This document shows positions 1-64,000 of a stretch of DNA of 64,000 nt, in pieces. The DNA lies in the sequence record NC_010583.1; one strand, written 5' to 3'. The notes under the pieces were generated by a model. That model was not told where the DNA came from. It worked only from the letters and a program-made list of their open reading frames with translations, and did no database searches. Position numbers and translations under genes: made by a program. The first letter of the stretch is position 1. The number at the start of each line of letters is the position of its first letter. The stretch comes from Escherichia phage Eps7.

Positions 1-182
1 ATATACTCAGCTTGGATGTAATAATCAGGTACATGATCTTTTGGCAGATTCTTGTTAGTATCATGAACCTCAGCTCTAGCTTCTTCTTCAGAATCAAAAC
101 CACGATACCAGATTTCACCACCCCAGCCACGTTCACTTTCGGTATACTTAACAATGTGTTTCATAAGGTTTTCCTTATTAGT

Positions 183-272
183 TGGAGGAAGGTAATGGAG
201 TCGAACCATCACCATATCGCTACAGCGGGCAGGTTTTCAAGACCTGTTACATACCACTATGTCCTACCTTCC
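183..272 (-). tRNA. tRNA-Ser (anticodon UGA, type II; tentative)
   Basis: Reverse-complement T-arm (aatgg/agtcgaa/ccatc), acceptor halves ggaaggt/accttcc, anticodon hairpin caggt-tttcaag-acctg, long variable arm, encoded CCA (TGG 183-185). Confidence 0.6.
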
Positions 273-279
273 AGTTGTT

Positions 280-370
280 TGGCGGAAGAAGAGAGATTCG
301 AACTCTCAAGCCGTTTTACCAGTCAGCCACTTTCCAAGCGGTTTTCGTCACCTAATCGATTTGCTCTTCC
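280..370 (-). tRNA. tRNA, type II (possibly Ser, anticodon GGA)
   Basis: T-arm gagag/attcgaa/ctctc, acceptor ggaagaa/ctcttcc, long variable region, loop tttccaa in imperfect anticodon stem. Confidence 0.5.
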
Positions 371-544
371 GTAGATCTCAGGATTAAATCATAAACTTCA
401 TTAGCGGATACTGGAAGTATGAGATTATACATCTTTTGGTCATACCTCTGACCATACTCTATAAACACATACTCTTTAGTTAATGTATTAACAGCTAACC
501 AGATATCAGTTATAGGAGTTTTCATCATGAGTTAATCCAATGTT

Positions 545-625
545 TGGTAGGGATGGAGGGACTCGAACCCACACCCGAAGACTAGAATCTAAATCTAGCG
601 CGTCTGCCAATTTCGCCACATCCCC
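545..625 (-). tRNA. tRNA (anticodon UAG? Leu-like with short variable arm; uncertain)
   Basis: T-arm gaggg/actcgaa/cccac, acceptor agggatg/catcccc, perfect hairpin ctaga-atctaaa-tctag. Confidence 0.5.
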
Positions 626-632
626 ATTTTAT

Positions 633-851
633 TTAGTTAGAAATAAATAATAATCCCGCAACAATGGAACCTACGCCACTGAACACCATTATCAGCATAG
701 CTTCTAAGCTGATAAAGCGGACAGTATATGGAGCGCCCCAAGAATAATCAGTAAAGAAAGTTTTCTTTTCTTTAGCTAAATCTTTAACAGTTCTAAAATA
801 GATAGCTAGTGCTAAAGCTGCAAGAACTATAGAGGCTGCTAAGAATACCAT
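633..851 (-). CDS. small hydrophobic membrane protein (72 aa)
   Basis: ORF with two predicted TM-like hydrophobic stretches; position between tRNAs. Confidence 0.35.
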   Translation of the reverse strand: MVFLAASIVLAALALAIYFRTVKDLAKEKKTFFTDYSWGAPYTVRFISLEAMLIMVFSGVGSIVAGLLFISN

Positions 852-870
852 ATTATTTCCTTAATTTGTT

Positions 871-946
871 TGGTGGAGTCACTCAGAATTGAACTGAGTT
901 CCACTGCTTGCAAGGCAGTAAGTTTAACCAAATAACCTATGACCCC
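871..946 (-). tRNA. tRNA-Ala (anticodon UGC; tentative)
   Basis: T-arm ctcag/aattgaa/ctgag, acceptor ggagtca/tgacccc, anticodon hairpin actgc-ttgcaag-gcagt. Confidence 0.6.
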
Positions 947-952
947 GAATTT

Positions 953-1031
953 TGGTGGAGAATAACGGAATCGAACCGTTCTGATGTCCTCGGTGCAAGC
1001 GAGGTGTCCACTCCATGCAGACCCATTCCCC
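953..1031 (-). tRNA. tRNA (anticodon also reads UGC; identity uncertain)
   Basis: T-arm aacgg/aatcgaa/ccgtt, acceptor ggagaat/attcccc, hairpin cctcg-gtgcaag-cgagg; 7-nt variable loop. Confidence 0.5.
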
Positions 1032-1040
1032 AAAATTTAT

Positions 1041-1304
1041 TTATTCTCTATACATATCGAGAACAGTTGCTACAATCTGAGCTTCTAGCCTAGCAATATC
1101 TTTATTCACTATATCAGATTCTACTACTAAGTGATTATATATTGCTTCAGTTTTAGCAAGATCTACATCAGATAGTTTATTAAGACTATTATAATACTTA
1201 GCATTATTGCAACGTTTCTTCATATCGGAAACTCGTTTATGGAGTGTTCTTTGTTGATAACGTTGTGACATTAGTTTCTTAGCCATATCTTTCAGATCAA
1301 ACAT
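1041..1304 (-). CDS. hypothetical protein (87 aa)
   Basis: ORF downstream of a ~230-nt leader from the promoter cassette at 1545-1592. Confidence 0.4.
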   Translation of the reverse strand: MFDLKDMAKKLMSQRYQQRTLHKRVSDMKKRCNNAKYYNSLNKLSDVDLAKTEAIYNHLVVESDIVNKDIARLEAQIVATVLDMYRE

Positions 1305-1544
1305 GGATATTCCTTCTAGTTTACTAAGGCTATTAGCTCGGTGTGCGTATTACCCTCAGACATTAGCCAGTAGAGGATAATCGCTCTTCACAAACCCGAT
1401 ACACTATTCAGTTGCCGCTGAATCTAGCGGACTAATCTAGAACTTCTCCCGAGTCGTAGGGATCGTGCTTTTTTGGCAGCCAGTCCTAGGTCGAGCTAAT
1501 ACCTTAGTGAACTTTGATGAGGATTTCTCCTCATCAATTTATAT

Positions 1545-1592
1545 AAATATTATAACAAGAAATTAAGCATCAAGCAAGTACATTTTTAGCGA
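1545..1592 (-). promoter_or_regulatory. T5-type early promoter cassette (sigma70-like)
   Basis: On minus strand: A-rich UP, -35 CTTGCT, 17-nt spacer, -10 TATAAT, conserved leader ATTTATATAAATTGATGAGGAG. Confidence 0.55.
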
Positions 1593-1929
1593 TTTCTTGT
1601 AGTTCCTTAACGTCGCTAACGAAAAGGTAATCAGAGCTTCCAGAGTGCATACTCTGCATAACCACACCACCATCCGGTGCATCTTCTTTCAGTGTGATAC
1701 CTAACCAGAACTCGGCAAAACTAGGTGTTACCTCACCTTGACTTGCCTTGAACACATCGCCTTCTGTGATCTCTTGACCAGTGGAGAGTCCCATGTATGG
1801 TACGTTCAGATCAATATCTTTGTAGAACTCAGCTAGATCTTGCTCGAAATCCCAACCTTTAGAGATAGCGAACTCCATTGTTACATGACCGAAATAGCCT
1901 TGAACCTTGCTTGATAATTGCATTTGCAA
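1570..1929 (-). CDS. hypothetical protein (119 aa)
   Basis: ORF, protein-like composition. Confidence 0.5.
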   Translation of the reverse strand: MQMQLSSKVQGYFGHVTMEFAISKGWDFEQDLAEFYKDIDLNVPYMGLSTGQEITEGDVFKASQGEVTPSFAEFWLGITLKEDAPDGGVVMQSMHSGSSDYLFVSDVKELQEIAKNVLA

Positions 1930-1948
1930 TTCCTTATTTTGAGTTAAT

Positions 1949-2021
1949 TGGTACTCGGTGATAGAATCGAACTATCGCAACCGCCGTGTAAAGACGGGGT
2001 TCTCCCATTAAACTAACCGAG
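1949..2021 (-). tRNA. tRNA-Val (anticodon UAC; tentative)
   Basis: T-arm gatag/aatcgaa/ctatc, acceptor actcggt/accgagc, anticodon arm ccgcc-gtgtaaa-gacgg. Confidence 0.55.
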
Positions 2022-2026
2022 CAATT

Positions 2027-2104
2027 TGGTGGATTGCCTGGGATTCGAACCCAGAACTGACGGATTAAAGGTCCGCTACTCTTATCCAGTTGAGCTAGCA
2101 ATCC
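2027..2104 (-). tRNA. tRNA (anticodon not resolved; possibly Lys UUU)
   Basis: T-arm ctggg/attcgaa/cccag, acceptor ggattgc/gcaatcc perfect; anticodon arm ambiguous. Confidence 0.5.
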
Positions 2105-2490
2105 AATTTTTCTACTAATAATTTAAAAGCATCTAGTACAGGTACTTCAAACCATTCTCCAGATACTCTATAATCTTTAAGAAGATTATGTAATTCTTTC
2201 TCTGTACGTCTTTTATCCGACGAAAATCTGAAATGGTATAGCTTGTAGTCTCTATTAGGTGAATAAGTTTGATAACTTGTTAACCTCTCATTCACATCTA
2301 TAGTCATACCTATTTTATACATGCCTGGCCATGCTGGATTACCAATTACATATACAAAACCTTCCGTTATAGGTATTTTATGCTCCCTTTTATACTTTAA
2401 GAGATTTAAGGCTGCCATTCGATAACAGAATCTAAACTCTGAAGTTTTTAACTTACCTTCTTTACCTGAAATTTCGTTATATTTGCTCAT
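2095..2490 (-). CDS. GIY-YIG-like (T5orf172-type) domain protein
   Basis: Motifs GFVYVIGNP...YKIGMT...R...Y...E resemble the GIY-YIG/T5orf172 nuclease fold; embedded in tRNA cluster. Confidence 0.5.
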   Translation of the reverse strand: MSKYNEISGKEGKLKTSEFRFCYRMAALNLLKYKREHKIPITEGFVYVIGNPAWPGMYKIGMTIDVNERLTSYQTYSPNRDYKLYHFRFSSDKRRTEKELHNLLKDYRVSGEWFEVPVLDAFKLLVEKLDC

Positions 2491-2556
2491 ATAAGCTCTT
2501 ATGAGCTTATCATCTATAATGAAGTTATCAGGAAGGTTTAAGGCAGCTAAAAACTT

Positions 2557-2721
2557 TATTAATTAGCATAGACTTCCTTAATAGAATAAACTTTTAAGTT
2601 AAGGTGATTAATACCAAATTCCGCCATCACTTCGTTTTCATCTTTACCGTAATGGGCTAGTGGATACTTCTTACGATCTTTGCTAGAACGTAGATCACTT
2701 ACTTTTAAACGAAATAATTTC
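2557..2721 (-). CDS. hypothetical small protein (54 aa)
   Basis: ATG-initiated ORF MKLFRLKVSDLRS... found by manual translation; below the 60-aa ORF-track cutoff. Confidence 0.3.
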
Positions 2722-2743
2722 ATTTCGAAATCCTTCTATTAAA

Positions 2744-2820
2744 TTGGAAGCGGGTGCAGGAATCGAACCTACCTCTTTCTAGCTTATGAGACTAGCGATC
2801 TCTACCAGAGATCTAACCCG
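2744..2820 (-). tRNA. tRNA with CAU anticodon (Met or Ile-lysidine; tentative)
   Basis: T-arm gcagg/aatcgaa/cctac, acceptor agcgggt/acccgca, anticodon arm ctagc-ttatgag-actag. Confidence 0.55.
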
Positions 2821-2827
2821 CAATTGT

Positions 2828-2906
2828 TTGGTCTCCGTGGGAGGATTTGAACCCCCCGACCCTATCGCCCCAAACGAAACGCTCTGGCCAAACTGAGCTA
2901 CACGGA
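2828..2906 (-). tRNA. tRNA-Pro (anticodon UGG; tentative)
   Basis: T-arm ggagg/atttgaa/ccccc, acceptor ctccgtg/cacggag perfect, D-arm gctc...gagc, loop ccccaaa. Confidence 0.55.
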
Positions 2907-2934
2907 GAATATTCTTTGTTAACTCACTTTATAA

Positions 2935-2992
2935 ATATATTATACAGAGAATTAAGCTAAATAGCAACTACATTTTTAATAAATTTACTTAT
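2935..2992 (-). promoter_or_regulatory. T5-type early promoter cassette driving tRNAs at 2744-2906
   Basis: RC shows -35 GTTGCT, spacer, -10 TATAAT, conserved leader; tRNA begins about 30 nt downstream. Confidence 0.55.
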
Positions 2993-3212
2993 TAGGTAAG
3001 TCACCGAGCTATCAACTCATGCTAGCGAAAGTTTGCGAGACCTTCTTTAAGTACTAGAACACACCCGCCGATGTGTCGGACTTACTTAATAAGTAAACTT
3101 TCGTTTACTTACACCTACCTGGTCGGGAGGATTTTCAGCGACTAGAACCGGCCGGAAACTCATCGCCTTGTTTATCTAGGAGTCCGTTCTCTAGGAAGCA
3201 GAAACCTAAATT

Positions 3213-3287
3213 TGGTGCGGTCGGAGGGAATCGAACCCTCAACTTCTGGTTGGCAACCAAAAAATTATACCTTTTAACTACGAACGC
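3213..3287 (-). tRNA. tRNA-Gly (anticodon GCC; tentative)
   Basis: T-arm gaggg/aatcgaa/ccctc, acceptor gcggtcg/cgaacgc, anticodon arm tctgg-ttggcaa-ccaaa. Confidence 0.55.
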
Positions 3288-3295
3288 ATAATAAG

Positions 3296-3500
3296 TCAAT
3301 CTAGGCAGGACTTGAACCTGCTATCACTTGTGCGGATTTACGAGAACCATTCTTTCACTCGAATCGAACGAGCTTCTACCCTCGGCAAGCTGGTGTCCCC
3401 TCTCCACCACGCTAGAATGATAATTAATGCCTGCTCCTTTGAATCAAGAAGTCCACCCCGGACTTTGGGTCTTTGCAGTACATCACGCTGCTCTGATGTT
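3296..3500 (-). other. tRNA-like elements (T-arm hairpins without complete cloverleaf); possible tRNA pseudogenes or small ncRNA
   Basis: Two strong T-arm-like hairpins (gcagg-acttgaa-cctgc at 3306-3322; actcg-aatcgaa-cgagc at 3357-3373) but no matching acceptor stem found by eye. Confidence 0.3.
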
Positions 3501-3576
3501 TGGTACACCCACTAGGACTTGAACCTAGAACCCTCCGCTTAAGAGGCGGTAGCTCTAACCATTGAGCTATGGATGT
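3501..3576 (-). tRNA. tRNA (possibly Lys, anticodon CUU)
   Basis: T-arm ctagg/acttgaa/cctag perfect, D-arm gctc...gagc, acceptor acaccca/tggatgt, loop ttaagag. Confidence 0.5.
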
Positions 3577-3654
3577 ATTATTATGTTTTGCAGTGCTCTA
3601 AATATAGACACTTCCCACGCGGTGGTTATCTATACCAGCGTCCTGCAAAAATTG

Positions 3655-3731
3655 GCGCGACCGATGGGATTCGAACCCACATTTTCTCCCGTGACAGGGG
3701 AGTACCATTACCAAGCCAGCCCCGATCGCAT
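3655..3731 (-). tRNA. tRNA-Asp (anticodon GUC)
   Basis: T-arm atggg/attcgaa/cccac, acceptor gcgaccg/cgatcgc, perfect anticodon arm ctccc-gtgacag-gggag. Confidence 0.65.
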
Positions 3732-3752
3732 AATTTATTTACTCAGTTTTGA

Positions 3753-3936
3753 GTTTTTCGATAGCTTCCTCAACCTCTTTTAGAGCTTCACGACGGGCAT
3801 TCTGTTGCTGCATATCTTGAATTAATGTCAGTTTTTGTTTTTAATTTCTTGATCCCAAACCTTAATATTATTAATCAGACTATCACGATCAGCTTCTAGT
3901 CGAGCAATTGCACGAGTTGTCATATCTATTTCCTCA
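3753..3936 (-). CDS. hypothetical small coiled-coil protein (about 60 aa, apparent frameshift)
   Basis: Two short adjacent ORFs (MTTRAIARLEADRD... and ...MQQQNARREALKEVEEAIEKLKTE) join across an A5CA5 tract; manual translation only. Confidence 0.25.
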
Positions 3937-4025
3937 GTTATTAATGAAAATGGTATCTGTGACTGAATTCAATATCAGTAATGATAGCTGGTTGGCTACC
4001 GGTTTACTTAACTCTACACAGAATA

Positions 4026-4108
4026 TGGCGGGCCGTGTAGGATTCGAACCTACGTTGTCTTTCGACATGGATTAACAGTCCACCGCCAAACCGCTTGGCT
4101 AACGACCC
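4026..4108 (-). tRNA. tRNA with 13-nt variable arm; anticodon reads GUU (Asn?)
   Basis: T-arm gtagg/attcgaa/cctac perfect, acceptor gggccgt/acgaccc, anticodon arm atgga-ttaacag-tccac, variable hairpin gtc-tttc-gac. Confidence 0.5.
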
Positions 4109-4115
4109 TAAAATT

Positions 4116-4191
4116 TGGACGACCGCATGAGATTCGAACTCACATAAGGAGGTTTTGCAGGCCTCCGCCTAAGCCATTCAGCCAACGGTCG
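4116..4191 (-). tRNA. tRNA-Cys (anticodon GCA; tentative)
   Basis: T-arm atgag/attcgaa/ctcac, acceptor cgaccgc/acggtcg, anticodon arm gaggt-tttgcag-gcctc. Confidence 0.55.
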
Positions 4192-4369
4192 AGTTATCTT
4201 GCTTTTCGAGATTAGTAAACTCTAGATCTTTAGAATGTCCTATAGATCTAGCATAATAGCCATCTCCAGCATCATAGCCTGACTTACCACACTCACACAT
4301 CTTAAACTCTCTATAACGAGTGAAAATATGTTCAGAACCACAACACTTAAATTTAACTAACATTTTCAT
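4178..4369 (-). CDS. Cys-rich small protein (63 aa), putative zinc ribbon
   Basis: KFKCCGSEH...CECGKSG cysteine pattern; 3' end overlaps tRNA by about 14 nt. Confidence 0.4.
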   Translation of the reverse strand: MKMLVKFKCCGSEHIFTRYREFKMCECGKSGYDAGDGYYARSIGHSKDLEFTNLEKQDNSTVG

Positions 4370-4608
4370 TTAACACGCTCCGGTAAATCTTCGAGTTTAT
4401 ATTGAGTAGCCACATTAGCAGCATCTAGTAACAAACCCATATGTTTAAGAATCCTAGTGATAGCTTCGCCTTCTGCTTCTTCTACAAAAGTGCGTAGTTG
4501 AATGAAGTCAATACCACCATCCATACCAGAGAAAATGTTAAGTAAGCGAAGCATTACCAGCTTACGTTCTTTTAATTCTTGTTCTGCCATGTTGCTTCTC
4601 CAGTTCAA
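4366..4608 (-). CDS. hypothetical protein (80 aa)
   Basis: ORF directly downstream of promoter cassette 4625-4672; ATGA overlap with next gene. Confidence 0.45.
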   Translation of the reverse strand: MNWRSNMAEQELKERKLVMLRLLNIFSGMDGGIDFIQLRTFVEEAEGEAITRILKHMGLLLDAANVATQYKLEDLPERVK

Positions 4609-4624
4609 TTTATGTAATAATTAT

Positions 4625-4672
4625 ACAGAACTTTAAGGATTTAAGCAACTACATTTTTCAGAAATTTGATGC
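4625..4672 (-). promoter_or_regulatory. T5-type early promoter cassette
   Basis: RC: -35 GTTGCT, -10 TATAAT, conserved leader. Confidence 0.5.
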
Positions 4673-4928
4673 CTTTCTTTTTCTTCTTATACTTCCACGT
4701 TAATGGATTCTGTCGATTATGAACGCTTGAGATCTTTGTCTCGTCAAATTTCTTCAATACCATGTAATCACACGCCAACTGCTCTAGTGGAATGGTTTCT
4801 CCATCAAAAGCATAAACATAAGGCTGTTGACTAGCACGATAATGATAGACTTTGTTAACTCTACGTTTCAGCGACTTATCCGCGCAGTAAATAAAGAAGT
4901 TTTCAGGATGCATCAGCATCTCCTTCAA
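4641..4928 (-). CDS. hypothetical protein (95 aa)
   Basis: ORF; lysine-rich C-terminus overlaps the downstream promoter cassette. Confidence 0.4.
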   Translation of the reverse strand: MKEMLMHPENFFIYCADKSLKRRVNKVYHYRASQQPYVYAFDGETIPLEQLACDYMVLKKFDETKISSVHNRQNPLTWKYKKKKKGIKFLKNVVA

Positions 4929-5011
4929 ATTGGTGCAACCTGTACGTAACGATCGTACCTCTTCTCCTTTTCAGGGAGACGCTAATCCATCTCAGCTAAA
5001 GTCGCAAATAT

Positions 5012-5088
5012 TGGCAAACCTACTAGGACTCGAACCTAGACCGTACGGTTTTGGAGACCGACATGCTGTCCAGTAACACTCTAGGAAT
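5012..5088 (-). tRNA. tRNA-Trp (anticodon CCA; tentative)
   Basis: T-arm ctagg/actcgaa/cctag perfect, anticodon arm acggt-tttggag-accga; acceptor pairing imperfect. Confidence 0.5.
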
Positions 5089-5096
5089 GCAGAAAT

Positions 5097-5172
5097 TGGC
5101 GTCCTGTGCGGGGATCGAACCCGCAAATCCTACCTTGAAAGGGTAGTGACTTTACCAGTTTGTCTAACAGGA
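5097..5172 (-). tRNA. tRNA-Glu (anticodon UUC)
   Basis: T-arm gcggg/gatcgaa/cccgc, acceptor gtcctgt/acaggac perfect, anticodon arm ctacc-ttgaaag-ggtag perfect. Confidence 0.65.
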
Positions 5173-5180
5173 CTTAAATT

Positions 5181-5271
5181 TGGTGTTGGATGATGGAGTC
5201 GAACCACCCGAGACCCTTCCGAGTCGGCAGATTTACAGTCTGCTTCGCTACCTCTACGATACTAATCCAAC
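5181..5271 (-). tRNA. tRNA-Tyr (anticodon GUA, type II)
   Basis: T-arm gatgg/agtcgaa/ccacc, acceptor gttggat/atccaac perfect, anticodon arm gcaga-tttacag-tctgc perfect, long variable arm. Confidence 0.65.
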
Positions 5272-5416
5272 ATATTTGAATGAAAAATAAGTCGGTTAAA
5301 CTCAAGGTGGAATATTTCAGGAAATCCTGACTTTACCCCTAAAAGCAACTCGCTTAGTTACTTCTCATTCAGATATGTTTTCCAAATTAGATAACTATTA
5401 TATCAAGTTTTGAAGG

Positions 5417-5452
5417 ACTGAGCAAGTCAAATTTTAAAGAACTTGCTCAGTG
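5417..5452 (-). terminator. intrinsic terminator hairpin (11-bp stem)
   Basis: actgagcaagt ... acttgctcagt inverted repeat immediately downstream of the 5462-5737 gene. Confidence 0.45.
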
Positions 5453-5461
5453 CTATATCAG

Positions 5462-5737
5462 TTACTCGAAGCTAGGAGTGACACTCAGTTTGAATGGAAG
5501 CTCGAACACTTCTTCATAATCATCATTGAGCGTAATTACACGACCTTCTAGCTTAGTCATGGTGATTTCGATATCAGCCTCTGCATCAGGAGCCATACCA
5601 GCTTCCACACATTTAGCTTTGACTTCCGGCAGAAGTTCTACATCGTAGAAATAAAGCCATTCAATCTCACCTTCCCAGCCACCCCAGGATTTACAAACAG
5701 CACTTTCAACACCAGTTGCAGTAACACGTTTTGACAT
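5462..5737 (-). CDS. hypothetical protein (91 aa)
   Basis: ORF downstream of promoter cassette 5775-5815. Confidence 0.5.
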   Translation of the reverse strand: MSKRVTATGVESAVCKSWGGWEGEIEWLYFYDVELLPEVKAKCVEAGMAPDAEADIEITMTKLEGRVITLNDDYEEVFELPFKLSVTPSFE

Positions 5738-5774
5738 TCGTTAACTCCTTCATCAATTTATATAACTATTATAG

Positions 5775-5815
5775 CAGAAATCTTAAGTAAAAAGCAAGTA
5801 CATTTTTAAAATTTC
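5775..5815 (-). promoter_or_regulatory. T5-type early promoter cassette
   Basis: RC: -35 CTTGCT, -10 TATAAT, conserved leader. Confidence 0.5.
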
Positions 5816-5827
5816 TGCTTGGAGGAG

Positions 5828-6034
5828 TTAAACTCCTGATTCTTCAGCCAGATCAAGCCCAACCAACGTGATTGCCATAATAGCCGCGCCATGTTCTTTC
5901 TCTCCTAGCTCTTTGGCTTGAGTGAGAATATTTAGGAACTGCTTTTGAAAATCTGCAACTTCTTCTGTCATGCCTGCTTCAGCAATAATTCCTTTCAGCA
6001 TAAAGCGTTGTGCCGTAATTTCAGGATTAGCCAT
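5828..6034 (-). CDS. hypothetical protein (68 aa)
   Basis: ORF. Confidence 0.45.
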   Translation of the reverse strand: MANPEITAQRFMLKGIIAEAGMTEEVADFQKQFLNILTQAKELGEKEHGAAIMAITLVGLDLAEESGV

Positions 6035-6185
6035 TTATTATCTCCAGTTATTTAGAATGTAAGCCAAACTTAGGATCATAGCGATCGTAAGTCGTACCAT
6101 TAGTTGAAGCCTTGATGCTATGAAAACGACAGTACATAAATTTACGTAGTGCTTTCTTAATAGCTTTCATTTTATTTCCTTAATT

Positions 6186-6262
6186 TGGTAGGGGTGGTGG
6201 GATTCGAACCCACAAAACCTGAATTTTAAGTCCAGTACCTATGCCAATTCGATTACACCCCC
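6186..6262 (-). tRNA. tRNA (anticodon reads UAA, Leu-like but type I; uncertain)
   Basis: T-arm gtggg/attcgaa/cccac perfect, acceptor aggggtg/caccccc, anticodon arm ctgaa-ttttaag-tccag. Confidence 0.5.
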
Positions 6263-6280
6263 ATGTAATCTTAGCGAATC

Positions 6281-6603
6281 TCTAAACCCTGGAAATATCG
6301 AGGGAATGGAGAGCCAACTTCAAAATTGATGCCCCAATTAAGTTCAACGAGTTCAGATTTATTAAGATCTAGGCCATTACCTTCAAAGATATAGCCGTAA
6401 ACCGCAGGGAACATAGCTGCTAGATCTTCCATATCGGAATGAGCATTGTGTTCTTCACGGAACTGCTCAACTCTTCAATAGAACTTTTCTAGGAGACTCA
6501 GGTACGATGAACGTTACCACATCAGTAGAATCATCGGTACGATACACCGTAGCTTGGAACAAGCCAACACCTAAAAGGTTTATTGCCGGAGTAGTAAAAA
6601 TAT
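6281..6603 (-). CDS. hypothetical protein (about 107 aa, apparent +1 frameshift near 6470)
   Basis: Two sub-threshold ORFs (MDIFTTPAINLLG... and ...EQFREEHNAHSDMEDLAAMFPAVYGYIFEGNGLDL...) in adjacent frames. Confidence 0.3.
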
Positions 6604-6608
6604 CCATC

Positions 6609-6794
6609 TTAGCCTCGCTCAATGTCTAGACAAATTGCATATTCAGGGTTGATACCAGTACCTTTACATGTAGGACATTCCCATTCTCTACAGAAAATAT
6701 CCCCAGGTTCTGCATCATCCTGCCTACCACTACCATGACAGTCCTTACACCGACATTCTTCTAATGCTTTCTTCATTTCATAGAATCTAGACAT
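6609..6794 (-). CDS. DnaJ-type zinc-finger mini-protein (61 aa)
   Basis: Two CxxCxGxG motifs (CKDCHGSG, CPTCKGTG) plus additional Cys pairs. Confidence 0.45.
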   Translation of the reverse strand: MSRFYEMKKALEECRCKDCHGSGRQDDAEPGDIFCREWECPTCKGTGINPEYAICLDIERG

Positions 6795-6811
6795 ATAGTC
6801 TCCTAGTTAAT

Positions 6812-6889
6812 TGGTGGCTCCCGGAGGATTCGAACCTACCTACCTTTCGCTTATGAGGCGACGGCTCATACCAAATGAGCTTGAGAACC
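6812..6889 (-). tRNA. tRNA with CAU anticodon (Met or Ile-lysidine; tentative)
   Basis: T-arm ggagg/attcgaa/cctac, D-arm gctc...gagc, anticodon arm ttcgc-ttatgag-gcgac. Confidence 0.55.
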
Positions 6890-6894
6890 AAATT

Positions 6895-6988
6895 TGGAGG
6901 AAGATGCCAGATTCGAACTGGCACACCGTGTCTCCACAGCTACTGGCTGTTTAGCAAACAGCTCCCTTACCTTTAGGGTTAATCTTCC
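6895..6988 (-). tRNA. tRNA-Ser (anticodon GCU, type II)
   Basis: T-arm gccag/attcgaa/ctggc perfect, acceptor ggaagat/atcttcc perfect, anticodon arm gctgt-ttagcaa-acagc perfect, long variable arm. Confidence 0.65.
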
Positions 6989-6999
6989 GAATTTATGAA

Positions 7000-7045
7000 T
7001 ATATTATACAGAAAATTTCGGCATTAAGCAAGTGAAATTTTACTG
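7000..7045 (-). promoter_or_regulatory. T5-type early promoter cassette driving tRNAs at 6812-6988
   Basis: RC: -35 CTTGCT, -10 TATAAT, conserved leader. Confidence 0.5.
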
Positions 7046-7336
7046 AACATTGCACTGATATACTTGTTTGATACGTGTCACTGACTTCTTAGTTGGGTTG
7101 ATAGAAGAACCCTGCCACCAACGTGATTCTGAGCTGAGAACAGCCCCAGGAACAGCTTGTTCTTTTGGCAGAACAATATCAAAACACTGTTCACCCATAT
7201 TATCTTTAATGTGCGACCAAATGTCTAGAGTAAATCGTTCTAGCTTATTACAAACTTGAACTTGACAAAGTTCCTGTTGTGGAGCAGCAAATACAGAAGT
7301 AGATACTAGAGTCAATGCAAGTACAATGCGTTTCAT
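7040..7336 (-). CDS. secreted/periplasmic protein with signal peptide (98 aa)
   Basis: MKRIVLALTLVSTSVFA signal peptide then Cys-containing mature part; the ORF-track MREESN prefix is read-through of the conserved leader. Confidence 0.5.
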   Translation of the reverse strand: MKRIVLALTLVSTSVFAAPQQELCQVQVCNKLERFTLDIWSHIKDNMGEQCFDIVLPKEQAVPGAVLSSESRWWQGSSINPTKKSVTRIKQVYQCNVQ

Positions 7337-7362
7337 ATTTGATTCCTCTCTCAAATTTATAA

Positions 7363-7400
7363 ATATATTATACAGAAATTTTCTATATAAGCAAGGTAAA
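7363..7400 (-). promoter_or_regulatory. T5-type early promoter cassette
   Basis: RC: -35 CTTGCT, 17-nt spacer, -10 TATAAT, leader ...TTTGAGAGAGGAATCAA then ATG. Confidence 0.55.
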
Positions 7401-7436
7401 AATTTATGTATATAGCCCTCTAAGCGAGGGCTATAA
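7398..7436 (-). terminator. intrinsic terminator
   Basis: Hairpin tatagccctc-taagc-gagggctata followed on the minus strand by a U-run. Confidence 0.5.
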
Positions 7437-7441
7437 CTACT

Positions 7442-8134
7442 TTATTTGTTAACGCGTACAAAGTATCCTTTATAGGCTCCCATAATAGAGTTACCTAAGA
7501 ATACTAGCCACATTGCTAGGATTGCATAAGATGCACCTGTAGATTGAGCAGTTACAAGCCAAATGTACACAGTACCAATGTTAATAGCAATCCAAATCAG
7601 CCATTGTTCAGCATATTGTTTGACCATAAGCCACATAGCAATCACACTACCTACCGCAGTAAATGCATCCAACATTGGGAATGGATCAGCCGTAGTAGCA
7701 AGGAAACTACCATAACCTAACGTGGCTACTGCTAAAATCCCTAGAGTCAGCAAAGCTTGAGCTTTTGTCAGAACTTTAGTTGGAACATCCGGCAGATTAC
7801 TTGGCTTATTTTTATGCCATAAGTACATTCCATAAAACTGCATAGGAACGTAGTATAGCAGGTTTAGTGCAGCGTTACCATAAAGATCTGCGTTTAAAGC
7901 TGTAATACCATATGTAAGAACACCCACTAAGCCCCAAATATAGTTGGAAACACGTCCTTTTGCAACCAGAATAACACAAACCACATTGGTTATTGCAGTA
8001 GCCCAATCTAGAGCTGTACCATTATAGTTTGCTAAACTAATAAAGGCGACTGCTATAAACAGCCACAGATATTCCAGAGGTTTCCAGTTTTTAAAGTCAT
8101 TTACGAGATAGTTAGTCATATTAAAACTCTCCAA
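7442..8134 (-). CDS. pnuC: nicotinamide riboside transporter PnuC-like membrane protein
   Basis: 230-aa polytopic membrane protein; GMYLWHK and VKQYAEQWLIWIAINI match PnuC signatures GWYAW and RKYVENWLLWVIINV. Confidence 0.65.
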   Translation of the reverse strand: MESFNMTNYLVNDFKNWKPLEYLWLFIAVAFISLANYNGTALDWATAITNVVCVILVAKGRVSNYIWGLVGVLTYGITALNADLYGNAALNLLYYVPMQFYGMYLWHKNKPSNLPDVPTKVLTKAQALLTLGILAVATLGYGSFLATTADPFPMLDAFTAVGSVIAMWLMVKQYAEQWLIWIAINIGTVYIWLVTAQSTGASYAILAMWLVFLGNSIMGAYKGYFVRVNK

Positions 8135-9176
8135 AGATAAAGTGATGAATCAGCCAGTCTACTGCGTTTACTGCTTCGTCCATACGAACTTTGTAGTCCG
8201 GAGAGTCGATGTAAACAGTACGCCCTTCAGGGAACTGATTTGGAAATTCTTTCTTCATCTGCTCGAACAGTTCAGAAGTAATTGAACGATCGGAGTTAAT
8301 ACGTAAACCATCATCTACCCACTTGACAGTAGGCGCTAGAACAATTACTAAATCGTAATGTTCTTCTTTTGCAATTGCTGTAACCACAGGGTTCTTACTA
8401 TGTTCATAAAGTCTGTGGTAGAACTCAGTAATAAAAGCATTTGTATCCACAAACATGATCTTATTTGCAGTACGTTTTGCTTCAAACTCTAGCTCTTTGT
8501 GTCTGAACGCAATTTTACTATAGTCTTCGCTGGTAAGCAGATTTTCGTTACCAACTAGATCAACTTCACAATACGTTCGGCCATATTCTTTTACCCACGA
8601 AGTGTTGTATAGCTTCGCAAGGTATTTTGTTAAAGTAGTCTTTCCTGAGCTTTCAGTCCCAATGATTACAACCTTACGCACGTAATCTTTACGAACTACG
8701 CTAGGAAGAAACTCCCAATACTTCATAAGATCATTACGAATCATTGTAGCTGAGATTGGAACACGAGTCCGATCAGAATCTACAATATAATGACCAAACT
8801 TCGGCAGATATTTCTTATATTCTGCATCATAGTCTAGTTCGCTAGAGAAAATGGTGATCTCAGGCAAATGTCCGTAATTTTCATTAAGGATTCTAGCATA
8901 TTCCGGCCAACCATTCGGATATTCAGGAATATCATCTTCAATAATGTACTCTACCGAAATGTGCTCAATATCCGCGTAAGTTTGTTCTAACCAACGAAGT
9001 CGATTCTTTAACTGTAATACTTCCTGATCACGTGTGTTCTGCTTATCCAGCCAACGATTATCATGACTAACTACAACAATAACTCGTTCACACATAGTTG
9101 CTGCTGTGTTTATTAGGTTAATATGACCACGCGTTAATGGCGCGAACTTACCAATTACTAGACCAGTCTTAATCAT
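8121..9176 (-). CDS. nadR: NadR-like bifunctional NMN adenylyltransferase / ribosylnicotinamide kinase
   Basis: N-terminal nucleotidyltransferase motif GKFAPLTRGH (HxGH), C-terminal P-loop GTESSGKTT; true start MIKTGL (track MREESN prefix is leader). Confidence 0.65.
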   Translation of the reverse strand: MIKTGLVIGKFAPLTRGHINLINTAATMCERVIVVVSHDNRWLDKQNTRDQEVLQLKNRLRWLEQTYADIEHISVEYIIEDDIPEYPNGWPEYARILNENYGHLPEITIFSSELDYDAEYKKYLPKFGHYIVDSDRTRVPISATMIRNDLMKYWEFLPSVVRKDYVRKVVIIGTESSGKTTLTKYLAKLYNTSWVKEYGRTYCEVDLVGNENLLTSEDYSKIAFRHKELEFEAKRTANKIMFVDTNAFITEFYHRLYEHSKNPVVTAIAKEEHYDLVIVLAPTVKWVDDGLRINSDRSITSELFEQMKKEFPNQFPEGRTVYIDSPDYKVRMDEAVNAVDWLIHHFIFGEF

Positions 9177-9202
9177 ATTTGATTCCTCTCTCAAATTTAT
9201 AA

Positions 9203-9250
9203 ATATATTATACAGAGAATTTAGCGTTCAAGCAATCGAATTTTTAAACT
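9203..9250 (-). promoter_or_regulatory. T5-type early promoter cassette (drives nadR-pnuC)
   Basis: RC: -35 ATTGCT, -10 TATAAT, conserved leader with GAGAGAGGAATCAA RBS. Confidence 0.55.
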
Positions 9251-9384
9251 TTTTAGTGGAAAAATCTCAAGGCATTTAGTGGTAGCACGTTGTTGCTACA
9301 ATAATAGTATATGTATTACTAAAGTAAATAAAGAATTAAATACTAAAGACCTTAGTTGAATAACTTATGGGCTTTTCTTTTGCC

Positions 9385-9428
9385 TTAAATACAGAAAAGC
9401 CCGCGCTCTCGGAGGAAACGCGGGCTTG
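9385..9428 (-). terminator. intrinsic terminator (possibly bidirectional)
   Basis: GC-rich hairpin aagcccgcg...cgcgggctt with flanking T/A runs. Confidence 0.5.
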
Positions 9429-9546
9429 GTTCGAAGATTACGTGTAACTATTACTTGTTACGCATATCCATGATCATTTGACCATCGTAGCCAGTACCAA
9501 CAACAGTCTGCGGTACACCACCTTGTATTTTTCAGCACGAAGCATT

Positions 9547-10395
9547 TCAAACTTCCAGCTGCTTCCAACGAATCATTTCAGGAGTAATGGTACGTTGCAG
9601 CGCGGCGTTAGCTTCAGCTTCTTTCTTAGCTGCGTACAGTTTAGCATCTGCGTCACGTTCGTTAGCTACTGCCATGTTTTCACGAGCAGAACGATCAGCT
9701 TCAGCTTGCTTAACTTTCTGCTGTGCTTCTTGTTCAACACGAGCCAATTCAGCTTTAGCGGCGTTAACTTGTTCTTCACGAACTTTTGTGTTTTGTACCT
9801 GTTCCATGATTACAGGTGGCAGAGTAATATCCTGAAGGAATACTTGCTTAACCGTGTAACCATAAGGACGCGCGTACTCTTCTACTTCTTGCTGAATAGC
9901 AGTTTGCAGTTGAGCCTGAATCTTAGCGTCGAACAGATCTTGTGCTTTTGGTACAGACTTACCAAACTCACGAATCGTAGATAGCATCTTCTCTTCAACG
10001 TACTTGTTCAGAGCTTGATCCTGAGTACCTGCGTTAACACGGTTCATAGGAGCTTTAGCACCATCAAACTGCAACATAACGGTAATGTCAACAGTGGACT
10101 TAAACTTATCCTGGCTAGGAACCTGAAGTTTATCCAGTTTCATGGAAATATCTTTCGTACTAAAAGTATCAAAAGAAGCAAATGGGTTAACAATATGGAA
10201 GCCTGGCAATACAGGATTAGGGCTAACTTTACCCAGGAAGGTTTGGGTCTTAACAGTACCATCCTGAACAACTGTGTAGGAATTGAGAGCCAGAATAAGA
10301 GCGCCAAGACCAACTACAGCACCAACACCCCAACGTTTGATAGTGCGAATTACTTTTTGCTCAGAAGTCAGTTCTTTAGTGTTTTTAGTAAACAT
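9547..10395 (-). CDS. SPFH/band-7 (stomatin/prohibitin/HflC-like) domain protein; C-terminus probably extends to about 9451
   Basis: N-terminal TM segment, SPFH-like core, Ala/Glu/Gln-rich coiled-coil tail; two in-frame stops within 30 nt flanking an open alternative frame. Confidence 0.6.
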   Translation of the reverse strand: MFTKNTKELTSEQKVIRTIKRWGVGAVVGLGALILALNSYTVVQDGTVKTQTFLGKVSPNPVLPGFHIVNPFASFDTFSTKDISMKLDKLQVPSQDKFKSTVDITVMLQFDGAKAPMNRVNAGTQDQALNKYVEEKMLSTIREFGKSVPKAQDLFDAKIQAQLQTAIQQEVEEYARPYGYTVKQVFLQDITLPPVIMEQVQNTKVREEQVNAAKAELARVEQEAQQKVKQAEADRSARENMAVANERDADAKLYAAKKEAEANAALQRTITPEMIRWKQLEV

Positions 10396-10406
10396 ATATT
10401 TCCTTA

Positions 10407-10607
10407 TTATTTAGAAGAGTTAGCTACTACAGTTACTTTAGTTGCAGAAATAAACAGGCTAGCATCCACAGCAAATTCAGGAGCTTTGATATCTCCATTA
10501 TGAAATATGACTATACCGGAGACTACTTCAAATGCTAGTGCTGTAACATCGGTGGTATTTACTTGTGAATGTTCACCTACTACTTTTACTATATATCGTG
10601 TTTTCAC
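10407..10607 (-). CDS. NfeD-like short OB-fold protein (66 aa), partner of SPFH protein
   Basis: Beta-rich 66-aa protein (YIVKVVGEHSQV...) immediately upstream of and co-oriented with the SPFH gene. Confidence 0.4.
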   Translation of the reverse strand: MKTRYIVKVVGEHSQVNTTDVTALAFEVVSGIVIFHNGDIKAPEFAVDASLFISATKVTVVANSSK

Positions 10608-10633
10608 TTTATTTTCCTAGCAGTTAATAAAAT

Positions 10634-10709
10634 TGGCCGAGGTGACAGGATTCGAACCTGCATAAAGGAATTTAGAAGACTCCTGCCTATCCCTTAGACT
10701 ACACCCCGT
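10634..10709 (-). tRNA. tRNA-Arg (anticodon UCU; tentative)
   Basis: T-arm acagg/attcgaa/cctgc, acceptor cgaggtg/caccccg, anticodon arm ggaat-ttagaag-actcc. Confidence 0.6.
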
Positions 10710-11791
10710 TTAGGTATTTTTAAGAACTCTTATAAAAGCTCTTAAAGATACCCGACGGTAGGTAGGGTCAGCCCCCTCAGATTAAGCTCTGCAGCCCTTC
10801 CGTCAGACAATATCTTCCAGTTTAAGTCAGGGTGACTTTGTGGTTATGTTCTCCGTATGTGAAGAACTCGGTTAGGCTTAGGTCATGACTCCCAGCCTAC
10901 TGCTGCCACTCAACAGGAATTATCGCGAATTACCTGTACTATTGGGCACCATTAGTGACATCTCTCATGTCAGCGTTTCCCACTCTCATATTCACGCGGT
11001 CTGTTAGAATCGCACCTCCGATTTTCGATGCGAAGCTGGATGCCTAGTCTCAGGTTAAACGGGGCACACACTAGGCAGTGATCCCGAGTTCCGAGTTTGG
11101 TTGAGGCCGTCAGGTTTCCTCGTGGTTTAGCTGTTTCGATTCTAACCTAATACTGATCAGGTGGCGTACCTCCTGAACCGTCATAGTATGTACTCCAGCA
11201 GCGAATGCTTATCCGGTATAAGCCCGAGTTATCCGATTCTTTCCAGAAGGAGCAGTAAAGCTCAATGTCAGCCTGTGAGCATCTGGCAGTGTTATCACAT
11301 AAGTCAGTTCGACACCCCACATTTTAGTGCCTGGTAGATCCCGAATGAAGCCCTCAGTCGTTAGACCTCCATCATTCATCAAAGATTTACGCTACCCACT
11401 ATTCGATGGACAATCGCCGCATTGTGGTATACATACGTTTTCACTTGCATCCTAGACGGGTCAGCGTTGAAAGTTATATGGGTTTCTCAAGCCCAACCTT
11501 CAGTCTTCTACCCCTGGGACACGCACCGTATTTCACACTGTGCCTAGCTCCTGTTGAGACCCATCGTTTTGTATAAATTAGAGAAGAGTTTAGAGGAGAG
11601 GTTTCAGACGCCTCATTTTACAAGAAGTCTCGAACCTATATTCGTTACTCTAGTCACTTGGCCGGATATACCGGACTGGACTCGGAACTCTAACAGGTGA
11701 TCATTCTTAACCCACCGACTCTATTCAGTGTCAGAAGCTATCACTAGGTGAATCGCTAAAGCTCACTCAGCGTAATCGGCTCGCTGTTCTC
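10710..11791 (-). ncRNA. candidate large structured non-coding RNA (about 1.05 kb), co-transcribed with tRNA-Arg
   Basis: No ORF of 60 aa or more in any frame over about 1.1 kb; stops dense in all frames; GC visibly higher than flanking genes; conserved promoter cassette at 5' end, tRNA at 3' end. Confidence 0.3.
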
Positions 11792-11838
11792 TAATTTATG
11801 AATCTATTATACAGAATTTTGGAACGTTTAGCAAATCA
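11792..11838 (-). promoter_or_regulatory. T5-type early promoter cassette driving the ORF-free region and tRNA-Arg
   Basis: RC: -35 TTTGCT, -10 TATAAT, conserved leader start; no ATG or RBS follows. Confidence 0.5.
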
Positions 11839-11842
11839 ATTT

Positions 11843-12286
11843 TTAATTAAATTCGCCAGCAACCTGAGCAGCAATGCCACCATCGTAACGACCAGGAAAC
11901 TCTTCCTTAATCGCTTTCATCAGCATACCCTTTGTAATCCCAGGATTCAACTTAACTAATTCTGCAAAGTATTTGCGAATCTCAGAATCAGATAACTGAG
12001 GCGGCAGATACTGTTGTAGCCATTTGTTCAGTATATATTCATACTGAGCAGACTGCAAGCTATAATTATCAAGGTCTTGACCGTGAAGTTTAGCTTTTGT
12101 CTGATTAATGCTTTTCAGTTGAGCTTTTAGATAAGATACAAACTGTTCAGAAGTAATGAAGTCTTTATCAACACGCTGAAGATCTCCGATTATAGTCTGG
12201 TAGCTTTTAGCTACTTCTTTATCAGAACCATCAACCTTAGATTCCTGCAAAGCCCTACGCAAAACATCTAGAATATTCTCTTCCAT
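11843..12286 (-). CDS. GatB/YqeY domain protein
   Basis: 147-aa protein with YqeY-like C-terminal motif NPGITKGMLMKAIKEEFPGRYDGG. Confidence 0.55.
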   Translation of the reverse strand: MEENILDVLRRALQESKVDGSDKEVAKSYQTIIGDLQRVDKDFITSEQFVSYLKAQLKSINQTKAKLHGQDLDNYSLQSAQYEYILNKWLQQYLPPQLSDSEIRKYFAELVKLNPGITKGMLMKAIKEEFPGRYDGGIAAQVAGEFN

Positions 12287-12290
12287 TATT

Positions 12291-12461
12291 TAATTCCCAG
12301 TGCTTGGTTAAAAGATTGTTCTGTCATAACTGCCGAGACTTTAGCGAAATCAAACTTCTTAGGGTTTGTAGTAATTTCAGCAACGTTAGTAGTTTTAACT
12401 GTTTTCGTAGTACGGATACCACGAGTATTAACACCAATAATTACAACTGATTTCATATTTC
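12291..12461 (-). CDS. hypothetical small protein (56 aa)
   Basis: ATG ORF MKSVVIIGVNTRG... immediately after the leader of cassette 12475-12520; manual translation. Confidence 0.4.
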
Positions 12462-12474
12462 GCTTCCTCTCATT

Positions 12475-12520
12475 AATTTATGAAAGTATTATACAGAAAT
12501 TTAAGGCTTTAAGCAATCGA
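12475..12520 (-). promoter_or_regulatory. T5-type early promoter cassette
   Basis: RC: -35 ATTGCT, -10 TATAAT, leader ...AATTAATGAGAGGAAG. Confidence 0.5.
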
Positions 12521-12524
12521 ATTT

Positions 12525-12992
12525 TTAAGTTTTCTTAACCACAGGCTTGTAGAACGTATGGCCTTGAATCTTCGTTGTTTTCTTAAACTTCTTTGTCCAG
12601 TACGGTTTATCTTTACCACTATGGAAGTATAACGCTCCATGTGTTGGATCTTGTGGTAAATCAACGTAGTATATCACTCTAGCTAAATTCTTAGCAACTT
12701 GCCAAGCCTCATCGGTTTTATCAACTTTTGGTCTCTTGGCCACCCAAGAGAACTGGTTAGACTGATATACTACTTTACAGTAAGAATCAGGAAAGTACCA
12801 GAGTTAACACGGTTTTTTAGTAACCTGTGCAACTGCGATCATTCCTTTAGTGCCCTCACCTCGTGCTTCGAAGTAGATATTTTTTGCAATGCAATCAATC
12901 TGCTTTGAGTCGTAGGTCGCATGACTATTGAAGCTATAGGTTAGGGCAGCTATTAAAAGCAAAGCTGCCTTCATTTTATTTACTCCGGCCAA
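12525..12992 (-). CDS. SleB/CwlJ-like cell-wall hydrolase with signal peptide (two apparent frameshifts)
   Basis: N-terminal signal peptide plus NIYFEARGE...AVAQV; middle ...NRVNSG.F.DSYCKVVYQSNQFSW and C-terminal ...ALYFHSGKDKPYW recovered across tracts at 12813-12818 and 12790-12791. Confidence 0.5.
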
Positions 12993-13297
12993 TCGTACTC
13001 AATACGATTAGGGCTTTCTTGATACCCTTCGTCTAAGAGATCATTACGCATGGTCTCTTTAGCTACTGGGTTCGAGGTTACTAGTACCACTTTCTTGGGT
13101 CTCTGACCAAATTCTAGGAGTAAACGAAGAATTTGATAACCTTCCATACCATCTACAGCCAGATCGTTATCCATATAAACGAAATGACCTGTGGTATCGG
13201 TTTTATTCAGAAACTCAATAGCGGCTTCGGGGGTTCGAATGATAATGTCCATTCCATGAAGGTTACGTACATCATCAATCAGAATATGAAAAATCAT
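12980..13297 (-). CDS. CheY-like receiver-fold protein (105 aa), function unknown
   Basis: Pattern ...IDDVRN...YMDNDL...G...KVVLVTSNP resembles a receiver (REC) domain. Confidence 0.4.
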   Translation of the reverse strand: MIFHILIDDVRNLHGMDIIIRTPEAAIEFLNKTDTTGHFVYMDNDLAVDGMEGYQILRLLLEFGQRPKKVVLVTSNPVAKETMRNDLLDEGYQESPNRIEYDWPE

Positions 13298-13323
13298 AAT
13301 AGCCTCGTCTCATCAATTTAAAA

Positions 13324-13372
13324 ATATATTATACAGAAAACTAAACTAATTAGCAAATACATTTTTAAATTG
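13324..13372 (-). promoter_or_regulatory. T5-type early promoter cassette
   Basis: RC: -35 TTTGCT, -10 TATAAT, conserved leader. Confidence 0.5.
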
Positions 13373-13736
13373 AGAGACTAGTAAACCGATAAACAGCCTA
13401 GAGGCGCCACAGGCCATATCTTATGAGCCATGTACCTTTGATCTAGGGTTTGAATCATCAACGAATACTTTGCATCTTTTAGCTTTAGAAGGTTAGAAGT
13501 TTGAGTTCTTTTAACTTTTCAGCTTTCATACTTGAGCGTTGATCTTTGAAGTTGTGTTGGTACTACCAACGACCGTTTTTACAGTTCAGCTTAAGAGGCT
13601 GGTGTAATAAACATAATCTCCAATAGATTATACTTTATAGTATGGTCAGCGGTCTTATTTAACCTCGTATTTCAACCGCTGCTGCGAGGTAAGATGCTTG
13701 GGCTTTCGTCTACCGATTTACTAGTCTTTTAAATTA

Positions 13737-14375
13737 TTACTCTACTTCGATGAAAGTAGAGGCGTTGGACTCAGACAGAACAAAGTCAACGTTAGTTGCA
13801 AAGTCCTGGTATTCTTCGTCGTGTTGCTTGATCAGCTTTTCTAGCTCCAGCGGATCGATCAGGAACGGAGTGTTCTTGAGTTCCAGCAGGTTAAGCTGCA
13901 TCTTAACTTCATCCTCGGAAGTCTTCTTGTCGCGGGTAGCCATGGTATCCTGCAGACGCTCATACTTGGCGTCAAACTGAGCCTTCTGAGTGTTAAACTT
14001 AACAGTAGCAGCATGGAACTGCTTACGCATGTTAGCCAGCAACTGAGCTTTGAGTTCCATAGAACGCTTAGCTTCGATTGCTTCCGCAACAGTCATAGAG
14101 CGAGAACCGATCTCTACAACAGTTTCAGCATTGCTCTTGATCAGCGCAGCTTTCAGCTGATCACGCTGGGACATCATATCCAGCAGAGACTGGAAATCAG
14201 TCTTAATACGAGTAGACAGAGCATCTACTTCGATTGCAGCGCCAACGACAACTTGGTTCTTGTCCTTACCTTCACCAACAGCGATCAAAAGCTGTTGTTC
14301 AGTAGCTTTACGGATTTTAGCTTCCAGAGACTTGATAGTTGCCAGAGCACGAGTTTTAGAGATACGAGTAGTCAT
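13737..14375 (-). CDS. hypothetical protein (212 aa), coiled-coil rich
   Basis: Long ORF with biased codon usage suggesting high expression. Confidence 0.6.
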   Translation of the reverse strand: MTTRISKTRALATIKSLEAKIRKATEQQLLIAVGEGKDKNQVVVGAAIEVDALSTRIKTDFQSLLDMMSQRDQLKAALIKSNAETVVEIGSRSMTVAEAIEAKRSMELKAQLLANMRKQFHAATVKFNTQKAQFDAKYERLQDTMATRDKKTSEDEVKMQLNLLELKNTPFLIDPLELEKLIKQHDEEYQDFATNVDFVLSESNASTFIEVE

Positions 14376-14429
14376 TATTTGCTTCCTTATATGAAGTTTG
14401 AGATTTGAATTTGTTTTAAAAACGGTCTA

Positions 14430-14612
14430 TTACAGACCGATTGCCAGCATAGTGCGCAGAACAGTATCAGAACTGTTATCAATATTCGGATTGGCGCGAT
14501 TCAGCACGTTAAAGATTTTCTGGATGCCGGACTGACGCTCAGCCATACGACGCAGACCCAGGTTACGTTTTGCTACTTTACCATTTTTACGGACGTTTTT
14601 AGATACTGGCAT
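14430..14612 (-). CDS. hypothetical basic protein (60 aa)
   Basis: ORF directly after promoter cassette leader. Confidence 0.45.
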   Translation of the reverse strand: MPVSKNVRKNGKVAKRNLGLRRMAERQSGIQKIFNVLNRANPNIDNSSDTVLRTMLAIGL

Positions 14613-15385
14613 AATTATTTTCCTTTTGTTGTTCTCTCAAATTTATGAATATATTATACAGAATTTGGAGCTGAAAGCAAATCAAATTTTGATTTTTTTC
14701 GATCATGATGGCTACACAATAACTTTCAACTAAAGCATCGAATGCGGGATCATGTTTCACTGGATAGATTCCATAACGAATGGTATCCATCTTTTCCATT
14801 TTAGCTTTTGCCCAGCTAGCACCTTCGGCTTCTAGATCTTTATAGCTATAACCAGCTTGCATCCACTGATTACGGAAAGATCGAACGTTACCTAAGTTCC
14901 AGAATTTCCACGGAACTATTTCTTCATGGGTTCCGGCATGGAACGTATTTGCAGAGTAGATTGTCATATCAAACTCTGGGCCATTGCCGTAATACAGAGC
15001 ATTATCTCCTAGAGACAATTCCATAATGTTCTGAGCCATAGAGAAGGCAGCATAATTAGAGCCTACGTCATTAGTGCAGTGATGCTTACCATCACGGAAG
15101 GCAATCAGTTTAGGATTACGACCATTTAGAGCCTCCATAATATGGAGCGCAGATGGACTGTTTTTTAGCTTGATCCATCCAGAATGCAATAGTAGAGGCA
15201 GTTACCTTAGCACCCGCATTAAGCTGATCTTGAACGTCTAGAGTAACGAATACCAGATCAGGATCTTTATCAATTCCGTGCATCGCTACAAAAGCGAAAG
15301 AAGGCATTGCAATATGAGTAGTACCGCAATTTCCTGGAGTACCTAGAGATTCAATGTCCAGCATACCAAAGGGCTTGAATTTCAT
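14599..15385 (-). CDS. DEDDh-family 3'-5' exonuclease-like protein (frameshifted at T6 tract 15161-15166)
   Basis: Exo I-like LDIESLG, later H-x4-D (HDPAFD); two ORFs join when the A6 run on the coding strand is shortened to A5. Confidence 0.5.
14650..14695 (-). promoter_or_regulatory. T5-type early promoter cassette
   Basis: RC: -35 TTTGCT, -10 TATAAT, conserved leader. Confidence 0.5.
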
Positions 15386-15415
15386 AATTATGTCCTTTAT
15401 TGTTGTAGAAAACTA

Positions 15416-15628
15416 TTAAAGAGCTGTCTCTTTAATAGACTCCCACTGTTTGGGGTCTTTCAGAGGAAGTTCCTCTTCTTCAAACAGGTCTGTTCCATTT
15501 TCACTAACATCCCAGTTTTCTTCCATGATTTCTTCTAGAAGCTCATGTTTAGAAAGACGAGTGTAGTCTCTAGCAGACTTGTGAGTGCTAGCACGGTTAA
15601 AATCATTCTTTGCAACGAAGTTACGCAT
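15416..15628 (-). CDS. hypothetical acidic protein (70 aa)
   Basis: ORF. Confidence 0.45.
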   Translation of the reverse strand: MRNFVAKNDFNRASTHKSARDYTRLSKHELLEEIMEENWDVSENGTDLFEEEELPLKDPKQWESIKETAL

Positions 15629-15629
15629 A

Positions 15630-15660
15630 GTTTCTCCAAATAAGAGGGGCTTTCGCCCCC
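15630..15660 (-). terminator. intrinsic terminator (GGGGCTTTCGCCCC hairpin)
   Basis: Perfect hairpin with TTTC loop immediately after stop of 15670-15885 gene. Confidence 0.5.
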
Positions 15661-15669
15661 TGATTTAAA

Positions 15670-15885
15670 TTACTTGCCCAGCAGTTTAAGGATATTTTCC
15701 TTAATAGTTTGAGCAGATTTTTCACTCTTATTGGTTTCAGCCAGTTTCAGAGCGAGTTCTTCCTGCTGTTTCTGAATATCAGCAGCAGTTTTCTGGTCAG
15801 CTTCAATACGAGCTTGAAGTTCATCAGTAATAGTGGTAAAGGAAGCAACGATTTCAGTAACGGAACGTGGTTTCTTAGAGAACAT
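15670..15885 (-). CDS. hypothetical coiled-coil protein (71 aa)
   Basis: ORF flanked by two terminator hairpins. Confidence 0.5.
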   Translation of the reverse strand: MFSKKPRSVTEIVASFTTITDELQARIEADQKTAADIQKQQEELALKLAETNKSEKSAQTIKENILKLLGK

Positions 15886-15919
15886 AAAAATATCCTTAAT
15901 TAGTCAGAGAAAGAGTTAG

Positions 15920-15940
15920 TATATGGGGCTTTCGCCCCAT
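15920..15940 (-). terminator. intrinsic terminator (GGGGCTTTCGCCCC hairpin)
   Basis: tggggctttcgcccca hairpin directly after stop of 15947-16462 gene. Confidence 0.5.
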
Positions 15941-15946
15941 CAATCA

Positions 15947-16462
15947 TTACTTCGCTTTACGCTTACGAGTAGGTTTAGCGGATTTACGATCAGAAGCACC
16001 AGTAAACTTAATACCGATACCGTAGCACAGAGCGCGAACGTTGTCACGGCTATACTCTACACCGAAAATATTCGGTTTAACGGAGCCAAACTGTCCACGG
16101 GATTCACGCATTACGTCAGCCATTGGCTTACGCTTCTGATTGACTGCTTTTTCGTAGTCTTTCAGAGCCATACCGTTGCGGGCGAACATCTCAGCACCGC
16201 CGTTAAAGCTCAGAGTTACCGGTACAGACTTATGACCTTCACCCTTGATGAACACAACCTGCTTAGCAGTTGCGCGAGTAGAGTTCTTGGCCTTCGGCTT
16301 CTGGCGAACCGGAGCCGCAGACTTCAGGGCAGTCTGAGCCTGAGCATCAGTAGGATGCTTACGCAGATGACGTTCCAGACGAGCCTTACGATTGGCTTCG
16401 GTCTGAGCGAAAGTTTTAACTGCCGGAGCTGCCTGAGTTTTTGCGTTTTTCTGCTTAGCCAT
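15947..16462 (-). CDS. hypothetical highly basic protein (171 aa), possible nucleic-acid binding
   Basis: Lys/Arg/Ala-rich N-terminus and C-terminal KPTRKRKAK; codon usage typical of abundant proteins. Confidence 0.55.
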   Translation of the reverse strand: MAKQKNAKTQAAPAVKTFAQTEANRKARLERHLRKHPTDAQAQTALKSAAPVRQKPKAKNSTRATAKQVVFIKGEGHKSVPVTLSFNGGAEMFARNGMALKDYEKAVNQKRKPMADVMRESRGQFGSVKPNIFGVEYSRDNVRALCYGIGIKFTGASDRKSAKPTRKRKAK

Positions 16463-16498
16463 TATTTGTTTTCCTTTTTGTTGATCAATTTATGAGAT

Positions 16499-16545
16499 AT
16501 ATTATACGAAATTTTGAAGCGTTTAGCAAATGAATTTTTTAAAAA
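16499..16545 (-). promoter_or_regulatory. T5-type early promoter cassette
   Basis: RC: -35 TTTGCT, -10 TATAAT, conserved leader. Confidence 0.5.
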
Positions 16546-16824
16546 TTATCTGCCGATCATCTTAGCTTGTTCCTCACTGGAAACGTACTGATAACCACCC
16601 TTATTGTATGCAGGAGCAGTACACAGTTTCTTACGCTCAATTTCTTCTTGAGCCTTGCGTTCCCTTTCGGCTAACTCTTCATCTAGGTAAATTAGACGTT
16701 GCTCCGGAGGTGGTGGAAGCCTAGTTTCTGGCTCACCAATATTTGCCTTTCTGATCTGACGCGGAGATTGTGCGCGTTTTCTCAAAGGTTTAAATCCTAA
16801 TGAATTTGAGTTGTAAATTCGCAT
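16546..16824 (-). CDS. hypothetical protein (92 aa)
   Basis: ORF. Confidence 0.5.
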   Translation of the reverse strand: MRIYNSNSLGFKPLRKRAQSPRQIRKANIGEPETRLPPPPEQRLIYLDEELAERERKAQEEIERKKLCTAPAYNKGGYQYVSSEEQAKMIGR

Positions 16825-16847
16825 AAAGCCCTCCTCACTTTCAATAC

Positions 16848-16895
16848 GAATATTATACTAAATTAGAGGGCTTTAAGCAAGTGAATTTTTAATTT
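16848..16895 (-). promoter_or_regulatory. T5-type early promoter cassette
   Basis: RC: -35 CTTGCT, -10 TATAAT, leader. Confidence 0.5.
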
Positions 16896-16900
16896 ATTTA

Positions 16901-17377
16901 TTACATCTCAGCAAGTTCTTGCTCAGTAATTACAGTATTGCATAGAGCATCAACTTCTTCATTACCACGAATACCTGAGTGACCTTTAACCTTAACAAAG
17001 GTTGGATTGGTATCATGGAAGTTAATATACTGTTGAGTTAGTTTAAATGCTTCTTGCCAGAGTTCTAGATTAAGAGGAGTTTCACCATCTCCCTTCTTCC
17101 AGCCTTTCTTCTGCCAAGACCACATCCAGCTTTCCATACCATTTTTGCAGTAAGCAGAATCAGTGTAGATAATTACTGGACGATTATCTTTCTTAGTAGA
17201 CCAACGAAGAACTTCTACAATTGCAGTAAGTTCCATTTCGTTATTAGTAGTTTTAGGGCTGAAGCCAGATTTAGAGCCAATACGATCATCATTATCATTA
17301 TAGACAACGAATCCCCACGCACCTAAACCAGGATTGCCTTTACATGCACCATCTGTATATATGTGGAAAACCGACAT
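16901..17377 (-). CDS. rnh: ribonuclease H (RNase HI-like)
   Basis: Motifs YTDGAC.GNPG.G, ELTA, IYTDS.Y, KVKGHSG..GNEE.D; start at MSVFH with GGAG RBS. Confidence 0.7.
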   Translation of the reverse strand: MSVFHIYTDGACKGNPGLGAWGFVVYNDNDDRIGSKSGFSPKTTNNEMELTAIVEVLRWSTKKDNRPVIIYTDSAYCKNGMESWMWSWQKKGWKKGDGETPLNLELWQEAFKLTQQYINFHDTNPTFVKVKGHSGIRGNEEVDALCNTVITEQELAEM

Positions 17378-17646
17378 TATTTGCTCCAATCAATTTCAAG
17401 CCAAAAACCTTCACGCTGTTCATACTTAGCTTCTACAACATAACCTAGTTTGCTAAGTTTTTGCATGACGCTATTTCTAGCGTTTTCTGAGTATTCAGTT
17501 AATCCCTGGATGTGACAGTTAAATTCTTTATCTTTAATAGCTTTGTCAATCTCTACGGCAATAAGTGATTCTAGGTCAATTACTTCCTTTTTAATGCTAG
17601 CAATAGTATTTTGTTTTGCTTCTAAAGCAGATAAAAGAATAGACAT
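17377..17646 (-). CDS. hypothetical protein (89 aa)
   Basis: ORF; ATGA overlap with rnh. Confidence 0.5.
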   Translation of the reverse strand: MSILLSALEAKQNTIASIKKEVIDLESLIAVEIDKAIKDKEFNCHIQGLTEYSENARNSVMQKLSKLGYVVEAKYEQREGFWLEIDWSK

Positions 17647-17648
17647 AT

Positions 17649-18227
17649 TTATTCTCCAATTACTAAAACATCATGTTGGGAAGATACACCACACATATAA
17701 TCTGCACAATGCGTAAAAGCCAGATCAATGATTTCAAATATATCATCTACATCTAAATCTGTGGCTCGACAATCCGCAATAGCTAAACCTGTACGAATAC
17801 TGGAAAGTACATCTTCTCCTCCACAGCCTACACCGGCATATTCAACTTCTAGAATAGAAGCATTAGATTGGAAAATAAAGATTCTTCCTTTGTAGAGCAT
17901 AATAAATTGTCCCAGATTAGGTTCAGCATATTTTTCATTTTTCTTTTCGCCAAAATCTTTCTGGTTAAACATATCACGTAATTTAGGTACTATTTCCGTA
18001 TATAAATATTTATCATCGGAAATATCTGCTAAACGTGGTGGTACAGTAAAGCTATGCTCTAGTAATTGTCCCATGTAGAAGGAACTAGTGTATCCGAAGT
18101 ACAAATCATCAGAGATTTTGAATACTTTCGGATTTTTAACCAGCAGTTTCGTATAGCCATTAGAACCCATACGATCACCAGCTAAGTATACTTTATCTTT
18201 ATATTTAAATGCTACTATGGCTGTCAT
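17649..18227 (-). CDS. HslV-like / proteasome-type Ntn-hydrolase peptidase
   Basis: Begins M-TAIVAFKYKDKVYLAGDRMGS (Thr right after Met; compare HslV TTIVSVRR...GD); about 190 aa. Confidence 0.5.
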   Translation of the reverse strand: MTAIVAFKYKDKVYLAGDRMGSNGYTKLLVKNPKVFKISDDLYFGYTSSFYMGQLLEHSFTVPPRLADISDDKYLYTEIVPKLRDMFNQKDFGEKKNEKYAEPNLGQFIMLYKGRIFIFQSNASILEVEYAGVGCGGEDVLSSIRTGLAIADCRATDLDVDDIFEIIDLAFTHCADYMCGVSSQHDVLVIGE

Positions 18228-18243
18228 TATTAAATCCTTCTGT

Positions 18244-18295
18244 CAAATTAGAAGTATATTATATTTGAATTTCACTCAGTAAGCAAATGAAATTT
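18244..18295 (-). promoter_or_regulatory. T5-type early promoter cassette
   Basis: RC: -35 TTTGCT, -10 TATAAT. Confidence 0.45.
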
Positions 18296-18302
18296 AAATA
18301 TA

Positions 18303-18322
18303 ATAGCCCCGAAGGGCTATTT
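18303..18322 (-). terminator. intrinsic terminator hairpin
   Basis: atagccccgaagggctat directly downstream of 18326-18679 gene. Confidence 0.45.
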
Positions 18323-18325
18323 GAA

Positions 18326-18679
18326 TTAGATTATAATCAAGATTATTAGGGCGTATGTCAGATAATGCAGTAACTGATCAAATCCTAAAGCTATCCAAAA
18401 CTTAGCATCGCTTATAGCATATTTACAGCGTTGTGCTTTCCAATAATCTATAATAAAGTGTAGAATTAATTCCATAATAGCTAAAGCTATAGACATTCCT
18501 GGTGATGTGAATAGGATTAGAATTGCAAATGTTAATCCAGCATGTACTAGCGAATGGGTTAATAATGGAAGTTTCCACCCTATTTTATGCGTCTTTCTTA
18601 GCATATATGGTGTTTGGAGTGGATAATCGGCCATAAAATGTTTTAGAAAGAATATGACAAATAATAGTATAATTAACAT
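18326..18679 (-). CDS. hypothetical integral membrane protein (117 aa)
   Basis: Multiple hydrophobic TM-like segments. Confidence 0.5.
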   Translation of the reverse strand: MLIILLFVIFFLKHFMADYPLQTPYMLRKTHKIGWKLPLLTHSLVHAGLTFAILILFTSPGMSIALAIMELILHFIIDYWKAQRCKYAISDAKFWIALGFDQLLHYLTYALIILIII

Positions 18680-18682
18680 ATG

Positions 18683-19537
18683 TTACACCGTAAATGGATA
18701 TGCAATAGCAGGATGGTGTTCATAGCCACGAACAGTAAAATCATCCTTACTTACCCACGTTAATACATCATCCAAAGTTCTAATATTTGGATTGATTTCT
18801 AAAGTAGGAGGTGCAAAAGGTTCACGATCGAATTGCTTGTGCTCCATCAGAACATTATACTGATCTTCATAGATATGAAGATTAATAATCTTTTGACGAG
18901 CAATACCTGGCTTAAGACCTGTAATCTGTGCCATAATAGCTAGAAGTGCATAGCATTGCACCATATTAAATACTTGGCCCAGCAAGAAATCATTAGACCT
19001 CTGGAAAGAGTTTAGGTATAGTGTATCACCTAAAATAGAGAATTGATGGGTATGCATACACGGACGTAGGCATCCTTTACGAAATTCCCCACGGGTTCCA
19101 AAAGTTAAAATTTCTCCACGATCGTCAATCCCTCTTTTCAAATTATGATAGACTTTGGCTAACTGATCAAATACCATACCATCAGAATTAGTCCAATGAC
19201 GTCCTTGAACACCATAGACTCGTCCCATATCATCCTCGCCTTTACGGAATGGATTACCTAGCCAGGCAATATTTTCATTTGCATTAGCATTCCATGTATT
19301 AACACCAATAGCGCGGAATTGTGCTGCTGAGTCGTACCCACGGAGATATCCGATCATTTCCATTATTGCTTGTTTAGCAAATGCTTTACGAGTAGTTACT
19401 AGCGGCAGTTCTCCTGCTCCTACGTTAAAGGTAAAGTCTGCATCAATAATGGTTAGGCAACGAACCCCTGTTCTAGGATTCGTTACCCATACACCCTCTT
19501 CAAGAATACGTTTTCCAGTTTCAATATATTGCTTCAT
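18683..19537 (-). CDS. thyA: thymidylate synthase
   Basis: Conserved ThyA blocks: PLVTTRK, active-site region [11 protein letters not shown] (PCH), [14 protein letters not shown] and YALLAIMAQ. Confidence 0.8.
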
Positions 19538-20062
19538 TTAAATATCACCAATTCTTGTAAGAATGAAAGCGTTTTATCTGCATTCTGTCCTGCCACATAG
19601 TCCATTCTAGTTGCCATTGAATTATAAGTAATATGATGATGCAGATGTACATCAGCAGATAATGGTGTGGCTGAAGTAATAGTAGAGATATACGCCATAT
19701 CTAGATGATTTTTTGACATACATTTCAAGAAGCAGAGTTGCTCCCCCTAATACTACAGTTACCTCTTCCTTGAGAAAATCAGGCAGACGGTATCCAATGT
19801 TGCTTATGCGTGTAGCTGATCTTATAGAGTTCGGTAGTGGTCTATTTGCATAAATAAATAGGTCAGAATCTCCTAGTATTCTTTTTTGCAGAGTCTCAGG
19901 GAATGCTAACCAAGTTCCTGCTCCTACAATAATATTGTCAGGTGCCAGAGAATCCAATGTAGCATAGAAGATATCTAGTTCTTCTTTGAAAGAACCCCAG
20001 GGGAGCTTACCATTGAGGCCGAACTCCCCATTCGGCCCAGTTGCATAGATTGCTGCTATCAT
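19534..20062 (-). CDS. frd: dihydrofolate reductase (frameshifted at T6 tract 19709-19714)
   Basis: N-terminal [22 protein letters not shown] and [10 protein letters not shown]; continues ...[12 protein letters not shown] in the next frame when the A6 run is read as A5. Confidence 0.6.
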
Positions 20063-21207
20063 TAGAACATATCCTCAAATTCGTTGCCAAGATCTTTCAG
20101 AGTATCAGCAGATGTTTCTGTTACTTGACCTACACGATACGCTGCGCCAATCTGAATCTCTTGCGGAGCAGGTTGTAAAGATGTAGTATCCAACCAGTTC
20201 ATAATCCACGGAATAGGGTTCTTAGTAATTACAGGTAAGTGGCTTGGCCATTCTACACCAATGTGCATAAATGCGTTACGTCCTACAAAGTAAAGGTATT
20301 CTTCAAGCAGTTCTGCGTTCAAACCAATCAGACTGCGGCCTTTAAAGATAAAGTGGCCCCATTCAATCTCAGTTTTCAGAGTTTTTAGGAGTTGTGTTGG
20401 TGCTTTAGCTAATGCTTCATCTACCAGATCTTTATCAAATTGCTGGAACATAATCTGGATGATAGCTTTAGACATTTGAGTATGTAGAGCTTCATCTTTA
20501 GCGATTAATTGCAGGTTCTTAGCAATACCTTGCAGAATATCGTTCTCTGCTAGAGCAAAGGTACATGCAAAGGATGCGTAGAACTGCATTGCTTCCAGAC
20601 CGTAGATTGCAAAGTAAGCATCTAACAGCTTAGCCTGAGTTTCACGTTTAACTTCAGGGAACTCAGTTTCTGGATAAGTATTATCACCACGATGATCACG
20701 TACTGCAAGGAAATACTGACCTAACAGATACAATTCATCAAACAGTTCAACAGAATCTGCGATACGTGCAAATGCTTCTTGGTTTTTAGTTACAGAATCA
20801 ATAAATTCTGCTGGATCAGTCAGAACGTTACGAATAATATTACTATACGCACGGCTGTGCAGATCTTCGAAGTAGCTCCACTGCTTGAGCATACCCTCCA
20901 ATTCAGGACGGCTTACAAGCGGCATAATAGCTGCTTCAGGAGCACGGCTAATGAAAGAATCTGTTTGGGTCTGCCATGCTAAGTTCAGGAGAGTAATTTC
21001 CTGAATATCACGCGGAAGGTTTGGCCATTGTTTCTTATCGGCTTCCAGACTGATTTCAGTTTCAGTCCAAAATTGAGAACGTTGCAGAAGTGCTAGACGC
21101 TCAAGTTCAGGATGTGCTACACGAACGTAATCTGCGATACCAAGAGAATCGCCCAGGAAAAGGTCAGCGTTAGTATGATCCCAATTCAGGTTTAGTAAAG
21201 TAGTCAT
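20062..21207 (-). CDS. nrdB: ribonucleotide reductase class Ia beta subunit
   Basis: Ferritin-like diiron motif region ...FACTFALAEND...AKDEALHTQ; 381 aa; adjacent to nrdA. Confidence 0.85.
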   Translation of the reverse strand: MTTLLNLNWDHTNADLFLGDSLGIADYVRVAHPELERLALLQRSQFWTETEISLEADKKQWPNLPRDIQEITLLNLAWQTQTDSFISRAPEAAIMPLVSRPELEGMLKQWSYFEDLHSRAYSNIIRNVLTDPAEFIDSVTKNQEAFARIADSVELFDELYLLGQYFLAVRDHRGDNTYPETEFPEVKRETQAKLLDAYFAIYGLEAMQFYASFACTFALAENDILQGIAKNLQLIAKDEALHTQMSKAIIQIMFQQFDKDLVDEALAKAPTQLLKTLKTEIEWGHFIFKGRSLIGLNAELLEEYLYFVGRNAFMHIGVEWPSHLPVITKNPIPWIMNWLDTTSLQPAPQEIQIGAAYRVGQVTETSADTLKDLGNEFEDMF

Positions 21208-21235
21208 TGATTTTCCTCTTTCTCACTATTTCAGG

Positions 21236-21282
21236 AATATTATAGCAAATCTGGTAGCGATTAGCAAGTAAAATTATAAACT
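21236..21282 (-). promoter_or_regulatory. T5-type early promoter cassette (upstream of nrdB)
   Basis: RC: -35 CTTGCT, -10 TATAAT. Confidence 0.45.
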
Positions 21283-21756
21283 ATCAAGCTCCAATAGTTT
21301 AGCATCGCGCCATTCTATAGCATCCTCTAATTCTTTAAATGTTTTAGTATGTTTTACACCTTTCCTAGCTATTTGGACTTGATAAGATCCACTTGCTTTT
21401 TGGTGTATATTTTTAATACCTAACTTATTGTCCTTATGTGCTCCAACGTTCTTTCCATTACTAAATCTGTTAGAGGCTAGTAAATTAATTGCTCTATTAT
21501 CATGACGTATTCTATTATCATGATCTACTTCTTTTGGGATGTACCCATGCGTAATATAGAATGCTAGGATATGTGCGTAGTATTTTGTACCTCTTACCTG
21601 CATTACTATGTATCCTGAGCATTTTTCCAAAGAGCCTGCCTCTTTGCCTGCAAACTTAGTATTAAATGATTTATCTTCTCTAGGTTTGTGGGTAAAGATT
21701 CCGGTTTCTGGATTATAGTCAAATAACTCAGCTATTTCTTTGTATTTTTCTTCCAT
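21274..21756 (-). CDS. HNH homing endonuclease
   Basis: HNH motif VDHDNRIRHDNRAINLL...N; free-standing gene inserted between nrdA and nrdB. Confidence 0.7.
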   Translation of the reverse strand: MEEKYKEIAELFDYNPETGIFTHKPREDKSFNTKFAGKEAGSLEKCSGYIVMQVRGTKYYAHILAFYITHGYIPKEVDHDNRIRHDNRAINLLASNRFSNGKNVGAHKDNKLGIKNIHQKASGSYQVQIARKGVKHTKTFKELEDAIEWRDAKLLELDSL

Positions 21757-21788
21757 AATCTAAAATTACAGCCATTATAGGCCTAATA

Positions 21789-21806
21789 AAGGGGCTTTCG
21801 CCCCTT
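21789..21806 (-). terminator. intrinsic terminator (GGGGCTTTCGCCCC hairpin), possibly bidirectional
   Basis: aggggctttcgcccct directly after nrdA stop; T-rich flanks on both sides. Confidence 0.5.
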
Positions 21807-21811
21807 ATTTA

Positions 21812-24204
21812 TTATAATTGACAACCACCAGATGCGCATCCAGCAGCAGCTTCCTCTCCTGCACCTCCACCATTTTCAGTGTTGAAGTTTGCATAATAAA
21901 AGGTTTTCCAACCGTACTTAACAGCAGTCATAAAGTCACGAACTACTACTGGGCCGGGAATGATTTCATTCTCGAACTTGGTGTAGTCATAGTACATATT
22001 CGTACTGATAGACTGGCTGAAGAATTTCTGCATGGTTGCTACCCATTTGATCCACTCGATACGATCTACATCATAAGCCAGTTTATAGCTCATTAATGTA
22101 TCCCAATCAGTTGCACCTGGAGCAATTGCAATTACTTTATTAACTGCACTACCCTTGATAGATACGATCTTACGGGGCGGTTCGATAGAGTTAGTAACAC
22201 CTAGCAGTACAGAGGAACTTTCACCTGGCATCTGAGCAGTCAGAACAGAGTTGCGCATACCATATTTCAGAATATCTGCACGCAGAGATTCCCAATCCAT
22301 TTCTAGACCTACAGTTACCAGTTCATCAACAGTTTTCTTGTACGTGTCGATTACCAGAGTTCCTTGCGAAGGCTTAGTACGATTAAACCAGTCACATGCA
22401 CCTTGTTCTTTAGCCAGACGTACAGAGGCTTTATGTAGGAAGTAGGACAGCTTTTCAGCTTCACGGTGAATCCAGTTACGTGCTTCAACACCTTCGTAAG
22501 CCAAACCTTCTGCTGCCATTGCACCTGCTGCGTTCATCAGACCAATACCAACGTTACGACGTTTCTTAGCCGTGTACTTCCATAGTTGGGAATGGGTAAT
22601 CCTGAATCTCGATGATTGTATCAACGAATTTCAGAAGGATGTAGCAAGTTTTCTCCCATTCAGCCAGAGATTCCATGCGGCCTAGTACAACACCACCTAA
22701 GTTACACAGAGATACTTCACCAATATCTTCTGGACGCATATCGTCTAACTGATCTTGGGTTTTATACAGTTCCGTAACGTGATGGAATGGACGGGTGGCT
22801 GAGTAATTCAACACAAAAGGGTTGGTCATACGAATCGGGTCAAGGAAGTTACCATGACGGTTAGATTCACCAATGTGATGAGCATACATACGCCCTGTTT
22901 CCATACGGATACGTAACCAAGTATCTAGGATTTCTTTTGCAGAGATTCTAGGAGCTGCTGGAATTGTTTTTCCTTCGTGGTCGATCTTTGTAAGAGAAGC
23001 CACACGTTTCTCCGCTGCCACGTAGATTTCTTCAAACTTAGCCTCATCTTCACCATAAAACGCTTCATGAACTTCTGGTGCGTAGAAGTAGGACATTAGC
23101 GTAATATCTTCGTTTTTCAGGTAACGTTTTAACAGAAGGTTGTTAAAGCTCAGAGAATAATCCATCTTATCGATTTTATTCTCGTCTGTAGCACGTTGCT
23201 GCTTAACCTGCATCAACTGAATGATTTCAGGATCGAAGTATGGATAAGACACAGTAGCAGAACCGCCACGGGTTTGCTGAGTGTTAGCTTTTACTGATCG
23301 GTCAATGTGTCGATAATATGGCAGTTTTCCGGAATGCGGGAATGCCCCATTTCGCACCGGATCAGCAATTGATCGGCTTTCAAGATGATACCCGATTCCC
23401 GCTCTGGCTGCGACCATTTTGAAGACGATGTGCTCGGCTGTGTCGATTGAATCCAGCGTGTCAGTGGAATCCACGAGACAGCAACTAGCAAATCCACGGT
23501 CACTAGAGCGCAGGCCAACCAGTGGCGGCGTAGGAACGTTGATTTTGTGGAGCGACATTGCATTGTAGAGGTCGATTGCATCTAGGATTGTCCAGTTAGG
23601 TTGAGATAACATCGCCATTGCCATACCCATGTAGGCAAACTGCGGGGTTTCATAAATTTCACCAGTTGCAATATTACGACGAGAATACTTGTCGAAGAAC
23701 TGTTTCAGTCCACCACTGGTGAATAAACGATCGCGATCATGATCAATAACTTGGTTCAGAGCGTCAAACTGATCATCGCTAATCCATGCACTCATGTCTT
23801 CCCAGCGCCAACACGAACCATATGATCGTGGAAGAAACGCAGAGAAGGGGTTCAAAGGAATCATATAGGCGTTTACGCATCTGCGCAAGACGTAATTCCT
23901 TTGCTACAGTATCATATGCTGGGTTGTCTTTGATAAGACCTTCAGCGGCTTTAATTAACACATCTTGGAGGGTATCGGAATCTACAACACCTTTTGGTAG
24001 ATTTTTCTGGGCAGACATAACGACGGCAGACCAACTTACGTCAGTTGCTTTACATGCCCATGCAGCCCAATCATTGAGTTTTTCAGGAGCAAAGTCCTGA
24101 ACAGTACCGTCACGTTTAATTACTTTTTCAATACTATGGCTCATTGGGGTTTCCTTTTTGTAGTTATCAGGATTTAGGAAATATTCTACTTTGTTTTGGG
24201 TCAT
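21812..24204 (-). CDS. nrdA: ribonucleotide reductase class Ia alpha subunit (three apparent frameshifts)
   Basis: ATP-cone N-terminus, catalytic core ...VIDHDRD..., ...RRNVGIGLMNAAG..., C-terminal CxxxGGC tail; fragments join at G4 tract 23847-23850 (restores FEPP), at 23799-23800 and near 22575-22581. Confidence 0.75.
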
Positions 24205-24267
24205 TATGCAAGTACAATTTTACAGATAAAAAGAGCCCGGATATTTTCATACCCAGGCTCGTCTGTC

Positions 24268-24510
24268 TTACCATTTAAGTTTATCGGTTATATCAATTAG
24301 CTTCTGTTGTATTTCTCGGTTGAAGAGAATATCTACAGAAGTACTTAGTTCATTATAGTTGAAAGGCCGATTTGGATTAGAGGCTACAATTTTCCACGCT
24401 AGGGTAGTCTTAGGACTTTCTTCCCCTTCCTTACGTGTAATCATGTTAGCAGCACTCAGTGAAGTACGGTGGATCTTAGTTTTGCGGTGCAGATGTACGA
24501 CGTTTCCCAT
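24268..24510 (-). CDS. hypothetical protein (80 aa)
   Basis: ORF. Confidence 0.45.
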   Translation of the reverse strand: MGNVVHLHRKTKIHRTSLSAANMITRKEGEESPKTTLAWKIVASNPNRPFNYNELSTSVDILFNREIQQKLIDITDKLKW

Positions 24511-24511
24511 A

Positions 24512-24811
24512 TTACACCTTCCCCATATCCTTAAAGATATCGTAGAATGCTTTAGACTCCGGTGAGCGAACGTTGTCGATCAGTTCGATCATAGAGAAAG
24601 GAGAGTTTTCGTACTTCTCATAGACTTCCATAAGAAGTGCTAGACCTGAATCACCCTTGATGTCTTTCTGAGCTATATCCCCACAGATAATTAAACGACA
24701 ATCTTGTCCTACACGAGTCAGGAGACAGATCATTGCTTCAACGGAGATATTCTGAGCTTCATCGACAATTACATAGGAGTTGTTGAATGTTGCCACGCTT
24801 TCTTGAACCAT
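24512..24811 (-). CDS. PhoH-like ATPase C-terminal-domain protein (short form)
   Basis: Walker B-like YVIVDEAQN and ...IICGDIAQKDIKG...SGL; Walker A absent; start may lie at 24845 if the T6 tract at 24823-24828 is an overcall. Confidence 0.45.
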   Translation of the reverse strand: MVQESVATFNNSYVIVDEAQNISVEAMICLLTRVGQDCRLIICGDIAQKDIKGDSGLALLMEVYEKYENSPFSMIELIDNVRSPESKAFYDIFKDMGKV

Positions 24812-24913
24812 TGCGGTTCTCTCTTTTTTGACGTGCTTTTCCCATAAATAACACTCCTATAGTGTACTTCGCTAACAGAGGATCAACAAAAAGATCTTGT
24901 TTATCAACTTACA

Positions 24914-24960
24914 AATATATTATACCAATATATGCGGGAGAAAGCAACTACAATTTTAAA
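24914..24960 (-). promoter_or_regulatory. T5-type early promoter cassette (leftward, for PhoH-like operon)
   Basis: RC: -35 GTTGCT, -10 TATAAT; part of a divergent promoter region. Confidence 0.5.
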
Positions 24961-25139
24961 TAAGCCTATGATATTGCATTTAAATAAAAAATTTGCTTGC
25001 TTTTATTGGGAGATGTATGGTACTAGATAATCATTTTATATCGCGTACACGGGCGCGTGATTATACTATTTTTAATAGAGGTTGGCAAATAAAATTTTTT
25101 GACCCAGATCAATTTACAGAATGTTATAGTAAAATATTG

Positions 25140-25168
25140 TTGACATCCGCCTTCGAATGAGTTATAAT
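25140..25168 (+). promoter_or_regulatory. consensus sigma70 promoter upstream of nrdD
   Basis: TTGACA, 17-nt spacer, TATAAT (perfect consensus); AGGAGG RBS at 25188-25193. Confidence 0.65.
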
Positions 25169-25197
25169 AGTAGTCTTAGTTAGAGAAGGAGGGTATA

Positions 25198-27072
25198 ATG
25201 AATCGCAATGAAGAACTAAAATATAAAGGAATGCAGTCCTTAATTCGAAACTGCAAAGAAATTATCGAAGGTTCAGCAGATGAAGAGCTGCTGTTTAATA
25301 ATGCCAATAAACCCTCAGAACGTTTCCCTACACAAAGGGATATGCTTGCAGGGGAATTGAGTAAATATCTGATTCTGGAAGAAATGCCAATACAGATTCG
25401 AAATGCTCACATGATTGGTGATATTCACTTCCATGATGCTGATTACGCTGCGTTAGGTATGACTAACTGTTGCCTGGTTGCTTTGGAAGATATGTTGAAG
25501 AATGGTATGAAGGTTGGTAATGCTGAAATCAGTACACCAAACTCTATTACTACTGCGGCTGCTATTACAGCTCAGATTATCACTCAAGTTAGCTCCCATC
25601 AGTATGGTGGTACTTCTGTAGACCGATTAGATGAAGTATTGGCTCCTTATGTTCGTAAGTCTTACGATAAGAATCATGCGTTTGCAAAGCGTTGGACTAA
25701 GGATGAAGCCAAAGCATCTGTAATGGCTACGGAAATGACTGAGAAAGAAGTGTACGATGCCTGTCAAGGTCTAGAATATGAAATCAATACGATGTTCAAC
25801 TCTAATGGTCAGAGTCCATTTATTACCTTTGGGTTTGGTCTAGGAACTTCTTGGGAAGCACGTCTTGTACAGAAAGCAATCCTAGAAGTGCGTATGGATG
25901 GTTTGGGTATCAATAAACGTACTGCTATCTTCCCTAAACTGGTATTTGTTCTGCGAGATGGCGTAAACATGAAGCCTGGAGATGTCAACTACGATATCAA
26001 GAAGTTGGCTATGAAGTGTACTGCCGAACGTATGTATCCTGACTATATCAGCTATGATAAGGTTGTAGAAGTTACGGGAGACTACAAAGTCTCTATGGGC
26101 TGTCGTTCATTCCTGGCTGCTGCGGAAGATGGTGAAACTTCTGGTCGTAACAACTTAGGCGTTGTTTCCGTAAACCTTCCTCGAATCGCTATCGAAGCGG
26201 AAGGAAATATTGATCTATTCTTCGATCTGCTTGAGCTGCGTGTGGATACCGCGTTAAAAGCATTGGAGTGGAGAGTTGATCGCTTAAAATACATTCAAGC
26301 TAACGCTGCGCCCATCCTCTATATGTCAGGAGCCTTTGGATTACGTCTGGGGCCAGATGAATATGTATTTGATCATTTCTACAAGCGTGCTTCTGTATCC
26401 CTAGGATATATTGGCTGCCACGAAATGTTGCAGCTCATGTTTGGTAAAGATGTTGATACAATGTCTGAGTCTTGTATCAAGTTCGTTCAACGTGTGTTAC
26501 AATACATGCGTGATCGTGCTGATCAGAAGAAGGAAGAGACTCAATTAGGGTATAGTCTGTATGCTACACCATCTGAATCTCTATGTGATCGCTTCTGTCG
26601 TCTAGATCGTGAGTATTTCCCAGAGCATGAAGATATTCTGGCTAAAGGATATTACACTAACTCTCATCACCTTGATGTGGAGCGTAAGGTTGCTCCAAAT
26701 GTGAAGTTTGATTATGAGTCTAACTTTACTCCTATTGCTTCTGGTGGGTGCATTTCCTATGTGGAATTACCCGATATGAAACGATTCCCAGATGCGCTGG
26801 AATGGGTTATTAACTATGCTGCAAGTAAGGTTCATTACTTCGGTATTAATACTCCAGTAGACTCCTGTGGGGAATGTGGGTTCTTGGGTGAGACTATAGC
26901 TTCTGAGGATGGTTTCAAATGCCCTATTTGTGGCAACCATGACCCTGAGACTCTTGAGGTAACTCGTCGAGTTTGTGGATATCTTGGAAATCCAGGTGCT
27001 CGTCCGTTTAACCCAGGCAAACAGCATGAGGTAATGGGTCGAGTGAAACATCAGGACATTCGCGCTAAATAA
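25198..27072 (+). CDS. nrdD: anaerobic ribonucleoside-triphosphate reductase (class III)
   Basis: 624 aa; C-terminal glycyl-radical motif RVCGYLG and CxxC zinc ribbon (CPICGN). Confidence 0.85.
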   Translation: MNRNEELKYKGMQSLIRNCKEIIEGSADEELLFNNANKPSERFPTQRDMLAGELSKYLILEEMPIQIRNAHMIGDIHFHDADYAALGMTNCCLVALEDMLKNGMKVGNAEISTPNSITTAAAITAQIITQVSSHQYGGTSVDRLDEVLAPYVRKSYDKNHAFAKRWTKDEAKASVMATEMTEKEVYDACQGLEYEINTMFNSNGQSPFITFGFGLGTSWEARLVQKAILEVRMDGLGINKRTAIFPKLVFVLRDGVNMKPGDVNYDIKKLAMKCTAERMYPDYISYDKVVEVTGDYKVSMGCRSFLAAAEDGETSGRNNLGVVSVNLPRIAIEAEGNIDLFFDLLELRVDTALKALEWRVDRLKYIQANAAPILYMSGAFGLRLGPDEYVFDHFYKRASVSLGYIGCHEMLQLMFGKDVDTMSESCIKFVQRVLQYMRDRADQKKEETQLGYSLYATPSESLCDRFCRLDREYFPEHEDILAKGYYTNSHHLDVERKVAPNVKFDYESNFTPIASGGCISYVELPDMKRFPDALEWVINYAASKVHYFGINTPVDSCGECGFLGETIASEDGFKCPICGNHDPETLEVTRRVCGYLGNPGARPFNPGKQHEVMGRVKHQDIRAK

Positions 27073-27078
27073 TGAATC

Positions 27079-27108
27079 AGCCAGATCGCTAGTCGATCTG
27101 GCTTTTAT
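27079..27108 (+). terminator. intrinsic terminator
   Basis: Hairpin agccagatcg...cgatctggct followed by TTTTATTTTATTT. Confidence 0.6.
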
Positions 27109-27113
27109 TTTAT

Positions 27114-27142
27114 TTGCTTTCGAGCTAAAACTTATGTATAAT
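27114..27142 (+). promoter_or_regulatory. T5-type promoter (TTGCTT, 17 nt, TATAAT)
   Basis: -35 TTGCTT, 17-nt spacer, -10 TATAAT, leader ...AAATTTGAGAGGAGAAAGACT then ATG. Confidence 0.6.
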
Positions 27143-27171
27143 TGATTTATAAATTTGAGAGGAGAAAGACT

Positions 27172-27453
27172 ATGAGCAAATTGCTTCCGAAAGTAGATGT
27201 TTCCCATCTTGGAGAGCCTAGTGAAGAACGTAAGGCTCTTGATTGGCTAGGTGGATTTGATTATCGTCGTGTTGTTGCAACATGGAATACTGGTAAGGTT
27301 AAAAAATTTCGTGTGCATTATGTTGGCAAAGATAAGTGGCTCTGGATCGATTATGAAGAATCGAAGGGATCTACTAAGGCTGTAAAAGTCTATCGTATGA
27401 ATGGGTATTATTATGCTCATTGTGATAAGAATGAATTTACAGTACAGAACTAA
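27172..27453 (+). CDS. hypothetical protein (93 aa)
   Basis: ORF starting MSKLLPKV after cassette RBS. Confidence 0.5.
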   Translation: MSKLLPKVDVSHLGEPSEERKALDWLGGFDYRRVVATWNTGKVKKFRVHYVGKDKWLWIDYEESKGSTKAVKVYRMNGYYYAHCDKNEFTVQN

Positions 27454-27462
27454 GGAACAAGA

Positions 27463-27829
27463 ATGAAGAACGTAAGACATCTTAAATATCGCTTAATTTA
27501 CAACGGACGTATGGAAACAGAAGATCTAGCTCAGCTAGCGATCAATTCAGATGAAGTTACGGTTCGTGCTTTATCTATTGAGAAGCTGCGTGCTTCTTAC
27601 GAAAATCGTATTATGGAACTGGAGGAGAAACTGTATGGACTTCTTGAATCAGAATCTAAAAAATAATCTAGAAAACATGCTTATGGAGCAGTGGAACTCT
27701 GGGTATAATGCTGGGGTGGCTACTTGTATTGCGGGGTTGGATATGCTTATTAAGCAAGAAAAGGTACGTCCAGAAGAAGCAATTCTACTCCAAAATATCA
27801 TCGAAGGATTCAAGCAAGGAATCGTATAA
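27463..27829 (+). CDS. hypothetical protein (about 121 aa; apparent frameshift at A6 tract 27658-27663)
   Basis: ORFs 27463-27666 and 27551-27829 join in-frame if the A6 run is read as A5. Confidence 0.4.
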
Positions 27830-28643
27830 TGCGTAGACTAATCGTTGTTAGTGGTGCAGGTTTGAGTGTAGATAGTGGTGTTCGTGCTTTCCGTACTGAT
27901 ACTGCTAGTGGTAAAGCGTTGTGGGATGATTATGACCTAGAAGAGGTATGTAATATTCATGCCTTTCGTGGTAATTTTACCATAAAACTCATATGTTTTA
28001 CAACAAACGTCGTGAAGAGTTACAAACTGTTGAACCTAACCTAGCTCATTTGCGTATTGGTGAATGGTATAAACGGTATCCAAATCAAGTGGTAAACCTT
28101 ACTACCAATGTTGATGATCTAATCGAACGTGCTGGAGTGCCGAGAGAAGATATACTCCATATTCATGGATATCTGAAAGAAATTATTGTAGAGCATGCGT
28201 TCGACCAGACACGTGATGTTATTGATATTGGGTATAGTTCTATTGATCCAGATGACTTTGATTGGGTTAAACCTAACGTTATCTTCTTTGGTGAGGTTGC
28301 TCCTGCCTATAAAACAATGTATGAGGTTTTTGATGGTATCACCAGTCATGATATGATCATCATTGTTGGGTGCTCTAACCAAGTAATTAACTTCTACTGG
28401 GAGCTATTTCCTGTTCTGAATCTTACTGCTGCAAAACTTATGGTAGTTAACTATTACGATAGTGCAGTAGCTATGGAACCAGGCTATCAGGGCATGACTC
28501 GTAGTGAAATGTATCAGTTAGAAGAACGTGGTATTCCTTACTGGAGTAAAGGTGCTGTGGATGCCTTTAGTGATCCCGATTTTATTGCTCGTGTGGAAGC
28601 TCATCTAGAAGGTAAACCCTATGTTCAACAAAAGCATGTGTGA
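27829..28643 (+). CDS. Sir2 (sirtuin)-like NAD-dependent protein (frameshifted at A4 tract 27984-27987)
   Basis: N-terminal GAGLSVDSGVRAFR (compare sirtuin GAGIS.ESGI..FR), central NVDDLIERAG...ILHIHG, later IIIVGCSN; two ORFs in adjacent frames. Confidence 0.55.
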
Positions 28644-28803
28644 TCTTTTAGTGTGGCCGGATGGTAGTTGGTGCTACCGTTTCGAATTTGCTACCGATGA
28701 TTTCTCATGGAAGAGTGATGATTTCTGTGTTATCTATGAAGATACAGCAGAATGGAAAGAGTTCCTTATTAAGGAGGGAGAATATGGTGAAGAAGATTTT
28801 TAA
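28621..28803 (+). CDS. hypothetical acidic protein (60 aa)
   Basis: ORF MFNKSMCDLLVWPDGSW...; overlaps Sir2-like stop. Confidence 0.4.
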   Translation: MFNKSMCDLLVWPDGSWCYRFEFATDDFSWKSDDFCVIYEDTAEWKEFLIKEGEYGEEDF

Positions 28804-28969
28804 GGGTATCTGGAAAGGTCTAGTATGGTTTGTCAACCTAATCGGTATGATTACCATTTATTCTCTGTTCCTATCTGTTATGTGGGGTAAAGGTGAATTG
28901 AAGGTTCCAGTTCCTTTTACTGATGAAGTTAAAGTCTGGACGTGGGATGCTACTGGTGGAAATAAGTAA
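28784..28969 (+). CDS. small membrane protein (61 aa)
   Basis: MVKKIFKGIWKGLVWFVNLIGMITIYSLFLSVMW hydrophobic helix; AAGGAGGGAG RBS. Confidence 0.45.
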   Translation: MVKKIFKGIWKGLVWFVNLIGMITIYSLFLSVMWGKGELKVPVPFTDEVKVWTWDATGGNK

Positions 28970-29462
28970 TACTCCTATAATTTTCCTGGATATTGATGGG
29001 GTGCTCAATTCGAGCATCTCTCACCATCATGCTCCAGATAGTGAAAAGCTATTCTTTGGTAGTGATTGGGTTTATAAGCCATTACTCCAGGCTTTTCAGA
29101 ACTTCCTTAAACCTTCTCCAATAATGATTGTTGGGGTATCTTCATGGTTTTCTGTACGAAACGAGATGGAGAACGTCCAGAGTATGACCGGGCTCGGTTT
29201 GATCGATCGTTTTCTTGGTACAACAGATTTTACTGGTGGCGGTTTATCTCGTGGTAATTCTGTCTTACGTTTCGTAGAAAAACATAAGCTCAAGCATTGG
29301 TGCGTCCTAGATGATGCTGGTGCTATGATGTATCAATTTCCTACTGTTATTGTAAATGGCAGGACTGGAATAAACCTTCAAGATTTAAATGCTATCAGCT
29401 ATATGCTGGAGTTTAGTCCAGATCTTGAAATGTGTAAGGCTCTTCAGAAACTCAAGGTGTAA
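28947..29462 (+). CDS. HAD-superfamily phosphatase-like protein
   Basis: HAD motif I IIFLDIDGVLNS; start uncertain. Confidence 0.5.
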   Translation: MLLVEISNTPIIFLDIDGVLNSSISHHHAPDSEKLFFGSDWVYKPLLQAFQNFLKPSPIMIVGVSSWFSVRNEMENVQSMTGLGLIDRFLGTTDFTGGGLSRGNSVLRFVEKHKLKHWCVLDDAGAMMYQFPTVIVNGRTGINLQDLNAISYMLEFSPDLEMCKALQKLKV

Positions 29463-29464
29463 AT

Positions 29465-29893
29465 ATGTTCGATAATCTTTTCATGAAAGAGGTAAACCCT
29501 ATGCTCCTCAACTTCTGGCGATCTCTCCCTGATGGTATGTATAATGAAACCATCAATCTGCTCAAGATTTGGTGTGAGAATAACGATATCTTCTTATCCT
29601 TTAAAGGCCCACTAGAGGAAGCTCCGTGTATTGGAGTTAGCGTGGATTTAGGGGAGGGAGTAGAAGAGATTGTAGACTGGAAAGAACTAGATGAAATGGG
29701 TCTGGTTTTTGCCTTGAACCATAAGCTGTTTATGCCTGCAAATCACCGTCTTATTGTAAACTATCGCACTGGTGAAGCTCCTGCTTTCCAGGTAAATGAA
29801 CGGGAGGGCTGGTCATATTCGCCCGAAGAAGTAAATGAGGGGATTCAGAAACTTCGTCGTTTCGGGTATATGATCCCAGGTTTAACTGCTTAA
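29465..29893 (+). CDS. hypothetical protein, paralog A (142 aa)
   Basis: Shares LVFALNHKLF.P...YMIPGL with the next gene (LIVALNFSIFHP...YVPGL). Confidence 0.55.
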   Translation: MFDNLFMKEVNPMLLNFWRSLPDGMYNETINLLKIWCENNDIFLSFKGPLEEAPCIGVSVDLGEGVEEIVDWKELDEMGLVFALNHKLFMPANHRLIVNYRTGEAPAFQVNEREGWSYSPEEVNEGIQKLRRFGYMIPGLTA

Positions 29894-29902
29894 GGAGGCA
29901 GA

Positions 29903-30298
29903 ATGGAACAAGTATTTTGGCGTCAGATAGATCCTAGTTTGGTAGAGCGTGCTGAGGGGCTCCTTGCACGTTGGTTGGGGGTTGACAAGGTTAGTGTAAC
30001 ATTTCCGTTTACTTCTGTAACAGACCCTAGTGTAGGTGTCTTTGTGGACGAAGATGAAGATGATGGTTGGGAAGCTGACTGGAATGAATTGTCCAGTATG
30101 GGCTTGATTGTTGCCCTCAACTTCTCTATATTCCACCCACGTGGTTTAGCTATTACACGTGATCCCGAAACCGGTGAATCCCCTTATCTTTTGCAAGTAG
30201 AAGATGATATTTGGGAGTACACCGAAGATATTCTCGAAGAAGCTAAAGGTCAATTAAATCGCATTGGGATCTATGTTCCAGGCCTAAATGATGATTGA
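29903..30298 (+). CDS. hypothetical protein, paralog B (131 aa)
   Basis: Tandem paralog of 29465-29893. Confidence 0.55.
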   Translation: MEQVFWRQIDPSLVERAEGLLARWLGVDKVSVTFPFTSVTDPSVGVFVDEDEDDGWEADWNELSSMGLIVALNFSIFHPRGLAITRDPETGESPYLLQVEDDIWEYTEDILEEAKGQLNRIGIYVPGLNDD

Positions 30299-30321
30299 TT
30301 TTCATTAGTCCAATCCTGATT

Positions 30322-30345
30322 ACCGAGTCATTTTGGCTCGGTTTT
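30322..30345 (+). terminator. intrinsic terminator
   Basis: Hairpin accgag...ctcggt followed by TTTTCTCT. Confidence 0.5.
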
Positions 30346-30390
30346 CTCTGTGCTCAAAGACACTGATAGCACCTTACGGAAAAATTTTAC

Positions 30391-30419
30391 TTGCAGGATG
30401 GTCAAAATCTTGATATAAT
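30391..30419 (+). promoter_or_regulatory. T5-type promoter (TTGCAG, 17 nt, TATAAT) with about 490-nt untranslated leader
   Basis: -35 TTGCAG, 17-nt spacer, -10 TATAAT; conserved leader start ATTTATATTGAATTGAGAGAC but no ORF until about 30916. Confidence 0.5.
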
Positions 30420-30915
30420 ATTTATATTGAATTGAGAGACATTAGTAAAAATTGATTTTGCTAATTTTTCTTGTTTACAATCCGCAATACGGAACAGTTA
30501 GGCTGCCCCATTAAGGGTTGTTTTAACTATTACTAGTGTTTATACTGCATTAGTTAATTATCAATTAAGTGATCTGCGTACCCTGAATTCGGAAAGGTAA
30601 ATCCAAACCGTGCATATTTAGCTCGTTATATAGGCAGAGCTTTATATGGGGGTGCGAACGAAAAGAGCAGCGAATGGTGACACGTCCAGTAGCCACCTAC
30701 CAATAGGATAGTGAGGGCAATCAGAATCGGCTTAGCGGCCAATGACCTAGGTTCTGATCTGGATAAGAGTTAAGAGAGCGCAGCACTGAGGTATGATAAC
30801 TTATTCATACTGCTTGATGATGATTAATGTTTGTGTAAATGGTAGTAATAGTTGTTCTATTCTTTTGAATAGTCCTAAAGAAAGATATTCGAATAACCAA
30901 CATAGGAGTATTGTT

Positions 30916-33705
30916 GTGTTCTCAATCCTACAAGGTCACGCAGGATTTTCCAGAGATAAAGCTACTGGCATCTGGAAAGAGATCAAAGTGGAAGATTACA
31001 CCTTTGCAAAGCGATTCTCTAAAGAGCATCCAGAAGGTAAACCAGCTTCCATGCCCTTCAAATTTGATGTACTTGAAGAACTTGACCCGCAAAACCTTGC
31101 TGAAATGTTACCTATCATGCGTCGTCTTACCAAAGACCCGCATATTGTAGCTATTCGTGGTAAATGTTTAGCCCCAAAAGATAATGTGCGTCGTACCAGG
31201 GGAAACTTTAACGTATCCAATCCTAGTCATATTATTGCTATGGACGTGGATGGTATTGTAGATACTGGTGGCTATGACAAGTTTAATCTTGTTGGCATGG
31301 CACGTCATATTATTAAGATGTTGAATAGTATTAGTGAGGATATGTTTCCTCTTGATGCAGGGTTTATTGCCCATGCATCGTCTTCGGCTGGATTAAAACC
31401 AGGTATCCGAATGCACTTAATGCTAGAATCTAATGTCAAGGTAACGCAGGGACAGTTAAAGTTCTTATTTACATCTATCAATGATAGTAGTAAGCAAAAG
31501 TACGGCTTTGATATTGCTGACTTAGCTTATTATTCTTCTGTTCAGCTTCACTATTTCGCAGATCCCTTATTTGATGATGGTATAGTCGATCCGTTTAAAG
31601 CGGAGAATAAACCACGTCTTGTGTATGTTAAGGGTTCGAAGGTAAATCTACCTAATAACCTAGTTGACTTTGAAACAACTAGAGGTGAGTTTAAAGAAGA
31701 GTTCTACTCCTTACTTGACCAAATTAAAGGCAAGAAGGCTGCATCTGATAAAGTGGAAGAAACCATCAGCGAACTAGAAGAAGCTGAGGATGGAGTGTAC
31801 CTGCGTATTATTCCAAAACTTTATCACAGAGCGTTAGAAGATGGTGTTGACTTTACGTGGTTAGAACGTGAAATTAAACCAGCTTTATCTGAGTATATTG
31901 CGACTAAAGATAATAGTCGTAATATTCAAGATTACTTTAATAACGGTCGTAAGCAGGCTCTCAAAGCCTTTGTAAATAACTCCAAACGTGAGATTCCACC
32001 AAACTTAAAAGGTGTACCATTAAAACGTCTAGACACAGATTCTCCACCAGAAGTTCCATACCTGAAAATTAACATTGTACCACCAAAAGGACATTTAACA
32101 TTTGTTAAGGCAAGTCTTGGTACGGGTAAAACTACCGCAGTAACTAAGTGGCTAGATGCAGGTGTTCTTCCAGGAAACTTTATTGCAATCACAAATACTA
32201 GGGCACTTGTATCTTCTAACGCGAAGAAATTCGGTGCTGGCCAGTATGATAAGTCAGTTGATATGCTGAACTTCAAACGTGGTGCCATTGATCGTATGTC
32301 TTCAACTATTCACTCTATCCATAAGTTCAAGAGCTTTGTGGGTCAGATTGATACGATCTTTATTGATGAATGTGACGCAGTAATGAATGATCTGTTATTC
32401 GCTCCGGTTGTTAAAAACCGTCGTGAATGTATTCAGGTTCTTCGTGATATCCTTATTACTGCTAAAACTGTTATCTTATCCGATGGTGATATCAGTGCAG
32501 AAACGATTGAAGCCTATGGTTCTTTGATTGATTTTGATAAACCAGTCGCATTTTATAATCACCACCGTAAAATGCTGGCGAAAGCTCATGCTTATGAATT
32601 CCCTGATGAATCCAGTATTTGGGTTGCACTTCAAACATCTTTAGAGATGGGGGAGAAATCAATCCTAGTATCTGACTGTGGCCCGGATGAACTGAATGAG
32701 AAGGGAATGGCATTACGTCGTAATACTGGTGCGTTAGTTAAAGAAATTCACTCAAACTCTACGTCTGATGTAGATATCCGACGTATTCTGGATTATACAA
32801 CTAATGAGCTAATTGATCAACAGATTGATTGTTTATTATGTAGTCCATCTGTAACGAGTGGTGTTGACTTTAACTATTTTGATAACGTATTCGTAATCAC
32901 TAGAACCTCAAACCAAGCGCCAAACATGCGTTTTCAAGCAATCAGGCGCGACCGTGGTGCTCAGAACATTTATTATTTTATTGATAAATCTACGAGTGGA
33001 TTTTCTGCGGGTTCCGAGCAATATAATATTGACGAAGGTTGGATTGAGTTAGCCCAACAACTGTACGCACGTCGTCGTGAGCTGGAATCTAGAAACTATA
33101 CCAGTACTTTGCGGTATTATCTTCTCGATCAAGGTGCAACTATTGATATTTTCAGTGAAAGCTGGGGAACTATCGAAGGTGCAGGCAAAGAGTATACAGA
33201 AGAGCGAATCAAAGCTATTTTGCACTCAACTCCTGAATATTGCGCACCACGTCATGCAGACGCATATGAAGCTAAATTGCTTCTGGTTCGCTATTATCAT
33301 CTGGATTCTATCAAAGATGTAACAGTGGAACATGTTGAACAGTATATCAAGGATAAACCGAATGATCGAGCTGCATTTTTCCACAAGATGCACGACATGT
33401 TCTGGGAAGATATTAAAAAGTGTTCAAACGTAACAATCAAACCGTTTATCGAAGCTCTTAAGAATAAGAAGAAGGATTTCTTCCTTAAGACAGGTCAGAG
33501 CGCTAACCCAAAATATGCTCGTATGTATCTTGGCATGATGGGTATCGGTAAAGATCTGGATACGGAAAAGATTGTGGACTGGTACAGAACTTACTGTAAG
33601 ATCGAATGTATGCCGATTCCAGTTAAGTTTATGACAGACGAAGAACGTCAGATGCACGAGGAAGCTCTTGCTGAATTGGGAGCTAGAAATGACAGTGAAG
33701 AATAA
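30916..33705 (+). CDS. large P-loop NTPase/helicase-like replication protein (putative origin-binding protein)
   Basis: Walker A GTGKTT, DExD-like IFIDECD; likely start GTG 30916 with AGGAG RBS 7 nt upstream (ORF track starts at 30793). Confidence 0.55.
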   Translation: MFSILQGHAGFSRDKATGIWKEIKVEDYTFAKRFSKEHPEGKPASMPFKFDVLEELDPQNLAEMLPIMRRLTKDPHIVAIRGKCLAPKDNVRRTRGNFNVSNPSHIIAMDVDGIVDTGGYDKFNLVGMARHIIKMLNSISEDMFPLDAGFIAHASSSAGLKPGIRMHLMLESNVKVTQGQLKFLFTSINDSSKQKYGFDIADLAYYSSVQLHYFADPLFDDGIVDPFKAENKPRLVYVKGSKVNLPNNLVDFETTRGEFKEEFYSLLDQIKGKKAASDKVEETISELEEAEDGVYLRIIPKLYHRALEDGVDFTWLEREIKPALSEYIATKDNSRNIQDYFNNGRKQALKAFVNNSKREIPPNLKGVPLKRLDTDSPPEVPYLKINIVPPKGHLTFVKASLGTGKTTAVTKWLDAGVLPGNFIAITNTRALVSSNAKKFGAGQYDKSVDMLNFKRGAIDRMSSTIHSIHKFKSFVGQIDTIFIDECDAVMNDLLFAPVVKNRRECIQVLRDILITAKTVILSDGDISAETIEAYGSLIDFDKPVAFYNHHRKMLAKAHAYEFPDESSIWVALQTSLEMGEKSILVSDCGPDELNEKGMALRRNTGALVKEIHSNSTSDVDIRRILDYTTNELIDQQIDCLLCSPSVTSGVDFNYFDNVFVITRTSNQAPNMRFQAIRRDRGAQNIYYFIDKSTSGFSAGSEQYNIDEGWIELAQQLYARRRELESRNYTSTLRYYLLDQGATIDIFSESWGTIEGAGKEYTEERIKAILHSTPEYCAPRHADAYEAKLLLVRYYHLDSIKDVTVEHVEQYIKDKPNDRAAFFHKMHDMFWEDIKKCSNVTIKPFIEALKNKKKDFFLKTGQSANPKYARMYLGMMGIGKDLDTEKIVDWYRTYCKIECMPIPVKFMTDEERQMHEEALAELGARNDSEE

Positions 33706-33922
33706 AAAGTGGGAAACAAGGAAGTTTCCAGTAAAAGAACGTAAAACTTCTGTTTACGATACTGCGGAGAAACTATGTAGGGTTGTACCACCTCGTCTCG
33801 CTGGCATCCCTAATGTCTCCATATGGTTACTTAAACAACGGAAGACTCGTGTGTCTCTTCGCATTGGCTTTGAGTTAGATAAAGTCTATGCTGAACTTGC
33901 TTCTTTGCTCAAAGAATCATAA
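33689..33922 (+). CDS. hypothetical protein (77 aa)
   Basis: ORF MTVKNKKWETRKF... overlapping previous stop. Confidence 0.45.
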   Translation: MTVKNKKWETRKFPVKERKTSVYDTAEKLCRVVPPRLAGIPNVSIWLLKQRKTRVSLRIGFELDKVYAELASLLKES

Positions 33923-33931
33923 AAATTTTAT

Positions 33932-33960
33932 TTGCTTTCAGGAAAAATTTTCTGTATAAT
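33932..33960 (+). promoter_or_regulatory. T5-type promoter (TTGCTT, 17 nt, TATAAT)
   Basis: Conserved leader ...ATAAATTTGAGAGAGGAGTTTAAAT then ATG at 33992. Confidence 0.6.
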
Positions 33961-33991
33961 AGATTCATAAATTTGAGAGAGGAGTTTAAAT

Positions 33992-34696
33992 ATGGCTGGT
34001 TCTCGTAGAAAGAAACTTATCCATGAAATCCCTGATGAAACCTTTAAAAAGGTTATTGAACATCTGGAGAATGGTGGTACTAAGAAAGCAGCCTGTGAGA
34101 TGCTCGGTGTTTCTTCTAACCCAACTATGGAACGAATGATCGAGGAATGGAGAGATCGTCAGGTTCAAGTTGCGGAAATGAAAAAGAAGAAGCGCGGAAC
34201 ACTAATTGAAGGTGTTGAGCTTGCAAACGTAATTGAACAGTATCTTTCTGGTGATTCTTTTGAAGAAATCGCAGATCGTAACTATCGTTCTGTAGCGATG
34301 ATTAAATCTGTTCTGGAACGTTATGGTGCTCTGCTTCGTTTAAACGATATTGTTGATCCATTGAATCCTCCATTGATTCCTGATGATGCAATGGCAGAAG
34401 AATTTGAAGTTGGCGAACTTGTTTGGGTTCCCGGCTACCAGTGTATTGGTGAAATCAAGAAAGCAATGACTAACCCAGTTGGCTGCTACCGTGTTTGGTT
34501 GTTATCAGAAGGTAAACAACAGAACGTTCACTATATGCACTACGAATTAGCTTCTGTTAAACATCTGGAAAAGCTGGGAGTTGATGTTAAAGCTCTGGGC
34601 TTTAAATGGAGCCGTGAAGAAGTTATCACGTTGGTTAATGAAGCTGTTAAAGCCGCCCTGAAACTCGATAAAGAGAAAGGAAAACGTCGTGAGTAA
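33992..34696 (+). CDS. hypothetical protein (234 aa), possible HTH DNA-binding regulator
   Basis: N-terminal helix-turn-helix-like segment (GGTKKAACEMLGVSSNPTMERMI); strong promoter. Confidence 0.55.
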   Translation: MAGSRRKKLIHEIPDETFKKVIEHLENGGTKKAACEMLGVSSNPTMERMIEEWRDRQVQVAEMKKKKRGTLIEGVELANVIEQYLSGDSFEEIADRNYRSVAMIKSVLERYGALLRLNDIVDPLNPPLIPDDAMAEEFEVGELVWVPGYQCIGEIKKAMTNPVGCYRVWLLSEGKQQNVHYMHYELASVKHLEKLGVDVKALGFKWSREEVITLVNEAVKAALKLDKEKGKRRE

Positions 34697-34922
34697 ACTA
34701 ACTGATCTGTTAAAAGCTGGAGACGTGAAATATCTCCAGCGAGATAGCTGGAAGAACACCCGAGACTTTACATTCTTGTTAAAATTTGATGTAGATAGTG
34801 ACACTGTTAAGCTATATGAGTGGCCTAGTATACACTGCGTACGCCCGATAGTAACAGTAGTTAATCTTAGTCTAGAAGAAGCTCTGGCCGACGATTGGGA
34901 GATCGTTGAACTAGATGTGTAG
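34689..34922 (+). CDS. hypothetical protein (77 aa)
   Basis: ORF overlapping previous stop. Confidence 0.5.
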   Translation: MSKLTDLLKAGDVKYLQRDSWKNTRDFTFLLKFDVDSDTVKLYEWPSIHCVRPIVTVVNLSLEEALADDWEIVELDV

Positions 34923-34942
34923 CAGTTACTGAAAAATTTCAG

Positions 34943-34971
34943 TTGCTTAATCCTGTAATTCTTGATATAAT
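34943..34971 (+). promoter_or_regulatory. T5-type promoter (TTGCTT, 17 nt, TATAAT)
   Basis: Preceded by a short palindrome (actgaaa..tttcagt). Confidence 0.55.
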
Positions 34972-35029
34972 ATTCTCATAGTTTGAAAGAACTATTCTGT
35001 TTAATTCTTAATTAAGGAAATCGAAAAAT

Positions 35030-35440
35030 ATGACTACTCCAACTCAGTGGACTGATGAACTGTTCGAAAAAATGTCTTCCGACTACGTTGCTCGTATGGA
35101 GCAATTCCCAGAAGATGAGCGTCCGGGCGTTAGCATGGAAATTGTTAGCGAAATTGCTCAGGAAAATGGTGTAACTCCGAACGGTTTCCGTATGAAGCTG
35201 ACCAAAGCAGGTCTGTATATCAAGAAAGCTGCTGGCTCTACTTCTAAATCAAGCGCATCTACTGGAGAAAAAGCTTCTGGTGGTTCTCGTACTTCCAAAG
35301 CTCAGGCGCACTCCGATCTTCGCTCTGCATTCTCTGATGCTGGCTTAGCACCGGACTTCCTGGACGACGCAATCATCGACAAGCTGACCGGTAAAGCAGC
35401 TGCTCATCTGGCAGAAGCTATCCGAGCTATCACTAAGTAA
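35030..35440 (+). CDS. hypothetical protein (136 aa), probably abundant
   Basis: Codon usage strongly biased to preferred codons (GCT, GGT, CTG, CGT). Confidence 0.6.
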   Translation: MTTPTQWTDELFEKMSSDYVARMEQFPEDERPGVSMEIVSEIAQENGVTPNGFRMKLTKAGLYIKKAAGSTSKSSASTGEKASGGSRTSKAQAHSDLRSAFSDAGLAPDFLDDAIIDKLTGKAAAHLAEAIRAITK

Positions 35441-35476
35441 TTCTTAGATAAATCCACCAACACAAGGAATACAGTT

Positions 35477-35773
35477 ATGAATAAAGCTGAAATTATTGCT
35501 CAATGCGAAAAATTTGGTGAGTTTTATCTTCATTACGAAAAACTTCGTCAGAAAGGAACCACGTACCTTCAGGGTACGATGGAGTTTGATCCAGCTCAGG
35601 ATAAATACCTGGCTGAGCGTATTAAACGTGAGCGCATCCGTAAGCCGAAAGAAGATGAAATCCTAGTTTTCTCTCGTACTAACGATAGCTTCCGTTTCAT
35701 TCCTGTTGTGAAAGTTCGCCGTGTGACGAGCCTCCAGTCAGAGTTAGATCGTGCTTCTCCAGTAGGCCGATAA
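35477..35773 (+). CDS. hypothetical protein (98 aa)
   Basis: ORF followed by terminator. Confidence 0.55.
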   Translation: MNKAEIIAQCEKFGEFYLHYEKLRQKGTTYLQGTMEFDPAQDKYLAERIKRERIRKPKEDEILVFSRTNDSFRFIPVVKVRRVTSLQSELDRASPVGR

Positions 35774-35783
35774 GAAACCAATT

Positions 35784-35808
35784 AGCCCCTATATGGGGCT
35801 TTTTGTGT
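35784..35808 (+). terminator. intrinsic terminator
   Basis: agcccctatatggggct then TTTTTGTGTATTT. Confidence 0.6.
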
Positions 35809-35823
35809 ATTTGGGATATGTAA

Positions 35824-36132
35824 ATGAGCGATCAGGTAAATCAAAACTATGAAGGACACATTGACGACCAGTCCATCATGCTTTGGGAGAAGGACGGGGA
35901 ACAAGTAAGACTAACCGTATCTGAATTTCGTGGGAATCTATACATGGGAATTCGTTACTGGCTCCAAGATATTACTGGAGAGTGGTTTCCAACGAAATCC
36001 GGCTTCTCTTTTCCTTATACCCTAGAAACTACATCACAGCTATTTTACGCTTTTACGCAAATCCTCAGTGAATCCGAGGTCTTGCATGAAGTACAGAAAC
36101 GAGCTGAAGAACTCAAAGCCAAGAATGCCTAG
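35824..36132 (+). CDS. hypothetical protein (102 aa)
   Basis: ORF followed by terminator. Confidence 0.55.
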   Translation: MSDQVNQNYEGHIDDQSIMLWEKDGEQVRLTVSEFRGNLYMGIRYWLQDITGEWFPTKSGFSFPYTLETTSQLFYAFTQILSESEVLHEVQKRAEELKAKNA

Positions 36133-36146
36133 TTCTTGGCTTTTTC
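36118..36146 (+). terminator. intrinsic terminator
   Basis: gccaagaa-tgcctag-ttcttggc then TTTTTCTTT. Confidence 0.55.
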
Positions 36147-36159
36147 TTTATAAATGTAC

Positions 36160-36188
36160 TTGCTTTCGACTCAGTTTTGTTATATAAT
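36160..36188 (+). promoter_or_regulatory. T5-type promoter (TTGCTT, 17 nt, TATAAT)
   Basis: Leader ATTTATATAAATTGATGAGAGATATAAATAA then ATG at 36220. Confidence 0.6.
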
Positions 36189-36219
36189 ATTTATATAAAT
36201 TGATGAGAGATATAAATAA

Positions 36220-37191
36220 ATGACTAATGTAAAAGAATTTATTAAACGCTGTCAAGAAGCATATTATCAAGGTATGTCTTTAATCTCTGACGAAGAATAT
36301 GATCGTCTGATTAAAAGATTCCCACTAGAGGAAGAAATCGGACCGAAAGGTGATATTCCTCATTTGTATCGTATGTATTCTTTGCAGAAAGTCTATTACG
36401 GTCGCGGTGATAAAGCTCCATTCAATCCATTAGGTCAGGTTGAAACTGATAAGTTAGATGGTTGTGCGATTTCTCTATTATATATTAATGGTGAATTTGT
36501 TCAAGCGTTAACTCGTGGTAACGGTATTCTAGGGAATGATGTAACGCATAATGTTAAAATGCTGAACATCCCCAAAACTATTTCCCAAAAAGTACCAACT
36601 CAAATCACTGGTGAAGTTCTCATTACTAAAGAAGTAGAGAACAAACGTAACTACGCTTCGGGTGCTATTAACCTGAAAGACAGCGATGATTTCATCCAAC
36701 GTATTGGTGAAGGTGGTTTAATCTTCGTTGCATACGGTATCCAGTGTTCAGCGGAAACAGTCGGTATTACAGAAGCCTATTTAAAAGATATGCTTTGGCT
36801 AGAGAATGAGAACTTCTTGACAGTTGTTAATGTTCGTTCCTTTTTTAAATGGATTCCGACGGACGGTAAAGTTGTTCGTATTAACGACAACAATAAATTC
36901 TTCCGTGAAGGTTGGACTAATAAATTTCCTCGTGGTGCATTTGCTATTAAAGAGGATGAAGAAGGCGAAATTACCACACTTGTTAAAGTTGAATGGCAAG
37001 TAGGGGCTTCTGGTAAAGTAACTCCAGTTGGTTATTTCGAACCGGTGATTATTGATGATGCCACAATCGTTAAAGCAACTCTTAATAACGTTGATTATAT
37101 TAACGCTCTCGATTTAGAGATCGGTTGCCAGATTCGAGTGATTCGTGCTGGTGGTGTAATCCCTTGTATAGTAGAGCGAGTATACGACTAA
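36220..37191 (+). CDS. ligA: NAD-dependent DNA ligase, N-terminal subunit (adenylation + OB domains)
   Basis: Adenylation motif I ETDKLDGC (KxDG), LigA-like N-terminus ...EEYDRL...; 323 aa ending before the Zn-finger/HhH/BRCT part. Confidence 0.75.
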   Translation: MTNVKEFIKRCQEAYYQGMSLISDEEYDRLIKRFPLEEEIGPKGDIPHLYRMYSLQKVYYGRGDKAPFNPLGQVETDKLDGCAISLLYINGEFVQALTRGNGILGNDVTHNVKMLNIPKTISQKVPTQITGEVLITKEVENKRNYASGAINLKDSDDFIQRIGEGGLIFVAYGIQCSAETVGITEAYLKDMLWLENENFLTVVNVRSFFKWIPTDGKVVRINDNNKFFREGWTNKFPRGAFAIKEDEEGEITTLVKVEWQVGASGKVTPVGYFEPVIIDDATIVKATLNNVDYINALDLEIGCQIRVIRAGGVIPCIVERVYD

Positions 37192-37239
37192 TTCGTAACC
37201 CTTTGCTACCCGTTTACCATGTCGGAATTATAAAGTGGT

Positions 37240-37268
37240 TATTGACATTTTCGCCGCTTAGGTATATA
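37240..37268 (+). promoter_or_regulatory. sigma70-like promoter (TTGACA, 17 nt, TATACT) between ligase halves
   Basis: Near-consensus hexamers; followed by an 8-codon micro-ORF (MARVSKVS). Confidence 0.5.
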
Positions 37269-37334
37269 CTATTATCATTCAGTTGAGGGATAGAAAGTTA
37301 TGGCGAGGGTAAGCAAAGTTAGTTAAAATTGTAG

Positions 37335-37363
37335 TTGCTAAATGCTTAAATACTTGCTATAAT
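37335..37363 (+). promoter_or_regulatory. T5-type promoter (TTGCTA, 17 nt, TATAAT) for ligase C-terminal subunit
   Basis: Conserved leader ATTTATATAAATTGATAAGGAAGAAATTTG then ATG. Confidence 0.55.
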
Positions 37364-37393
37364 ATTTATATAAATTGATAAGGAAGAAATTTG

Positions 37394-38172
37394 ATGAAAA
37401 TCGAAATTCCAACACAATGTCCCTCTTGTGGTTCTAAGCTAGATCTTGTCAACGGGCAATTATTCTGTAGGAATAAGTCCAACTGTCCAGCGCAATCAAG
37501 TAAGTTAATCGAGAACTTCTGCACAAAAATGAAGTTAAAGGGCTTTGGCCCGAAAACTATTGAGAAGCTGGAGCTGACTAAGATCTCAGAACTGTTTTAC
37601 CTGACCGAAGAAGATTTGGTCGGAGCTGTGGGTAGCAAGGTTGCCGCTAAATTGATTAGCGAGTTAAATACAAGGTTCGCGGAGACATTGACTTTGGTTC
37701 AGTTCTCGGTTCTTTAGGAATTCCTCTTATTGGAGAGGTTGCAGCAAAGAAACTGTCCCAAAATTGCACTAGCTTCCACGATGTGAAGGCTGACGGCAAG
37801 GCTGGAGAAAATTACAAAACCTGGCTAAATTCCCCACAAGGCAAGGATGTTATTGAATTACCGTGGAAATTCTCAACTGGTATCCGAGGTGCTAAAGCTG
37901 ACATCATCATTACAGATGATTTAGTTGCCCAGCCAAATGGAATCACGGTCTGTATTACCGGATCTTTGCAAGATTTTGCAAATCGAACGGATGCAACAAA
38001 CTATTTAGAAAGTCTAGGGTATACGGTTAAGAAGTCCGTTACCAAAGACGTCAAATACCTAATCTGTGAGGATGAATCAAAACGTTCTTCCTCATCTTAT
38101 AAGAAAGCCGAAACGAATGGGATAGAAATCCTGTCGATTAAAGAACTATTGGAGAAAAATAATAATGTCTAA
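37394..38172 (+). CDS. ligB: NAD-dependent DNA ligase, C-terminal subunit (Zn finger, HhH, BRCT); frameshifted at T3 tract 37713-37715
   Basis: Zn-finger CPSCGSKL...[10 protein letters not shown], HhH ([14 protein letters not shown]), BRCT-like VCITGSL...; a T4 tract gives ...[13 protein letters not shown] matching LigA ...FLYALGIREVGE. Confidence 0.65.
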
Positions 38173-38932
38173 ACTGAACTGGAACGTAGAAGGTGTAACC
38201 GAGTCTCTGAAAGCAAAAGCCACTGCTCTGGGTGTTGCTGTAATCTCTCAAGAACAAGTAGCTGCTATCGCTGCTGAACTGGCTACCGAGACTGGTAAAG
38301 ACGTTACCGCTCGCTCTGTTGGCTCTAAGCTGCGTAAAGAAGGTTTCGAAGTACAGAAAGCTAACGAAGTACAGAAATCCCCGTGGACTCCTGAGCAGGA
38401 AGCTGAACTGGTTGATTTCCTGAACGCTCATGCGGGTCAGTATACTTACGCTGAAATCGCTGCTGCTGTAGCTGGTGGTCAGTTCGGTGCTAAGCAGGTT
38501 CAGGGTAAGATCCTGAGTCTGGAAATGACTGCTTCTGTTAAGCCAACCGAAAAAGCTGCTGCTGTTCGTTCCTTCACTCCTGACGAAGAAACTGATTTCG
38601 TTAATCAGGTTGTTGCTGGTGCTACTATTGAAGCTATCGCTGCTCACTTCGGTCGCAATATTAAGCAGATCCGTGGTAAAGCTCTGAGTCTGCTTCGTGA
38701 AGGTCGTATCGCTGCTATGCCGGTACAGGAAACTTCAAGTGCTAAAACTCGTGAAGATCTGTTAGAAGGTCTGGATCTGGCTAACATGACTGTTGCTGAG
38801 ATCGCTGAGAAAACTGGTAAGTCTGAGCGCGGTGTTAAATCTATGCTGTCTCGTCGTGGTCTGGTTGCTAAGGACTATGATGGTGCCGCTAAGCGTGCTA
38901 AACTGGATGCAAAAGCTGCGGCTGCTGAATAA
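38165..38932 (+). CDS. putative DNA-binding protein with four internal repeats (255 aa)
   Basis: Four repeats of about 45 aa (...ARSVGSKLRKEG, ...KQVQGKILSLE, ...KQIRGKALSLLREG, ...ERGVKSMLSRRG); highly optimised codon usage. Confidence 0.5.
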   Translation: MSKLNWNVEGVTESLKAKATALGVAVISQEQVAAIAAELATETGKDVTARSVGSKLRKEGFEVQKANEVQKSPWTPEQEAELVDFLNAHAGQYTYAEIAAAVAGGQFGAKQVQGKILSLEMTASVKPTEKAAAVRSFTPDEETDFVNQVVAGATIEAIAAHFGRNIKQIRGKALSLLREGRIAAMPVQETSSAKTREDLLEGLDLANMTVAEIAEKTGKSERGVKSMLSRRGLVAKDYDGAAKRAKLDAKAAAAE

Positions 38933-38949
38933 TCTGGTAAATTAAACCT

Positions 38950-38982
38950 AAGGGGAGGGGGCTATGCTCCTTCCCCTTTTTG
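38950..38982 (+). terminator. intrinsic terminator
   Basis: aaggggaggggg...ctccttcccctt then TTTT. Confidence 0.55.
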
Positions 38983-39014
38983 CATTTAGAAGGCACGAAA
39001 GCGTGCAAAGGAGA

Positions 39015-40487
39015 ATGACCTTGTTTAACGTGCAAGCTGTAGTGTTGAAGATGCTTCTCGCTTCTGAACAGAAGCAAATAGCATTGGAAACATTCTCAAA
39101 ACTGCATAAAGATCATTTTAATGACGCTTTCTCCTCAATTTACCAAGCCGTCCAGAATTATTATAAGAAATATAACGCAATGCCGTCCATTGACGCACTG
39201 ATGCTTGAGGCCAATAGGAACGCCCGCCTTTCTCAAGCTCTTGTCGTCTTAGCTAACACTCAAATTCCAGAAGTGAGCATGGAACAGGCGCTTGAAGTCC
39301 TAGAAGCCGAATATACACAGGATCTATTCCTGAAACTTCTAGAAACAGACGTGCTTCAAGATTTAACAATGCTGGATCAGGGAGAAATTCTCAACCGAGT
39401 TGCCTCCCTTCACTTAAAATTAGAAGAGAAAGTAACGAATACTGGAAAGGTATTCAACGCAGACACAATGCGTATTTTCCAGAGAGAAGAAGATACCAAA
39501 CTGAACTTGATCGCTCTTGGTATTTGTAATGAGTTCGACGCTCAAATTGGTTTAGCTCGCACAGAAACGTTACTGCTTGGTGGTTGGCGTGGTACTGGTA
39601 AATCCATTATCTGTTCAAACATACAGGTTCAGCAATATTTGAATGGAGACATTGCTCCATATTTCTCAATTGAGATGAAGGAGCACGAAGTGTTTAGACG
39701 TAATCTGGCTATGTTAGCTGGAGTATCTGCATTAGCAATGCGTAATAACACTCTTGAAGGTGCTGCTCTGTTGAGATTAGCCAGAACTAGGGCTAGAATG
39801 TTTAATGGTGGTGAAGAGCTTTTCGATAACTTCGTTAAGCAATACACTATGGCTAAAATGAGTGACTTCTATGATATGGAAAGTAAACTCCTTGAAGGCT
39901 ATGAGCTTCACACTCCTATGATCATCGTTTACGATCCTGAACTGTCTATTACGACGGTTGACGTAGAATTAAATAAACTAGTTGCTAAATATGGTGATAA
40001 GGTTACTGTAGCTCTTCTAGACTATATTAACCAAACAAGACTTCCAGATTCAAAGACCATTGACATGTATGACTGGAAAGAACAGATGGTTGTTAGTTCA
40101 TCTTTCAAATCTATCTGCCAGAAACATAACGTGGCTGGTGTTGCCCCTTACCAGATTGACCAAGATGGTAGAACGCGTATGTCTAAAGGGATTCTTGATT
40201 CCGCAGATATGGCTGCTAATCTTAACGCTGCAAAAGCTGATAATGGTCAAGGTGCTATTATGTTTGATTTCGTTAAGACTCGTTCCTCTGATAGTGTGAA
40301 GTTTATGCCTAAGATGAACTGGGAAACTCTACGAATGGATAACACTACCAACCTAGCAATGGAAGATATTGCGCAAATGGAAGCTGAGTTCGTTATTCCT
40401 ATTGAAAAGGATAAACCAGCTCAACCTAAACGTGCTAAGAAAGACAAAGCTGAAAATTCAACAGGTGAACAGGCCAGCGATATATGA
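39015..40487 (+). CDS. DnaB-like replicative helicase (RecA-fold ATPase)
   Basis: Walker A-like GGWRGTGKSI, DnaB-like C-terminal fold; start at ATG 39015 with AAGGAGA RBS. Confidence 0.6.
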   Translation: MTLFNVQAVVLKMLLASEQKQIALETFSKLHKDHFNDAFSSIYQAVQNYYKKYNAMPSIDALMLEANRNARLSQALVVLANTQIPEVSMEQALEVLEAEYTQDLFLKLLETDVLQDLTMLDQGEILNRVASLHLKLEEKVTNTGKVFNADTMRIFQREEDTKLNLIALGICNEFDAQIGLARTETLLLGGWRGTGKSIICSNIQVQQYLNGDIAPYFSIEMKEHEVFRRNLAMLAGVSALAMRNNTLEGAALLRLARTRARMFNGGEELFDNFVKQYTMAKMSDFYDMESKLLEGYELHTPMIIVYDPELSITTVDVELNKLVAKYGDKVTVALLDYINQTRLPDSKTIDMYDWKEQMVVSSSFKSICQKHNVAGVAPYQIDQDGRTRMSKGILDSADMAANLNAAKADNGQGAIMFDFVKTRSSDSVKFMPKMNWETLRMDNTTNLAMEDIAQMEAEFVIPIEKDKPAQPKRAKKDKAENSTGEQASDI

Positions 40488-41374
40488 GTAGAATAACAGA
40501 ACTACTTGATCTGAAAGGCATTGAATACAAAGACACAGGTGGGGATATCCTCATCTGTTGTCTCAATCCAGATCATGATGATAAACACCCAAGCTTGCGT
40601 ATTGACCCTGAATCAGGTATTATGCATTGCTTGAGCTGTGGCTTCGGTAGAGGAATACCGAGCATTTACCATTATTTTAATGAGACTCAGTACAGACAGT
40701 CACCAAGATTGTCACAAGTACGTAAAAAGATTTCAGAGATTAGGAATGGATCTACGAATCTTGCAATTCCTGAATCTGCTTACCTTTTCGAAGGTGATTT
40801 CCGAGGTATCAGTTCTAAGACCTTGAAGAAATATTTTGCTTTCCAACATCAAGCAGACTGGGAAGGCAGAATTGTATTCCCAATAACAGATGCTGTTGGA
40901 CGCAATATCCTATTCTTGGGACGTTCTATAAACAGTTCTGCCCCTCCTAAATACTTAGTAAAACCAAAACAAGTTTCACCACCGATTTTCCCTGTACGAT
41001 ATAATACACCAGTTCTTATTCTAGTTGAAGGTATCTTTGATATGTTAAATCTAGAAGATAACGGTGTGGATTATGCTTCTTGCTGCTTTGGTACACATCA
41101 GTTTACATCTGATAACATTGCCGATAAGTTCAGTCCTTACATTATTGCTGGAGTAAGAGTAGTAGTTATCCTATTAGATAATGATGCCTCTGGTAATAAA
41201 GCTGCGCAAGCATTGGCGAAGCTAATTCGTACAAAAACACGTTTAACACCTGTAATTGGTAACTTCCTTCTTCCAGAAGGCAAAGACCCAGGTGATTTAA
41301 ATAAAGAAGAGATCGATATGTTGGCTCAACGTATTGAAATTTTAGTTGCCGAATCGCTCAAAGATTTGGTATAA
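40484..41374 (+). CDS. DNA primase (zinc-finger + TOPRIM)
   Basis: Zn-binding CCLNPDHDDKHPSL...CLSCGFG, TOPRIM-like ILVEGIFDMLNL and VVILLDNDASG. Confidence 0.7.
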   Translation: MSRITELLDLKGIEYKDTGGDILICCLNPDHDDKHPSLRIDPESGIMHCLSCGFGRGIPSIYHYFNETQYRQSPRLSQVRKKISEIRNGSTNLAIPESAYLFEGDFRGISSKTLKKYFAFQHQADWEGRIVFPITDAVGRNILFLGRSINSSAPPKYLVKPKQVSPPIFPVRYNTPVLILVEGIFDMLNLEDNGVDYASCCFGTHQFTSDNIADKFSPYIIAGVRVVVILLDNDASGNKAAQALAKLIRTKTRLTPVIGNFLLPEGKDPGDLNKEEIDMLAQRIEILVAESLKDLV

Positions 41375-41436
41375 TATATTGGTAAGTTAGAGAAGAAACA
41401 CTGAAGTTATACTTACTTACCAAAAGAAGACTAAAT

Positions 41437-44004
41437 TTGAAAATTGCAGTAGTTGATAAAGCTCTAAATAACACTCGTTATGATAAACACTTCCAGCTTT
41501 ATGGTGAGGAAGTTGATGTATTCCATATGTGTAACGAGAAGTTATCTGGCCGTTTGCTGAAAAAGCATATTACAATCGGAACTCCAGATAACCCGTTCGA
41601 TCCGAACGATTACGATTTTGTTGTACTAGTTGGTGCTGAACCTTTCCTGTATTTCGCAGGTAAGAAAGGTATCGGTGATTATACTGGTAAACGTGTAGAG
41701 CATGGCGGCTATGCCAATTGGATTGCAAGTATTAGTCCAGCTCAGTTACACTTTAAACCTGAAATGAAACCAGTTTTCGATGCAACTGTAGAAAGTATTC
41801 ACGATATTATTAATGGTCGTGAGAAGATTGCAAAAGCTGGTGATTATCGTCCTATTACTGATCCAGATGAAGCTGAAGAATACATCAAGATGGTATATAA
41901 CATGGTTATCGGTCCTATCGCATTCGACTCCGAAACCTCAGCTTTGTACGCTCGTGATGGTTATCTGCTTGGTGTTTCTATGTCTCACCAAGAGTACCAG
42001 GGTGTTTATATTGACTCTGACAGCATCACCGAAGTAGCTGTACATTATCTCCAGAAAATTCTGGATAGCAAGAATCATCAGATCGTTTTTCATAACTTGA
42101 AGTTTGATATGCACTTTTATTCCTATCATCTAGGACTTTCCTTTGAGAAAGCACATAAAGAGCGTAGACTTCACGATACCATGTTACAACACTATGTTCT
42201 TGATGAACGTCGTGGTACTCACGGCCTGAAATCTCTGGCTATGAAGTATACTGACATGGGTGATTATGACTTTGAACTGGATAAGTTCAAGGAGGATTAT
42301 TGCAAAGCACATAAGATCAAGAAAGAAGATTTCAGCTATGATCTGATTCCATTTGATATTATGTGGCCTTATGCTGCAAAAGATACCGATGCTACTCTGC
42401 GTCTGCATAACTTCTTCTTACCGAAAATTGAGAAGAATGAAAAGCTTTGCAGTCTATACTATGACGTTCTGATGCCTGGTTGTGTATTCTTGCAACGTGT
42501 TGAAGATCGTGGTGTACCAATTTCTGTTGATCGCTTGAAAGAAGCTCAGTATCAGTTAACTCACAACCTGAACAAGGCTCGTGAAAAGCTGTATACTTAT
42601 CCAGAAGTCGTTCAGCTAGAGAAAGACCAGAACGAAGCATTTAACCCTAACTCTGTTAAGCAGCTCCGTGTTCTTTTATTTGATTATGTTGGTCTGACTC
42701 CAACTGGTAAGCTGACAGATACAGGTGCAGATTCTACAAACGCAGAAGCTCTGAACGAACTGGCTACTCAGCATCCAATTGCTAAGACTCTGCTAGAGAT
42801 TCGTAAGCTGACTAAGCTGATCTCTACTTATGTTGAGAAGATTCTTCTGAGCATTGATGCAGATGGTTGCATTCGTACTGGTTTCCATGAACACATGACT
42901 ACTTCTGGTCGTCTGAGTTCTTCTGGTAAGCTGAACCTGCAACAGTTACCACGTGATGAATCTATTATCAAGGGTTGTGTAGTAGCTCCCCCTGGATATC
43001 GTGTAATCGCATGGGACTTAACAACTGCGGAAGTTTATTACGCTGCTGTACTGTCTGGTGACAGAAACATGCAACAAGTATTTATCAACATGAAGAATGA
43101 GCCAGATAAATATCCTGACTTCCACTCAAACATCGCACACATGGTATTTAAACTGACCTGTGAACCGCGTGATGTTAAGAAGTTGTTCCCAGCTCTGCGT
43201 CAGGCTGCTAAGGCAATTACCTTCGGTATTCTGTACGGTTCTGGCCCAGCTAAAGTAGCTCATTCTGTTAACGAAGCTCTTCTGGAACAGGCCGCTAAGA
43301 CAGGCGAACCGTTTGTTGAATGTACCGTTGCAGATGCGAAGGACTATATCGAAACTTACTTCGGTCAATTCCCTCAGCTTAAGCGTTGGATTGATAAGTG
43401 CCACGATCAGATCAAGAACTTTGGATTCATCTACAGTCACTTTGGTCGTAAGCGTCGTCTGCACAATATCCATTCTGAAGATCGTGGTGTTCAGGGTGAG
43501 GAAATCCGTTCTGGATTTAACGCAATCATTCAGTCTGCATCTTCGGATAGCCTGTTATTAGGTGCTATTGATGCTGATGAAGAAATCCTGTCCCTGGGTC
43601 TAGGAAAAGAGATGAAGATCGTCATGTTGGTTCACGACTCCGTGGTTGCCATTGTACGTGAAGATCTGATTGATCAGTATAATGAGATTCTGATTCGTAA
43701 CATCCAGAAGGATCGTGGTATTAGTATCCCTGGCTGCCCAATCGGTATTGATTCTGATTCTGAGAAAGGTGGTTCTCGTGACTACTCTTGTGGTAAGATG
43801 AAGAAACAGCACCCATCAATCGCTTGTATTGATGATGATGAGTATACTCGTTATGTTAAAGGTGTATTACTCGATGCAGATTTCGAGTATAAGAAGTTAG
43901 CTGCAATGGATAAAGAGCATCCAGACCACAGCAAATACAAGGATGATAAGTTTATTGCTGTATGTAAAGATCTGGATAATGTGAAAAGGATTTTAGGTGC
44001 TTGA
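41437..44004 (+). CDS. DNA polymerase, family A (T5-type, 855 aa) with 3'-5' exonuclease domain
   Basis: Exo motifs (IAFDSETS), Pol motif B-like RQAAKAITFGILYGSG, motif C VHDSVV; N-terminus MKIAVVDKALNN...; apparent TTG start. Confidence 0.9.
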   Translation: MKIAVVDKALNNTRYDKHFQLYGEEVDVFHMCNEKLSGRLLKKHITIGTPDNPFDPNDYDFVVLVGAEPFLYFAGKKGIGDYTGKRVEHGGYANWIASISPAQLHFKPEMKPVFDATVESIHDIINGREKIAKAGDYRPITDPDEAEEYIKMVYNMVIGPIAFDSETSALYARDGYLLGVSMSHQEYQGVYIDSDSITEVAVHYLQKILDSKNHQIVFHNLKFDMHFYSYHLGLSFEKAHKERRLHDTMLQHYVLDERRGTHGLKSLAMKYTDMGDYDFELDKFKEDYCKAHKIKKEDFSYDLIPFDIMWPYAAKDTDATLRLHNFFLPKIEKNEKLCSLYYDVLMPGCVFLQRVEDRGVPISVDRLKEAQYQLTHNLNKAREKLYTYPEVVQLEKDQNEAFNPNSVKQLRVLLFDYVGLTPTGKLTDTGADSTNAEALNELATQHPIAKTLLEIRKLTKLISTYVEKILLSIDADGCIRTGFHEHMTTSGRLSSSGKLNLQQLPRDESIIKGCVVAPPGYRVIAWDLTTAEVYYAAVLSGDRNMQQVFINMKNEPDKYPDFHSNIAHMVFKLTCEPRDVKKLFPALRQAAKAITFGILYGSGPAKVAHSVNEALLEQAAKTGEPFVECTVADAKDYIETYFGQFPQLKRWIDKCHDQIKNFGFIYSHFGRKRRLHNIHSEDRGVQGEEIRSGFNAIIQSASSDSLLLGAIDADEEILSLGLGKEMKIVMLVHDSVVAIVREDLIDQYNEILIRNIQKDRGISIPGCPIGIDSDSEKGGSRDYSCGKMKKQHPSIACIDDDEYTRYVKGVLLDADFEYKKLAAMDKEHPDHSKYKDDKFIAVCKDLDNVKRILGA

Positions 44005-44494
44005 TTTCAAATTGCCCGTATATGCTTTACGGGCATTTGTATCAATTGAGCAGGAAGGTGATTATTCCGTAATTACAACAAAATATAATAAATATGTGCT
44101 AGATAACAGGAAGTTGCCCGGCACATTCTCCCAACGTAGGTTAGCCCTATTTGAGAAGCGGAAAGAATTACCGTATAAGCTCTATCCTATTCGTGGTAGA
44201 ATATCAATGTTGTCCCAATTAGTAGGGTCAAAGCGTAGCCAGTTTATAGATTCTGATGGAAATCTTATTAACTGGAAGAAAACTACGTTCTATGATGTTA
44301 TCACATCTAAAGTTCTGCATTCTGCAAGAATTTATAATGGAAAGTATCAATGTTATGTGGCTAAAGTCCCATATCCATTCGTGCTATCCTATGTTCCAGC
44401 TTATATAAGCTATATTCTGGTAAATAATAGCCCTGTTATTTATCAAGTCCATCAAGAGGAGCCTGAAATTCCTAGACTTAGAATAAAATTATGA
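43997..44494 (+). CDS. hypothetical protein (165 aa)
   Basis: ORF between polymerase and helicase, overlapping both. Confidence 0.5.
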   Translation: MLDFKLPVYALRAFVSIEQEGDYSVITTKYNKYVLDNRKLPGTFSQRRLALFEKRKELPYKLYPIRGRISMLSQLVGSKRSQFIDSDGNLINWKKTTFYDVITSKVLHSARIYNGKYQCYVAKVPYPFVLSYVPAYISYILVNNSPVIYQVHQEEPEIPRLRIKL

Positions 44495-45843
44495 AGGTTG
44501 TTATATCTAATAAAGCCTATTTCAAGCCCGATGATGAACTCTGGGATTACTGTAGTAAGCAAACCACTTATCACATCGAGACAATGACTAGTAAATACCC
44601 TATTATGTATAAGAATAGTGGTGTTGTTGCTAAAGAGATTAAGTGGATTCCTATTACGCGTCTGGATTTACTAGATGCTAAGGGAGTAAAGTACGAATTA
44701 GTTGATAAACGTACGTTAGCTCCGGTAGAAATACCAGAACCTCAGTTCAAACTGCGTGAAGAAGATCAGCTTCCTATATATGAAGAGTGTGATGATACTT
44801 GTATTATCAATGGTAAGCCTGGGTTTGGTAAAACTATCCTAGCTCTTGCTCTTGCATATAAGTTTGGCCAGAAAACTCTGGTAATCTGCACCAACACATC
44901 CATTCGTGAAATGTGGGCTGCAGAAGTTCGTAAATGGTTTGGGTTTGAACCTGGTATTATTGGCTCTGGGAAGTATAATATTGATCCACCAATCGTGGTC
45001 AGTAATATACAAACAGTGAATAAACATGCGAATAATCTTTCTAAAGTGTTCGGTACTGTTATAGTTGATGAAGTACACCACTGTGTGGCTACAACTTTCA
45101 CTAATTTCCTAGAGATCTCATGTGCTCACTATAAGATTGGTCTATCTGGTACGTTAAAGCGTAAGGATGGCCTGCAAGTTATGTTCAAAGACTTCTTCGG
45201 ATATAAGATCTTTAGTCCACCCGTTAATAATACTGTTCCACCTACAATCCATAGGTACTCCGTGCCTGTTGAGTTATCAGGTAACCAAAACGTACCCTGG
45301 GCATTACGTGCTAACGATGTGTATAATCATCCTGAATATCGAGAAACTATTATAAACCTAGCGCATTTATATGTGTCTATGGGACATAAGGTTCTCTTTG
45401 TAAGTGATAGGACGGAACTAATCCAAACAATACTAGAAGCTCTCGCACAACGTGGTGTTACAACCTATGAGATTATAGGTGCAACTCCTTTGGATGATCG
45501 ATTGAGAATCCAGAAAGATGTAGCGGAGGGCGGACCTTGTGTACTTGCAGCAGCTCAGAGTATCTTCTCAGAAGGTATTTCTCTTAACGAGCTGTCTTGT
45601 TTAATAATGGGAAGTCTCATTAATAATGAATCTCTCATAGAACAGTTAGCAGGCCGCGTTCAACGTATTGTTGACGGAAAGCTAGATCCGATTGTTGTAG
45701 ATTTAATTATGAAAGGAGGTACTGGTTTAAGACAGGCTTCTGGACGTATGGCCGTGTATCGCAATAATGCATGGAAAACTATTACTATGACTCCGGAGAA
45801 AGCAGTACAATTAGCTAAAATTGCATTTGGCAACTGCTCATAA
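44491..45843 (+). CDS. SF2 (DEAD/DEAH-box type) DNA helicase
   Basis: Walker A GKPGFGKT, Walker B VIVDEVHH, helicase C-terminal motifs. Confidence 0.75.
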   Translation: MKVVISNKAYFKPDDELWDYCSKQTTYHIETMTSKYPIMYKNSGVVAKEIKWIPITRLDLLDAKGVKYELVDKRTLAPVEIPEPQFKLREEDQLPIYEECDDTCIINGKPGFGKTILALALAYKFGQKTLVICTNTSIREMWAAEVRKWFGFEPGIIGSGKYNIDPPIVVSNIQTVNKHANNLSKVFGTVIVDEVHHCVATTFTNFLEISCAHYKIGLSGTLKRKDGLQVMFKDFFGYKIFSPPVNNTVPPTIHRYSVPVELSGNQNVPWALRANDVYNHPEYRETIINLAHLYVSMGHKVLFVSDRTELIQTILEALAQRGVTTYEIIGATPLDDRLRIQKDVAEGGPCVLAAAQSIFSEGISLNELSCLIMGSLINNESLIEQLAGRVQRIVDGKLDPIVVDLIMKGGTGLRQASGRMAVYRNNAWKTITMTPEKAVQLAKIAFGNCS

Positions 45844-45856
45844 TTATTGTATAATA
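45827..45856 (+). promoter_or_regulatory. promoter (TTGGCA, 17 nt, TATAAT) with leader but no obvious ORF
   Basis: Conserved leader ACACATAAATTTGAGAGAGAAAG followed by hairpin gtttcgga...tccgaag and a second promoter. Confidence 0.45.
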
Positions 45857-45927
45857 TACACATAAATTTGAGAGAGAAAGTTTCGGATTGATAAGAAAGT
45901 CCGAAGCAGAAAAAATAAAAATTGTAC

Positions 45928-45957
45928 TTGTCAAATCCTCCCGATTTAATGTATAAT
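45928..45957 (+). promoter_or_regulatory. T5-type promoter (TTGTCA, 18 nt, TATAAT)
   Basis: Leader ATACATAAATTGATGAGAGACAAAA then ATG 45985. Confidence 0.5.
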
Positions 45958-45984
45958 ATATACATAAATTGATGAGAGACAAAA

Positions 45985-46347
45985 ATGAAATTCTTTGATT
46001 ACGAGAGAATTTACCTCTTAGCTAGAGGAAACTCCGACCTGATTGTCAAGCTATTTAATAGAATGCTTGCAGAGCCTGATGCTCACCAGTTACTGGTCGG
46101 TTCTTCATTCATCTTGAATGAATCAACTATTGTTGATAACCCTTACAAATTGTCTAATAGACAACTGGCAGAATATCTAGGAATTCTAAGTCTACGAAAT
46201 TATGCCGAATATAAGTTTACAAACGATCCGAGTTTGGACATGCAATATGTTCCCATATGGATACCACGTTCTGTAATCGACACTAACCCACTAATTGCAA
46301 TCAATAAATCGAAGATAATCTTTAAAGAGGAAATAAAATATGGCTAA
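45985..46347 (+). CDS. hypothetical protein (120 aa)
   Basis: ORF. Confidence 0.5.
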   Translation: MKFFDYERIYLLARGNSDLIVKLFNRMLAEPDAHQLLVGSSFILNESTIVDNPYKLSNRQLAEYLGILSLRNYAEYKFTNDPSLDMQYVPIWIPRSVIDTNPLIAINKSKIIFKEEIKYG

Positions 46348-47113
46348 GTCTTGGGGCGAAACTACTGGCGGTTCTAACGATAAAATCGACTTCCTGAAAT
46401 TCAACAACGGTGTAACTCGTGTTCGTATCGTTTCTGGTGTTCTTCCACGTTATGTCTACTGGCTGACTAACAAAGATGGTAATGCAGCTCCGTTTGAGTG
46501 CCTGCGTTTCAACCGTACTAAAGAGAGCTTCGTTCGCGGTAAAGCTGACCCGATTCACGAAATGGGCTTCTTCGAGAAAGAGCTGGACAAAGATGGTAAT
46601 CGTGTTCCGCTGAAACCGAAGAAAAACTACATCGCTTTCGTTATCGACCGTTCTGATAACAAACTGAAAGTTATGGAAGTTAAAGCTACTATCCTGAAAG
46701 GCATCCAGTCTATCATGAAGCAGCTTGAATTGGCAGATCCATTCGATATCGATATTTCTATCGAGAAGAAAGGTAAAGGCTTCGATACTGAGTACGATGT
46801 ACAGCAGATCGCAGCAATGCAGTTCCAGATGAAACTGAAAGATCCTACCAGTGCTGAATCAAAACTGCACGCCGCAGATACTGATATTCTCGGTGAAGCA
46901 CTGAGTGATGAAAATGGCGATTTCCTGAAGTTCGAAAAAGTTCCTTCTCTGGAAGAAACCTATCCGGTTCCGTCCTACGAAGAGCAGAAAGAAGCTATTC
47001 TCGCCTTCATGGAAGGTCGTGAGAAGCAAGACGGCGGTGACGCTAAGTCTGGTGGTGATGCTGGTTCTCAGAAAGGCATCGACGCTGAAGCTGCTAGCGA
47101 TCTGGACGACTAA
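46340..47113 (+). CDS. hypothetical abundant protein with acidic C-terminal tail (possible ssDNA-binding protein)
   Basis: 257 aa, highly optimised codon usage, Gly/Asp-rich C-terminus ending DLDD, in replication cluster. Confidence 0.4.
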   Translation: MAKSWGETTGGSNDKIDFLKFNNGVTRVRIVSGVLPRYVYWLTNKDGNAAPFECLRFNRTKESFVRGKADPIHEMGFFEKELDKDGNRVPLKPKKNYIAFVIDRSDNKLKVMEVKATILKGIQSIMKQLELADPFDIDISIEKKGKGFDTEYDVQQIAAMQFQMKLKDPTSAESKLHAADTDILGEALSDENGDFLKFEKVPSLEETYPVPSYEEQKEAILAFMEGREKQDGGDAKSGGDAGSQKGIDAEAASDLDD

Positions 47114-47120
47114 TAAACCA

Positions 47121-47146
47121 AGGGGAGCTACGGCTCCCTTTCTTTT
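47121..47146 (+). terminator. intrinsic terminator
   Basis: gggagc-tacg-gctccc then TTTCTTTTT. Confidence 0.55.
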
Positions 47147-47152
47147 TAACTT

Positions 47153-48130
47153 ATGAGAATACTATTTAGTGCTGATCATCATATCAAACTAGGACAAGAT
47201 AAAGTTCCAAAGGAATGGCAGAAGCGTCGCTTCCTGATGCTAGGAGAACGGTTAAATGACATATTCCATAATCATAACTGTGATCTGCATATTGCTGGTG
47301 GTGATATTCTTGATGTTGCCGACCCATCGTCGGAAGAAATAGAACTTCTTGAGCAGTTCATGTCAAGACTTGATCATCCAGGCAAGATCTTCACTGGGAA
47401 CCATGAAATGTTAACTAAAACTATTTCATGCCTGTATCATTATGCAGGGGTTATTAACAAAGTAACAAACGGAAATTGGGAAGTCATTACTAAACCATAT
47501 CGTTCTCCTGAATTTGATATTATCCCTTACGATGAAATTCACAAACCAAAGTGGAAACCCTCTGAATCAAAATTATGTTTCACGCATGTTCGTGGTGAAA
47601 TCCCTCCACATGTAAAACCAGAGATTGATCTAACGAGGTATAACTGTTACGACACTGTAATTGCTGGCGATTTACATTCTTATACTAATAGTCAAACTGT
47701 TGGTTCTACTAGACTTCTTTATCCAGGATCTCCATTAACTACATCGTTCCATAGAGAACGCACAAAAGGTACAAATGGTTGTTTTATCATTGATACCGAC
47801 ACATTAAAAGTAGAATGGATTGAACTTGGTGACTTACCACAACTGATTCGTAAAACAATCGGAGTCGGTGAGGAAATGGAGCCTAGTGACTATGACCGTG
47901 TAATTTATGAAGTCACTGGTGACGTCGTTCAGTTAAAGTCTATTAAAGATTCCGATCTCCTAGATAAAAAGATTAACCATCGAGTTACTAAAGATGCTAA
48001 GTTAAATCTTGTCGATCTTGATATGTTAGGCGAGCTTGAGCTTTACTTCCGTGAAGTTGAAAAGCTGTCTCAAGGCGACATTGATAGAATCTTAGCTAGA
48101 GCTGCTAAATATGTCAAAGATTACAATTAA
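47153..48130 (+). CDS. SbcD/Mre11-like nuclease (calcineurin-like phosphoesterase)
   Basis: Motifs SADHH, GGDILD, FTGNHE; followed by Rad50/SbcC-like partner. Confidence 0.75.
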   Translation: MRILFSADHHIKLGQDKVPKEWQKRRFLMLGERLNDIFHNHNCDLHIAGGDILDVADPSSEEIELLEQFMSRLDHPGKIFTGNHEMLTKTISCLYHYAGVINKVTNGNWEVITKPYRSPEFDIIPYDEIHKPKWKPSESKLCFTHVRGEIPPHVKPEIDLTRYNCYDTVIAGDLHSYTNSQTVGSTRLLYPGSPLTTSFHRERTKGTNGCFIIDTDTLKVEWIELGDLPQLIRKTIGVGEEMEPSDYDRVIYEVTGDVVQLKSIKDSDLLDKKINHRVTKDAKLNLVDLDMLGELELYFREVEKLSQGDIDRILARAAKYVKDYN

Positions 48131-49949
48131 GACACTAAAATTCAGCAACGTTATGTCTTACGGTAAGGATATCGTAATTCATTTCGATAAGAATCCAGTT
48201 ACTCAGTTAATTGGAGGAAATGGTCTAGGGAAGTCCACTATTGCTACTGTTATTGAGGAATTGTTTTATAACAAGAACTCACGTGGTATCAAGAAGGACG
48301 CCCTATTCTCTTGGGGTTCTCCGAAGAAAGAGTATGATATGCACGCTTACTTCTCGAAAGATGAAGATGAGTATGAATTGCATAAAGTAGTTAAATCAAC
48401 TGCTAAGGTTACGCTGATTAAGAACGGGGAAGATATCAGTGGGCACACAGCAACTCAAACGTACAAGATGATTGAAGAGATTATGGGTGGTGACTTCCAA
48501 ACATTCACTAAACTGATCTATCAATCTGTTGGTTCCAATCTAGACTTCCTCAAAGCAACTGATGCAACACGTAAAGCTTTTCTTGTTAATCTGTTCAATC
48601 AGGAACAGTATAAAGAGATGTCAGAAACTATTAAGGCTGATCGTAAAGAAGTGGCAAGTACGTTAAGTAACTTGCAAGGCCAGATGGCCGTAATTACGAA
48701 GATCCTCAATGGAAAAGGTAATCTCGGAAGTTTACAAGAACCAGTTGAAGTTCCAGAGTTTGATGAAGAACCGTTAGCACAAGAACTTACTGAATCGAAA
48801 ATTAAGGCGGCATTAGCCAAGTCACAAGAGGCTAATATTACTAAACTCCGTAATTTGGACAAAGCTGTACAAGTTGCCGAACAATCTTTCGAGCCTTTCA
48901 AAAATTTCCCTGCGCCCACTGACCAATCTGAAGAGATCTCAAGTGTTACGCGTGACCTAACGATCGTTACCTCACGTGCGGGAGAAGTCAAGAAACGTTA
49001 TCAGAAGTTCAAGCAAGAGGCTTCAAATACTGAATGTCCTACTTGTGGCACTCACCTTGATACAACTGCTGCTCAAAAAGCCATGGATATGGCTAGAACA
49101 GAATATGATCCTCTGTTTAAAGAGAAACAATCTCTTGAAGCTACATTGGAGCAGTTGAAGAAAGAACAAGTCGAGTACACTGCGTATACTAGAGCTAAGG
49201 ATGCTTTGGATAAGGCAGTAGCAGCTAGAGACGAATTCAAAAATTCAATGAGTGATTCTTCTTTTGAAGAACTCAATGTGCAAATCCTACAGGTGCAAAT
49301 CCGACAATTAGAACAGGAAATCGCAGATGGACGTTCTAAAGTTGCAATTGCCAAAGAACATAATGCAAATGTCGAATTAGCCAATGCAAAGTATAAAGCG
49401 AAACTAGAACAGATTGAGAAAGCTGAGGCAGAAATGTCTGAGATAACGTCCAAACTGGAAGGAGTATCAGAAGCTGTTGCTGATCTTGATATTCTGATCG
49501 CTGCATTGAAAAATCTGGTAGGATATAAACTAGAGCATAGTGTGAAAGTATTTGAGGAATTAATTAATAAATATCTTTCTATTATGACTGGTGGTAAGTT
49601 CGCACTTGGATTTGAACTTGATGAAACTAAATTACAAGTAGTAATCTTCAATGATGGAAATCGTACTAGTATGGAGAACTGCTCCACTGGTCAGCAAAGT
49701 AGAATTAATTTAGCAACTCTGTTAGCTATTCGAATGCTGTTAACATCTATCAGCAAAGTTAATATTAATCTTCTGTTCCTTGACGAAGTTATTAGCTTTA
49801 TTGATACGAAAGGACTTGATACTCTCGTTGAATTATTAAATGAGGAAGATAGTCTAAACTCTATCATTGTTTCTCATGGGCATACGCATCCATTAGCCCA
49901 TAAGATTACTGTCAAAAAAGATGCAGAAGGATTTTCCTACTTAGAATAA
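48111..49949 (+). CDS. SbcC/Rad50-like ATPase
   Basis: Walker A GGNGLGKST, central coiled coil with zinc hook CPTCG, signature STGQQSR, Walker B LLFLDEV. Confidence 0.75.
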   Translation: MSKITIKTLKFSNVMSYGKDIVIHFDKNPVTQLIGGNGLGKSTIATVIEELFYNKNSRGIKKDALFSWGSPKKEYDMHAYFSKDEDEYELHKVVKSTAKVTLIKNGEDISGHTATQTYKMIEEIMGGDFQTFTKLIYQSVGSNLDFLKATDATRKAFLVNLFNQEQYKEMSETIKADRKEVASTLSNLQGQMAVITKILNGKGNLGSLQEPVEVPEFDEEPLAQELTESKIKAALAKSQEANITKLRNLDKAVQVAEQSFEPFKNFPAPTDQSEEISSVTRDLTIVTSRAGEVKKRYQKFKQEASNTECPTCGTHLDTTAAQKAMDMARTEYDPLFKEKQSLEATLEQLKKEQVEYTAYTRAKDALDKAVAARDEFKNSMSDSSFEELNVQILQVQIRQLEQEIADGRSKVAIAKEHNANVELANAKYKAKLEQIEKAEAEMSEITSKLEGVSEAVADLDILIAALKNLVGYKLEHSVKVFEELINKYLSIMTGGKFALGFELDETKLQVVIFNDGNRTSMENCSTGQQSRINLATLLAIRMLLTSISKVNINLLFLDEVISFIDTKGLDTLVELLNEEDSLNSIIVSHGHTHPLAHKITVKKDAEGFSYLE

Positions 49950-49952
49950 AAC

Positions 49953-50435
49953 ATGGCCGTAGATAGTAGAGAGAAAGGTAAACGTGGTGAATATCAGGTA
50001 AGAGATATACTGCGTGAACGTACAGGTCTTGAGTGGGAACGTGTTCCAGGCTCTGGTGCTTTTGGCCAGAGCCATGGACTGAAGGGTGACATCTACCTCC
50101 CACCACAAAGCGGACACATTAGTAAATACTGCTTCGAAGTTAAGTGGTATAAAGATGATAACATATCAAGTAATTTATTTAACGTTGGTGAATCCACTCT
50201 AGAGAAGTGGTGGCAGCAGTGTTCCCGTGAAGGTGAACAGATGAACTCCAAACCAGCCTTAATATTCAAGAAAGACAGAGGACAGTGGTTAATTGCTTTG
50301 GATAGCTCAGACCCGATGGTTGACAACTTAATGAGTCGTACCCATATGGTGTTAAATAAGAAAGACATGGAAATCGTAATAGGGTTATTCGAACCGTGGT
50401 TACATCACGCATCTGTTGAGGACTTAATTAAATAA
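49953..50435 (+). CDS. hypothetical protein (160 aa)
   Basis: ORF between SbcC-like and flap endonuclease genes. Confidence 0.5.
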   Translation: MAVDSREKGKRGEYQVRDILRERTGLEWERVPGSGAFGQSHGLKGDIYLPPQSGHISKYCFEVKWYKDDNISSNLFNVGESTLEKWWQQCSREGEQMNSKPALIFKKDRGQWLIALDSSDPMVDNLMSRTHMVLNKKDMEIVIGLFEPWLHHASVEDLIK

Positions 50436-51310
50436 TGAGTAAATCCTGGGGAAAATTTATTGAAGAGGAAGAAGCTGAGCTGGCTTCTCGTCGCAACCTA
50501 ATGATTGTTGACGGAACTAACTTAGGCTTCCGCTTTAAGCATAATAACAGTAAGAAACCTTTTGCTTCTAGTTATGTATCAACGATTCAATCTTTAGCGA
50601 AATCTTACTCTGCTAGAACTACGATCGTCCTTGGTGATAAAGGGAAGTCTGTGTTCCGTCTTGAACATCTTCCTGATTATAAAGGCAATCGTGATGAAAA
50701 GTATGCACAACGTACAGAAGAAGAGAAAGCTCTAGATGAGCAGTTCTTTGAGTATCTTCGTGACGCTTTCGAGTTGTGTGAAACTACATTTCCAACCTTC
50801 ACTATTCGCGGTGTAGAAGCAGATGATATGGCAGCTTATATTGTTAAGCTCATTGGTCACTTATATGATCACGTTTGGCTGATCTCTACTGATGGTGACT
50901 GGGATACTTTATTAACTGATCGAGTTTCTCGCTTCTCCTTTACCACACGTCGTGAATACCATCTTCGTGATATGTATGAACACCATAACGTTGATGATGT
51001 TGACCAGTTTATCTCTCTGAAAGCAATCATGGGAGATCTTGGTGATAACATTCGTGGTGTTGAGGGCATTGGTGCAAAACGTGGTTATAATATTATACGT
51101 GAATTTGGTAATGTTCTGGATATTATTGATCAACTCCCGTTGCCTGGGAAACAGAAATATATACAGAATCTGAACGCATCGGAGGAGTTGCTTTTCCGAA
51201 ACTTGATTCTGGTTGATTTACCGACCTATTGTGTAGATGCTATTGCTGCTGTAGGTCAAGACGTATTAGATAAGTTTACGAAAGATATTTTGGAGATCGC
51301 AGGACAATGA
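50435..51310 (+). CDS. 5'-3' exonuclease / flap endonuclease (T5 D15-type FEN, 291 aa)
   Basis: N-terminus MSKSWGKFIEEEEAE...LMIVDGTNLGFRF and conserved acidic residues (VEADDMAAY, ISTDGDWD); length and sequence as recalled for T5 exonuclease. Confidence 0.85.
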   Translation: MSKSWGKFIEEEEAELASRRNLMIVDGTNLGFRFKHNNSKKPFASSYVSTIQSLAKSYSARTTIVLGDKGKSVFRLEHLPDYKGNRDEKYAQRTEEEKALDEQFFEYLRDAFELCETTFPTFTIRGVEADDMAAYIVKLIGHLYDHVWLISTDGDWDTLLTDRVSRFSFTTRREYHLRDMYEHHNVDDVDQFISLKAIMGDLGDNIRGVEGIGAKRGYNIIREFGNVLDIIDQLPLPGKQKYIQNLNASEELLFRNLILVDLPTYCVDAIAAVGQDVLDKFTKDILEIAGQ

Positions 51311-51753
51311 TTAAAATTAAACTAACTCATCCAGATTGCATGCCGAAGATTGGTTCTGATGATGCCGCAGGTATGGATCTGCGTGCATTCTTCGGTACTA
51401 ACCTTGCAGCAGATTTACGTGCTATTGCACCAGGCAAATCCCTTATGATTGACACCGGTGTCGCGGTGGAAATTCCGCGAGGTTGGTTTGGTTTGGTAGT
51501 TCCTCGCAGCTCTTTAGGTAAGCGTAAACTGATGATCGCAAACACCGCAGGAGTGATCGACTCAGACTACCGTGGTACTATTAAGATGAACCTTTATAAC
51601 TACGGTTCTGAAATGCAAACTCTGGAGAATTTCGAGAGACTTTGTCAGCTAGTGGTACTACCACACTATTCAACCCATCATTTTGAAATCGTTGACGAAC
51701 TAGAGGAGACTGATCGTGGAGAAGGCGGCTTTGGAAGCTCAGGAAGTAAATAA
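51307..51753 (+). CDS. dut: dUTP diphosphatase (dUTPase)
   Basis: Motifs AAGMDLRA, RSSLG, GVIDSDYRG, C-terminal GGFGSSG. Confidence 0.8.
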   Translation: MIKIKLTHPDCMPKIGSDDAAGMDLRAFFGTNLAADLRAIAPGKSLMIDTGVAVEIPRGWFGLVVPRSSLGKRKLMIANTAGVIDSDYRGTIKMNLYNYGSEMQTLENFERLCQLVVLPHYSTHHFEIVDELEETDRGEGGFGSSGSK

Positions 51754-51982
51754 TTTTGCTGATCCTAATATGGTAGGGGTAGATGTAGACCAACCTAATT
51801 TTTGCAAGATTGATATTAAATACGTTGAACCTGAGAAAATAGTATTGAGGGTTGATGTATCTGGTGTAGTAGAACAGTGGGATGAAGAAGGATTTATCGC
51901 ACTTTGCACTGAATCTCAAGATCATATGCTTAAAGCCATGCTAGCAGTATATAACTTAGGTAGTATTGCAGGTAGTAGATAA
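51716..51982 (+). CDS. hypothetical protein (start uncertain)
   Basis: ORF overlapping dut 3' end; alternative ATG at 51769. Confidence 0.35.
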   Translation: MEKAALEAQEVNNFADPNMVGVDVDQPNFCKIDIKYVEPEKIVLRVDVSGVVEQWDEEGFIALCTESQDHMLKAMLAVYNLGSIAGSR

Positions 51983-51987
51983 TAATA

Positions 51988-52018
51988 AACCCCAGTGGAC
52001 AATCCACTGGGGTTTTCT
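51988..52018 (+). terminator. intrinsic terminator ending the plus-strand replication cluster
   Basis: aaccccagtgga-caa-tccactggggtt then TTTCTCTTATTT. Confidence 0.6.
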
Positions 52019-52100
52019 CTTATTTAGTAAGGAGTTGTTTTACTAATTCCTTTATTTTATTAATCTTTTTTTTTTTGAAAGGGTGCAAAACGAACCTCTT

Positions 52101-52128
52101 GCATTTTGCATTTTGCATTTTGCGTTTT
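52101..52128. repeat. tandem heptamer repeat (GCATTTT) x4 in convergent intergenic region
   Basis: gcattttgcattttgcattttgcgtttt; preceded by a T11 run at 52066-52076. Confidence 0.6.
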
Positions 52129-52264
52129 CATATTGTACATAAGAACAGCCTAAGAATCAGCGAACTGTTAACATAGCAGAACACGCGTTGCGTTGCTAGG
52201 ATAATCAATGTTCAGGCTTGTTTCGCAGCAATATTTTTCAGTGACAGATTGCACTCCACTTATA

Positions 52265-55215
52265 TTATGGTAGTTCTGTAATTGTTGGAGCATTTCCGTT
52301 AAGCATTGATTTTACAAGGTTTTTCAGTTCATATAACTCATTGCGTAATACGTTAATTTCCTCCTGTTGATTATCAATCTTTGCTTTTTGCTCTTTGAAT
52401 GCGTTAACAAGAAGTGCGACAACACCATTATAGTTAATGCCTTTGATTGCCTCGCCTTTTGGGTCTAGCTGACCATCGTTATTCAAAGAATGAACCGCTT
52501 CCGGCAAAACCCTTTCAACATCTTGTGCGATCAATCCAGCCTCAATACTATAAACGCTGTTTTCATCTTCAATTAGATTGTTGCGCTTGTAGTAAGTATA
52601 ACCAGTTAGATAATCAATTTTGTCGGATGCCGTTTCGATCTCTTTTAGATGTGCTTTTAATCTAATGTCAGACCTGCTAACCCAATTTGATGCGCTACCA
52701 TTTCCAGCACTATCAAAAATAAAGTCAGCGCCCTTAACATAAAGATGTGTTTCAGCGCCGCCAGAAGTCCACGGAACAACATCCATGCCAGCTATCCAAT
52801 CTTTCCCCAATAAACAGATTTAAATATGGCAACCGCAGAATCAAATCCAATGTGCTCAACAAGCAATCCAGACGCACGACTACGCCAGTCGGCAAATGAA
52901 CCACCCTCAACTTGACCAGCAATAAGAGCGTTTGGATCACCGCGCCTAACTCCATTTACATACATACCCCTTGCGTTATCATCAACATAAGATGATATGA
53001 CCCTGTAAGTGTTTATTCCTGATGGAGTCCATGCAAATATTCTCGCTGAATCAGCAAACGCGCTTATGTGACCATCACGATCCCATTTAAGACCTGAATC
53101 ATGATCCCCAATTGCTATAGAGTAATCACCAAGAGCCGATTGAGCATCCGGACTTAATAACATCAATTGCCTATCAGATCTTGCTATCCTGTACCATCCA
53201 CCCCAAGAGCCAGCACTGCAAATGATACCCCATTTATTACCGTTCATTGCGGTTGCAACAATATTTCCATACTCAACATGACCGTTTGCATTTTTACCGT
53301 GAACATGCAATTCATACATCCACCAACCAGAGGCTTCAGGTGGTTGATATGTAACAAGTTCTCCGCTTGAGTAATAACCGCTTTCTGCGTATGTTGACAT
53401 AAACCCAAGAATGTTTGAATTATTAGGAATAATAATTGCTTGACCACCAACAGGAGTATTTAAGTTCTTTCTTGCTCCAACTTCAGTATTAGATCCAGTG
53501 CCGCCAGCATCAATTGAAAGAGGAATCCATCTTCCAGTTTCATCAGTCCAAACACCCCACGCCGCATCAGGTCTAATTGTGATTCGATAAGGTGAGTTAC
53601 TCCCTGGTGCATACATCATAGTTTCTGTTTCTGTTTGCTTTAAACGATCAATGCCAAAGTTTATTTTTGCGCCCTCAACGTTTTCAGCACCAGTACCGCC
53701 AGCACCAATAGAAAGCGCAGATGTGCTGTTATTGTCATTACGCGCAACGCGCCATTCCCCATTGTTAGCGATCCGTAATTCATAAGTCCATGCAGGATTA
53801 CGAAAAGAATTATAAGCGCCAGCATATTGATCTTTTACAGAATTAACAGCCTCAACTTTTAGCGCCTCCCTTGCAAGGTCTTTGTTTGCAAGATCATTAA
53901 GGTTCTGATCCTTCTTTAACGACGCTTGCATAACCTGTTCTGCTGATGCAGCCGCTGTCTCCGCTCTATCTGCTGCACTGGTGGCATTAGTAGCTTTCTC
54001 TCCTGCTATTGTAGCGCTACCAGCGGCCTCCAGGGCCTTGTCTGTTGCTGTCGTTGCAGCAGTAGTGGCGGTATTTTTAAATACCTCTGCTTCGTCTCTG
54101 TAGCCTTTGGTTGTGGTCATCGCTTGCGTAGCTGTATTCGCACTACCTGATGCACTTTGCTGAGCTAGCTTAGCAGCGTCTTCACTAGCTTTTGAGTTAA
54201 TTTCACTAGTCTTTGTATTAGTTTCTGAGTTTTTTGCTGCTAATGCTGATGTGGAGGCTTGTGCAGCGAATGCTTCTGCTTCATCCCTGAATCCTTTGGA
54301 GTCAGAAGCAGAGGCAGCGGAATCAGCAGCATTAGTCTCACTAGTTTTTGCTGCTGCTGCATATGCTGCTGCATTAGTCTCACTAGTTTTTGCATTAGTC
54401 TCACTAGTTTTTGCATTAATCTCACTAGTTTTTGCTGCAGCTGATGATTCTATAGCAGTAGTTTCACTAATTTTTGCTGCAGCTGATGATTCTGCAGCTT
54501 TAGTAGCGGATGCAGCAGATTGAGAAGCAGAAATAGCAGACTGAGAAGCAGAAGCTTCAGAAGCTTCAGCAGAAATAGCAGATTCATTCTCAGAATTCTT
54601 AGCATTAAGTTCTGAAGTCTTAGCAGCTATCTCGGAGTCTTTTGCAGTAGTAGCGTATTCTCCCGCCTCTGTAGCAGAACCAGCAGCAGCAATAGCCTGA
54701 TTGGTAGACTCAGTAGCAGATGTAGCAGCATTTTGCTCAGAAGTAGCAGCAGCAGTCTTAGCAGCCTCAGCGTCCTTCTTAGCTTGTTCAGCTAATAGAC
54801 GACTCTGTTCAGCATTTTGTGCAGCAAGTTCAGCAGAATCACGGAATCCTTTGGATTCCTCAGCTGACGTAGCAGAGGCATCAGCACTATCTTTAGATAA
54901 ACCAGCTTGTCTCTCCGCTTCAGTAGCAGAAGCAGCAGATTGAGTTGCAGAAGTTTCTGAAGAGTTAGCGTAAATTGCAGCTAGGTTCTCCGAGTCCTTA
55001 GCATTTGTTTCAGATTCTTTTGCTGCAATTTCAGAATCTTTTGCTGCCGCAGCAGAAGCAGCAGAGGCCTCAACAGCCCCTGTTAGTTCACTAGCAGTAA
55101 TAGAACTAATAGAAGTACCTAAAACTACCGTATACTTAGGATATTTACTAGCAGTAGTTGTAGTGTCATCTATGTTCAGAATCTGCTGTACAATAATTTT
55201 AGTTTTAAGTGCCAT
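52265..55215 (-). CDS. ltf: L-shaped tail fibre protein with C-terminal intramolecular chaperone (peptidase S74-like) domain; frameshift at C4 tract 52805-52808
   Basis: N-terminal repetitive AK.SE.NAK.SE fibre shaft, central beta-rich region, C-terminal chaperone motifs (SDIRLKAHLKEI...DYLTGYTYYKRN...SIEAGLIAQDVERVLPEAV); two ORFs join across the tract. Confidence 0.7.
54371..54500. repeat. in-frame tandem DNA repeats inside tail-fibre gene
   Basis: 21-nt unit gcattagtctcactagttttt x3 (54371-54433), then tgctgcagctgatgattct x2; encodes repeated TSETNAK-type peptide units. Confidence 0.7.
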
Positions 55216-55637
55216 TATTGAGTTACTCCATCGCTGATGTATACTTTACCTTCCATAATACGGAAAGAATTGACTTCAGAGCCAATTACATCACGAGTCA
55301 TTAGGATATCATAATAACCAGCAAAACGTTGTCTTGGGTTATACTTATCACGTTCTTTAGATGCTTTTTCACCAATATTAGTAGTGTCTGCAATGGAAAG
55401 ACTAATTGCAGCAGCACCTTGAGCAGCATCAATAACATGAGTTTTAAAATTAGCTAGAACCTCGGCGTTCTCATCTAAACTAGATTTAATAGTTCCTCTG
55501 AGTGAATACCCTGTCAAGTTAACAGGAAATTCTGTTGGCGGATATACGCTATCATCAACATCCATAAATTGCATGATAAGACTATAAGGCACTTTCTCAT
55601 CAACAACAATATCAATAACTCGGTTTTCTGTACTCAT
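55215..55637 (-). CDS. tail collar protein (T5 p132-like, 140 aa)
   Basis: Size and position (between pb4-like and tail-fibre genes) match T5 p132; beta-rich sequence. Confidence 0.5.
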
Positions 55638-55642
55638 TATAA

Positions 55643-57701
55643 TTACCTTATATGGATATACCCACTATTTAGGTCTATCTTCATCTTGTAGTATGCTTCA
55701 GGGTTTCCTGATAACGCAGCATTTCTATCGTAGATTATATTAACACCTATTTGTGATAAGAAGGCATTTCCTGCCACAATCTTATCAGCAGTTACAGTTC
55801 CATTAACAATCATGTTGCCATGAAGAACCATTGCAGGGTTAATCCATCCAGCCCCGTTCCATTGACGGGTAAATGCTGTTTGTGGAGCATTACTGTTAAA
55901 TTGTGTTAGAACATCGTATTTAACCGGAGGTTTTCCAAAGTTATTTTGAAAGAATGCGTTAGCTTGTCCATCATCCCAACCGCCTAATCCAGGAATACCC
56001 ATGGAGTACATCCCAGGACCACGCTGTCCATCATGTCCTATAGTACCTTCAGTACCACTCCATTGAACTACATCAGACCAGCTAGTACCTTCAAGAAGTT
56101 TGTTAGTAACTGGATCAAGTGTACCTGTAGTCGCATAGATATTTTGTGTCATATCTGTACGATTAGGTGGAGTTTTTGACCAACCAGGAGGTGGATAATC
56201 TTGTTCTAACGGTTTGGCCGGTAAAGATGTTGCTAACTTATAAACAAATACTGTTTGCTTACCTTGTAAACCAGTTCCAATATCTACGTCACCATTTGGT
56301 GTTCCAATTACTACACCACTAGAAATACGCAGAGTAGTACCATCATAACGTATCCATTGTGTAGCATTACCAATGTCTAACTTAGCTTTGGCAGAGGTAT
56401 TATCCATACCCATCCAAATACCAGAGTTATTATCTCCCCAAGATTTACCTTGAGTATAAATTGCTGGATTATCTTTACCAGATAAGTTAGTCATGATAAA
56501 GTTCGCAGCATTAATATCTCTAGTAATTACTTTACCATCGACGTTAACAACACGATTTATAGGGTCGAAAGAAATAGGTGCTTTTCCTTCTTCATCTAGC
56601 AGACCAATGTTAATAGCACCAGTAGCTGCATCAATTAAGAATGTCTGTCTCCAGATTTCTCCATCTTTCATACTACCCTTAATAAAGGCATAGTTAACAT
56701 CAATACCAGTCTCATTGACAAAACTATTATCTAGAGGAGTATCTTCATTCAATATAAATGTTACAGGAGCTGATTCTGTTATATCTTGCTTATTTGGTCC
56801 CCAGGCAATTGATGAAACCTTAAAGGTATGTTCAACTTTCCATGGGAATGATATAATCGTTGCAGCTCTAGCAGCACCCACGTTTATCTTTTGAGCTTTA
56901 GCCCATCCGGTTTTAGCGTATTCCTCGGAGTTTATATAAGTAACCAAGAACTCACGAACGTTAGCACCAGCACCACGTTCCCATTCCCACTCAATTCTAA
57001 CATCATATCGTTCTTTACCATCAGCAATTCGTGCAGCTTTAAAAACAATATCGATAGGTGCAGTAGGTGGAACAAAGTTATAAGCTACAGTTAGAATATT
57101 AGGAAACTCGTAGTATCCTGAAGAATCAACTGTAACACCATCAGGCATAGTTACTTGACCAGATATTCTGATCTTATAGTCTCCGATAGGAACTCCACCA
57201 AATTTAATAGTAGAACCTAAAGCCCCAATATAATATTTAGTCCAAGGACTGTCTTCAGTGGCTGTACTTTTTAACTCAATAGTACAGTAACTTGCTTCAC
57301 CAGTTGTTTCCACAACAACTATCGGTGCGCCCACCCCAACATCCACAGGTTCTGACTCAGATCTTGCTGCGACAATTATTGGCTTCTCTTTTGTTTTAAA
57401 GTTAGTTTCATTAGAGAGGTTAATACCAATTTTTGCATTTAAAAGTTCTGAGTCAATAATCGAGTCATAAAAAAGCTCCCTGAACCTGATAGGTAGTTGA
57501 GGGAGTTAAATTATTGATCATAACAAAGAAAGTGTCGATTCCAGTGAAATCTCTTCTATCCACTTCTTCGCCAAGTTTAAGCCAGAATGATCTACCGATA
57601 ACATCGTAGTCGGTATAGATAGAATGCTGGATATACGCCATCGTATACCCAGTCATAATACTATTTAAGACCATCTTGGCTGGTGCATTATTCGAAATCA
57701 T
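55643..57701 (-). CDS. pb4: baseplate/central fibre protein pb4-like (frameshifted at A6 tract 57469-57474)
   Basis: Combined length about 685 aa (T5 pb4 is about 688); 78-aa and 567-aa ORFs join when the T6 run on the coding strand is read as T5. Confidence 0.65.
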
Positions 57702-60551
57702 TTAAATAGATGCCCAATCCACAGATTGCTCGCCATTATCACCTTCTGCTCTTATACGGAAGCGTAACTTCCTATTAATACCCAGAGCATCCTCATTATG
57801 AAGAGCATAGTCTGCCTTATTGTATATCAGTAGATAATCGTAGACATACTGATCTTCAATTCGTACACTTCTTAATAAACGATCTAGGTTATCGTAGATT
57901 TCGAGAGTGTAGAAGATTCCATCAATGATATCTTCTTCTGGAATTCTATCCCAGGCCAATTTAACGTCTGGTCCTACAAACTCCGAAGCATCTCCTGAAG
58001 CTGTATTAGTAACCCTGAAGTTACTAACGACGCTTAAGTTTTTAGCAGAGTTAAGTTCTACTGATAATGTTACAGGAGAACTTCGTCTACCATTAATATC
58101 TACAGCTCTAATCTCAAAGACTGCTAAACCAGCAGGTTCTCCAATAATTTCTTGGATCATTCGTAGATTTGGATTAGTTTCTAGTTGCTGTACGATATAA
58201 GGATCAGCATGTCCAGAATGAACGATGGAGTAATAAACAACGTTATTAGTTAAGCTAGGAAGCCAAGATAGCTCACCATTCTTACCAATAGACCCTACTT
58301 GTCCACCTGGTGTTGGTGTATACATAAAGTCTCTAGGAGGCAGTACGTTATTACTAACATCAGGGATATCGTTACCACTATTATCAACCTGCTCGGAGTT
58401 AATGAATACATCCTCACCATACTCTTGCAGTGTAATATTAATCTTACCTTCTCTAGAGTTTTCAACTTCATCAACTAGGAAGTATTTCTTATCCCAACCA
58501 TAACGACCATATGTAAAAGCAACCGGATCGTTAGGCTCAATACCTATGAAATGATATGGTAATGAGAATGTGAGAGTTCGTGAGTAACGAGATTTTTTCA
58601 GTTCTCTATCTGCAAAGCTACGTGCAGTATAATAGTTAGTGATGTTTGCAAAAGAAAGCTGAAGTTTTTTATCTAATCCTTTATCTTGTTCTTTAAATAT
58701 AGAGTTAAAGAATGTAATGGAGTTAGTTTTCCAGCTTAATGCGGGATCTAGTATAGAGGCCTGTACTGAGTTGAATTTATTTCTGCCAGTAGTATCTGAC
58801 AATTCCAGATCACCATAGGTATCTAAGAAGTCAATCTCCAGTGGAGTATTCGAGAACTTCTCAACAGTTATTCTATACTGACCAGATAAGTTGTTGATAG
58901 CACCCCCATAAGACTCTATTAATCCCTGCACGTTTTTAAATACTGACTCAGAGGTATCGAGAATAGTGTTCATTTGAACTATTTGTCTATTCTCTCCTAC
59001 AGCATCAGTCCATCCAACGTATCTCCAGTAGGGTTGCCAAGAAACCTGATAGGATTCATCAATTATATCCAGAATAGCTGCTTCTTGAATAAGTTGCTGG
59101 AGAGGGAACTGATCAATAGTGATATTAGCACCATAGCGATCAGAGGTTAGGTAGTCCAGAGTTTGCCAGATACCATTTAAGCTAGTCTTATCAGCAGTTA
59201 CTCTACCATCTGAATGATAGATCTTAATCTTCTTACCTTGAACTTCAGCGCTAACTTCTGGAATTTCTGTTCTGTTTTCATTAATAGTAAAGCGAACAAT
59301 AGCGTAAGCAGTATCTAACAGTTTATAACGAGAGTCCCAGTATTCTGGTCCATTCTCATTCATGTTCTGTAGGTAGAAACCTTTCTCTTTTGCAATGTTA
59401 ACTAGAACATCCGCAGCAGATTGGTCTGCTTTACCATGATAAGTCCAGATACGTATATCGCCATTACCATCGTTATACCTATATTCCTGTCCATGAACAG
59501 AGGGTTCAGAGCTTGATTGACCAGAAGCAATACGTTGCATGGTATCTCCAGCTACTTTCTTAGTACCAAAGCAAGTACGAGACTTACTATCGTTAGGATC
59601 AATACAGATCATTGGTACATCACCAAAGTAGAAATCTAGAAATCCATCAATCTCACCCTCACAGAAGGCATATACTATATATACGATATTAGGGTTATGC
59701 AGCTCAGTATCCGCAAATACGGGGATTCCAGGGATTTTCTGAGTTCCATACACTACTGGAAGGAACTTAGCCGCTAAGTTAAAATCGATGTCAACTTCCT
59801 TAGTCACAGTCTCATAGTATTTCTTTAGGCTATAGCTTCTAGAAAGACCAAATAACTTTTTCTTAGACTGTAACTTGTAACGTTCTTCCTGAACCTGATA
59901 CTTAGCGAGAATAGAAATACTTTTATTAGCATGGAAGAATCCGTAGTCCTCTTGATACTCAGGTCGCTTAGCACCATTAGATGGAACTAATTGGCCAGCA
60001 ACAATCTCAAGTCCCCTATGGTCAGCATCGTCTGTGAAACGTCCGTTTACTCTATCAAAGTCGTAAAACTGGTTCGAACAGTTCCATGTGATAGTGGATG
60101 TGCTAATTCCAGAAGTACCAATGTTATCCTTAATACCACCACCAGTGATTTTACCACGGAAGTAAAGTAAAGGACCATTAGTGTCTGGATCCACAGGAAG
60201 AATGTTACCTTCTTCATCAATAACCGCTTGATGGATTGAGATGGATCTATCTAGGAATGATACACCATTTTGGACTAGTTTTAATACTTCATCCTCAGCA
60301 GTACCTGTGATAGTAAAAGAAAGACTACCAATGGAAAGATCTCTATTTTGTTTATGTGTTGTTATAGACTTAACCTTACCGGATGTATAAAGAATCCCAT
60401 TATATCTTACATCTCTAAAATAATCTGTAAGATATATGTAGGCAGAACTTGATCCAGTAGAGCTTGGCAATTCAAGAGTAATAAGGCATGCAGTTTTTAT
60501 TTTATTATTAGTTCTTAAATACTCTCTTGCACTGTCAAGAATTTTCTTCAT
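57702..60551 (-). CDS. pb3: baseplate hub protein pb3-like (949 aa)
   Basis: Length identical to T5 pb3 (949 aa); between distal tail protein and pb4 homologs. Confidence 0.75.
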   Translation of the reverse strand: MKKILDSAREYLRTNNKIKTACLITLELPSSTGSSSAYIYLTDYFRDVRYNGILYTSGKVKSITTHKQNRDLSIGSLSFTITGTAEDEVLKLVQNGVSFLDRSISIHQAVIDEEGNILPVDPDTNGPLLYFRGKITGGGIKDNIGTSGISTSTITWNCSNQFYDFDRVNGRFTDDADHRGLEIVAGQLVPSNGAKRPEYQEDYGFFHANKSISILAKYQVQEERYKLQSKKKLFGLSRSYSLKKYYETVTKEVDIDFNLAAKFLPVVYGTQKIPGIPVFADTELHNPNIVYIVYAFCEGEIDGFLDFYFGDVPMICIDPNDSKSRTCFGTKKVAGDTMQRIASGQSSSEPSVHGQEYRYNDGNGDIRIWTYHGKADQSAADVLVNIAKEKGFYLQNMNENGPEYWDSRYKLLDTAYAIVRFTINENRTEIPEVSAEVQGKKIKIYHSDGRVTADKTSLNGIWQTLDYLTSDRYGANITIDQFPLQQLIQEAAILDIIDESYQVSWQPYWRYVGWTDAVGENRQIVQMNTILDTSESVFKNVQGLIESYGGAINNLSGQYRITVEKFSNTPLEIDFLDTYGDLELSDTTGRNKFNSVQASILDPALSWKTNSITFFNSIFKEQDKGLDKKLQLSFANITNYYTARSFADRELKKSRYSRTLTFSLPYHFIGIEPNDPVAFTYGRYGWDKKYFLVDEVENSREGKINITLQEYGEDVFINSEQVDNSGNDIPDVSNNVLPPRDFMYTPTPGGQVGSIGKNGELSWLPSLTNNVVYYSIVHSGHADPYIVQQLETNPNLRMIQEIIGEPAGLAVFEIRAVDINGRRSSPVTLSVELNSAKNLSVVSNFRVTNTASGDASEFVGPDVKLAWDRIPEEDIIDGIFYTLEIYDNLDRLLRSVRIEDQYVYDYLLIYNKADYALHNEDALGINRKLRFRIRAEGDNGEQSVDWASI

Positions 60552-61162
60552 AGACTTTCCCTCAAGGAAAGTGAAATACCAGTATATGTACCATTGCTAT
60601 TTAACGTAGAGCCGAAGCTGTCTCCATTCATTAATTTAGTTCTAAATAGAATACCATTAAATACCGGTTTCTCACTACCCGTAGTAGTAATGAATAGATC
60701 AGGATAAACACTTATATTCCAAGTATTTCCTGCTGTGTTGATAGAAGTGATTTTATACACTTTTGGATGATTGGACAACTTAAATAAATCTCCTGGTTTA
60801 GGCAGTCCACGAAGTGTACCTTTAGTGTCCATAATAACTGTTGAACCTTTTTGTCCAGCAGGAATATTTACAGCACTAGTATCACCACGAACTCGGAAAG
60901 CCTCATATTGTGGTAATAACACATCAATATAGCTACCTGTTCTTTTATAATCTAGGATGAATGAGTCTAATTTAGCAAATTCATCTGGGAATAATTCTGG
61001 ATAAGAGATATTAATACCCCAATATTGAGCAGACACCTTAACCTCCCTAACTTTACCATTAGGTAATTCATCACGAATCATAGGGTCATTGTCTACTAAG
61101 TTAACGCTTTCAAAACCTAACCCTGATAGCTCTGGGTTCGTGTATGGGTCTGGTAGTCTCAT
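60548..61162 (-). CDS. pb9: distal tail protein (Dit, T5 pb9-like, 204 aa)
   Basis: Size and position immediately downstream of the tape-measure gene. Confidence 0.7.
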   Translation of the reverse strand: MRLPDPYTNPELSGLGFESVNLVDNDPMIRDELPNGKVREVKVSAQYWGINISYPELFPDEFAKLDSFILDYKRTGSYIDVLLPQYEAFRVRGDTSAVNIPAGQKGSTVIMDTKGTLRGLPKPGDLFKLSNHPKVYKITSINTAGNTWNISVYPDLFITTTGSEKPVFNGILFRTKLMNGDSFGSTLNSNGTYTGISLSLRESL

Positions 61163-61184
61163 AGTTAATTTCTCCTCTTAATAA

Positions 61185-61220
61185 CAATATTATAATAGGA
61201 TTGGAAAATTTTATCAAGAA
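61185..61220 (-). promoter_or_regulatory. sigma70-like promoter upstream of pb9-like gene
   Basis: RC: UP element AAAAATAAAAATTT, -35 TTGATA, 18-nt spacer, -10 TATAAT, RBS AGGAG. Confidence 0.45.
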
Positions 61221-61229
61221 ATTTTTATT

Positions 61230-61263
61230 TTTCCATAAAGAAAGGAGGACATAAAGTCCTCCT
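61230..61263 (-). terminator. intrinsic terminator after tape-measure gene
   Basis: Hairpin ggaggac-ataaa-gtcctcc followed on the minus strand by a U-rich run. Confidence 0.5.
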
Positions 61264-61269
61264 CCAGTA

Positions 61270-64000
61270 TTAAGAATTACCAAGTGATTTCAGGGTGGTT
61301 CCATTCTCATTAAGAGCCTGTTCCACGGCATCCCTGAAAGCAGCACTGTTACTCGAAGCAAAGTCTCGGAAGCTAGCCGCATCCATCGTACTGATGTTCA
61401 GCACAATAGGCCTACCCGATGTACCCTTTGAAGATCCTTTGAGTTCATCAGTAGGAGTAGCCTTCATCGGAACCATAGGAGTGATTACTTCGGTACCATG
61501 CTCACCCATCTGGTAACTAACTCCAGGGTACATATTACCACCTTCTGCACGAGGTACGAAAGAGTTCGCATTACCAATCCCTTGATCTCCTCGAATATAA
61601 GAAAGTTCTCCTGCGTTAGCCGACATAGAAACGTCTACGTTCTTCTGGCGCTCTCCAAGAGACAAGTATTGAGCTGTCTCAGTACCCGAGTCTCCAATAG
61701 AAGACATACCAGATGCAGAGGATGCTTGTGCAAGAGACAATGCACCTGCAACACCTGCTGCAATCATAAGAGGGATAGACCACGGGTAAGGAACAGCTGT
61801 TGCTGCTTGCATCACCGCTACTGCCGTCTGAATTATGATCTGCTTCTTAGCTGCGTCTTGCTGGATCTTAACCTTTTCCGCTTCCAGTTTCTTGAGCTTA
61901 GCTTTAGATGCTTCGGATTTACCGTCACGTTTTTGCTCTGCTGCAATAGCCTGGTCAATAGCTGATACTTGATTACTTACTCCCATAGCAATCATTGAAG
62001 AAACCATCTGCATACCTGCCGCCACAGTGCTAACAGTATCTAAAGATCCCTGAGAGAACTGCATCATGGCATTAGTAAGATTTCCCATACTCTGGCCAAC
62101 TTCCGTTGCTTGGCTATTTAATGCTCCAAGTTTAGAAATAGCTTCGTCGTAAGAGGCCATCTGGTTCTGCATATCAGCATACTTCTTATCATCCCCAGAT
62201 AAACCAGTCGTAGGAGTATAAGTAGCTCCAACAGAAGAACCTACCTGTTGCTGCATCTGAGCATTACGTTGTGCTGTTAAAGCCGACATCTGAGCCCTTG
62301 TCTTGGCTATTTCAGCATTCCAGCGCATTTGCTCGTTAGCATTACCTTTGGTAAGTTCTTTCATCTTGGTATAAAAATCTAACTGCATTTCCATTTTTTT
62401 GCATTTCCCCTGCCAGAGGGAACATGGAAGTTAGAGTATTTTCAAAGGCTTCTTGCCTTTTACTGGTCATTTCAGCTTGCTGGTCTTGGCGGAATTTCCA
62501 GATTTCACGCCCTATCTGTGCTTGAGCACGTCTTGATTGTTCAGCTTCTTTCTGCTTATCAGCTTGTTTTGTATACCATTCGTACTTCTCTTTTTCAATA
62601 GTCAATTCAAGATTTAACTGTGCTAGACGATACTGAGTATCTGTCATAGTACGGTTATTTAAGAGAGCTATTTCACGATCAACACCAAGAATCTTATCCG
62701 TATAGTCCTTAACTTTCTTCTGAGCTTCCATGTCCTGGTTAGTAATTTTGATACGTTCTAACTGAACCTTAGCTATTTCATTCTCAATTGCCTTGTTACC
62801 TTTGTTAGTTTCTAGGACACGCTTAAGAGCTGCTTCCTGTTCTTCTAACTGTTGGATTTCTAGACGTCTACCCGCTTCCTGTGCTTTCTCTTTATCCTTG
62901 GTCTGGTTGTACACTTCGGCAATCTTTTGCTGAACTTCTAGCTGATTTTTAGTCTCATTACTAGTTAATTTTACATAACCAGCAAGAGCTTGTGAGGCAG
63001 TCTTCATCTCACTAAGAGTATTATACCCTAAGTTCAGACTCTTAACATACTCATCAGCATTTTTACCAGTGCCGGCAGATAGAGACTCAATAGTCTTAAT
63101 CGTATCCGATAGGGATGCACTAGTTTTAGCCGCAGTATTAGTATTTTCGGCAATGTTCTGGATATCGTTAGCTAAATCACTAGCAGTTTTCTTAGCCTGA
63201 TCATATGCTTTCTGCTGTTCCGTCAGTCCTTTCAGAGTTGCGGAGTTAAAGTCATAAACCGCATCAGGGTCATTCATATCCTTCTGCAGATTAATCTGCT
63301 TCTGAAATTCTGGATTAGTCTTAGCAGCCGCAGCACCAGCAGCTTGATACGCAGATTTCCAAGCATTAAGGTTTTCAGTAGAGTCATCAACTTCTTTACC
63401 TAACCTTGCTACCTGTAGTCCCATAGCTGCGGTTTCTTCTACAAACTTTTTGTTAGCTTCGGAAGAACCTATGCGCACTCCCCCTACTTCAAATCCCCCA
63501 GCAGCTAATCCAACAGGCATTCCCTCACCCACTAATCTAATAGCGGCAGCAGTACTAGCATCTGCTTGGGACATACGTTTATCAAACTCAGTCTTTAGTT
63601 TATTACGCTTATCCAGAGACTCTTTATACATATCAAGAGCTTTATTATATCCTTCCTCGGAAGCGGAAAGACTTAAAGCTACAGCACCAACGTTAGTTGG
63701 GTCAATCTGACGGTTAGTTTCTTCTTGTGCTCTAGCAGCAGAAGCCGAGATAGATGCTTGAGAAGTATAGAATACTGCGTTAATAGAATCAATTACCGGC
63801 CCTAAATACTTAGCAGCAGCCTGTTGAACCTTTCTTAGTGCAGCATCAGCGTTAGCAGCAAACTGTTCCCATGGAGTTGCACGGAGTACGTCATCCAAGT
63901 AGCCGAAACGTTTAGTAGATTCAGCAATTACTGCGTTAGCATATGCTTGTTGCTTTTGGAAAGTGGAAAGACTATTGACGTTATATGTGATACCTGTGTT
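61270..64000 (-). CDS. pb2: tail tape measure protein (T5 pb2-like), N-terminus beyond window; frameshift at T7 tract 62364-62370
   Basis: Ala/Gln-rich coiled-coil, frame open to window edge; ORFs 62342-63898 and 61270-62394 join if the A7 run is read as A6 (...AGEMQKMEMQLDF...). Confidence 0.75.

What the first reader, a model, noticed from the sequence alone, without database searches (positions are those of the whole stretch)
871..6262. Unusual tRNA set: two adjacent tRNAs reading anticodon UGC, two CAU tRNAs, and tRNAs with atypical variable arms
By manual folding, the tRNAs at 871-946 and 953-1031 both present TGC in the anticodon loop (Ala), and those at 2744-2820 and 6812-6889 both present CAT (Met versus lysidine-modified Ile cannot be told apart from sequence). 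The tRNA at 4026-4108 reads GUU (Asn) but has a 13-nt variable hairpin; 545-625 reads UAG (Leu) with only a 9-nt variable region; 6186-6262 reads UAA (Leu) with type I length. Such departures could reflect errors in my by-eye folds, or genuine adaptations (for example evading host anticodon nucleases, or specialised decoding).
Basis: seen in the sequence. Interest (0 to 1): 0.4.

Follow-up and report, generated by a model that had tools for sequence, protein, structure and literature searches.

The report
Phage tRNAs with swapped body plans
The odd tRNAs are real: this T5-like phage carries an asparagine tRNA with an extra hairpin arm and leucine tRNAs that have lost theirs, body plans that turn out to be common in phages and almost absent from bacteria, and that probably help the phage's tRNAs escape host enzymes that cut tRNAs.

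Summary
The window is the tRNA-rich region of a T5-like phage (genus Epseptimavirus, 97% identical to phage PSa2).

By identity or synteny with annotated phage T5:
- The CAU tRNA at 2745-2822 is T5's "initiator fMet" tRNA (100% identical).
- The CAU tRNA at 6812-6889 is T5's tRNA-Ile2 (86% identical).

The two Ala-UGC genes are different lineages, and both keep G3:U70. The 79-nt one is non-canonical, but compensatory changes support it.

The main result concerns the 83-nt tRNA-Asn. Its 13-nt variable hairpin belongs to a large phage-borne family:
- 89 distinct sequences, with the extra helix fully supported by covariation.
- G73 is retained in all 57 that encode CCA.
- At least 120 hits in viral contigs, against 15 in 100,044 species genomes.

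Class-I-sized tRNA-Leu is likewise frequent in phage tRNA arrays.

All these tRNAs keep the identity elements for the host synthetases, so normal decoding is most likely. The altered bodies probably evade tRNA-cutting defence nucleases. That has been shown experimentally for the identical tRNA-Tyr of phage SP15, but is untested for Asn, Leu and Ala.

The parts
4026..4108 (-). tRNA-Asn(GUU), 83 nt, with encoded CCA, G73, G1:C72 and anticodon loop CUGUUAA. It has a class-II-like body.
   Evidence: ARAGORN. Rfam tRNA 59 bits. The minimum-free-energy fold is a five-arm cloverleaf. Identical in 13 of 17 T5-like loci and in phage SP15. The anticodon arm differs from E. coli asnT by one base pair.
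4054..4066 (-). Variable arm of tRNA-Asn: a 3-bp stem GUC/GAC closed by a GAAA tetraloop, followed by an unpaired AAC.
   Evidence: In 20 related sequences the helix pairs in 100% of cells and all 4 of its pairs carry compensatory changes. Of 89 distinct long-arm Asn tRNAs, 72 fold into a hairpin of at least 3 bp, and 52 of those 72 have GNRA loops.
6186..6262 (-). tRNA-Leu(UAA), 77 nt. It has a 5-nt variable loop (GUUUU), a Leu-type D arm (3-bp stem, 11-nt loop GAAUUGGCAUA), A73 and G1.U72.
   Evidence: ARAGORN. Rfam 57.4 bits. Nearly invariant in 14 T5-like loci and in 291 phage records at 99% identity or more. Identical in SP15 and Bas32.
545..625 (-). tRNA-Leu(UAG), 81 nt. The variable region is shortened to 9 nt (a minimal UUCG-capped hairpin). 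The D arm is one base different from E. coli leuW. A73.
   Evidence: The orthologous slot in other T5-like phages holds alleles of 85, 83, 81 and 77 nt, meaning variable regions of 13, 11, 9 and 5 nt.
871..946 (-). tRNA-Ala(UGC), 76 nt, a canonical cloverleaf with G3:U70 and A73.
   Evidence: ARAGORN. Rfam 59.6 bits. At least 99% identical in 152 phage records and about 81% identical to the tRNA-Ala of Felixounavirus phages.
953..1031 (-). tRNA-Ala(UGC), 79 nt and non-canonical. It has G3:U70 and A73, G8 and G9 in place of the usual U8, a D stem that can extend to 6 bp, and a 7-nt variable loop.
   Evidence: ARAGORN. Below the Rfam tRNA threshold. 366 phage records across Demerecviridae cover at least 80% of it. 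In 7 family members 100% of cells pair, 11 of 23 pairs carry compensatory changes, and G3:U70 is invariant. It is the only Ala tRNA in several Tequintavirus relatives.
2745..2822 (-). Initiator-like tRNA(CAU), 78 nt. It has a U1.U72 mismatch, G2:C71, C3:G70, G4:C69, A11:U24 and U73. Only one (G30:C40) of the three G:C pairs typical of initiator anticodon stems is present.
   Evidence: 100% identical to T5 gene T5t14, annotated 'initiator tRNA fMet'. The 1:72 position is never paired in variants, being U.U or C.U. Compared with E. coli metZ.
6812..6889 (-). tRNA-Ile2-like tRNA(CAU), 78 nt, expected to need lysidine at C34. It has A73, A37, A38, C29:G41, G30:C40, C5:G68 and U12:A23, but U4:A69.
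   Evidence: 86% identical to T5 gene T5t23, annotated tRNA-Ile2(CAU), and in the same position next to tRNA-Ser(GCU). Compensatory anticodon-stem changes among window, T5 and L014 keep C29:G41. Compared with E. coli ileY and metT.
5181..5271 (-). tRNA-Tyr(GUA), 91 nt, with a 17-nt variable arm.
   Evidence: Identical to the tRNA-Tyr of phage SP15. The longer variable loop of that tRNA is required to inhibit Retron-Eco7 (PMC12673091).
2027..2104 (-). tRNA-Lys(UUU), 78 nt. The anticodon loop is CCUUUAA, so C33 replaces the near-universal U33. It also has C16 and C41.
   Evidence: Only 74% identical to T5 tRNA-Lys. C16 and C41 correspond to two of the three substitutions that impair AriB cleavage (PMC12409363).
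183..7031 (-). The tRNA-rich region as a whole: 20 tRNA genes interleaved with small ORFs and stable-RNA homologues. Six T5-type promoters (TTGCT-N17-19-TATAAT) lie at 1549-1577, 2939-2967, 4620-4648, 5397-5425, 5768-5797 and 7003-7031.
   Evidence: The promoter motif occurs 22 times in the window against 0.19 expected by chance. Gene order matches phages PSa2 and T5.

Best explanation

**Who charges them (inferred from identity elements).** Each keeps what the host synthetase needs, so each most likely carries its standard amino acid:
- tRNA-Asn: the GUU anticodon plus G73.
- tRNA-Leu: A73, the A15:U48 pair and the G18G19/A20a layout of the D loop.
- tRNA-Ala: G3:U70.
- The two CAU tRNAs: an initiator-like tRNA and a lysidine-dependent tRNA-Ile2.

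**What the odd bodies are (shown).** They are conserved, selected lineages, not noise:
- a phage-borne tRNA-Asn with a class-II-like hairpin in the variable region;
- tRNA-Leu that has shrunk or lost the long arm;
- a non-canonical tRNA-Ala sitting next to a canonical one from another phage lineage.

**What they are for (partly shown, partly inferred).**
- They supply codons that the AT-rich phage uses more than the host does. This is modestly supported.
- Their re-shaped bodies, above all the variable region, most likely make them poor substrates for host defence nucleases that deplete the matching host tRNAs. This is inferred by analogy, not tested for these tRNAs.
For: **Real genes**
- ARAGORN, Rfam and free-energy folding agree.
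- All the genes encode CCA.
- Six T5-type promoters lie on the same strand as the tRNAs; the motif occurs 22 times in the window against 0.19 expected.

**Selection on structure**
- tRNA-Asn variable helix: 4 of 4 pairs compensatory, 100% of cells paired.
- Ala-79 family: 11 of 23 pairs compensatory, G3:U70 in 7 of 7 sequences.
- Compensatory anticodon-stem changes in tRNA-Asn and in the Ile2-like tRNA.

**Identity elements**
- Read directly from the sequences against E. coli asnT, leuW, leuZ, alaT, metZ, metT and ileY.
- The review PMC9976931 states that Asn identity is the anticodon plus G73.
- The same review states that E. coli LeuRS needs A73, A15:U48, G18G19 and A20a, but not the long arm.

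**The CAU tRNAs**
- 100% and 86% identity to T5's annotated initiator tRNA and tRNA-Ile2.

**Distribution**
Most of the 15 sit in phage-like tRNA arrays.
- It occurs in unrelated phage families: Demerecviridae, Straboviridae, Stephanstirmvirinae and a Pseudomonas jumbo phage.
- 55 of 131 tRNA-Leu genes in those viral loci are 76 nt or shorter without CCA.

**Codon supply**
- CUA is 16% of Leu codons in the phage against 5% in the host sample. AGA is 20% against 7% of Arg codons.
- GCA plus GCU make up 81% of Ala codons.
- Codons matched by a window tRNA are enriched relative to the host sample (p = 0.036).

**Defence link**
[quoted passage not shown] - The longer variable loop of SP15 tRNA-Tyr, which is identical to window 5181-5271, is required for escape (PMC12673091).
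- Asn-83 has C16 where E. coli tRNA-Asn has U16. In tRNA-Lys that change impairs AriB cleavage.
Against: - No expression, charging or cleavage data exist for Asn-83, the short tRNA-Leu genes or Ala-79.
- Asn-83 keeps the anticodon-stem sequence U36-A-A-U-C-C41 that AriB weakly cuts in E. coli tRNA-Asn.
- The T5 relative Bas34 needed T5's own, different tRNA-Asn to escape PARIS although it encodes a tRNA-Asn. I could not establish which tRNA-Asn Bas34 carries.
- SP15 tRNA-Asn did not rescue phages from PrrC170, though that nuclease targets tRNA-Lys.
- No nuclease is known that targets tRNA-Leu or tRNA-Ala in enterobacteria.
- Loss of the Leu arm could simply be tolerated deletion, because LeuRS does not need the arm.
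- The codon-usage comparison used only 6.5 thousand host codons from one unrepresentative region.
- The viral loci used for the tRNA-Leu counts were selected for carrying a long-arm tRNA-Asn, so the frequencies are not unbiased.
Confidence: 0.6

Rival explanations
1. Codon supply only. The tRNAs exist to match the AT-rich phage's codon use. Their odd bodies are neutral drift, tolerated because the synthetases concerned do not read the variable region.
For: - Phage codon preferences match the tRNA set: CUA, AGA, GUA and CCA are enriched, and GCA plus GCU are 81% of Ala codons.
- E. coli LeuRS does not need the long arm, and AsnRS reads the anticodon and G73 (PMC9976931).
- AlaRS needs only G3:U70.
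- The Leu arm shrinks stepwise across alleles: 13, 11, 9 and 5 nt.
Against: - Drift does not explain gaining and then keeping a base-paired, mostly GNRA-capped hairpin in tRNA-Asn. It is present across 89 distinct sequences and several phage families, with compensatory changes.
- Drift does not explain its near-absence from cellular genomes.
- Several viral contigs carry a class-I tRNA-Asn and a long-arm tRNA-Asn side by side.
- A functional role for the variable loop is proven for the neighbouring tRNA-Tyr (PMC12673091).
Confidence: 0.25
2. Recoding. The class-II-shaped tRNA-Asn is charged by a synthetase that reads body shape rather than the anticodon (SerRS, TyrRS or LeuRS). AAC and AAU would then be partly decoded as another amino acid, as with the nematode V-arm tRNAs.
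For: - Nematode class II tRNAs with Gly or Ile anticodons are charged with Leu (PMC3333845).
- Asn-83 has G1:C72, G2:C71, G3:C70, C11:G24 and G73, which overlap what I recall of the E. coli Ser identity set (my own knowledge, not tested here).
- Its variable arm resembles that of E. coli tRNA-Tyr: 13 nt with a GUC/GAC stem.
Against: - GUU plus G73 is the full transferable Asn identity set (PMC9976931).
- G73 is kept in all 57 long-arm members that encode CCA, and most members start with U1 as bacterial tRNA-Asn does.
- The anticodon arm is almost identical to E. coli tRNA-Asn.
- The 3-4 bp arm is shorter than Ser arms.
- A73, which TyrRS and LeuRS need, is absent.
- The window's ORFs use AAC and AAU at ordinary frequencies.
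Confidence: 0.05
3. The extra arm, and the other non-canonical features, are handles for a phage-encoded partner. That partner could be a tRNA-binding or processing factor, or a decoy that titrates a host nuclease, rather than the arm shielding the tRNA itself.
For: - A YqeY-like ORF lies at 11843-12286, next to the cluster. It gives Pfam YqeY 25.4 bits, E = 1.7e-5.
- Its T5 counterpart by position and annotation (T5.081 in T5; the YqeY-domain gene in PSa2) is annotated 'tRNA amidotransferase'. Homology was not tested directly.
- PMC12409363 raises the possibility that over-expressed viral tRNAs inhibit AriB by competition.
- Over-expressed tRNA-Tyr neutralises PtuAB toxicity.
Against: - The long-arm tRNA-Asn occurs in many unrelated phages, and I did not check them for a shared protein partner.
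- The YqeY match is below Pfam's cutoff.
- No binding data exist.
Confidence: 0.1

Closest known systems
tRNA gene cluster of bacteriophage T5 (NC_005859; genes T5t01-T5t25 and the stable RNAs)
   Same: - Same gene order, strand and promoter type.
- The initiator-like CAU tRNA is 100% identical.
- The Ile2-like CAU tRNA is 86% identical.
- Homologues of RNA2H, RNAIV, RNA2, RNA3 and RNAX are present.
   Different: - T5 has one tRNA-Ala (75 nt), a different 78-nt tRNA-Asn without the hairpin, an 85-nt tRNA-Leu(UAG) with a full arm, and no tRNA-Leu(UAA).
- The window's tRNA-Lys(UUU) is only 74% identical to T5's and has C33.
Nuclease-resistant phage tRNAs: SP15/T5 tRNA-Tyr against Retron-Eco7 and Septu PtuAB; T5 tRNA-Lys, tRNA-Thr and tRNA-Asn against PARIS AriB
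   Same: - The window's tRNA-Tyr, tRNA-Asn, tRNA-Leu(UAA) and initiator-like tRNA are identical to those of SP15.
- In SP15 tRNA-Tyr the variable loop is the element that confers escape (PMC12673091).
- tRNA-Asn(GUU) is a documented PARIS target (PMC12409363).
   Different: - The tested T5 tRNA-Asn is the 78-nt type, which escapes through anticodon-stem changes, not the hairpin type.
- None of the papers I searched mentions a variable arm on tRNA-Asn or its loss from tRNA-Leu.
- No nuclease is known for tRNA-Leu or tRNA-Ala.
Nematode-specific V-arm tRNAs (nev-tRNAs, PMC3333845)
   Same: Class-II-shaped tRNAs that carry anticodons of class I amino acids.
   Different: - nev-tRNAs carry Leu identity and mis-decode.
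- The phage tRNA-Asn keeps the complete Asn identity set (GUU plus G73), so normal decoding is expected.
- Different domain of life and an independent origin.
Class-I-sized tRNA-Leu of animal mitochondria, and engineered E. coli tRNA-Leu lacking the long arm (reviewed in PMC9976931)
   Same: - tRNA-Leu without a long variable arm.
- A73 and the D-loop/T-loop tertiary contacts are retained. In E. coli these suffice for leucylation.
   Different: - Here the short tRNA-Leu is natural, is used in a bacterial cytoplasm, and keeps a bacterial Leu-type D arm.
[quoted passage not shown]
allo-tRNAs and other non-canonical cloverleaves found in metagenomes and phages (PMC5389517)
   Same: Non-canonical tRNA bodies that still rely on acceptor-stem identity (Ser, Ala). 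Some are phage-borne.
   Different: allo-tRNAs have an 8/4 or 9/3 acceptor/T-stem branch. Ala-79 keeps the standard 7/5 branch and differs instead in the core (G8, G9, an extended D stem and a 7-nt variable loop).

Membership tests
Bacterial tRNA-Asn (class I) | Anticodon GUU in a 7-nt loop, with U33 and A37 | tested here: met
   The loop is CUGUUAA. The anticodon arm differs from E. coli asnT by one base pair.
Bacterial tRNA-Asn (class I) | Discriminator G73 | tested here: met
   G73 in the window gene and in all 57 long-arm relatives that encode CCA.
Bacterial tRNA-Asn (class I) | Variable loop of 4-5 nt | tested here: not met
   The variable region is 13 nt with a 3-bp stem and a GAAA loop. 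E. coli asnT has 5 nt.
Bacterial tRNA-Asn (class I) | Aminoacylation by AsnRS | not testable with these tools
   Needs a charging assay.
Class II tRNA (bacterial Leu, Ser, Tyr, Sec) | Base-paired variable arm of more than about 10 nt | tested here: met
   For tRNA-Asn 4026-4108, the helix is supported by compensatory changes in 4 of 4 pairs.
Class II tRNA (bacterial Leu, Ser, Tyr, Sec) | Isotype is Leu, Ser, Tyr or Sec | tested here: not met
   The anticodon is GUU with Asn identity elements.
Bacterial tRNA-Leu | A73, A15:U48, G18G19 and A20a in a Leu-type D arm (3-bp stem, 11-nt loop) | tested here: met
   Both 545-625 and 6186-6262 have these features. Their D loops are AAAUUGGCAGA and GAAUUGGCAUA, against AAAUUGGUAGA in E. 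coli leuW and GAAUCGGUAGA in leuZ. The variable region ends in U. Criteria are from PMC9976931.
Bacterial tRNA-Leu | Long variable arm (13-15 nt in E. coli) | tested here: not met
   5 nt in 6186-6262 and 9 nt in 545-625.
tRNA-Ala | G3:U70 wobble pair, with A73 | tested here: met
   Both 871-946 and 953-1031 have it. It is invariant in 7 of 7 members of the 79-nt family and in all eight Ala-UGC sequence types of T5-like phages.
tRNA-Ala | Canonical core: U8, 4-bp D stem, 5-nt variable loop | tested here: not met
   Applies to 953-1031 only. It has G8 and G9, up to a 6-bp D stem and a 7-nt variable loop, and falls below the Rfam tRNA threshold. 871-946 is canonical.
Bacterial initiator tRNA-fMet | Unpaired 1:72, with G2:C71 and C3:G70 (formylation determinants) | tested here: met
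   U1.U72 in the window, C1.U72 in two relatives, never paired. G2:C71, C3:G70 and G4:C69 match E. coli metZ.
Bacterial initiator tRNA-fMet | Purine 11 : pyrimidine 24 (A11:U24) | tested here: met
   The D stem is GAUC/GAUC, which gives A11:U24 as in metZ. The elongator metT has C11:G24.
Bacterial initiator tRNA-fMet | Three consecutive G:C pairs at 29-31 : 39-41 of the anticodon stem | tested here: not met
   The stem is CUAGU/GCUAG, so only G30:C40 is present. For this reason I call it initiator-like rather than an initiator.
tRNA-Ile2 (lysidine-modified CAU) | CAU anticodon with A37, A38, A73, U12:A23 and C29:G41 | tested here: met
   Window 6812-6889 compared with E. coli ileY and metT. 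C29:G41 is kept despite compensatory changes elsewhere in the stem.
tRNA-Ile2 (lysidine-modified CAU) | C4:G69 and C5:G68 in the acceptor stem (TilS determinants in E. coli; from my own knowledge of the literature) | tested here: inconclusive
   C5:G68 is present, but position 4:69 is U:A, as in tRNA-Met.
tRNA-Ile2 (lysidine-modified CAU) | Lysidine at C34 and charging by IleRS | not testable with these tools
   Needs modification mapping. The T5 annotation calls the homologue tRNA-Ile2.
Anti-defence phage tRNA (nuclease-resistant substitute) | Resists a defence nuclease that cuts the host counterpart, and rescues infection | not testable with these tools
   Shown in the literature only for the identical SP15 tRNA-Tyr and for T5's own tRNA-Lys, tRNA-Thr and tRNA-Asn. 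Not shown for Asn-83, the short tRNA-Leu genes or Ala-79.

The most novel reading that the evidence does not exclude
Phages systematically break the rule that separates class I from class II tRNAs, and they do so as a counter-defence.
- A phage-specific family of tRNA-Asn has gained a GNRA-capped variable arm. Smaller sets of tRNA-Thr(UGU), Ile, Trp and Cys have done the same.
- The arm would sit next to the 3' strand of the anticodon stem, where AriB cuts at 40|41. It could block nucleases of that kind or act as a decoy.
- In the other direction, phage tRNA-Leu has shed the long arm, which would remove the target of nucleases that cut variable arms.

A more extreme version is that some of these tRNAs are charged according to body shape and so recode codons. 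My evidence does not exclude that, but it is much less likely.
Probability: 0.3. Interest if true: 0.8.

Novelty: new variant of a known kind. Interest (0 to 1): 0.55.

Why it matters
**The rule being broken.** Textbooks and a 2023 review (PMC9976931) reserve the long variable arm in bacteria for Leu, Ser and Tyr tRNAs (plus Sec). The review states that tRNA-Leu always has one outside animal mitochondria.

**What the evidence here shows.**
- A covariation-supported tRNA-Asn with such an arm is common in phages of several families.
- The same sequence pattern is almost absent from 100,044 bacterial and archaeal species genomes.
- About four in ten tRNA-Leu genes in the sampled phage tRNA arrays are class-I-sized.

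**Why that would matter if the shapes are adaptations against tRNA-cutting defence systems.**
- They would give a simple, sequence-readable marker of which host tRNAs are under attack.
- They would be natural designs for nuclease-proof tRNAs.
- They could explain why tRNA-rich phages such as T5 relatives have broad host ranges.

**Practical points.**
- Isotype models trained on cellular tRNAs can mis-score these genes. Rfam misses Ala-79.
- Some GenBank records mislabel the homologues. For example, tRNA-Ala(UGC) is labelled tRNA-Cys and tRNA-Ser(UGA) is labelled tRNA-TERM in phage JN-S202001.

**Testability.** Identical or near-identical genes sit in the laboratory phages SP15 and Bas32.

Tried and rejected
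1. **BLAST of Asn-83 against all complete E. coli genomes.** Only chance-level matches turned up (E about 1). I fetched E. coli K-12 reference tRNAs directly instead.

2. **Origin of Asn-83 from a tRNA-Tyr by an anticodon shift.** I considered this because the arm (13 nt, GUC/GAC stem) resembles E. coli tRNA-Tyr. I did not adopt it for the window gene. Its anticodon arm is Asn-like, the D arm is not diagnostic, and G73 is present. It remains possible for the subgroup with a CCCGAG...GGG D arm.

3. **Generic sigma-70 promoter and terminator scan.** The result was no better than shuffled sequence. The T5-specific motif TTGCT-N17-19-TATAAT is highly enriched instead.

4. **Finding which tRNA-Asn phage Bas34 carries.** Bas34 is PARIS-sensitive, so this would bear on the PARIS hypothesis. 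The BASEL paper text does not give it, and phage IrisVonRoten proved to be Bas32.

5. **The 'tRNA-TERM', 'tRNA-OTHER' and 'tRNA-Cys' labels in related GenBank records.** I examined them as possible suppressors or alternative folds. At least in JN-S202001 they come from translating the anticodon as if it were a codon (UGA to TERM, UGC to Cys, GUA to Val).

6. **Pseudogene status.** Rejected for the flagged tRNAs on covariation and conservation.

7. **Literature.** Six full-text searches found no description of a variable-arm tRNA-Asn or a class-I tRNA-Leu in phages. This is absence in the searchable library, not proof of novelty.

Full report
**What the window is.**
- Bases 1-7200 are 97% identical to Escherichia phage PSa2 (Demerecviridae, Epseptimavirus). 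They match 610 T5-like phage records.
- The finding lies in the tRNA-rich region of this phage group. ARAGORN finds 21 tRNA genes, all on the minus strand and all encoding CCA.
- The window starts inside the cluster. PSa2 has eight more tRNAs upstream, including a third CAU tRNA.

**Checking the observation.**
- The Rfam tRNA model scores six of the seven flagged genes at 40-59.6 bits.
- The 79-nt tRNA-Ala at 953-1031 falls below the Rfam threshold. ARAGORN still calls it Ala-UGC, and so does tRNAscan-SE 2.0 in the GenBank note of a Klebsiella-phage homologue.
- Segmenting each tRNA confirms variable regions of 13 nt (Asn), 9 nt (Leu-UAG) and 5 nt (Leu-UAA).
- Free-energy folding without any tRNA model gives Asn-83 a five-arm cloverleaf that includes the hairpin GUC-GAAA-GAC. 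It gives Ala-79 a cloverleaf with a 6-bp D stem and a 7-nt variable loop.

**The two CAU tRNAs.** Phage T5 is richly annotated.
- Its CAU gene next to tRNA-Pro is labelled "initiator tRNA fMet" (T5t14). Window 2745-2822 is 100% identical to it.
  - Compared with E. coli metZ, it shares the unpaired 1:72 position (U.U here, C.U in two relatives, never paired), G2:C71, C3:G70, G4:C69 and A11:U24.
  - It has only one of the three G:C pairs of the initiator anticodon stem, and U73 instead of A73. I therefore call it initiator-like.
- T5's CAU gene next to tRNA-Ser(GCU) is labelled tRNA-Ile2 (T5t23). Window 6812-6889 is 86% identical to it.
  - Compensatory anticodon-stem changes between the two preserve C29:G41.
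  - It has the Ile-type A73, A37, A38, U12:A23, C29:G41, G30:C40 and C5:G68, but U4:A69.
  - Whether C34 is converted to lysidine cannot be tested here.

**The two tRNA-Ala genes.**
- Both have G3:U70 and A73.
- They are not recent duplicates.
  - The 76-nt gene is canonical. It is conserved at 99% or more in 152 records and about 81% identical to the tRNA-Ala of Felixounavirus phages.
  - The 79-nt gene belongs to a family found across Demerecviridae, with 366 records covering at least 80% of it. It is the only tRNA-Ala in several Tequintavirus relatives.
- In seven family members from Escherichia, Salmonella, Klebsiella and Proteus phages, every cell of the proposed structure pairs, 11 of 23 pairs carry compensatory changes, and G3:U70 is invariant.
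- G8, G9 and the 7-nt variable loop are conserved oddities of the family.
- In PSa2, the closest relative, the second slot holds yet another tRNA-Ala type of 74 nt.
- T5-like phages carry at least five tRNA-Ala(UGC) lineages, so this slot behaves like an exchangeable cassette.

**The tRNA-Asn.**
- The 83-nt gene is identical in 13 of 17 T5-like loci. A second variant differs by a compensatory U:A to C:G change in the anticodon stem.
- T5 itself carries a different 78-nt tRNA-Asn.
- BLAST against phage genomes found full-length relatives of 83-87 nt in unrelated phages: Jiaodavirus, Phapecoctavirus, Novosibvirus and a Pseudomonas jumbo phage.
- I scanned for the Asn anticodon arm followed by a long gap before the T loop.
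  - One genome for each of 100,044 bacterial and archaeal species gave only 15.
  - Most of those 15 lie inside dense, phage-like tRNA arrays. One is a tandem-duplication artefact.
- ARAGORN on the viral loci gives 89 distinct long-arm tRNA-Asn sequences with very diverse acceptor stems.
  - 72 fold into a variable hairpin of at least 3 bp.
  - 52 of those 72 have GNRA loops.
  - All 57 that encode CCA have G73.
- In an alignment of 20 relatives, the variable helix pairs in 100% of cells and all four of its pairs show changes on both sides. That is as good as the canonical arms.
- Several contigs carry both a class-I tRNA-Asn and a long-arm tRNA-Asn.

**The tRNA-Leu genes.**
- Both window genes have the Leu-type D arm, a 3-bp stem with an 11-nt loop. 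It is one base different from E. coli leuW in the case of Leu-UAG.
- Both also have A73 and a U at the end of the variable region that can pair with A15.
- According to the identity review, E. coli LeuRS needs A73, A15:U48, G18G19 and A20a. The long arm is dispensable (PMC9976931).
- The orthologous Leu-UAG slot holds alleles of 85, 83, 81 and 77 nt in different T5-like phages.
- Leu-UAA at 77 nt is nearly invariant.
- In the viral loci fetched for tRNA-Asn, 55 of 131 tRNA-Leu genes are 76 nt or shorter without CCA. They span all Leu anticodons and keep the Leu-type D arm and A73.
- The same table shows long arms in some tRNA-Thr(UGU), Ile, Trp and Cys genes. Five T5-like loci carry an 87-nt tRNA-Thr(UGU).
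- That sample is biased towards loci with a long-arm tRNA-Asn, so the frequencies are indicative only.

**How it most likely works.**

*Shown:*
- The genes are real and conserved, and their structures are under selection.
- They sit behind T5-type promoters. The motif occurs 22 times in the window against 0.19 expected, and six copies lie on the tRNA strand inside the cluster.

*Inferred from identity elements:* the tRNAs are charged with Asn, Leu, Ala and Ile and decode normally.

*Partly shown:* they serve codon supply.
- CUA, AGA, GUA and CCA are used two to three times more than in the host sample.
- GCA plus GCU are 81% of Ala codons.

*Inferred by analogy:* the re-shaped bodies protect against tRNA-targeting defence nucleases.
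[quoted passage not shown] It reads the anticodon-stem sequence and D-loop U16-U17. T5's versions rescue infection (PMC12409363).
- SP15 tRNA-Tyr needs its longer variable loop to defeat Retron-Eco7 (PMC12673091).
- The window's tRNA-Tyr, Asn-83, Leu-UAA-77 and initiator-like tRNA are identical to SP15's.
- Asn-83 has C16, a change that impairs AriB cleavage when made in tRNA-Lys. It keeps the weakly cut U36-A-A-U-C-C41 sequence.

*Against a PARIS-specific role:* Bas34 encodes a tRNA-Asn yet needed T5's to escape. I could not establish which type Bas34 has.

**Comparison with what is known.**
- The T5 cluster itself is long known, and automated pipelines annotate these genes routinely.
- I found no description of the class-II-like tRNA-Asn family or of the frequent class-I-sized tRNA-Leu in phages.
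- A 2023 review states that tRNA-Leu carries a long arm everywhere except animal mitochondria.
- The nearest precedents are:
  - the nematode V-arm tRNAs, which are mischarged, unlike what is expected here;
  - mitochondrial and engineered short tRNA-Leu;
  - allo-tRNAs.

**Verdict.**
- I rate it a new variant of a known kind, with moderate to good interest. The functional reading, defence evasion, is still to be tested.

Noticed in passing
window 2027-2104 (-): tRNA-Lys(UUU) has the anticodon loop CCUUUAA, so C33 replaces the near-universal U33. It also has C16 and C41. The allele is shared with PSa2, JN-S202001, L007 and Bas32, while other T5-like phages have CUUUUAA. From my own knowledge, position 33/34 is where PrrC cuts tRNA-Lys, so this may be an escape change.
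   Followed up: partly
window 4931-5005 (-): tRNA-Phe(GAA) has the T loop AUCGUUA. A54 and U58 are swapped relative to the usual U54/A58, and the acceptor and anticodon stems differ from the PSa2/T5 allele, which has UUCAAUU. This is another exchangeable allele in the cluster.
   Followed up: partly
window 5012-5088 (-): tRNA-Trp(CCA) has two consecutive U.U mismatches at 2:71 and 3:70 in the acceptor stem and scores only 36 bits with Rfam. The same sequence is conserved in PSa2.
   Followed up: no
window 1388-1501, 3029-3080, 3295-3419, 3951-4023, 10709-11320 (-): Homologues of T5's annotated stable RNAs of unknown function: RNA2H (95%), RNAIV (81%), RNA2 'tRNA-like' (90%), RNA3 'putative tRNA-like' (95%) and RNAX. 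They fill the non-coding gaps between the tRNA genes.
   Followed up: partly
window 273-345 (-): A tRNA remnant lies just upstream of tRNA-Ser(UGA). It has an intact T arm (GAGAG-UUCGAAU-CUCUC), a 3' acceptor strand, G73 and CCA, but no matching 5' acceptor strand. T5 and some relatives have tRNA-Ser(GGA) at this position, so it is probably a truncated copy.
   Followed up: partly
window 2095-2490 (-): A 131-aa ORF with T5orf172/MUG113 domains (56.5 and 66.8 bits) is wedged between tRNA-Lys and the initiator-like tRNA. From my own knowledge these domains belong to the GIY-YIG-like nuclease group. Its 3' end overlaps the first 10 bases of tRNA-Lys. It is likely a homing endonuclease of the kind that shuffles this region.
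   Followed up: partly
window 11843-12286 (-): A 147-aa ORF gives a weak YqeY-like match (25.4 bits against a cutoff of 27). By position and annotation it corresponds to T5.081, labelled 'tRNA amidotransferase', and to the YqeY-domain gene of PSa2; I did not compare the sequences. From my own knowledge, YqeY domains bind tRNA in GatB and in some GlnRS enzymes. It could be a helper for the phage's unusual tRNAs.
   Followed up: partly
L005, L008, L011, L012, L015 (T5-like loci; the region lies upstream of the window start): An alternative tRNA-Thr(UGU) allele of 87 nt. It has a 15-nt variable arm (GGA-GYAA-UCC) and a class-II-like D arm, and it replaces the 75-nt allele. tRNA-Thr(UGU) is a prime target of PARIS AriB.
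   Followed up: partly
L163, L160, L155, L164 (bacterial MAG or genome contigs): Dense arrays of 12-29 tRNA genes that hold a long-arm tRNA-Asn. L163 and L160 also hold other over-long tRNAs: Lys(UUU) 90 nt, Ile(UAU) 93 nt and Glu 89 nt in L163, and Gln(CUG) 85 nt in L160. These look like phage or mobile tRNA arrays binned with cellular genomes.
   Followed up: no
L003 (Salmonella phage JN-S202001, OL502173): The GenBank tRNA labels appear to translate the anticodon as a codon. Ser(UGA) is labelled 'tRNA-TERM', Ala(UGC) 'tRNA-Cys' and Tyr(GUA) 'tRNA-Val'. This is an annotation error that could be mistaken for suppressor tRNAs.
   Followed up: yes
L031 136-212 and L028 392-468: Initiator-like CAU tRNAs with an unpaired U1 also occur in a T4-like Klebsiella phage and in a Proteus T5-like phage. 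The Klebsiella-phage one has all three G:C pairs in the anticodon stem and U73. The unpaired U1 seems to be a recurrent feature of phage initiator-type tRNAs.
   Followed up: no

What the first reader, a model, noticed from the sequence alone, without database searches (positions are those of the whole stretch)
1305..1534. Long structured 5' leader with a hairpin replacing the usual RBS position
The cassette at 1545-1592 is followed not by the usual GAGAGAGGA-ATG but by a perfect hairpin (gatgagga-gaaa-tcctcatc) and about 200 nt of GC-balanced leader before the 87-aa ORF. This suggests transcriptional or translational attenuation, or an sRNA sharing the promoter.
Basis: seen in the sequence. 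Interest (0 to 1): 0.35.

Follow-up and report, generated by a model that had tools for sequence, protein, structure and literature searches.

The report
Phage T5 stable RNA gene RNA2H
The supposed long "leader" is a separate gene for a roughly 174-base, tightly folded non-coding RNA that is already annotated in phage T5 as "RNA2H, function unknown"; I find it across T5-like phages with a conserved double-pseudoknot fold that matches no curated RNA family.

Summary
On the minus strand, a T5-type early promoter (-35 at 1577-1572, -10 at 1554-1549) is followed by a perfect hairpin (1537-1514, GAAA loop). About 210 nt of 45-48% GC sequence then precede the ATG at 1304.

It is the ortholog of T5 rna2H, annotated in RefSeq NC_005859 as a 172-nt "stable RNA with unknown functions" behind promoter P13b.

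- **Independent of its neighbours.** The element keeps its own promoter, while the downstream gene varies: the 87-aa ORF here, tRNA-Ala in T5, tRNA-Leu in My1, other ORFs or RNAs elsewhere.
- **Strongly supported structure.** About 95% of cells pair (33-40% in slid controls), and 47 of 64 pairs show compensatory changes.
- **The fold.** A 22-bp terminal duplex with a bulged purine (G in all but phi 3) encloses a three-hairpin junction locked by two loop-to-strand pseudoknots.
- **Distribution.** Covariance models find it in Pectobacterium and Vibrio T5-like phages too. There is no Rfam match.
- **The hairpin.** Its 5' arm is the promoter cassette's usual ribosome-binding sequence, so it probably masks that site.

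Function remains unknown. The RNA is dispensable in the laboratory, and I infer a trans-acting, protein-binding accessory RNA.

The parts
1549..1577 (-). T5-type early promoter: -35 TTGCTT (1577-1572), 17-nt spacer, extended -10 TGtTATAAT (1557-1549, TATAAT at 1554-1549). Equivalent to T5 promoter P13b.
   Evidence: Sequence read. It is one of 8 copies of the cassette in the window against 0 expected. T5 and phage 5 records annotate 'promoter P13b' at the homologous place. TTGCT(T/A)-17-TGATATAAT is also present upstream of the homologs in Sugarland-like, KKP_3711, My1 and Vibrio phages. The generic scan missed it because TTGCTT matches only 3 of 6 positions of TTGACA.
1542..1542 (-). Probable transcription start: the A 7 nt after the -10 element.
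   Evidence: Inferred by analogy with the T5 PN25 promoter (TATAAT-AGATTC-A, recalled from memory). Not tested here.
1514..1537 (-). Promoter-proximal hairpin: 10-bp perfect stem (UUGAUGAGGA/UCCUCAUCAA) with a GAAA tetraloop (1527-1524). Its 5' arm is the cassette's usual Shine-Dalgarno-like GAGGAG.
   Evidence: -13 kcal/mol for the inner 9 bp plus loop. Other cassettes use the same ATAAATTGATGAGG... as ribosome-binding site plus ATG. The stem is kept with different sequences in KKP_3711 (GAUGGUA/UACCAUC) and My1 (AAGUUAAGGAGA/UCUCCUUAACUU). The whole segment is absent in Sugarland-like and Vibrio phages, which also lack the SD-like sequence.
1318..1513 (-). The complete structured element, closed by a 22-bp duplex. 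P1ext is 1513-1502 with 1329-1318; P1 is 1501-1492 with 1340-1331; G1330 is bulged.
   Evidence: The terminal helix is 96-98% paired, and 16 of its 22 pairs show compensatory changes. Duplex energy is -26 kcal/mol. The bulge is G in all aligned clades and A in phi 3.
1328..1501 (-). Predicted mature stable RNA, 174 nt, from UAUUAGCUCG to CGAGCUAAUAGCC. Ortholog of T5 RNA2H.
   Evidence: Ends transferred from the T5 (NC_005859: 31808-31979) and phage 5 (AJ604531: 4021-4192) misc_RNA annotations. Covariance model scores for the window copy: 224.9 bits (R1) and 212.2 bits (R2); note that the window sequence is in the alignments both models were built from.
1481..1486 (-). Pseudoknot 1 (P2), 5' strand GGACUG. 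It pairs with UAGUCC (1434-1429) inside the P5 loop.
   Evidence: 95-100% paired, with 4 of 6 pairs covarying, although this helix was not part of the covariance models.
1475..1478 (-). Pseudoknot 2, 5' strand UGCC. It pairs with GGCA (1416-1413) inside the P6 loop and is followed by the A-rich linker 1474-1469.
   Evidence: 95-100% paired. Variants by clade: ACC/GGU, UACC/GGUA, GCA/UGC, GCAA/UUGC, GACA/UGUC and UUGC/GCAA (the My1 variant needs a 1-nt shift in the alignment).
1401..1468 (-). Core three-hairpin junction closed by P3 (GCAC 1468-1465 with GUGU 1404-1401). It holds P4 (1462-1447, variable tip), P5 (1441-1437 with 1427-1423) and P6 (1422-1418 with 1411-1407).
   Evidence: P3 is 100% paired, with ACUC/GAGU in Javier. 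P5 and P6 change completely between clades while staying complementary. P4 carries 23-25 extra nt in some Epseptimaviruses and a tRNA-like insert in phi 3.
1341..1391 (-). P7, the long 3' hairpin. The window has 'type A', with the loop UGGCUAAU that is invariant within this type. It is a replaceable peripheral module.
   Evidence: 93-95% paired, with 11 of 12 pairs covarying. T5, phage 5 and bombadil carry an unrelated 'type B' hairpin; My1 and the Vibrio phages carry others.
1041..1317 (-). Context only: Shine-Dalgarno AGAAGGA (1317-1311) and the 87-aa ORF (1304-1041). This is a lineage-specific insert between the RNA and tRNA-Ala.
   Evidence: No significant PHROG or Pfam family: no PHROG hit, and one sub-threshold Pfam hit (Bromodomain, 17.1 bits against a 21.7-bit cutoff). 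The ORF is absent in T5, phage 5, Gostya9 and Sugarland-like phages, where tRNA-Ala follows the RNA directly.

Best explanation
Window 1318-1577 (minus strand) is a self-contained gene for a small stable non-coding RNA, the ortholog of phage T5 RNA2H. It is not a regulatory leader of the 87-aa ORF.

Shown here:
- It has its own T5-type early promoter.
- It is homologous to the annotated T5 and phage 5 'stable RNA'.
- It folds into a conserved architecture: a 22-bp terminal duplex with a bulged purine (G in all but phi 3), then a junction of three hairpins (P4, P5, P6) closed by P3.
- The loops of P5 and P6 each pair with the single strand just upstream (GGACUG and UGCC), forming two pseudoknots, next to an A-rich linker.
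- A swappable peripheral hairpin (P7) follows the core.

Inferred:
1. The RNA is made as the first unit of a polycistronic early transcript. It is cut out within the long terminal duplex. The ends annotated in T5 fall opposite each other with a 2-base-pair 3' stagger, as RNase III would leave. Downstream tRNAs or the ORF are matured or translated independently.
2. The promoter-proximal hairpin pairs the cassette's built-in Shine-Dalgarno-like GAGGAG with an added complement. Ribosomes therefore do not load on a non-coding 5' end. Related phages solve the same problem by deleting that segment.
3. The excised, compact RNA acts in trans as a folded particle, most probably by binding a protein. 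This could be an accessory or counter-defence role, in keeping with the tRNA region being a dispensable anti-defence island.

My probabilities: stand-alone structured stable RNA, about 0.9. Excision by cleavage in the terminal duplex, about 0.6. Trans-acting protein binder or decoy, about 0.35.
For: Homology and annotation:
- blastn finds the stretch in 504 phage records, 394 of them covering at least 80% of the query.
- The T5 RefSeq and the phage 5 tRNA-region records annotate it as misc_RNA rna2H, 'stable RNA with unknown functions', 172 nt, behind promoter P13b.

Structure:
- MFE z-score is -6.0.
- RNAalifold recovers P1, P2 and P7.
- The named structure is 94.5-95.2% paired, against 32-40% when partners are slid. 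Pairs with changes on both sides number 27, 46 and 47 of 64, and 0 of 500 shuffles reach the observed covariation score or percentage paired.
- Both pseudoknots stay at least 95% paired although they were not in the covariance models.

Breadth: models R1 and R2 find full-length homologs in
- Pectobacterium phage My1 (55.8 then 120.9 bits);
- Vibrio phages 70E35-3 and D51 (45.7 and 39.7 bits with R1);
- Javier (59.5 bits) and VspSw_1 (47.7 bits);
- and, read by eye, phi 3.

Independence from neighbours: the downstream and upstream genes differ between phages while the promoter and RNA stay together.

Not coding: stop codons occur in all three frames of the transcribed strand, and single-base indels occur between close relatives.

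Hairpin and ribosome-binding site.

Dispensable accessory status:
- Viable T5 deletion mutants remove the locus. T5-123 lacks 29191-32442 and T5Mos lacks 30661-38625 (PMC11464382), and rna2H lies at 31808-31979.
- Phage FFH1 has lost the core by a deletion between GCTCGA repeats.
Against: - No expression or end-mapping data could be examined. The mature ends rest on a database annotation whose experimental basis I could not read, and no paper on RNA2H is in the searchable library.
- RNase III involvement is inferred from geometry only.
- Nothing identifies a partner or a phenotype.
- Few nucleotides are invariant across clades. This fits a scaffold but proves nothing.
- Covariation comes from roughly eight clades, so the number of independent events is modest.
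- Alignments A5 and A6 were fitted to the nested helices.
- An alternative helix that competes with P6 and pseudoknot 2 is also 98.6% paired within the enterobacterial clades. It is absent from My1 and the Vibrio phages.
Confidence: 0.8

Rival explanations
1. It is a cis-regulatory leader, either an attenuator or a riboswitch, that controls transcription read-through or translation of the 87-aa ORF.
For: It lies between a promoter and an ORF and is highly structured. Within the enterobacterial clades, a helix that competes with P6 and pseudoknot 2 is also conserved, which could hint at two conformations.
Against: - No terminator is found on the transcribed strand.
- The ORF's Shine-Dalgarno sequence is outside the structure and unpaired.
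- The closing duplex of 22 bp is far too stable for a ligand-gated P1.
- The element precedes tRNAs or unrelated genes in other phages.
- It is annotated as a stable RNA in T5.
- It matches no Rfam riboswitch or leader family.
- The alternative helix is not kept in My1 or the Vibrio phages.
Confidence: 0.04
2. It is a purely cis-acting processing or insulation module. In this reading the structured block only organises maturation or stability of the polycistronic early transcript and the downstream tRNAs, and has no trans function of its own.
For: It always sits at the head of a transcription unit inside the tRNA cluster, and tRNAs follow within 1-20 nt in T5, phage 5, Sugarland-like phages, My1 and Javier. 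The long terminal duplex looks like a processing stem.
Against: - A processing signal needs only the duplex. The elaborate double-pseudoknot core is conserved by covariation across subfamilies.
- FFH1 keeps the duplex and the tRNA but has lost the core. The core therefore does something separable from the stem.
- Other promoter cassettes run straight into tRNAs without such a block (site 2924-2944).
- In the window's own lineage an ORF separates the RNA from the tRNA.
Confidence: 0.12
3. It is a catalytic RNA, for example a self-cleaving ribozyme that releases itself from the precursor.
For: Nested or double pseudoknots are typical of several small ribozymes, and the RNA has to be excised somehow.
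Against: - It matches no ribozyme family in Rfam, even at E-values up to 10.
- Very few core nucleotides are invariant across clades.
- The annotated ends lie in a perfect duplex rather than next to the conserved core.
Confidence: 0.03
4. It is a degenerate tRNA, a tRNA-like RNA or a tmRNA-like RNA, like the neighbouring T5 'tRNA-like' RNAs 1-3.
For: It sits in the tRNA cluster. The annotated 3' end (...A-GCC) superficially resembles a discriminator base plus CC. In phi 3, a tRNA-like insert sits in P4.
Against: - ARAGORN and the Rfam tRNA and tmRNA models find nothing at this locus.
- There is no T-arm or D-arm.
- The 'CC' covaries as base pairs of the extended stem: GG/CC becomes AG/CU in the Vibrio phages.
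- T5 RNA2, which is tRNA-like, is unrelated in sequence.
Confidence: 0.02

Closest known systems
Phage T5 RNA2H (gene rna2H, T5s04, NC_005859 31808-31979; also AJ604531 4021-4192)
   Same: Direct ortholog. The T5 group matches at 83-88% identity over about 95% of the stretch. The promoter (P13b) is the same, the position in the tRNA cluster upstream of tRNA-Ala is the same, and the core helices are the same.
   Different: - The window copy carries the 'type A' 3' hairpin rather than T5's 'type B'.
- It has one extra A in the linker.
- It has a perfect rather than a mismatched 5' hairpin.
- It is separated from tRNA-Ala by an 87-aa ORF.
- The T5 annotation gives no structure or function.
Phage T4 small stable RNAs of the tRNA cluster (species 1 and 2, rnaC and rnaD). 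Recalled from memory, not tested.
   Same: They are phage-encoded, abundant, stable non-tRNA RNAs, co-transcribed and co-processed with phage tRNAs. They are dispensable, and their function is still unknown.
   Different: T4 belongs to a different phage family, and there is no evidence of homology.
RNase III processing stems (rRNA operon stems, T7 early-transcript sites). Established knowledge.
   Same: Flanking sequences form a duplex of about 22 bp that encloses the mature RNA. The annotated ends are staggered by 2 base pairs with a 3' overhang.
   Different: Cleavage by RNase III has not been shown for this RNA. The conserved bulged purine and the AUAGUU...AACUA base of the stem have no assigned role.
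Hairpin-loop-to-strand pseudoknots and kissing loops (for example the 9-nt HIV-1 DIS loop: 2 unpaired, 6 paired, 1 unpaired). Established knowledge.
   Same: The P5 loop (AU-UAGUCC-R) has the same 2 / 6 / 1 layout. The P6 loop pairs 3-4 nt and ends in conserved A residues, next to an A-rich strand.
   Different: Here the partner is an upstream strand of the same molecule. At least that is how I modelled it; pairing between molecules is not excluded.
phi29 packaging RNA (pRNA, 174 nt; Rfam Phage_pRNA)
   Same: Similar size, a 5'/3' terminal helix, and 4-nt loop pairings that hold the functional fold together.
   Different: There is no Rfam match. T5-like phages are not known to use an RNA for DNA packaging (from memory). 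The pRNA loops pair between molecules, and its genomic context is different.

Membership tests
T5 RNA2H stable RNA | Sequence homology to the annotated T5 and phage 5 rna2H over its full length | tested here: met
   blastn hit H76 lands on 'rna2H: RNA 2H'. T5 RefSeq annotates the same feature. Alignments A1-A3 confirm the match. The window copy scores 224.9 bits against the covariance model; it is one of the sequences the model was built from.
T5 RNA2H stable RNA | Synteny: own early promoter (P13b type) upstream, inside the tRNA cluster, with tRNA-Ala downstream | tested here: met
   The promoter is identical in sequence to P13b. A tRNA-Ala(UGC) gene lies at 953-1031 after the inserted 87-aa ORF.
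T5 RNA2H stable RNA | Accumulates as a discrete stable RNA of about 172 nt in infected cells | not testable with these tools
   Only the database annotation is available. No primary paper is in the searchable library.
Transcription attenuator or riboswitch leader | An intrinsic terminator or an SD-sequestering helix that alternates with an anti-terminator or anti-sequestor | tested here: not met
   There is no terminator-like site on the minus strand. The ORF's Shine-Dalgarno sequence (1317-1311) lies outside the structure and is unpaired.
Transcription attenuator or riboswitch leader | Consistent association with a particular regulated gene or pathway | tested here: not met
   The downstream gene differs between phages: ORF87, tRNA-Ala, other ORFs, tRNA-Leu, or another promoter plus RNA.
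Any curated Rfam family (riboswitches, ribozymes, 6S, Y RNA, pRNA, tmRNA, tRNA and others) | Covariance-model match at or near the family's gathering score | tested here: not met
   No hit at gathering thresholds over the whole window apart from tRNAs. In 1250-1620 at E-values up to 10 there are only chance-level snoRNA and CRISPR fragments, with a best score of 21 bits against a 45-bit cutoff.
tRNA or tRNA-like RNA | Cloverleaf with T-arm and D-arm | tested here: not met
   ARAGORN and Rfam tRNA find nothing at 1305-1545.
RNase III-excised RNA | Flanks form a duplex of about 20 bp or more around the mature RNA | tested here: met
   P1ext plus P1 make 22 bp at -26 kcal/mol. The helix is 96-98% paired, with 16 of 22 pairs covarying.
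RNase III-excised RNA | Mature ends lie opposite each other in the duplex with a 2-nt 3' overhang, and depend on rnc | tested here: inconclusive
   The ends annotated in T5 and phage 5 (5' U of UAUUAG; 3' ...AUAGCC) give a 2-base-pair 3' stagger plus the bulged G. The basis of that annotation is unknown, and dependence on rnc cannot be tested here.
Protein-coding small ORF | An open frame conserved among relatives | tested here: not met
   Stop codons occur in all three minus-strand frames. Close relatives differ by 1-nt indels. Substitutions are compensatory in helices.

The most novel reading that the evidence does not exclude
RNA2H may be the founding member of an uncharacterised class of compact, double-pseudoknotted phage RNAs. 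It is conserved in all the Demerecviridae lineages I sampled. In this reading it works in trans as a protein-binding particle, for example as a decoy or inhibitor of a host RNA-targeting or tRNA-targeting defence nuclease, or as the RNA subunit of a phage ribonucleoprotein. It would then be a non-tRNA counterpart of the anti-defence tRNAs encoded in the same dispensable region.
Probability: 0.3. Interest if true: 0.75.

Novelty: already known. Interest (0 to 1): 0.5.

Why it matters
The tRNA region of T5-like phages has recently been shown to be an anti-defence island. Its tRNAs rescue infection from PARIS and from the tRNA-Tyr-degrading Retron-Eco7 (PMC11464382, PMC11555353). A bacterial Schlafen nuclease, in turn, cleaves both host and T5 tRNAs (PMC13056530). 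The several "stable RNAs with unknown functions" encoded between those tRNAs have been left uncharacterised.

This analysis turns one of them from a bare annotation into a defined RNA family. It now has a covariation-supported fold, defined boundaries, modular parts, natural deletion variants and a family-wide distribution. That makes its function directly testable.

For genome annotation it also matters in a practical way. Almost none of the roughly 800 phage records that carry this RNA annotate it, and some place spurious "hypothetical protein" genes over it.

Tried and rejected
Rfam
- At gathering thresholds over the whole window, and at E-values up to 10 over 1250-1620, nothing appears but tRNAs and chance fragments.

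Homologs outside phages
- blastn against all complete E. coli genomes and against PLSDB plasmids gave no match. There is therefore no host or plasmid homolog detectable at the sequence level.

Pattern scans of IMG/VR
- I scanned with AGTGTATCGNNTTTGNGA and TTTGTGAAGAGCGNNTATCC.
- These returned only T5-like, Sugarland-like and KKP-type phages, plus about 35 chance matches in unrelated coding DNA, for example L069.
- I did not use the metagenome or genome collection scans. No pattern short of the whole enterobacterial consensus would be specific, and distant homologs share too few fixed bases.

Literature
- Searches for RNA2H, AJ604531 and T5 stable RNAs found no paper on this RNA.

Other leads that went nowhere
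- An alternative helix, GCAACUG with CGG..UUUG, is 98.6% paired in the enterobacterial clades. I rejected it as part of the common fold. It is not kept in My1 or the Vibrio phages, and its outer pairs conflict with the better-supported P7 base.
- A hit to the type-A P7 loop motif in Vibrio phage Javier (L076 5806-5828) lies inside a real coding region, so I treat it as chance.
- T5 RNA2 is an unrelated tRNA-like RNA, so the 'H' in RNA2H does not mean homolog of RNA2.
- The protein upstream of the RNA in the window is not homologous to the one in My1, so I could not use it as an anchor. I used the dNMP kinase instead.
- The flanking ORFs have no informative family.

Full report
**What the window is.** The first 11 kb is the tRNA-gene region of a T5-like phage, with all genes on the minus strand. 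ARAGORN finds 21 tRNA genes. The stretch 1000-1950 is 97% identical to Escherichia phage GreteKellenberger and Salmonella phage STG2, both Demerecviridae.

**Checking the observation.** On the minus strand the sequence reads TTGCTT (1577-1572), a 17-nt spacer, then TGtTATAAT (-10 at 1554-1549).
- This promoter cassette occurs 8 times in the window, against 0 expected by chance.
- Six other copies continue ATAAATTGA(T/A)..., then GAGG, AAGGAG, GGAG or a weaker purine run, with an ATG 7-12 nt after that. One copy runs straight into a tRNA.
- In this copy the same ATAAATTGATGAGGAG is followed by its own complement.
- A further 211 nt precede the ATG at 1304.
- The stretch is 45-48% GC, like the tRNAs. 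The window averages 40% and the 87-aa ORF is 31%.
- It folds far better than shuffled sequence (-85.1 against -57.8 +/- 4.5 kcal/mol, z = -6.0).

One caveat: a perfect hairpin alone is not rare in this window.

**What it is.** blastn finds the stretch in 504 phage records, and almost none annotate it.
- The exceptions are the curated tRNA-region record of Salmonella phage 5 (AJ604531) and the T5 RefSeq record (NC_005859).
- Both call it misc_RNA rna2H, "stable RNA with unknown functions". It is 172 nt, sits behind "promoter P13b", and is followed directly by tRNA-Ala and tRNA-Leu.
- Transferring those ends puts the mature RNA at window 1501-1328 (174 nt).
- It is not coding. All three frames of the transcribed strand carry stops, close relatives differ by single-base indels, and substitutions are compensatory.
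- Rfam has no family for it. E. coli genomes and plasmids hold no homolog detectable by blastn.

**Structure: terminal duplex and core.** I built alignments of 21-24 distinct sequences from Tequintavirus, Epseptimavirus, Sugarlandvirus and Enterobacter phage KKP_3711. RNAalifold recovers a terminal helix, a long-range helix and the 3' hairpin.
- Reading the clades against each other shows that the terminal helix extends 12 bp beyond the annotated ends. AGUUCACUAAGG pairs with CCUUAGUAAACU, and both strands are replaced compensatorily in other clades.
- The result is a 22-bp duplex with one bulged G (window: 1513-1492 with 1340-1318, G1330; -26 kcal/mol).
- Inside the duplex, P3 (GCAC/GUGU) closes three hairpins.
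- P4 has a variable tip.
- P5 is UCUAG/CUAGA here and becomes CGG/CCG, CUGGA/UCCAG, CUCAG/CUGAG or GACA/UGUC in other clades.
- P6 is UUCAG/CUGAA here and becomes ACGC/GCGU, AGGU/ACCU, AGGGG/CCCCU or CCGGA/UCCGG.

**Structure: the two pseudoknots.**
- The 9-nt P5 loop pairs with GGACUG upstream (P2, pseudoknot 1).
- The P6 loop pairs with UGCC upstream (pseudoknot 2). An A-rich linker follows.

**Covariation counts.**
- On the MAFFT alignment the full structure is 94.5% paired, against 32-40% when partners are slid. 27 pairs change on both sides.
- On model-based alignments that add more distant phages, it is 95.2% paired with 46 of 64 pairs covarying, and 94.8% paired with 47 of 64. In both, 0 of 500 shuffles reach the observed values.
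- The two pseudoknots were not part of the covariance models, yet they stay at least 95% paired.
- Pseudoknot 2 appears as UGCC/GGCA, ACC/GGU, UACC/GGUA, GCA/UGC, GCAA/UUGC and GACA/UGUC. In My1 it is UUGC/GCAA after a 1-nt shift in the alignment.

Caveats: there are only about eight clades, and the model-based alignments lean towards the nested helices.

**Distribution.** Model R1 found a full-length homolog in an unannotated intergenic region of Pectobacterium phage My1 (Mccorquodalevirinae; 55.8 bits, E = 2e-18).
- The My1 layout is the same: TTGCTT-17-TATAAT, then a 12-bp 5' hairpin that buries UAAGGAG, then the RNA, then an unannotated tRNA-Leu-like gene starting one base after the stem (read by eye).
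- R1 also found homologs in Vibrio crassostreae phages (45.7 and 39.7 bits). blastn finds this version in 289 Vibrio phage records.
- The retrained model R2 adds Vibrio phage Javier (Thalassavirus; 59.5 bits). There the RNA sits between tRNA-Glu and tRNA-Ala.
- R2 also adds VspSw_1 (Pogseptimavirus; 47.7 bits).
- In Vibrio phage phi 3 I read the whole element by eye. Its P4 is expanded by a degenerate tRNA-like insert that scores 21 bits against Rfam tRNA.

The family therefore spans the sampled Demerecviridae lineages and always lies in the tRNA cluster.

**Modularity and loss.**
- The 3' hairpin P7 comes in unrelated versions. Type A, with the loop UGGCUAAU that is invariant within this type, is in the window, Sugarland-like phages and KKP_3711. 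Type B is in T5, phage 5 and bombadil. My1 and the Vibrio phages carry others.
- P4 varies from 16 nt to about 40 nt, and to a tRNA-sized insert in phi 3.
- Phage FFH1 has deleted everything between two GCTCGA repeats, keeping only the duplex.
- Viable T5 deletion mutants (T5-123, lacking 29191-32442; T5Mos, lacking 30661-38625) lack the gene (with coordinates).

The RNA is therefore an accessory function under laboratory conditions.

**How it most likely works.**
- Shown: it has its own promoter, a conserved fold, and independence from neighbouring genes.
- Inferred (1), excision. The ends annotated in T5 lie opposite each other in the 22-bp duplex with a 2-base-pair 3' stagger. That is the signature of RNase III, as in rRNA and T7 processing stems. 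The 'CC' at the 3' end covaries as base pairs (GG/CC becomes AG/CU in the Vibrio phages), which argues against a tRNA-like CCA end.
- Inferred (2), the 5' hairpin. It neutralises the Shine-Dalgarno-like sequence built into the promoter cassette. My1 and KKP_3711 keep a hairpin of different sequence over their own SD-like segment. Sugarland-like and Vibrio phages have simply lost that segment.
- Inferred (3), trans action. Conservation lies in the architecture rather than in single-stranded sequence. That argues against an antisense mechanism and for a folded particle that binds a protein.
- Given that the surrounding tRNAs are counter-defence genes (PMC11464382, PMC11555353), a decoy or inhibitor role is my leading guess, at about 0.35.

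**Rivals.**
- Attenuator or riboswitch: rejected. There is no terminator, the ORF's Shine-Dalgarno sequence is free, the downstream genes vary, and the closing helix is hyper-stable.
- A cis-only processing module: possible, but it does not explain the conserved core, and FFH1 keeps the stem without the core.
- Ribozyme, tRNA-like RNA and a coding ORF are all unlikely.

**Verdict.** The element is real and is already known as an annotated T5 gene. What is new here:
- its covariation-supported double-pseudoknot structure;
- the processing stem;
- the SD-masking reading of the hairpin;
- its distribution across the Demerecviridae lineages sampled.

Its function remains open.

Noticed in passing
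L073 (Vibrio phage 70E35-3) about 3218-3430, + strand: A second copy of the same promoter sits immediately after the RNA2H homolog. It is followed by another, unrelated, strongly structured candidate RNA of about 165 nt. That RNA is closed by an 18-bp stem (AGUUCUUUGAGAAAGU/ACUUUCUCAAAGAAUU), folds at -50.9 kcal/mol with z = -4.9, and tRNAs start at 3520. The base of its stem (AUAGUU...) resembles that of RNA2H.
   Followed up: partly
L072 (Vibrio phage phi 3) 6300-6575, + strand: The phi 3 homolog carries a degenerate tRNA-like sequence inserted in hairpin P4. Its D-arm and T-arm are good and its anticodon arm is defective; it scores 21.3 bits against Rfam tRNA (cutoff 29) and ARAGORN does not call it. 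Its bulged base is A rather than G. A separate P1-like hairpin with no core lies at 5092-5140.
   Followed up: partly
L067 (Escherichia phage FFH1) 640-690: This is a natural deletion of the whole RNA2H core between two GCTCGA repeats. It leaves the promoter, the 5' hairpin, the terminal duplex and the tip of P7 in front of tRNA-Ala.
   Followed up: yes
L001 (phage 5) 2877-2995 and L005 (bombadil) about 290-400: An insertion of about 115 nt sits inside the 5' hairpin, between GATG and CATC, and is closed by GAUACCAG/CUGGUAUC. Its fold is not clearly better than shuffled sequence (z = -1.2 to -1.6), and its nature is unknown.
   Followed up: partly
window 1341-1391, compared with T5 L070 about 1521-1571: The 3' hairpin of the RNA exists in two unrelated versions that do not follow phage taxonomy. 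Type A is shared by this Epseptimavirus and the distant Sugarland and KKP_3711 phages at about 80% identity. Type B is shared by T5 and the Epseptimavirus bombadil. This looks like module exchange by recombination.
   Followed up: partly
window 1398-1390 with 1415-1409 (alignment A3 columns 129-135 / 146-154): An alternative helix, GCAACUG with CGG..UUUGY, is mutually exclusive with P6 and pseudoknot 2. It is 98.6% paired across all enterobacterial clades but is absent from My1 and the Vibrio phages. It could be coincidence from a G/U-rich strand, or a clade-specific second conformation.
   Followed up: partly
window 871-946 and 953-1031, minus strand: ARAGORN calls two adjacent tRNA-Ala(UGC) genes. 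Only the first reaches the Rfam tRNA gathering score. The second (79 nt) corresponds to the unusually long T5 and phage 5 tRNA-Ala that follows RNA2H.
   Followed up: no
window 1514-1537, + strand: Read on the plus strand, the same hairpin followed by TTTATATAAA scores as a terminator-like site. No plus-strand gene runs into it in this region.
   Followed up: no
phage records under the RNA2H locus (for example GEC_vB_N3, vB_EcoS_MM-1, Roth49, Vibrio D-series): Several deposited genomes annotate short 'hypothetical protein' genes across the RNA, on either strand. Some also label the 87-aa ORF 'Rho-associated coiled-coil kinase 2'. These are probably annotation artefacts.
   Followed up: no

Follow-up and report, generated by a model that had tools for sequence, protein, structure and literature searches.

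Introduction

The early promoters of bacteriophage T5 have reportedly been studied by the groups of Bujard, Ksenzenko, Hsu and Severinov, and one of them, PN25, is in use in expression vectors. T5 promoters are said to be the subject of work by Gentz and Bujard from 1985, and a downstream sequence region of N25 was reportedly described by Kammerer et al. in 1986. Escape is the limiting step at N25: replacement of positions +3 to +20 lowered full-length RNA about 10-fold, as judged from transcript yield in vitro. The initial transcribed sequence (ITS) has a more than 10-fold effect on promoter strength in vivo, and its purine content correlates with productive yield. An ATATT discriminator is common to the early promoters, and primer extension has shown the P15A and Ppol transcripts of T5 to appear with early kinetics (Klimuk et al., 2020).

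Here we analyzed a stretch of 64 kb (the window) from the Escherichia phage Eps7 (NC_010583.1). It belongs to a T5-like phage, being ~87% identical to T5 and 97–98% identical to deposited phages of Salmonella and E. coli. An initial annotation had described a repeated module in it, interpreted as strong T5-type early promoters followed by a short leader, RBS and ATG, and had proposed the leader as a possible shared regulatory target.

Promoter Cassettes of Eps7 and Their T5 Counterparts

Both strands of the window were scanned with a two-part weight matrix made from 23 aligned cassette copies. This revealed 26 strong cassettes (29–71 bits) and a weak one (15 bits), 18 on the minus and nine on the plus strand, all located between 1.5 and 46 kb; the scan found none on either strand between 46 and 64 kb. 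In 20 dinucleotide-preserving shuffled controls the top score was 3.3, and no site reached 12. The cassettes are non-random repeats, with a module of ~65–85 nt per copy. Four matches lay outside the seed set and are independent, namely 5768(−), 41375(+), 45957(+) and the weak 24183(−), which carries TAGAAT; the copy at 5397(−) was first picked up by a regular expression and afterwards placed among the seeds. A generic sigma-70 consensus scan of the window gave no enrichment (51 sites vs. 52 expected); it is the extended motif specific to the family that produces the signal. The module was recovered, with offsets of ~5–30 nt, at all 16 minus-strand and eight plus-strand positions of the initial annotation, of which 5775 and 45928 correspond to the non-seed sites 5768(−) and 45957(+). 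The sites of that list are real, but it omitted 24183(−), 41375(+) and 5397(−).

The copies are orthologous to promoters annotated in T5 (GenBank AY543070 and AY587007), including P13a/b, P14a/b, P15a-c, P16-17, P-D/E33, P-H207, P-N25, P-N26, P-K28a, Ppol and P31A/B. Architecture and genomic positions are the same in the two phages and the sequences nearly so; Eps7 differs in having one additional P15a-type copy, tied to a NadR/PnuC insert, and no cassette was detected by the matrix scan at the position of T5 P-K28b. The segment comprising the −10 element and ITS, which takes in the conserved leader of the initial annotation, corresponds to repeats “b” and “c” of the T5 annotation. The copy at 33,960, annotated in T5 as “promoter P-N 25,” departs from the published sequence of PN25 at two bases. 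The reading as strong T5-type early promoters is right in its core, and because the family has already been catalogued in T5, a close relative, the cassettes are ordinary rather than new: they are the very strong “early” promoters of T5 that are served by the host polymerase.

Structure and Conservation of the Repeated Block

Start sites in Eps7 were placed by homology and are putative; a +1 at the A of ATAAATTT agrees with the designation of the first C of N25 as “C30” and with the sequence of the window. Relative to this position, an A-tract is found around −45 to −42 in 20–22 of 23 copies. In the −35 element TTGCT, the first T, the second T and G are each present in 23/23 copies, C in 22/23 and the last T in 21/23. 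With the −35 element read as TTGCTN, the spacer is 17 bp long in 22 of the 27 cassettes, 16 bp in two and 18 bp in three. The −10 hexamer TATAAT does not vary across the 26 strong copies. It is followed by a discriminator in which −6 is A in 21/23 copies, −3 is T in 18/23 and −1 is always a pyrimidine (23/23), by ATAAATT from +1, each position of which is matched in 17–21 of 23 copies, and by purines from +8 to +16. The block thus defined, a 6-nt untranscribed discriminator ATATTy joined to +1 ATAAATT(T)GAGAG, is unbroken across the start site. The element ATATTTATAAATTTGAGAGAGGA had been taken for a wholly transcribed leader, which does not hold, as the discriminator makes up its first six bases. 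Its description as near-identical among copies needs qualification as well: the full 29-mer is exact at two sites and has up to three mismatches at four, and most copies have no more than +1 to +7 and the purine run in common. Sub-types of the block are recognizable, which the T5 annotation calls repeats “b” and “c.” ATAAATT (≤1 mismatch) occurs at +1 in 18 of 31 core promoter sites, compared with 1 of 63 other occurrences of TATAAT.

Across 27 related genomes, distinct orthologues were 0.997 identical in the −10 hexamer and 0.991 identical at +1 to +7, vs. 0.834 in the distal spacer and 0.88–0.93 in the flanks; the value at +17 to +25 was 0.976. Positions +1 to +7 are under purifying selection. 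The block recurs in Demerecviridae (T5-like phages) of Klebsiella, Providencia and Vibrio, and ITS sub-types are common to Escherichia and Vibrio phages. The Eps7 copies share A at −6, T at −3 and the pyrimidine at −1 with the known ATATT discriminator (Klimuk et al., 2020), but conservation is stronger still at +1 to +7 and reaches other genera of the family; no mention of either extension was found in the open literature searched.

These features suggest that the copies are, very probably, sigma-70-dependent promoters of the early class, one for each short early unit, and that the block is a part of the promoter. The A-tract, acting as an UP element, together with TTGCTN and a perfect TATAAT at 17 bp would recruit the host RNA polymerase very fast. 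The discriminator (A-T-A/T-T-N-Y), the ITS (+1 ATAAATT(T)GA) and the purine run would constitute the promoter’s own “downstream sequence region,” predicted to govern the late steps of initiation and escape, while the purine run GAGAGGA would double as the Shine-Dalgarno (SD) sequence in about half of the copies, leaving a minimal leader of 21–25 nt before the ATG. The N25 experiments concern the same sequence as the conserved +1 to +20 of the Eps7 copies, and purine-rich ITSs aid escape; from N25 and its engineered variants, the only templates on which the effect was measured, we infer that the mechanism extends to the other 26 copies.

Genes Downstream of the Cassettes

Several cassettes (coordinates given as −46 to +20) precede stable RNA genes on the minus strand. 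The P13b orthologue (1523..1588, +1 at 1542, 59.9 bits), which maps to T5 32029, has no adjoining ORF; its transcript would consist of a 10-bp hairpin with a GAAA loop (z = −4.95), an RNA2H-like region and then tRNAs. The P13a orthologue (2913..2978, +1 at 2932, 56.5 bits) lies 25 nt upstream of the start of tRNA-Pro, P14a (5371..5436, +1 at 5390, 53.3 bits), absent from the initial list, 119 nt upstream of the tRNA Tyr-Glu-Trp-Phe cluster that it drives, and P15b (6977..7042, +1 at 6996, 64.5 bits) 8 nt upstream of tRNA-Ser. These four (1549, 2939, 5397 and 7003) had been missed as stable RNA or tRNA cassettes, whereas three others had been flagged as lacking an ORF. Only the one at 11792 fits that description: it is T5 “P 16-17” (11780..11845, +1 at 11799, 65.9 bits), which drives a non-coding transcript of ~1.09 kb resembling the “RNAX” of T5, up to tRNA-Arg (10708). 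The second, at 30391, corresponds to T5 promoter 58999-59073 (30380..30445(+), +1 at 30426, 52.2 bits) and is not ORF-less, since a leader of 367 nt is followed by a 970-aa ORF for the origin-binding protein at 30793. The third, at 45827, is P31A (45816..45881(+), +1 at 45862, 58.1 bits), which stands first in a tandem of two promoters and has a 10-bp hairpin after the ITS (z = −5.43). Its downstream partner P31B (45918..45983(+), +1 at 45964, TTGTC, 18-bp spacer, 50.8 bits, non-seed) is separated from the ORF at 45985 by a leader of 21 nt.

Protein-coding genes follow most of the remaining copies, usually at short distance. On the minus strand, leaders of 23–25 nt were found for P14b (4594..4659, +1 at 4613, 50.4 bits; 23 nt to the ATG at 4590), P15c (5742..5808, +1 at 5761, 18-bp spacer, 56.2 bits, non-seed; 24 nt), P-D/E33 (12462..12527, +1 at 12481, 61.0 bits; 25 nt), and the counterparts of the unnamed T5 promoter 43067-43141 (13302..13367, +1 at 13321, 61.8 bits; 24 nt) and of T5 promoter 46937-47011 (18232..18297, +1 at 18251, 48.6 bits; 24 nt). 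Two copies have a divergent ITS: those of T5 promoters 46337-46411 (16826..16891, +1 at 16845, 47.5 bits; 21 nt) and 50061-50135 (21213..21278, +1 at 21232, 44.2 bits; 25 nt to a 381-aa ORF at 20062-21207). Longer leaders belong to the counterpart of T5 promoter 44393-44467 (14627..14691, +1 at 14646, 16-bp spacer, 64.2 bits; 34 nt), where a separate SD lies downstream of the GAGAG run, to P-H207 (16475..16540, +1 at 16494, 47.2 bits; 32 nt) and to that of 53638-53712 (24893..24958, +1 at 24912, 55.6 bits; ~100 nt to a 99-aa ORF). The weak site (24157..24222, TTGCA/TAGAAT, 15.0 bits) is the counterpart of the putative promoter T5P29.

On the plus strand, the highest score in the window belongs to the PN25 orthologue (33921..33986, +1 at 33967, 71.1 bits), with a 25-nt leader to D2, and the PN26 orthologue (34932..34997, +1 at 34978, 56.0 bits) has the ITS variant CATAGTTTGAAAG and a 52-nt leader to D3. 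A terminator lies upstream of the counterparts of T5 promoters 55708-55782 (repeat c copy 5; 27103..27168, +1 at 27149, 48.9 bits, 23-nt leader), where its hairpin is immediately adjacent, and 65284-65358 (repeat b copy 4; 36149..36214, +1 at 36195, 61.7 bits), which has a 25-nt leader to ligA. The P-K28a orthologue (37324..37389, +1 at 37370, 63.3 bits) has a 24-nt leader to ligB, and the counterpart of the T5 pol promoter (41336..41401, TTGCC, 18-bp spacer, 29.6 bits, non-seed), a weaker copy, precedes the DNA polymerase gene.

This arrangement bears on the idea that the conserved 5′ leader acts as RNA, as a translation enhancer, RNase site or sRNA target common to early mRNAs, which we regard as improbable. 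In its favor, the leader is nearly constant in 14 copies (21–25 nt) and its SD falls within the conserved run of purines, positions +17 to +25 are conserved, and structure in the mRNA leaders is weak (z = −0.7 and −1.7). The RNAX-like transcript also contains a conserved run of pyrimidines with complementarity to the leader, so that pairing in trans is possible in principle, but this arm matches its own 5′ end perfectly and is mismatched to other leaders. Moreover, conservation crosses the untranscribed discriminator, the spacing is fixed to the −10 hexamer and not to the ATG, and +1 to +7 are kept ahead of tRNA and non-coding RNA genes and in leaders of 52–367 nt; the block is independent of what is transcribed. 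The N25 effect, too, was measured on transcript yield in vitro. A leader of only 21–25 nt in 14 copies leaves little room for RNA signals beyond the RBS. The proposal of a shared RNA target is therefore not upheld.

The P15a region raises a different question. Eps7 has there a paralogous copy (7341..7405(−), +1 at 7360, 16-bp spacer, 60.6 bits, 24-nt leader to a 98-aa ORF) and the positional orthologue (9181..9246(−), +1 at 9200, 67.1 bits), which serves a NadR-like gene followed by PnuC. These copies (7367 and 9207) are identical over 45 nt, from −17 to ATGA, and bracket the NadR/PnuC module, which has no counterpart at the single P15a of T5; the Vibrio phage Brizo likewise repeats lineage-specific ITS variants within its genome. 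The cassettes could thus be portable modules, kept alike by recombination or gene conversion and serving as break-points for the exchange of gene modules. In T4-type phages, promoter-early stem-loop (PeSL) elements are mobile regulatory cassettes; there, as in T5-type phages, the region of small and variable early genes is interspersed with many near-identical strong early promoters, which often lie beside the hairpin of a terminator. Alignment break-points against the 27 relatives fell within cassettes 14 times vs. 5.9 expected under uniform placement (P = 0.002). However, once intergenic location was considered, the excess disappeared (10 observed vs. 10.4 expected, P = 0.62), unlike what the PeSL idea would predict, and we rejected the cassettes as recombination hotspots. 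Most copies also occupy orthologous positions conserved between Eps7 and T5, and we consider the portable-module explanation as a whole highly unlikely.

Concluding Remarks

A further proposal accepts the copies as promoters and differs from our preferred explanation only in the reason for the conservation of the block. The region from −6 to about +14 would be an operator-like signature through which a phage-encoded factor, the RNAP-binding gpT5.026 and/or D5, selectively shuts early promoters at the early-to-late switch; we hold this to be possible, though rather unlikely. The main difference between early and late promoters lies in the discriminator; RNAP contacts with −5/+2 become weaker in the presence of gpT5.026, whose loss raises early transcripts ~5-fold (Klimuk et al., 2020). 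D5 is annotated in T5 as needed for late transcription, with a role in the shut-off of expression. The block is missing from the late-type promoter 61189(−) and the divergent promoters 25060(−) and 25168(+), and its conservation extends over genera in which the polymerase proteins share only 57–78% identity. Yet sequence-specific DNA binding is not documented for gpT5.026 or D5.

In the usual view, contacts of RNA polymerase downstream of +1 are only weakly sequence-specific. Therefore, the near-invariance of +1 to +7 and the ITS sub-types shared by Escherichia and Vibrio phages may reflect another reader, either a phage factor or the RNA itself. Overall, because it runs unbroken through the start site, equals the −10 hexamer in conservation among orthologues and also precedes genes for tRNA and non-coding RNA, the block is best read as a part of the promoter that doubles as a minimal 5′UTR and RBS, rather than as a regulatory site dedicated to RNA-level control.

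Detection and Anatomy of the Early Promoter Cassettes

Promoter cassettes of the T5 early type are statistically overwhelming in the window. Sequence extraction recovered the module at every position listed in the initial annotation, and the main interpretation given there, T5-type early promoters, proved correct. A loose regular expression (TTGNN-N16–18-TANAAT) gave 38 matches vs. 16.3 ± 3.5 in shuffles, with the whole module at about 30 of them. A two-part weight matrix, built from 23 copies aligned on the −10 hexamer and run over both strands, returned 26 sites at 29–71 bits plus a weak one at 15, whereas the top score in dinucleotide shuffles (n = 20) was 3.3. The sites 5768(−), 45957(+), and 41375(+), which were not among the seeds, scored 29.6–56 bits, and thus the matrix does not merely recover its own input. 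Three cassettes, 5397(−), 41375(+), and the weak 24183(−), are additional to those proposed initially. In the scan of both strands of the 64-kb window, the cassettes were confined to 1.5–46 kb, and none was found in the final 18 kb. A generic sigma-70 and terminator scan of the window showed no enrichment over shuffles and is therefore uninformative for cassettes of this type.

The −10 hexamer is an exact TATAAT at 26 sites. The −35 element TTGCT is invariant in its first three bases (T, T, and G; 23/23 seeds) and nearly so in its C (22/23) and last T (21/23). The spacer measures 17 bp in 22 of the 27 copies, with two copies at 16 bp and three at 18 bp; the 17-nt spacer described previously holds in the aligned copies, provided that the −35 hexamer is taken as TTGCTN. 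Upstream, an UP-like block has AAAA at about −45 to −42 in 20–22 of 23 copies and T at −40 in all 23, and the part of the spacer nearer the −10 tends to AAnTTyTG. The discriminator has A at −6 (21/23), T at −5 (17/23), T at −3 (18/23), and a pyrimidine at −1 (23/23); no more than about one copy in four has the exact string ATATT.

The transcribed part starts with A-T-A-A-A-T-T from +1 and continues with a purine run at +8 to +16, and the N25-type conserved initial transcribed region (+1 ATAAATTTGAGAG) is present in the window cassettes. ATAAATT at +1, with no more than one mismatch, was found at 18/31 core promoter sites vs. 1/63 control TATAAT sites. Only two sites have the full 29-mer without a mismatch; the majority of copies share only +1 to +7 and the purine run. 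The sequence ATATTTATAAATTTGAGAGAGGA, previously designated as initial transcribed, is indeed a conserved block, but it is not wholly transcribed, as it opens with the six untranscribed bases of the discriminator. In the orthologue of the T5 promoter N25 (copy 33960; copies are designated by approximate window positions), the predicted transcription start is the A of ATAAATTT. According to the N25 literature, C30 is the earliest C in the N25 transcript, and in the window orthologue the first C falls exactly at this position, consistent with a start at this A.

Relationship to Phage T5 and Its Annotated Promoters

Megablast searches, for which the first 20 kb and 500 nt near 33.9 kb served as queries, matched several hundred T5-like phages (Demerecviridae); the nearest were Salmonella and E. 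coli phages with 97–99% identity, and T5 showed about 87%. The rough counterpart of the window is T5 coordinates 30–93 kb. A minus-strand cluster of 21 tRNAs occupies 183–10,708. Early genes on the minus strand are followed by a divergent switch at about 25 kb, coinciding with a change of sign in the GC skew, then by replication genes on the plus strand and, from about 52 kb, by minus-strand genes again.

Two promoter arrangements of another kind were observed in the window. At the strand-switch point (24890–25200), a divergent promoter cluster comprises the early cassette 24919(−), followed by 25060(−) and 25168(+); the latter two have no early-type initial transcribed sequence (ITS), and 25168(+), upstream of nrdD, has a perfect TTGACA. 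At 61161–61230 (−) there is a strong promoter of a different class (TTGATA-17-TATAAT) without the early discriminator and ITS; it is followed by ATTAAGAGGAGAAATTAACTATG, apparently a near match to “RBSII,” the ribosome-binding site of the pDS/pQE expression vectors.

Based on flanking homology, all 27 copies map onto annotated T5 promoter features, at positions orthologous to early promoters of the second-step-transfer region. GenBank record AY587007 lists these as “putative early promoter T5P16…T5P38,” and its 25–29-nt “repeat b” and “repeat c” copies cover exactly the −10 plus ITS segment; AY543070 has 75-nt promoter features with classical names. On the minus strand, copies 1549 and 2939 correspond to P13b and P13a, 4620 and 5397 to P14b and P14a, 5768 to P15c, 7003 to P15b, 9207 (with its paralogue 7367) to P15a, 11806 to P16-17, 12488 to P-D/E33, and 16501 to P-H207, and the weak copy 24183 to T5P29 of AY587007. 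On the plus strand, 33960 corresponds to P-N25, 34971 to P-N26, 37363 to P-K28a, 41375 to the pol promoter, and 45855 and 45957 to P31A and P31B. The other copies correspond to annotated T5 promoters without a name. The cassettes belong to a promoter family that is among the best known in molecular biology and already fully annotated in T5.

Copy 33960 deviates by two bases from PN25 as printed in two papers. In T5, ligB is preceded by the tandem promoters P-K28b and P-K28a, whereas the window has only the P-K28a orthologue; the P-K28b counterpart was expected at about 37270 (+), and no cassette was found in the ~90 nt upstream of 37363. The ligB orthologue itself (~37394–38172, +) is split by a frameshift near 37,700, with ~95 N-terminal codons in one frame and the remainder in another (T5 ligB is the NAD-dependent ligase subunit B, 259 aa); this may be either a sequencing error or a real frameshift.

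Several window-vs.-T5 alignment ends land inside cassettes. Furthermore, copies 7367 and 9207 (7341–9246, −), both of the P15a type, are identical over 45 nt from −17 to ATGA and bracket a NadR-like gene (NMN adenylyltransferase plus AAA_28 kinase, 8121–9176) and a PnuC NMN transporter gene (7442–8134), both of which, unlike in the window, are absent at the single P15a of T5. The possibility of mobile cassettes, similar to T4 PeSL, or of recombination hotspots was evaluated with 20-kb loci of 27 close relatives, the chained BLAST alignments of which to the window gave 99 clustered break-points. Cassettes contained 14 break-points vs. 5.9 expected under a uniform null (P = 0.002), but 10 vs. 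10.4 expected under an intergenic-only null (P = 0.62). Due to the loss of the excess against the intergenic-only null, we reject this idea as a general property, and the 7367/9207 duplication is an anecdote.

Transcription Units Headed by the Cassettes

Sequence inspection and manual checks showed that 14 copies have a leader of 21–25 nt, with the Shine–Dalgarno (SD) sequence within or just past the purine run and followed by ATG. Leaders of 32–34 nt were found for three copies, of 52–55 nt for two, and of ~100 nt for one; copy 30419 has a 367-nt leader ahead of an ORF for a 970-aa origin-binding protein, and a repeat search in this leader revealed nothing notable. Five copies (2939, 7003, 5397, 1549, and 11806) drive tRNAs or stable RNAs: tRNA-Pro begins 25 nt after copy 2939, tRNA-Ser 8 nt after 7003, and 5397 heads the Tyr-Glu-Trp-Phe tRNA cluster. 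Three cassettes had been considered to lack an ORF. Copy 11806 does head a non-coding unit, but 30419 heads an ORF beyond its long leader, and 45855 forms a tandem pair with 45957, which lies downstream of it.

Copy 11806 is the counterpart of P16-17, which in AY543070 precedes “RNAX,” an annotated stable RNA, and tRNA-Arg. The distance from its +1 (11799) to tRNA-Arg is 1.09 kb (10709–11799, −), relatively GC-rich at 46.7%, and no convincing ORF was found in it. Rfam revealed only tRNAs at gathering score in the whole window and, in a permissive search of 10600–11850, nothing at E ≤ 1 except tRNA-Arg. A literature search on RNAX and T5 stable RNAs returned nothing. In sliding-window folding, this RNAX-like RNA was no better than coding controls (mean z = −0.41). 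The exceptions were nt 1–240 (z = −2.66) and, beside tRNA-Arg, the last ~225 nt, where the last two windows had z = −2.4 and −2.3.

Among relatives, the region is modular: nt 1–36, 178–228, and the last ~275 nt are conserved, and the remainder is replaced. The second conserved island ends in UUCUCUAAUUUAU (11572–11584, −), which over its 13 nt is perfectly complementary to the 5′ end of the same transcript, AUAAAUUAGAGAA (11787–11799, −), and in the first 240 nt these two arms close a predicted multi-branched domain (−68.4 kcal/mol). In T5 (~12530–12575, −, of the T5 locus L002) and several relatives, the arms are just 21 nt apart and form a 13-bp 5′-terminal hairpin; in other relatives the second arm lies at +168 to +216, closing a ~200-nt domain. 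It looks as if a structured domain was inserted into, or lost from, the loop of the 5′-terminal hairpin. As separate observations, the run CCUCUCCUCU adjoining the UUCUCUAAUUUAU arm is anti-SD-like, and ~370 nt of the 5′ part are common to Klebsiella phage Spivey (71% identity) and not to T5.

Strong hairpins near the 5′ end were also predicted for the transcripts of the other cassettes that have no adjacent ORF, 1549 (a 10-bp stem with a GAAA loop at +6 to +29, 1514–1537, −; z = −4.95) and 45855 (10 bp at +19 to +46, 45880–45907, +; z = −5.43). It is reasonable to infer that units without a protein product would sequester the SD-like leader in a 5′ stem and that such a stem would also protect the 5′ end. 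The open literature searched contained no mention of such sequestration in the ORF-less units.

Role of the Conserved Block

The T5 early promoters, their extreme strength, and the role of their transcribed region have long been known, and PN25 is in standard use in biotechnology. N25 surpasses other strong promoters in its rate of RNA polymerase binding and in the lifetime of its open complexes. Its UP elements are of the canonical and the spacer type, and escape is its rate-limiting step. An effect of the ITS on promoter strength in vivo of more than 10-fold has been reported, and purine-rich ITSs favor productive synthesis. Replacement of +3 to +20 of N25 (the “antiDSR” variant of Kammerer et al., 1986) reduced full-length RNA to about a tenth. 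ATATT is the common discriminator of T5 early promoters and the main point in which they differ from late ones, and the P15A and Ppol transcripts were seen by primer extension in T5-infected cells with early kinetics (Klimuk et al.). The start site and the early use by host RNA polymerase are known only for T5 orthologues, N25 in vitro and P15A and Ppol in infected cells.

In the window, the conserved block runs without a gap from the −10 hexamer across the discriminator and as far as +7, and it is phased to the −10, not to the ATG. The heptamer +1 to +7 is kept ahead of tRNA and ncRNA genes and of long leaders. Among distinct orthologues in 27 related genomes, its identity is 0.991, essentially equal to that of the −10 hexamer (0.997); identity was lower in the −35 (0.944), in the discriminator (0.938), in the coding sequence on either side (0.91–0.94), and above all in the distal spacer (0.834). 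Folding showed the mRNA leaders to be weakly structured, and leaders of 21–25 nt leave room for little except the ribosome-binding site. The initial annotation had proposed the conserved leader as a possible shared regulatory target; a dedicated RNA-level signal is a minority alternative, and the phasing to the −10 and the retention before tRNA and ncRNA genes argue against it. These features, together with the level of identity, the contrast to control TATAAT sites, and the short, weakly structured leaders, lead us to read the cassette as a promoter, the transcribed part of which doubles as a minimal 5′UTR with SD. All of these results fit a promoter-level role of the conserved “leader.”

Conservation Across Demerecviridae

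The same architecture and the same consensus after the −10 were found in several other Demerecviridae, namely Klebsiella phage Spivey, Providencia phage PSTCR5, and Vibrio phage Brizo, the DNA polymerases of which are 78, 67, and 57% identical to that of the window, respectively. The consensus is ATaTttATAAATTggag in the window, AtTTtcATAaATTgaaGAGA in Spivey, ATTTaTATtaAaTggA in PSTCR5, and AtTTaCATAAAtTgAAgA in Brizo, and 19–24 core sites per 40–50 kb were counted, compared with 2–3 in shuffles. ITS variants, for example the PN26-type CATAGTTTGAAAG, reappear in each genus. Distinct ITS sub-types, such as the PN26-type ATTCnCATAGTTTGAAAGAAC, are common to Spivey, Brizo, and PSTCR5, apparently at non-orthologous genes; further sub-types are ATTTATATTGAATTGAGAGA and the Brizo-specific AGTTACATAAAGTTGAGAAACGGAGAT, repeated about five times. 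As a negative control, 52 environmental loci with a distant homologue of a T5.085-like early protein lacked the cassette. An exact-pattern scan of IMG/VR with the repeat-c 31-mer returned eight stretches, a number insufficient for context statistics.

The block from −6 to +14 is nearly as constant as the −10 hexamer in phages ranging from those of Escherichia and Salmonella to the T5-like phages of Vibrio, and it may therefore be more than a promoter-strength element. Conservation of this degree across genera exceeds what generic A/T richness explains. The main alternative explanation for it is that the block is read by a class-specific phage factor, e.g., the RNA polymerase-binding protein gpT5.026 or D5. 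A more elaborate version, in which −6 to +14 would be a family-wide signature by which such a factor recognizes early promoters and shuts them off in a timed manner, with the same sequence reused in RNA and the conserved anti-leader and anti-SD stretch maybe pairing in trans with the leaders of early mRNAs, seems to us unlikely. The open literature searched contained no mention of the family-wide conservation of +1 to +7, and key older papers lay beyond its reach; this silence is weak evidence of novelty.

Overall, our analysis assigns about 27 predicted early starts of transcription to a T5-like phage and bears out the division of its early region into many short units, comprising mRNA, tRNA, and stable-RNA operons. 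The finding that +1 to +7 is as constrained as the −10 hexamer across genera of Demerecviridae bears on the mechanism of the T5 early-to-late switch.
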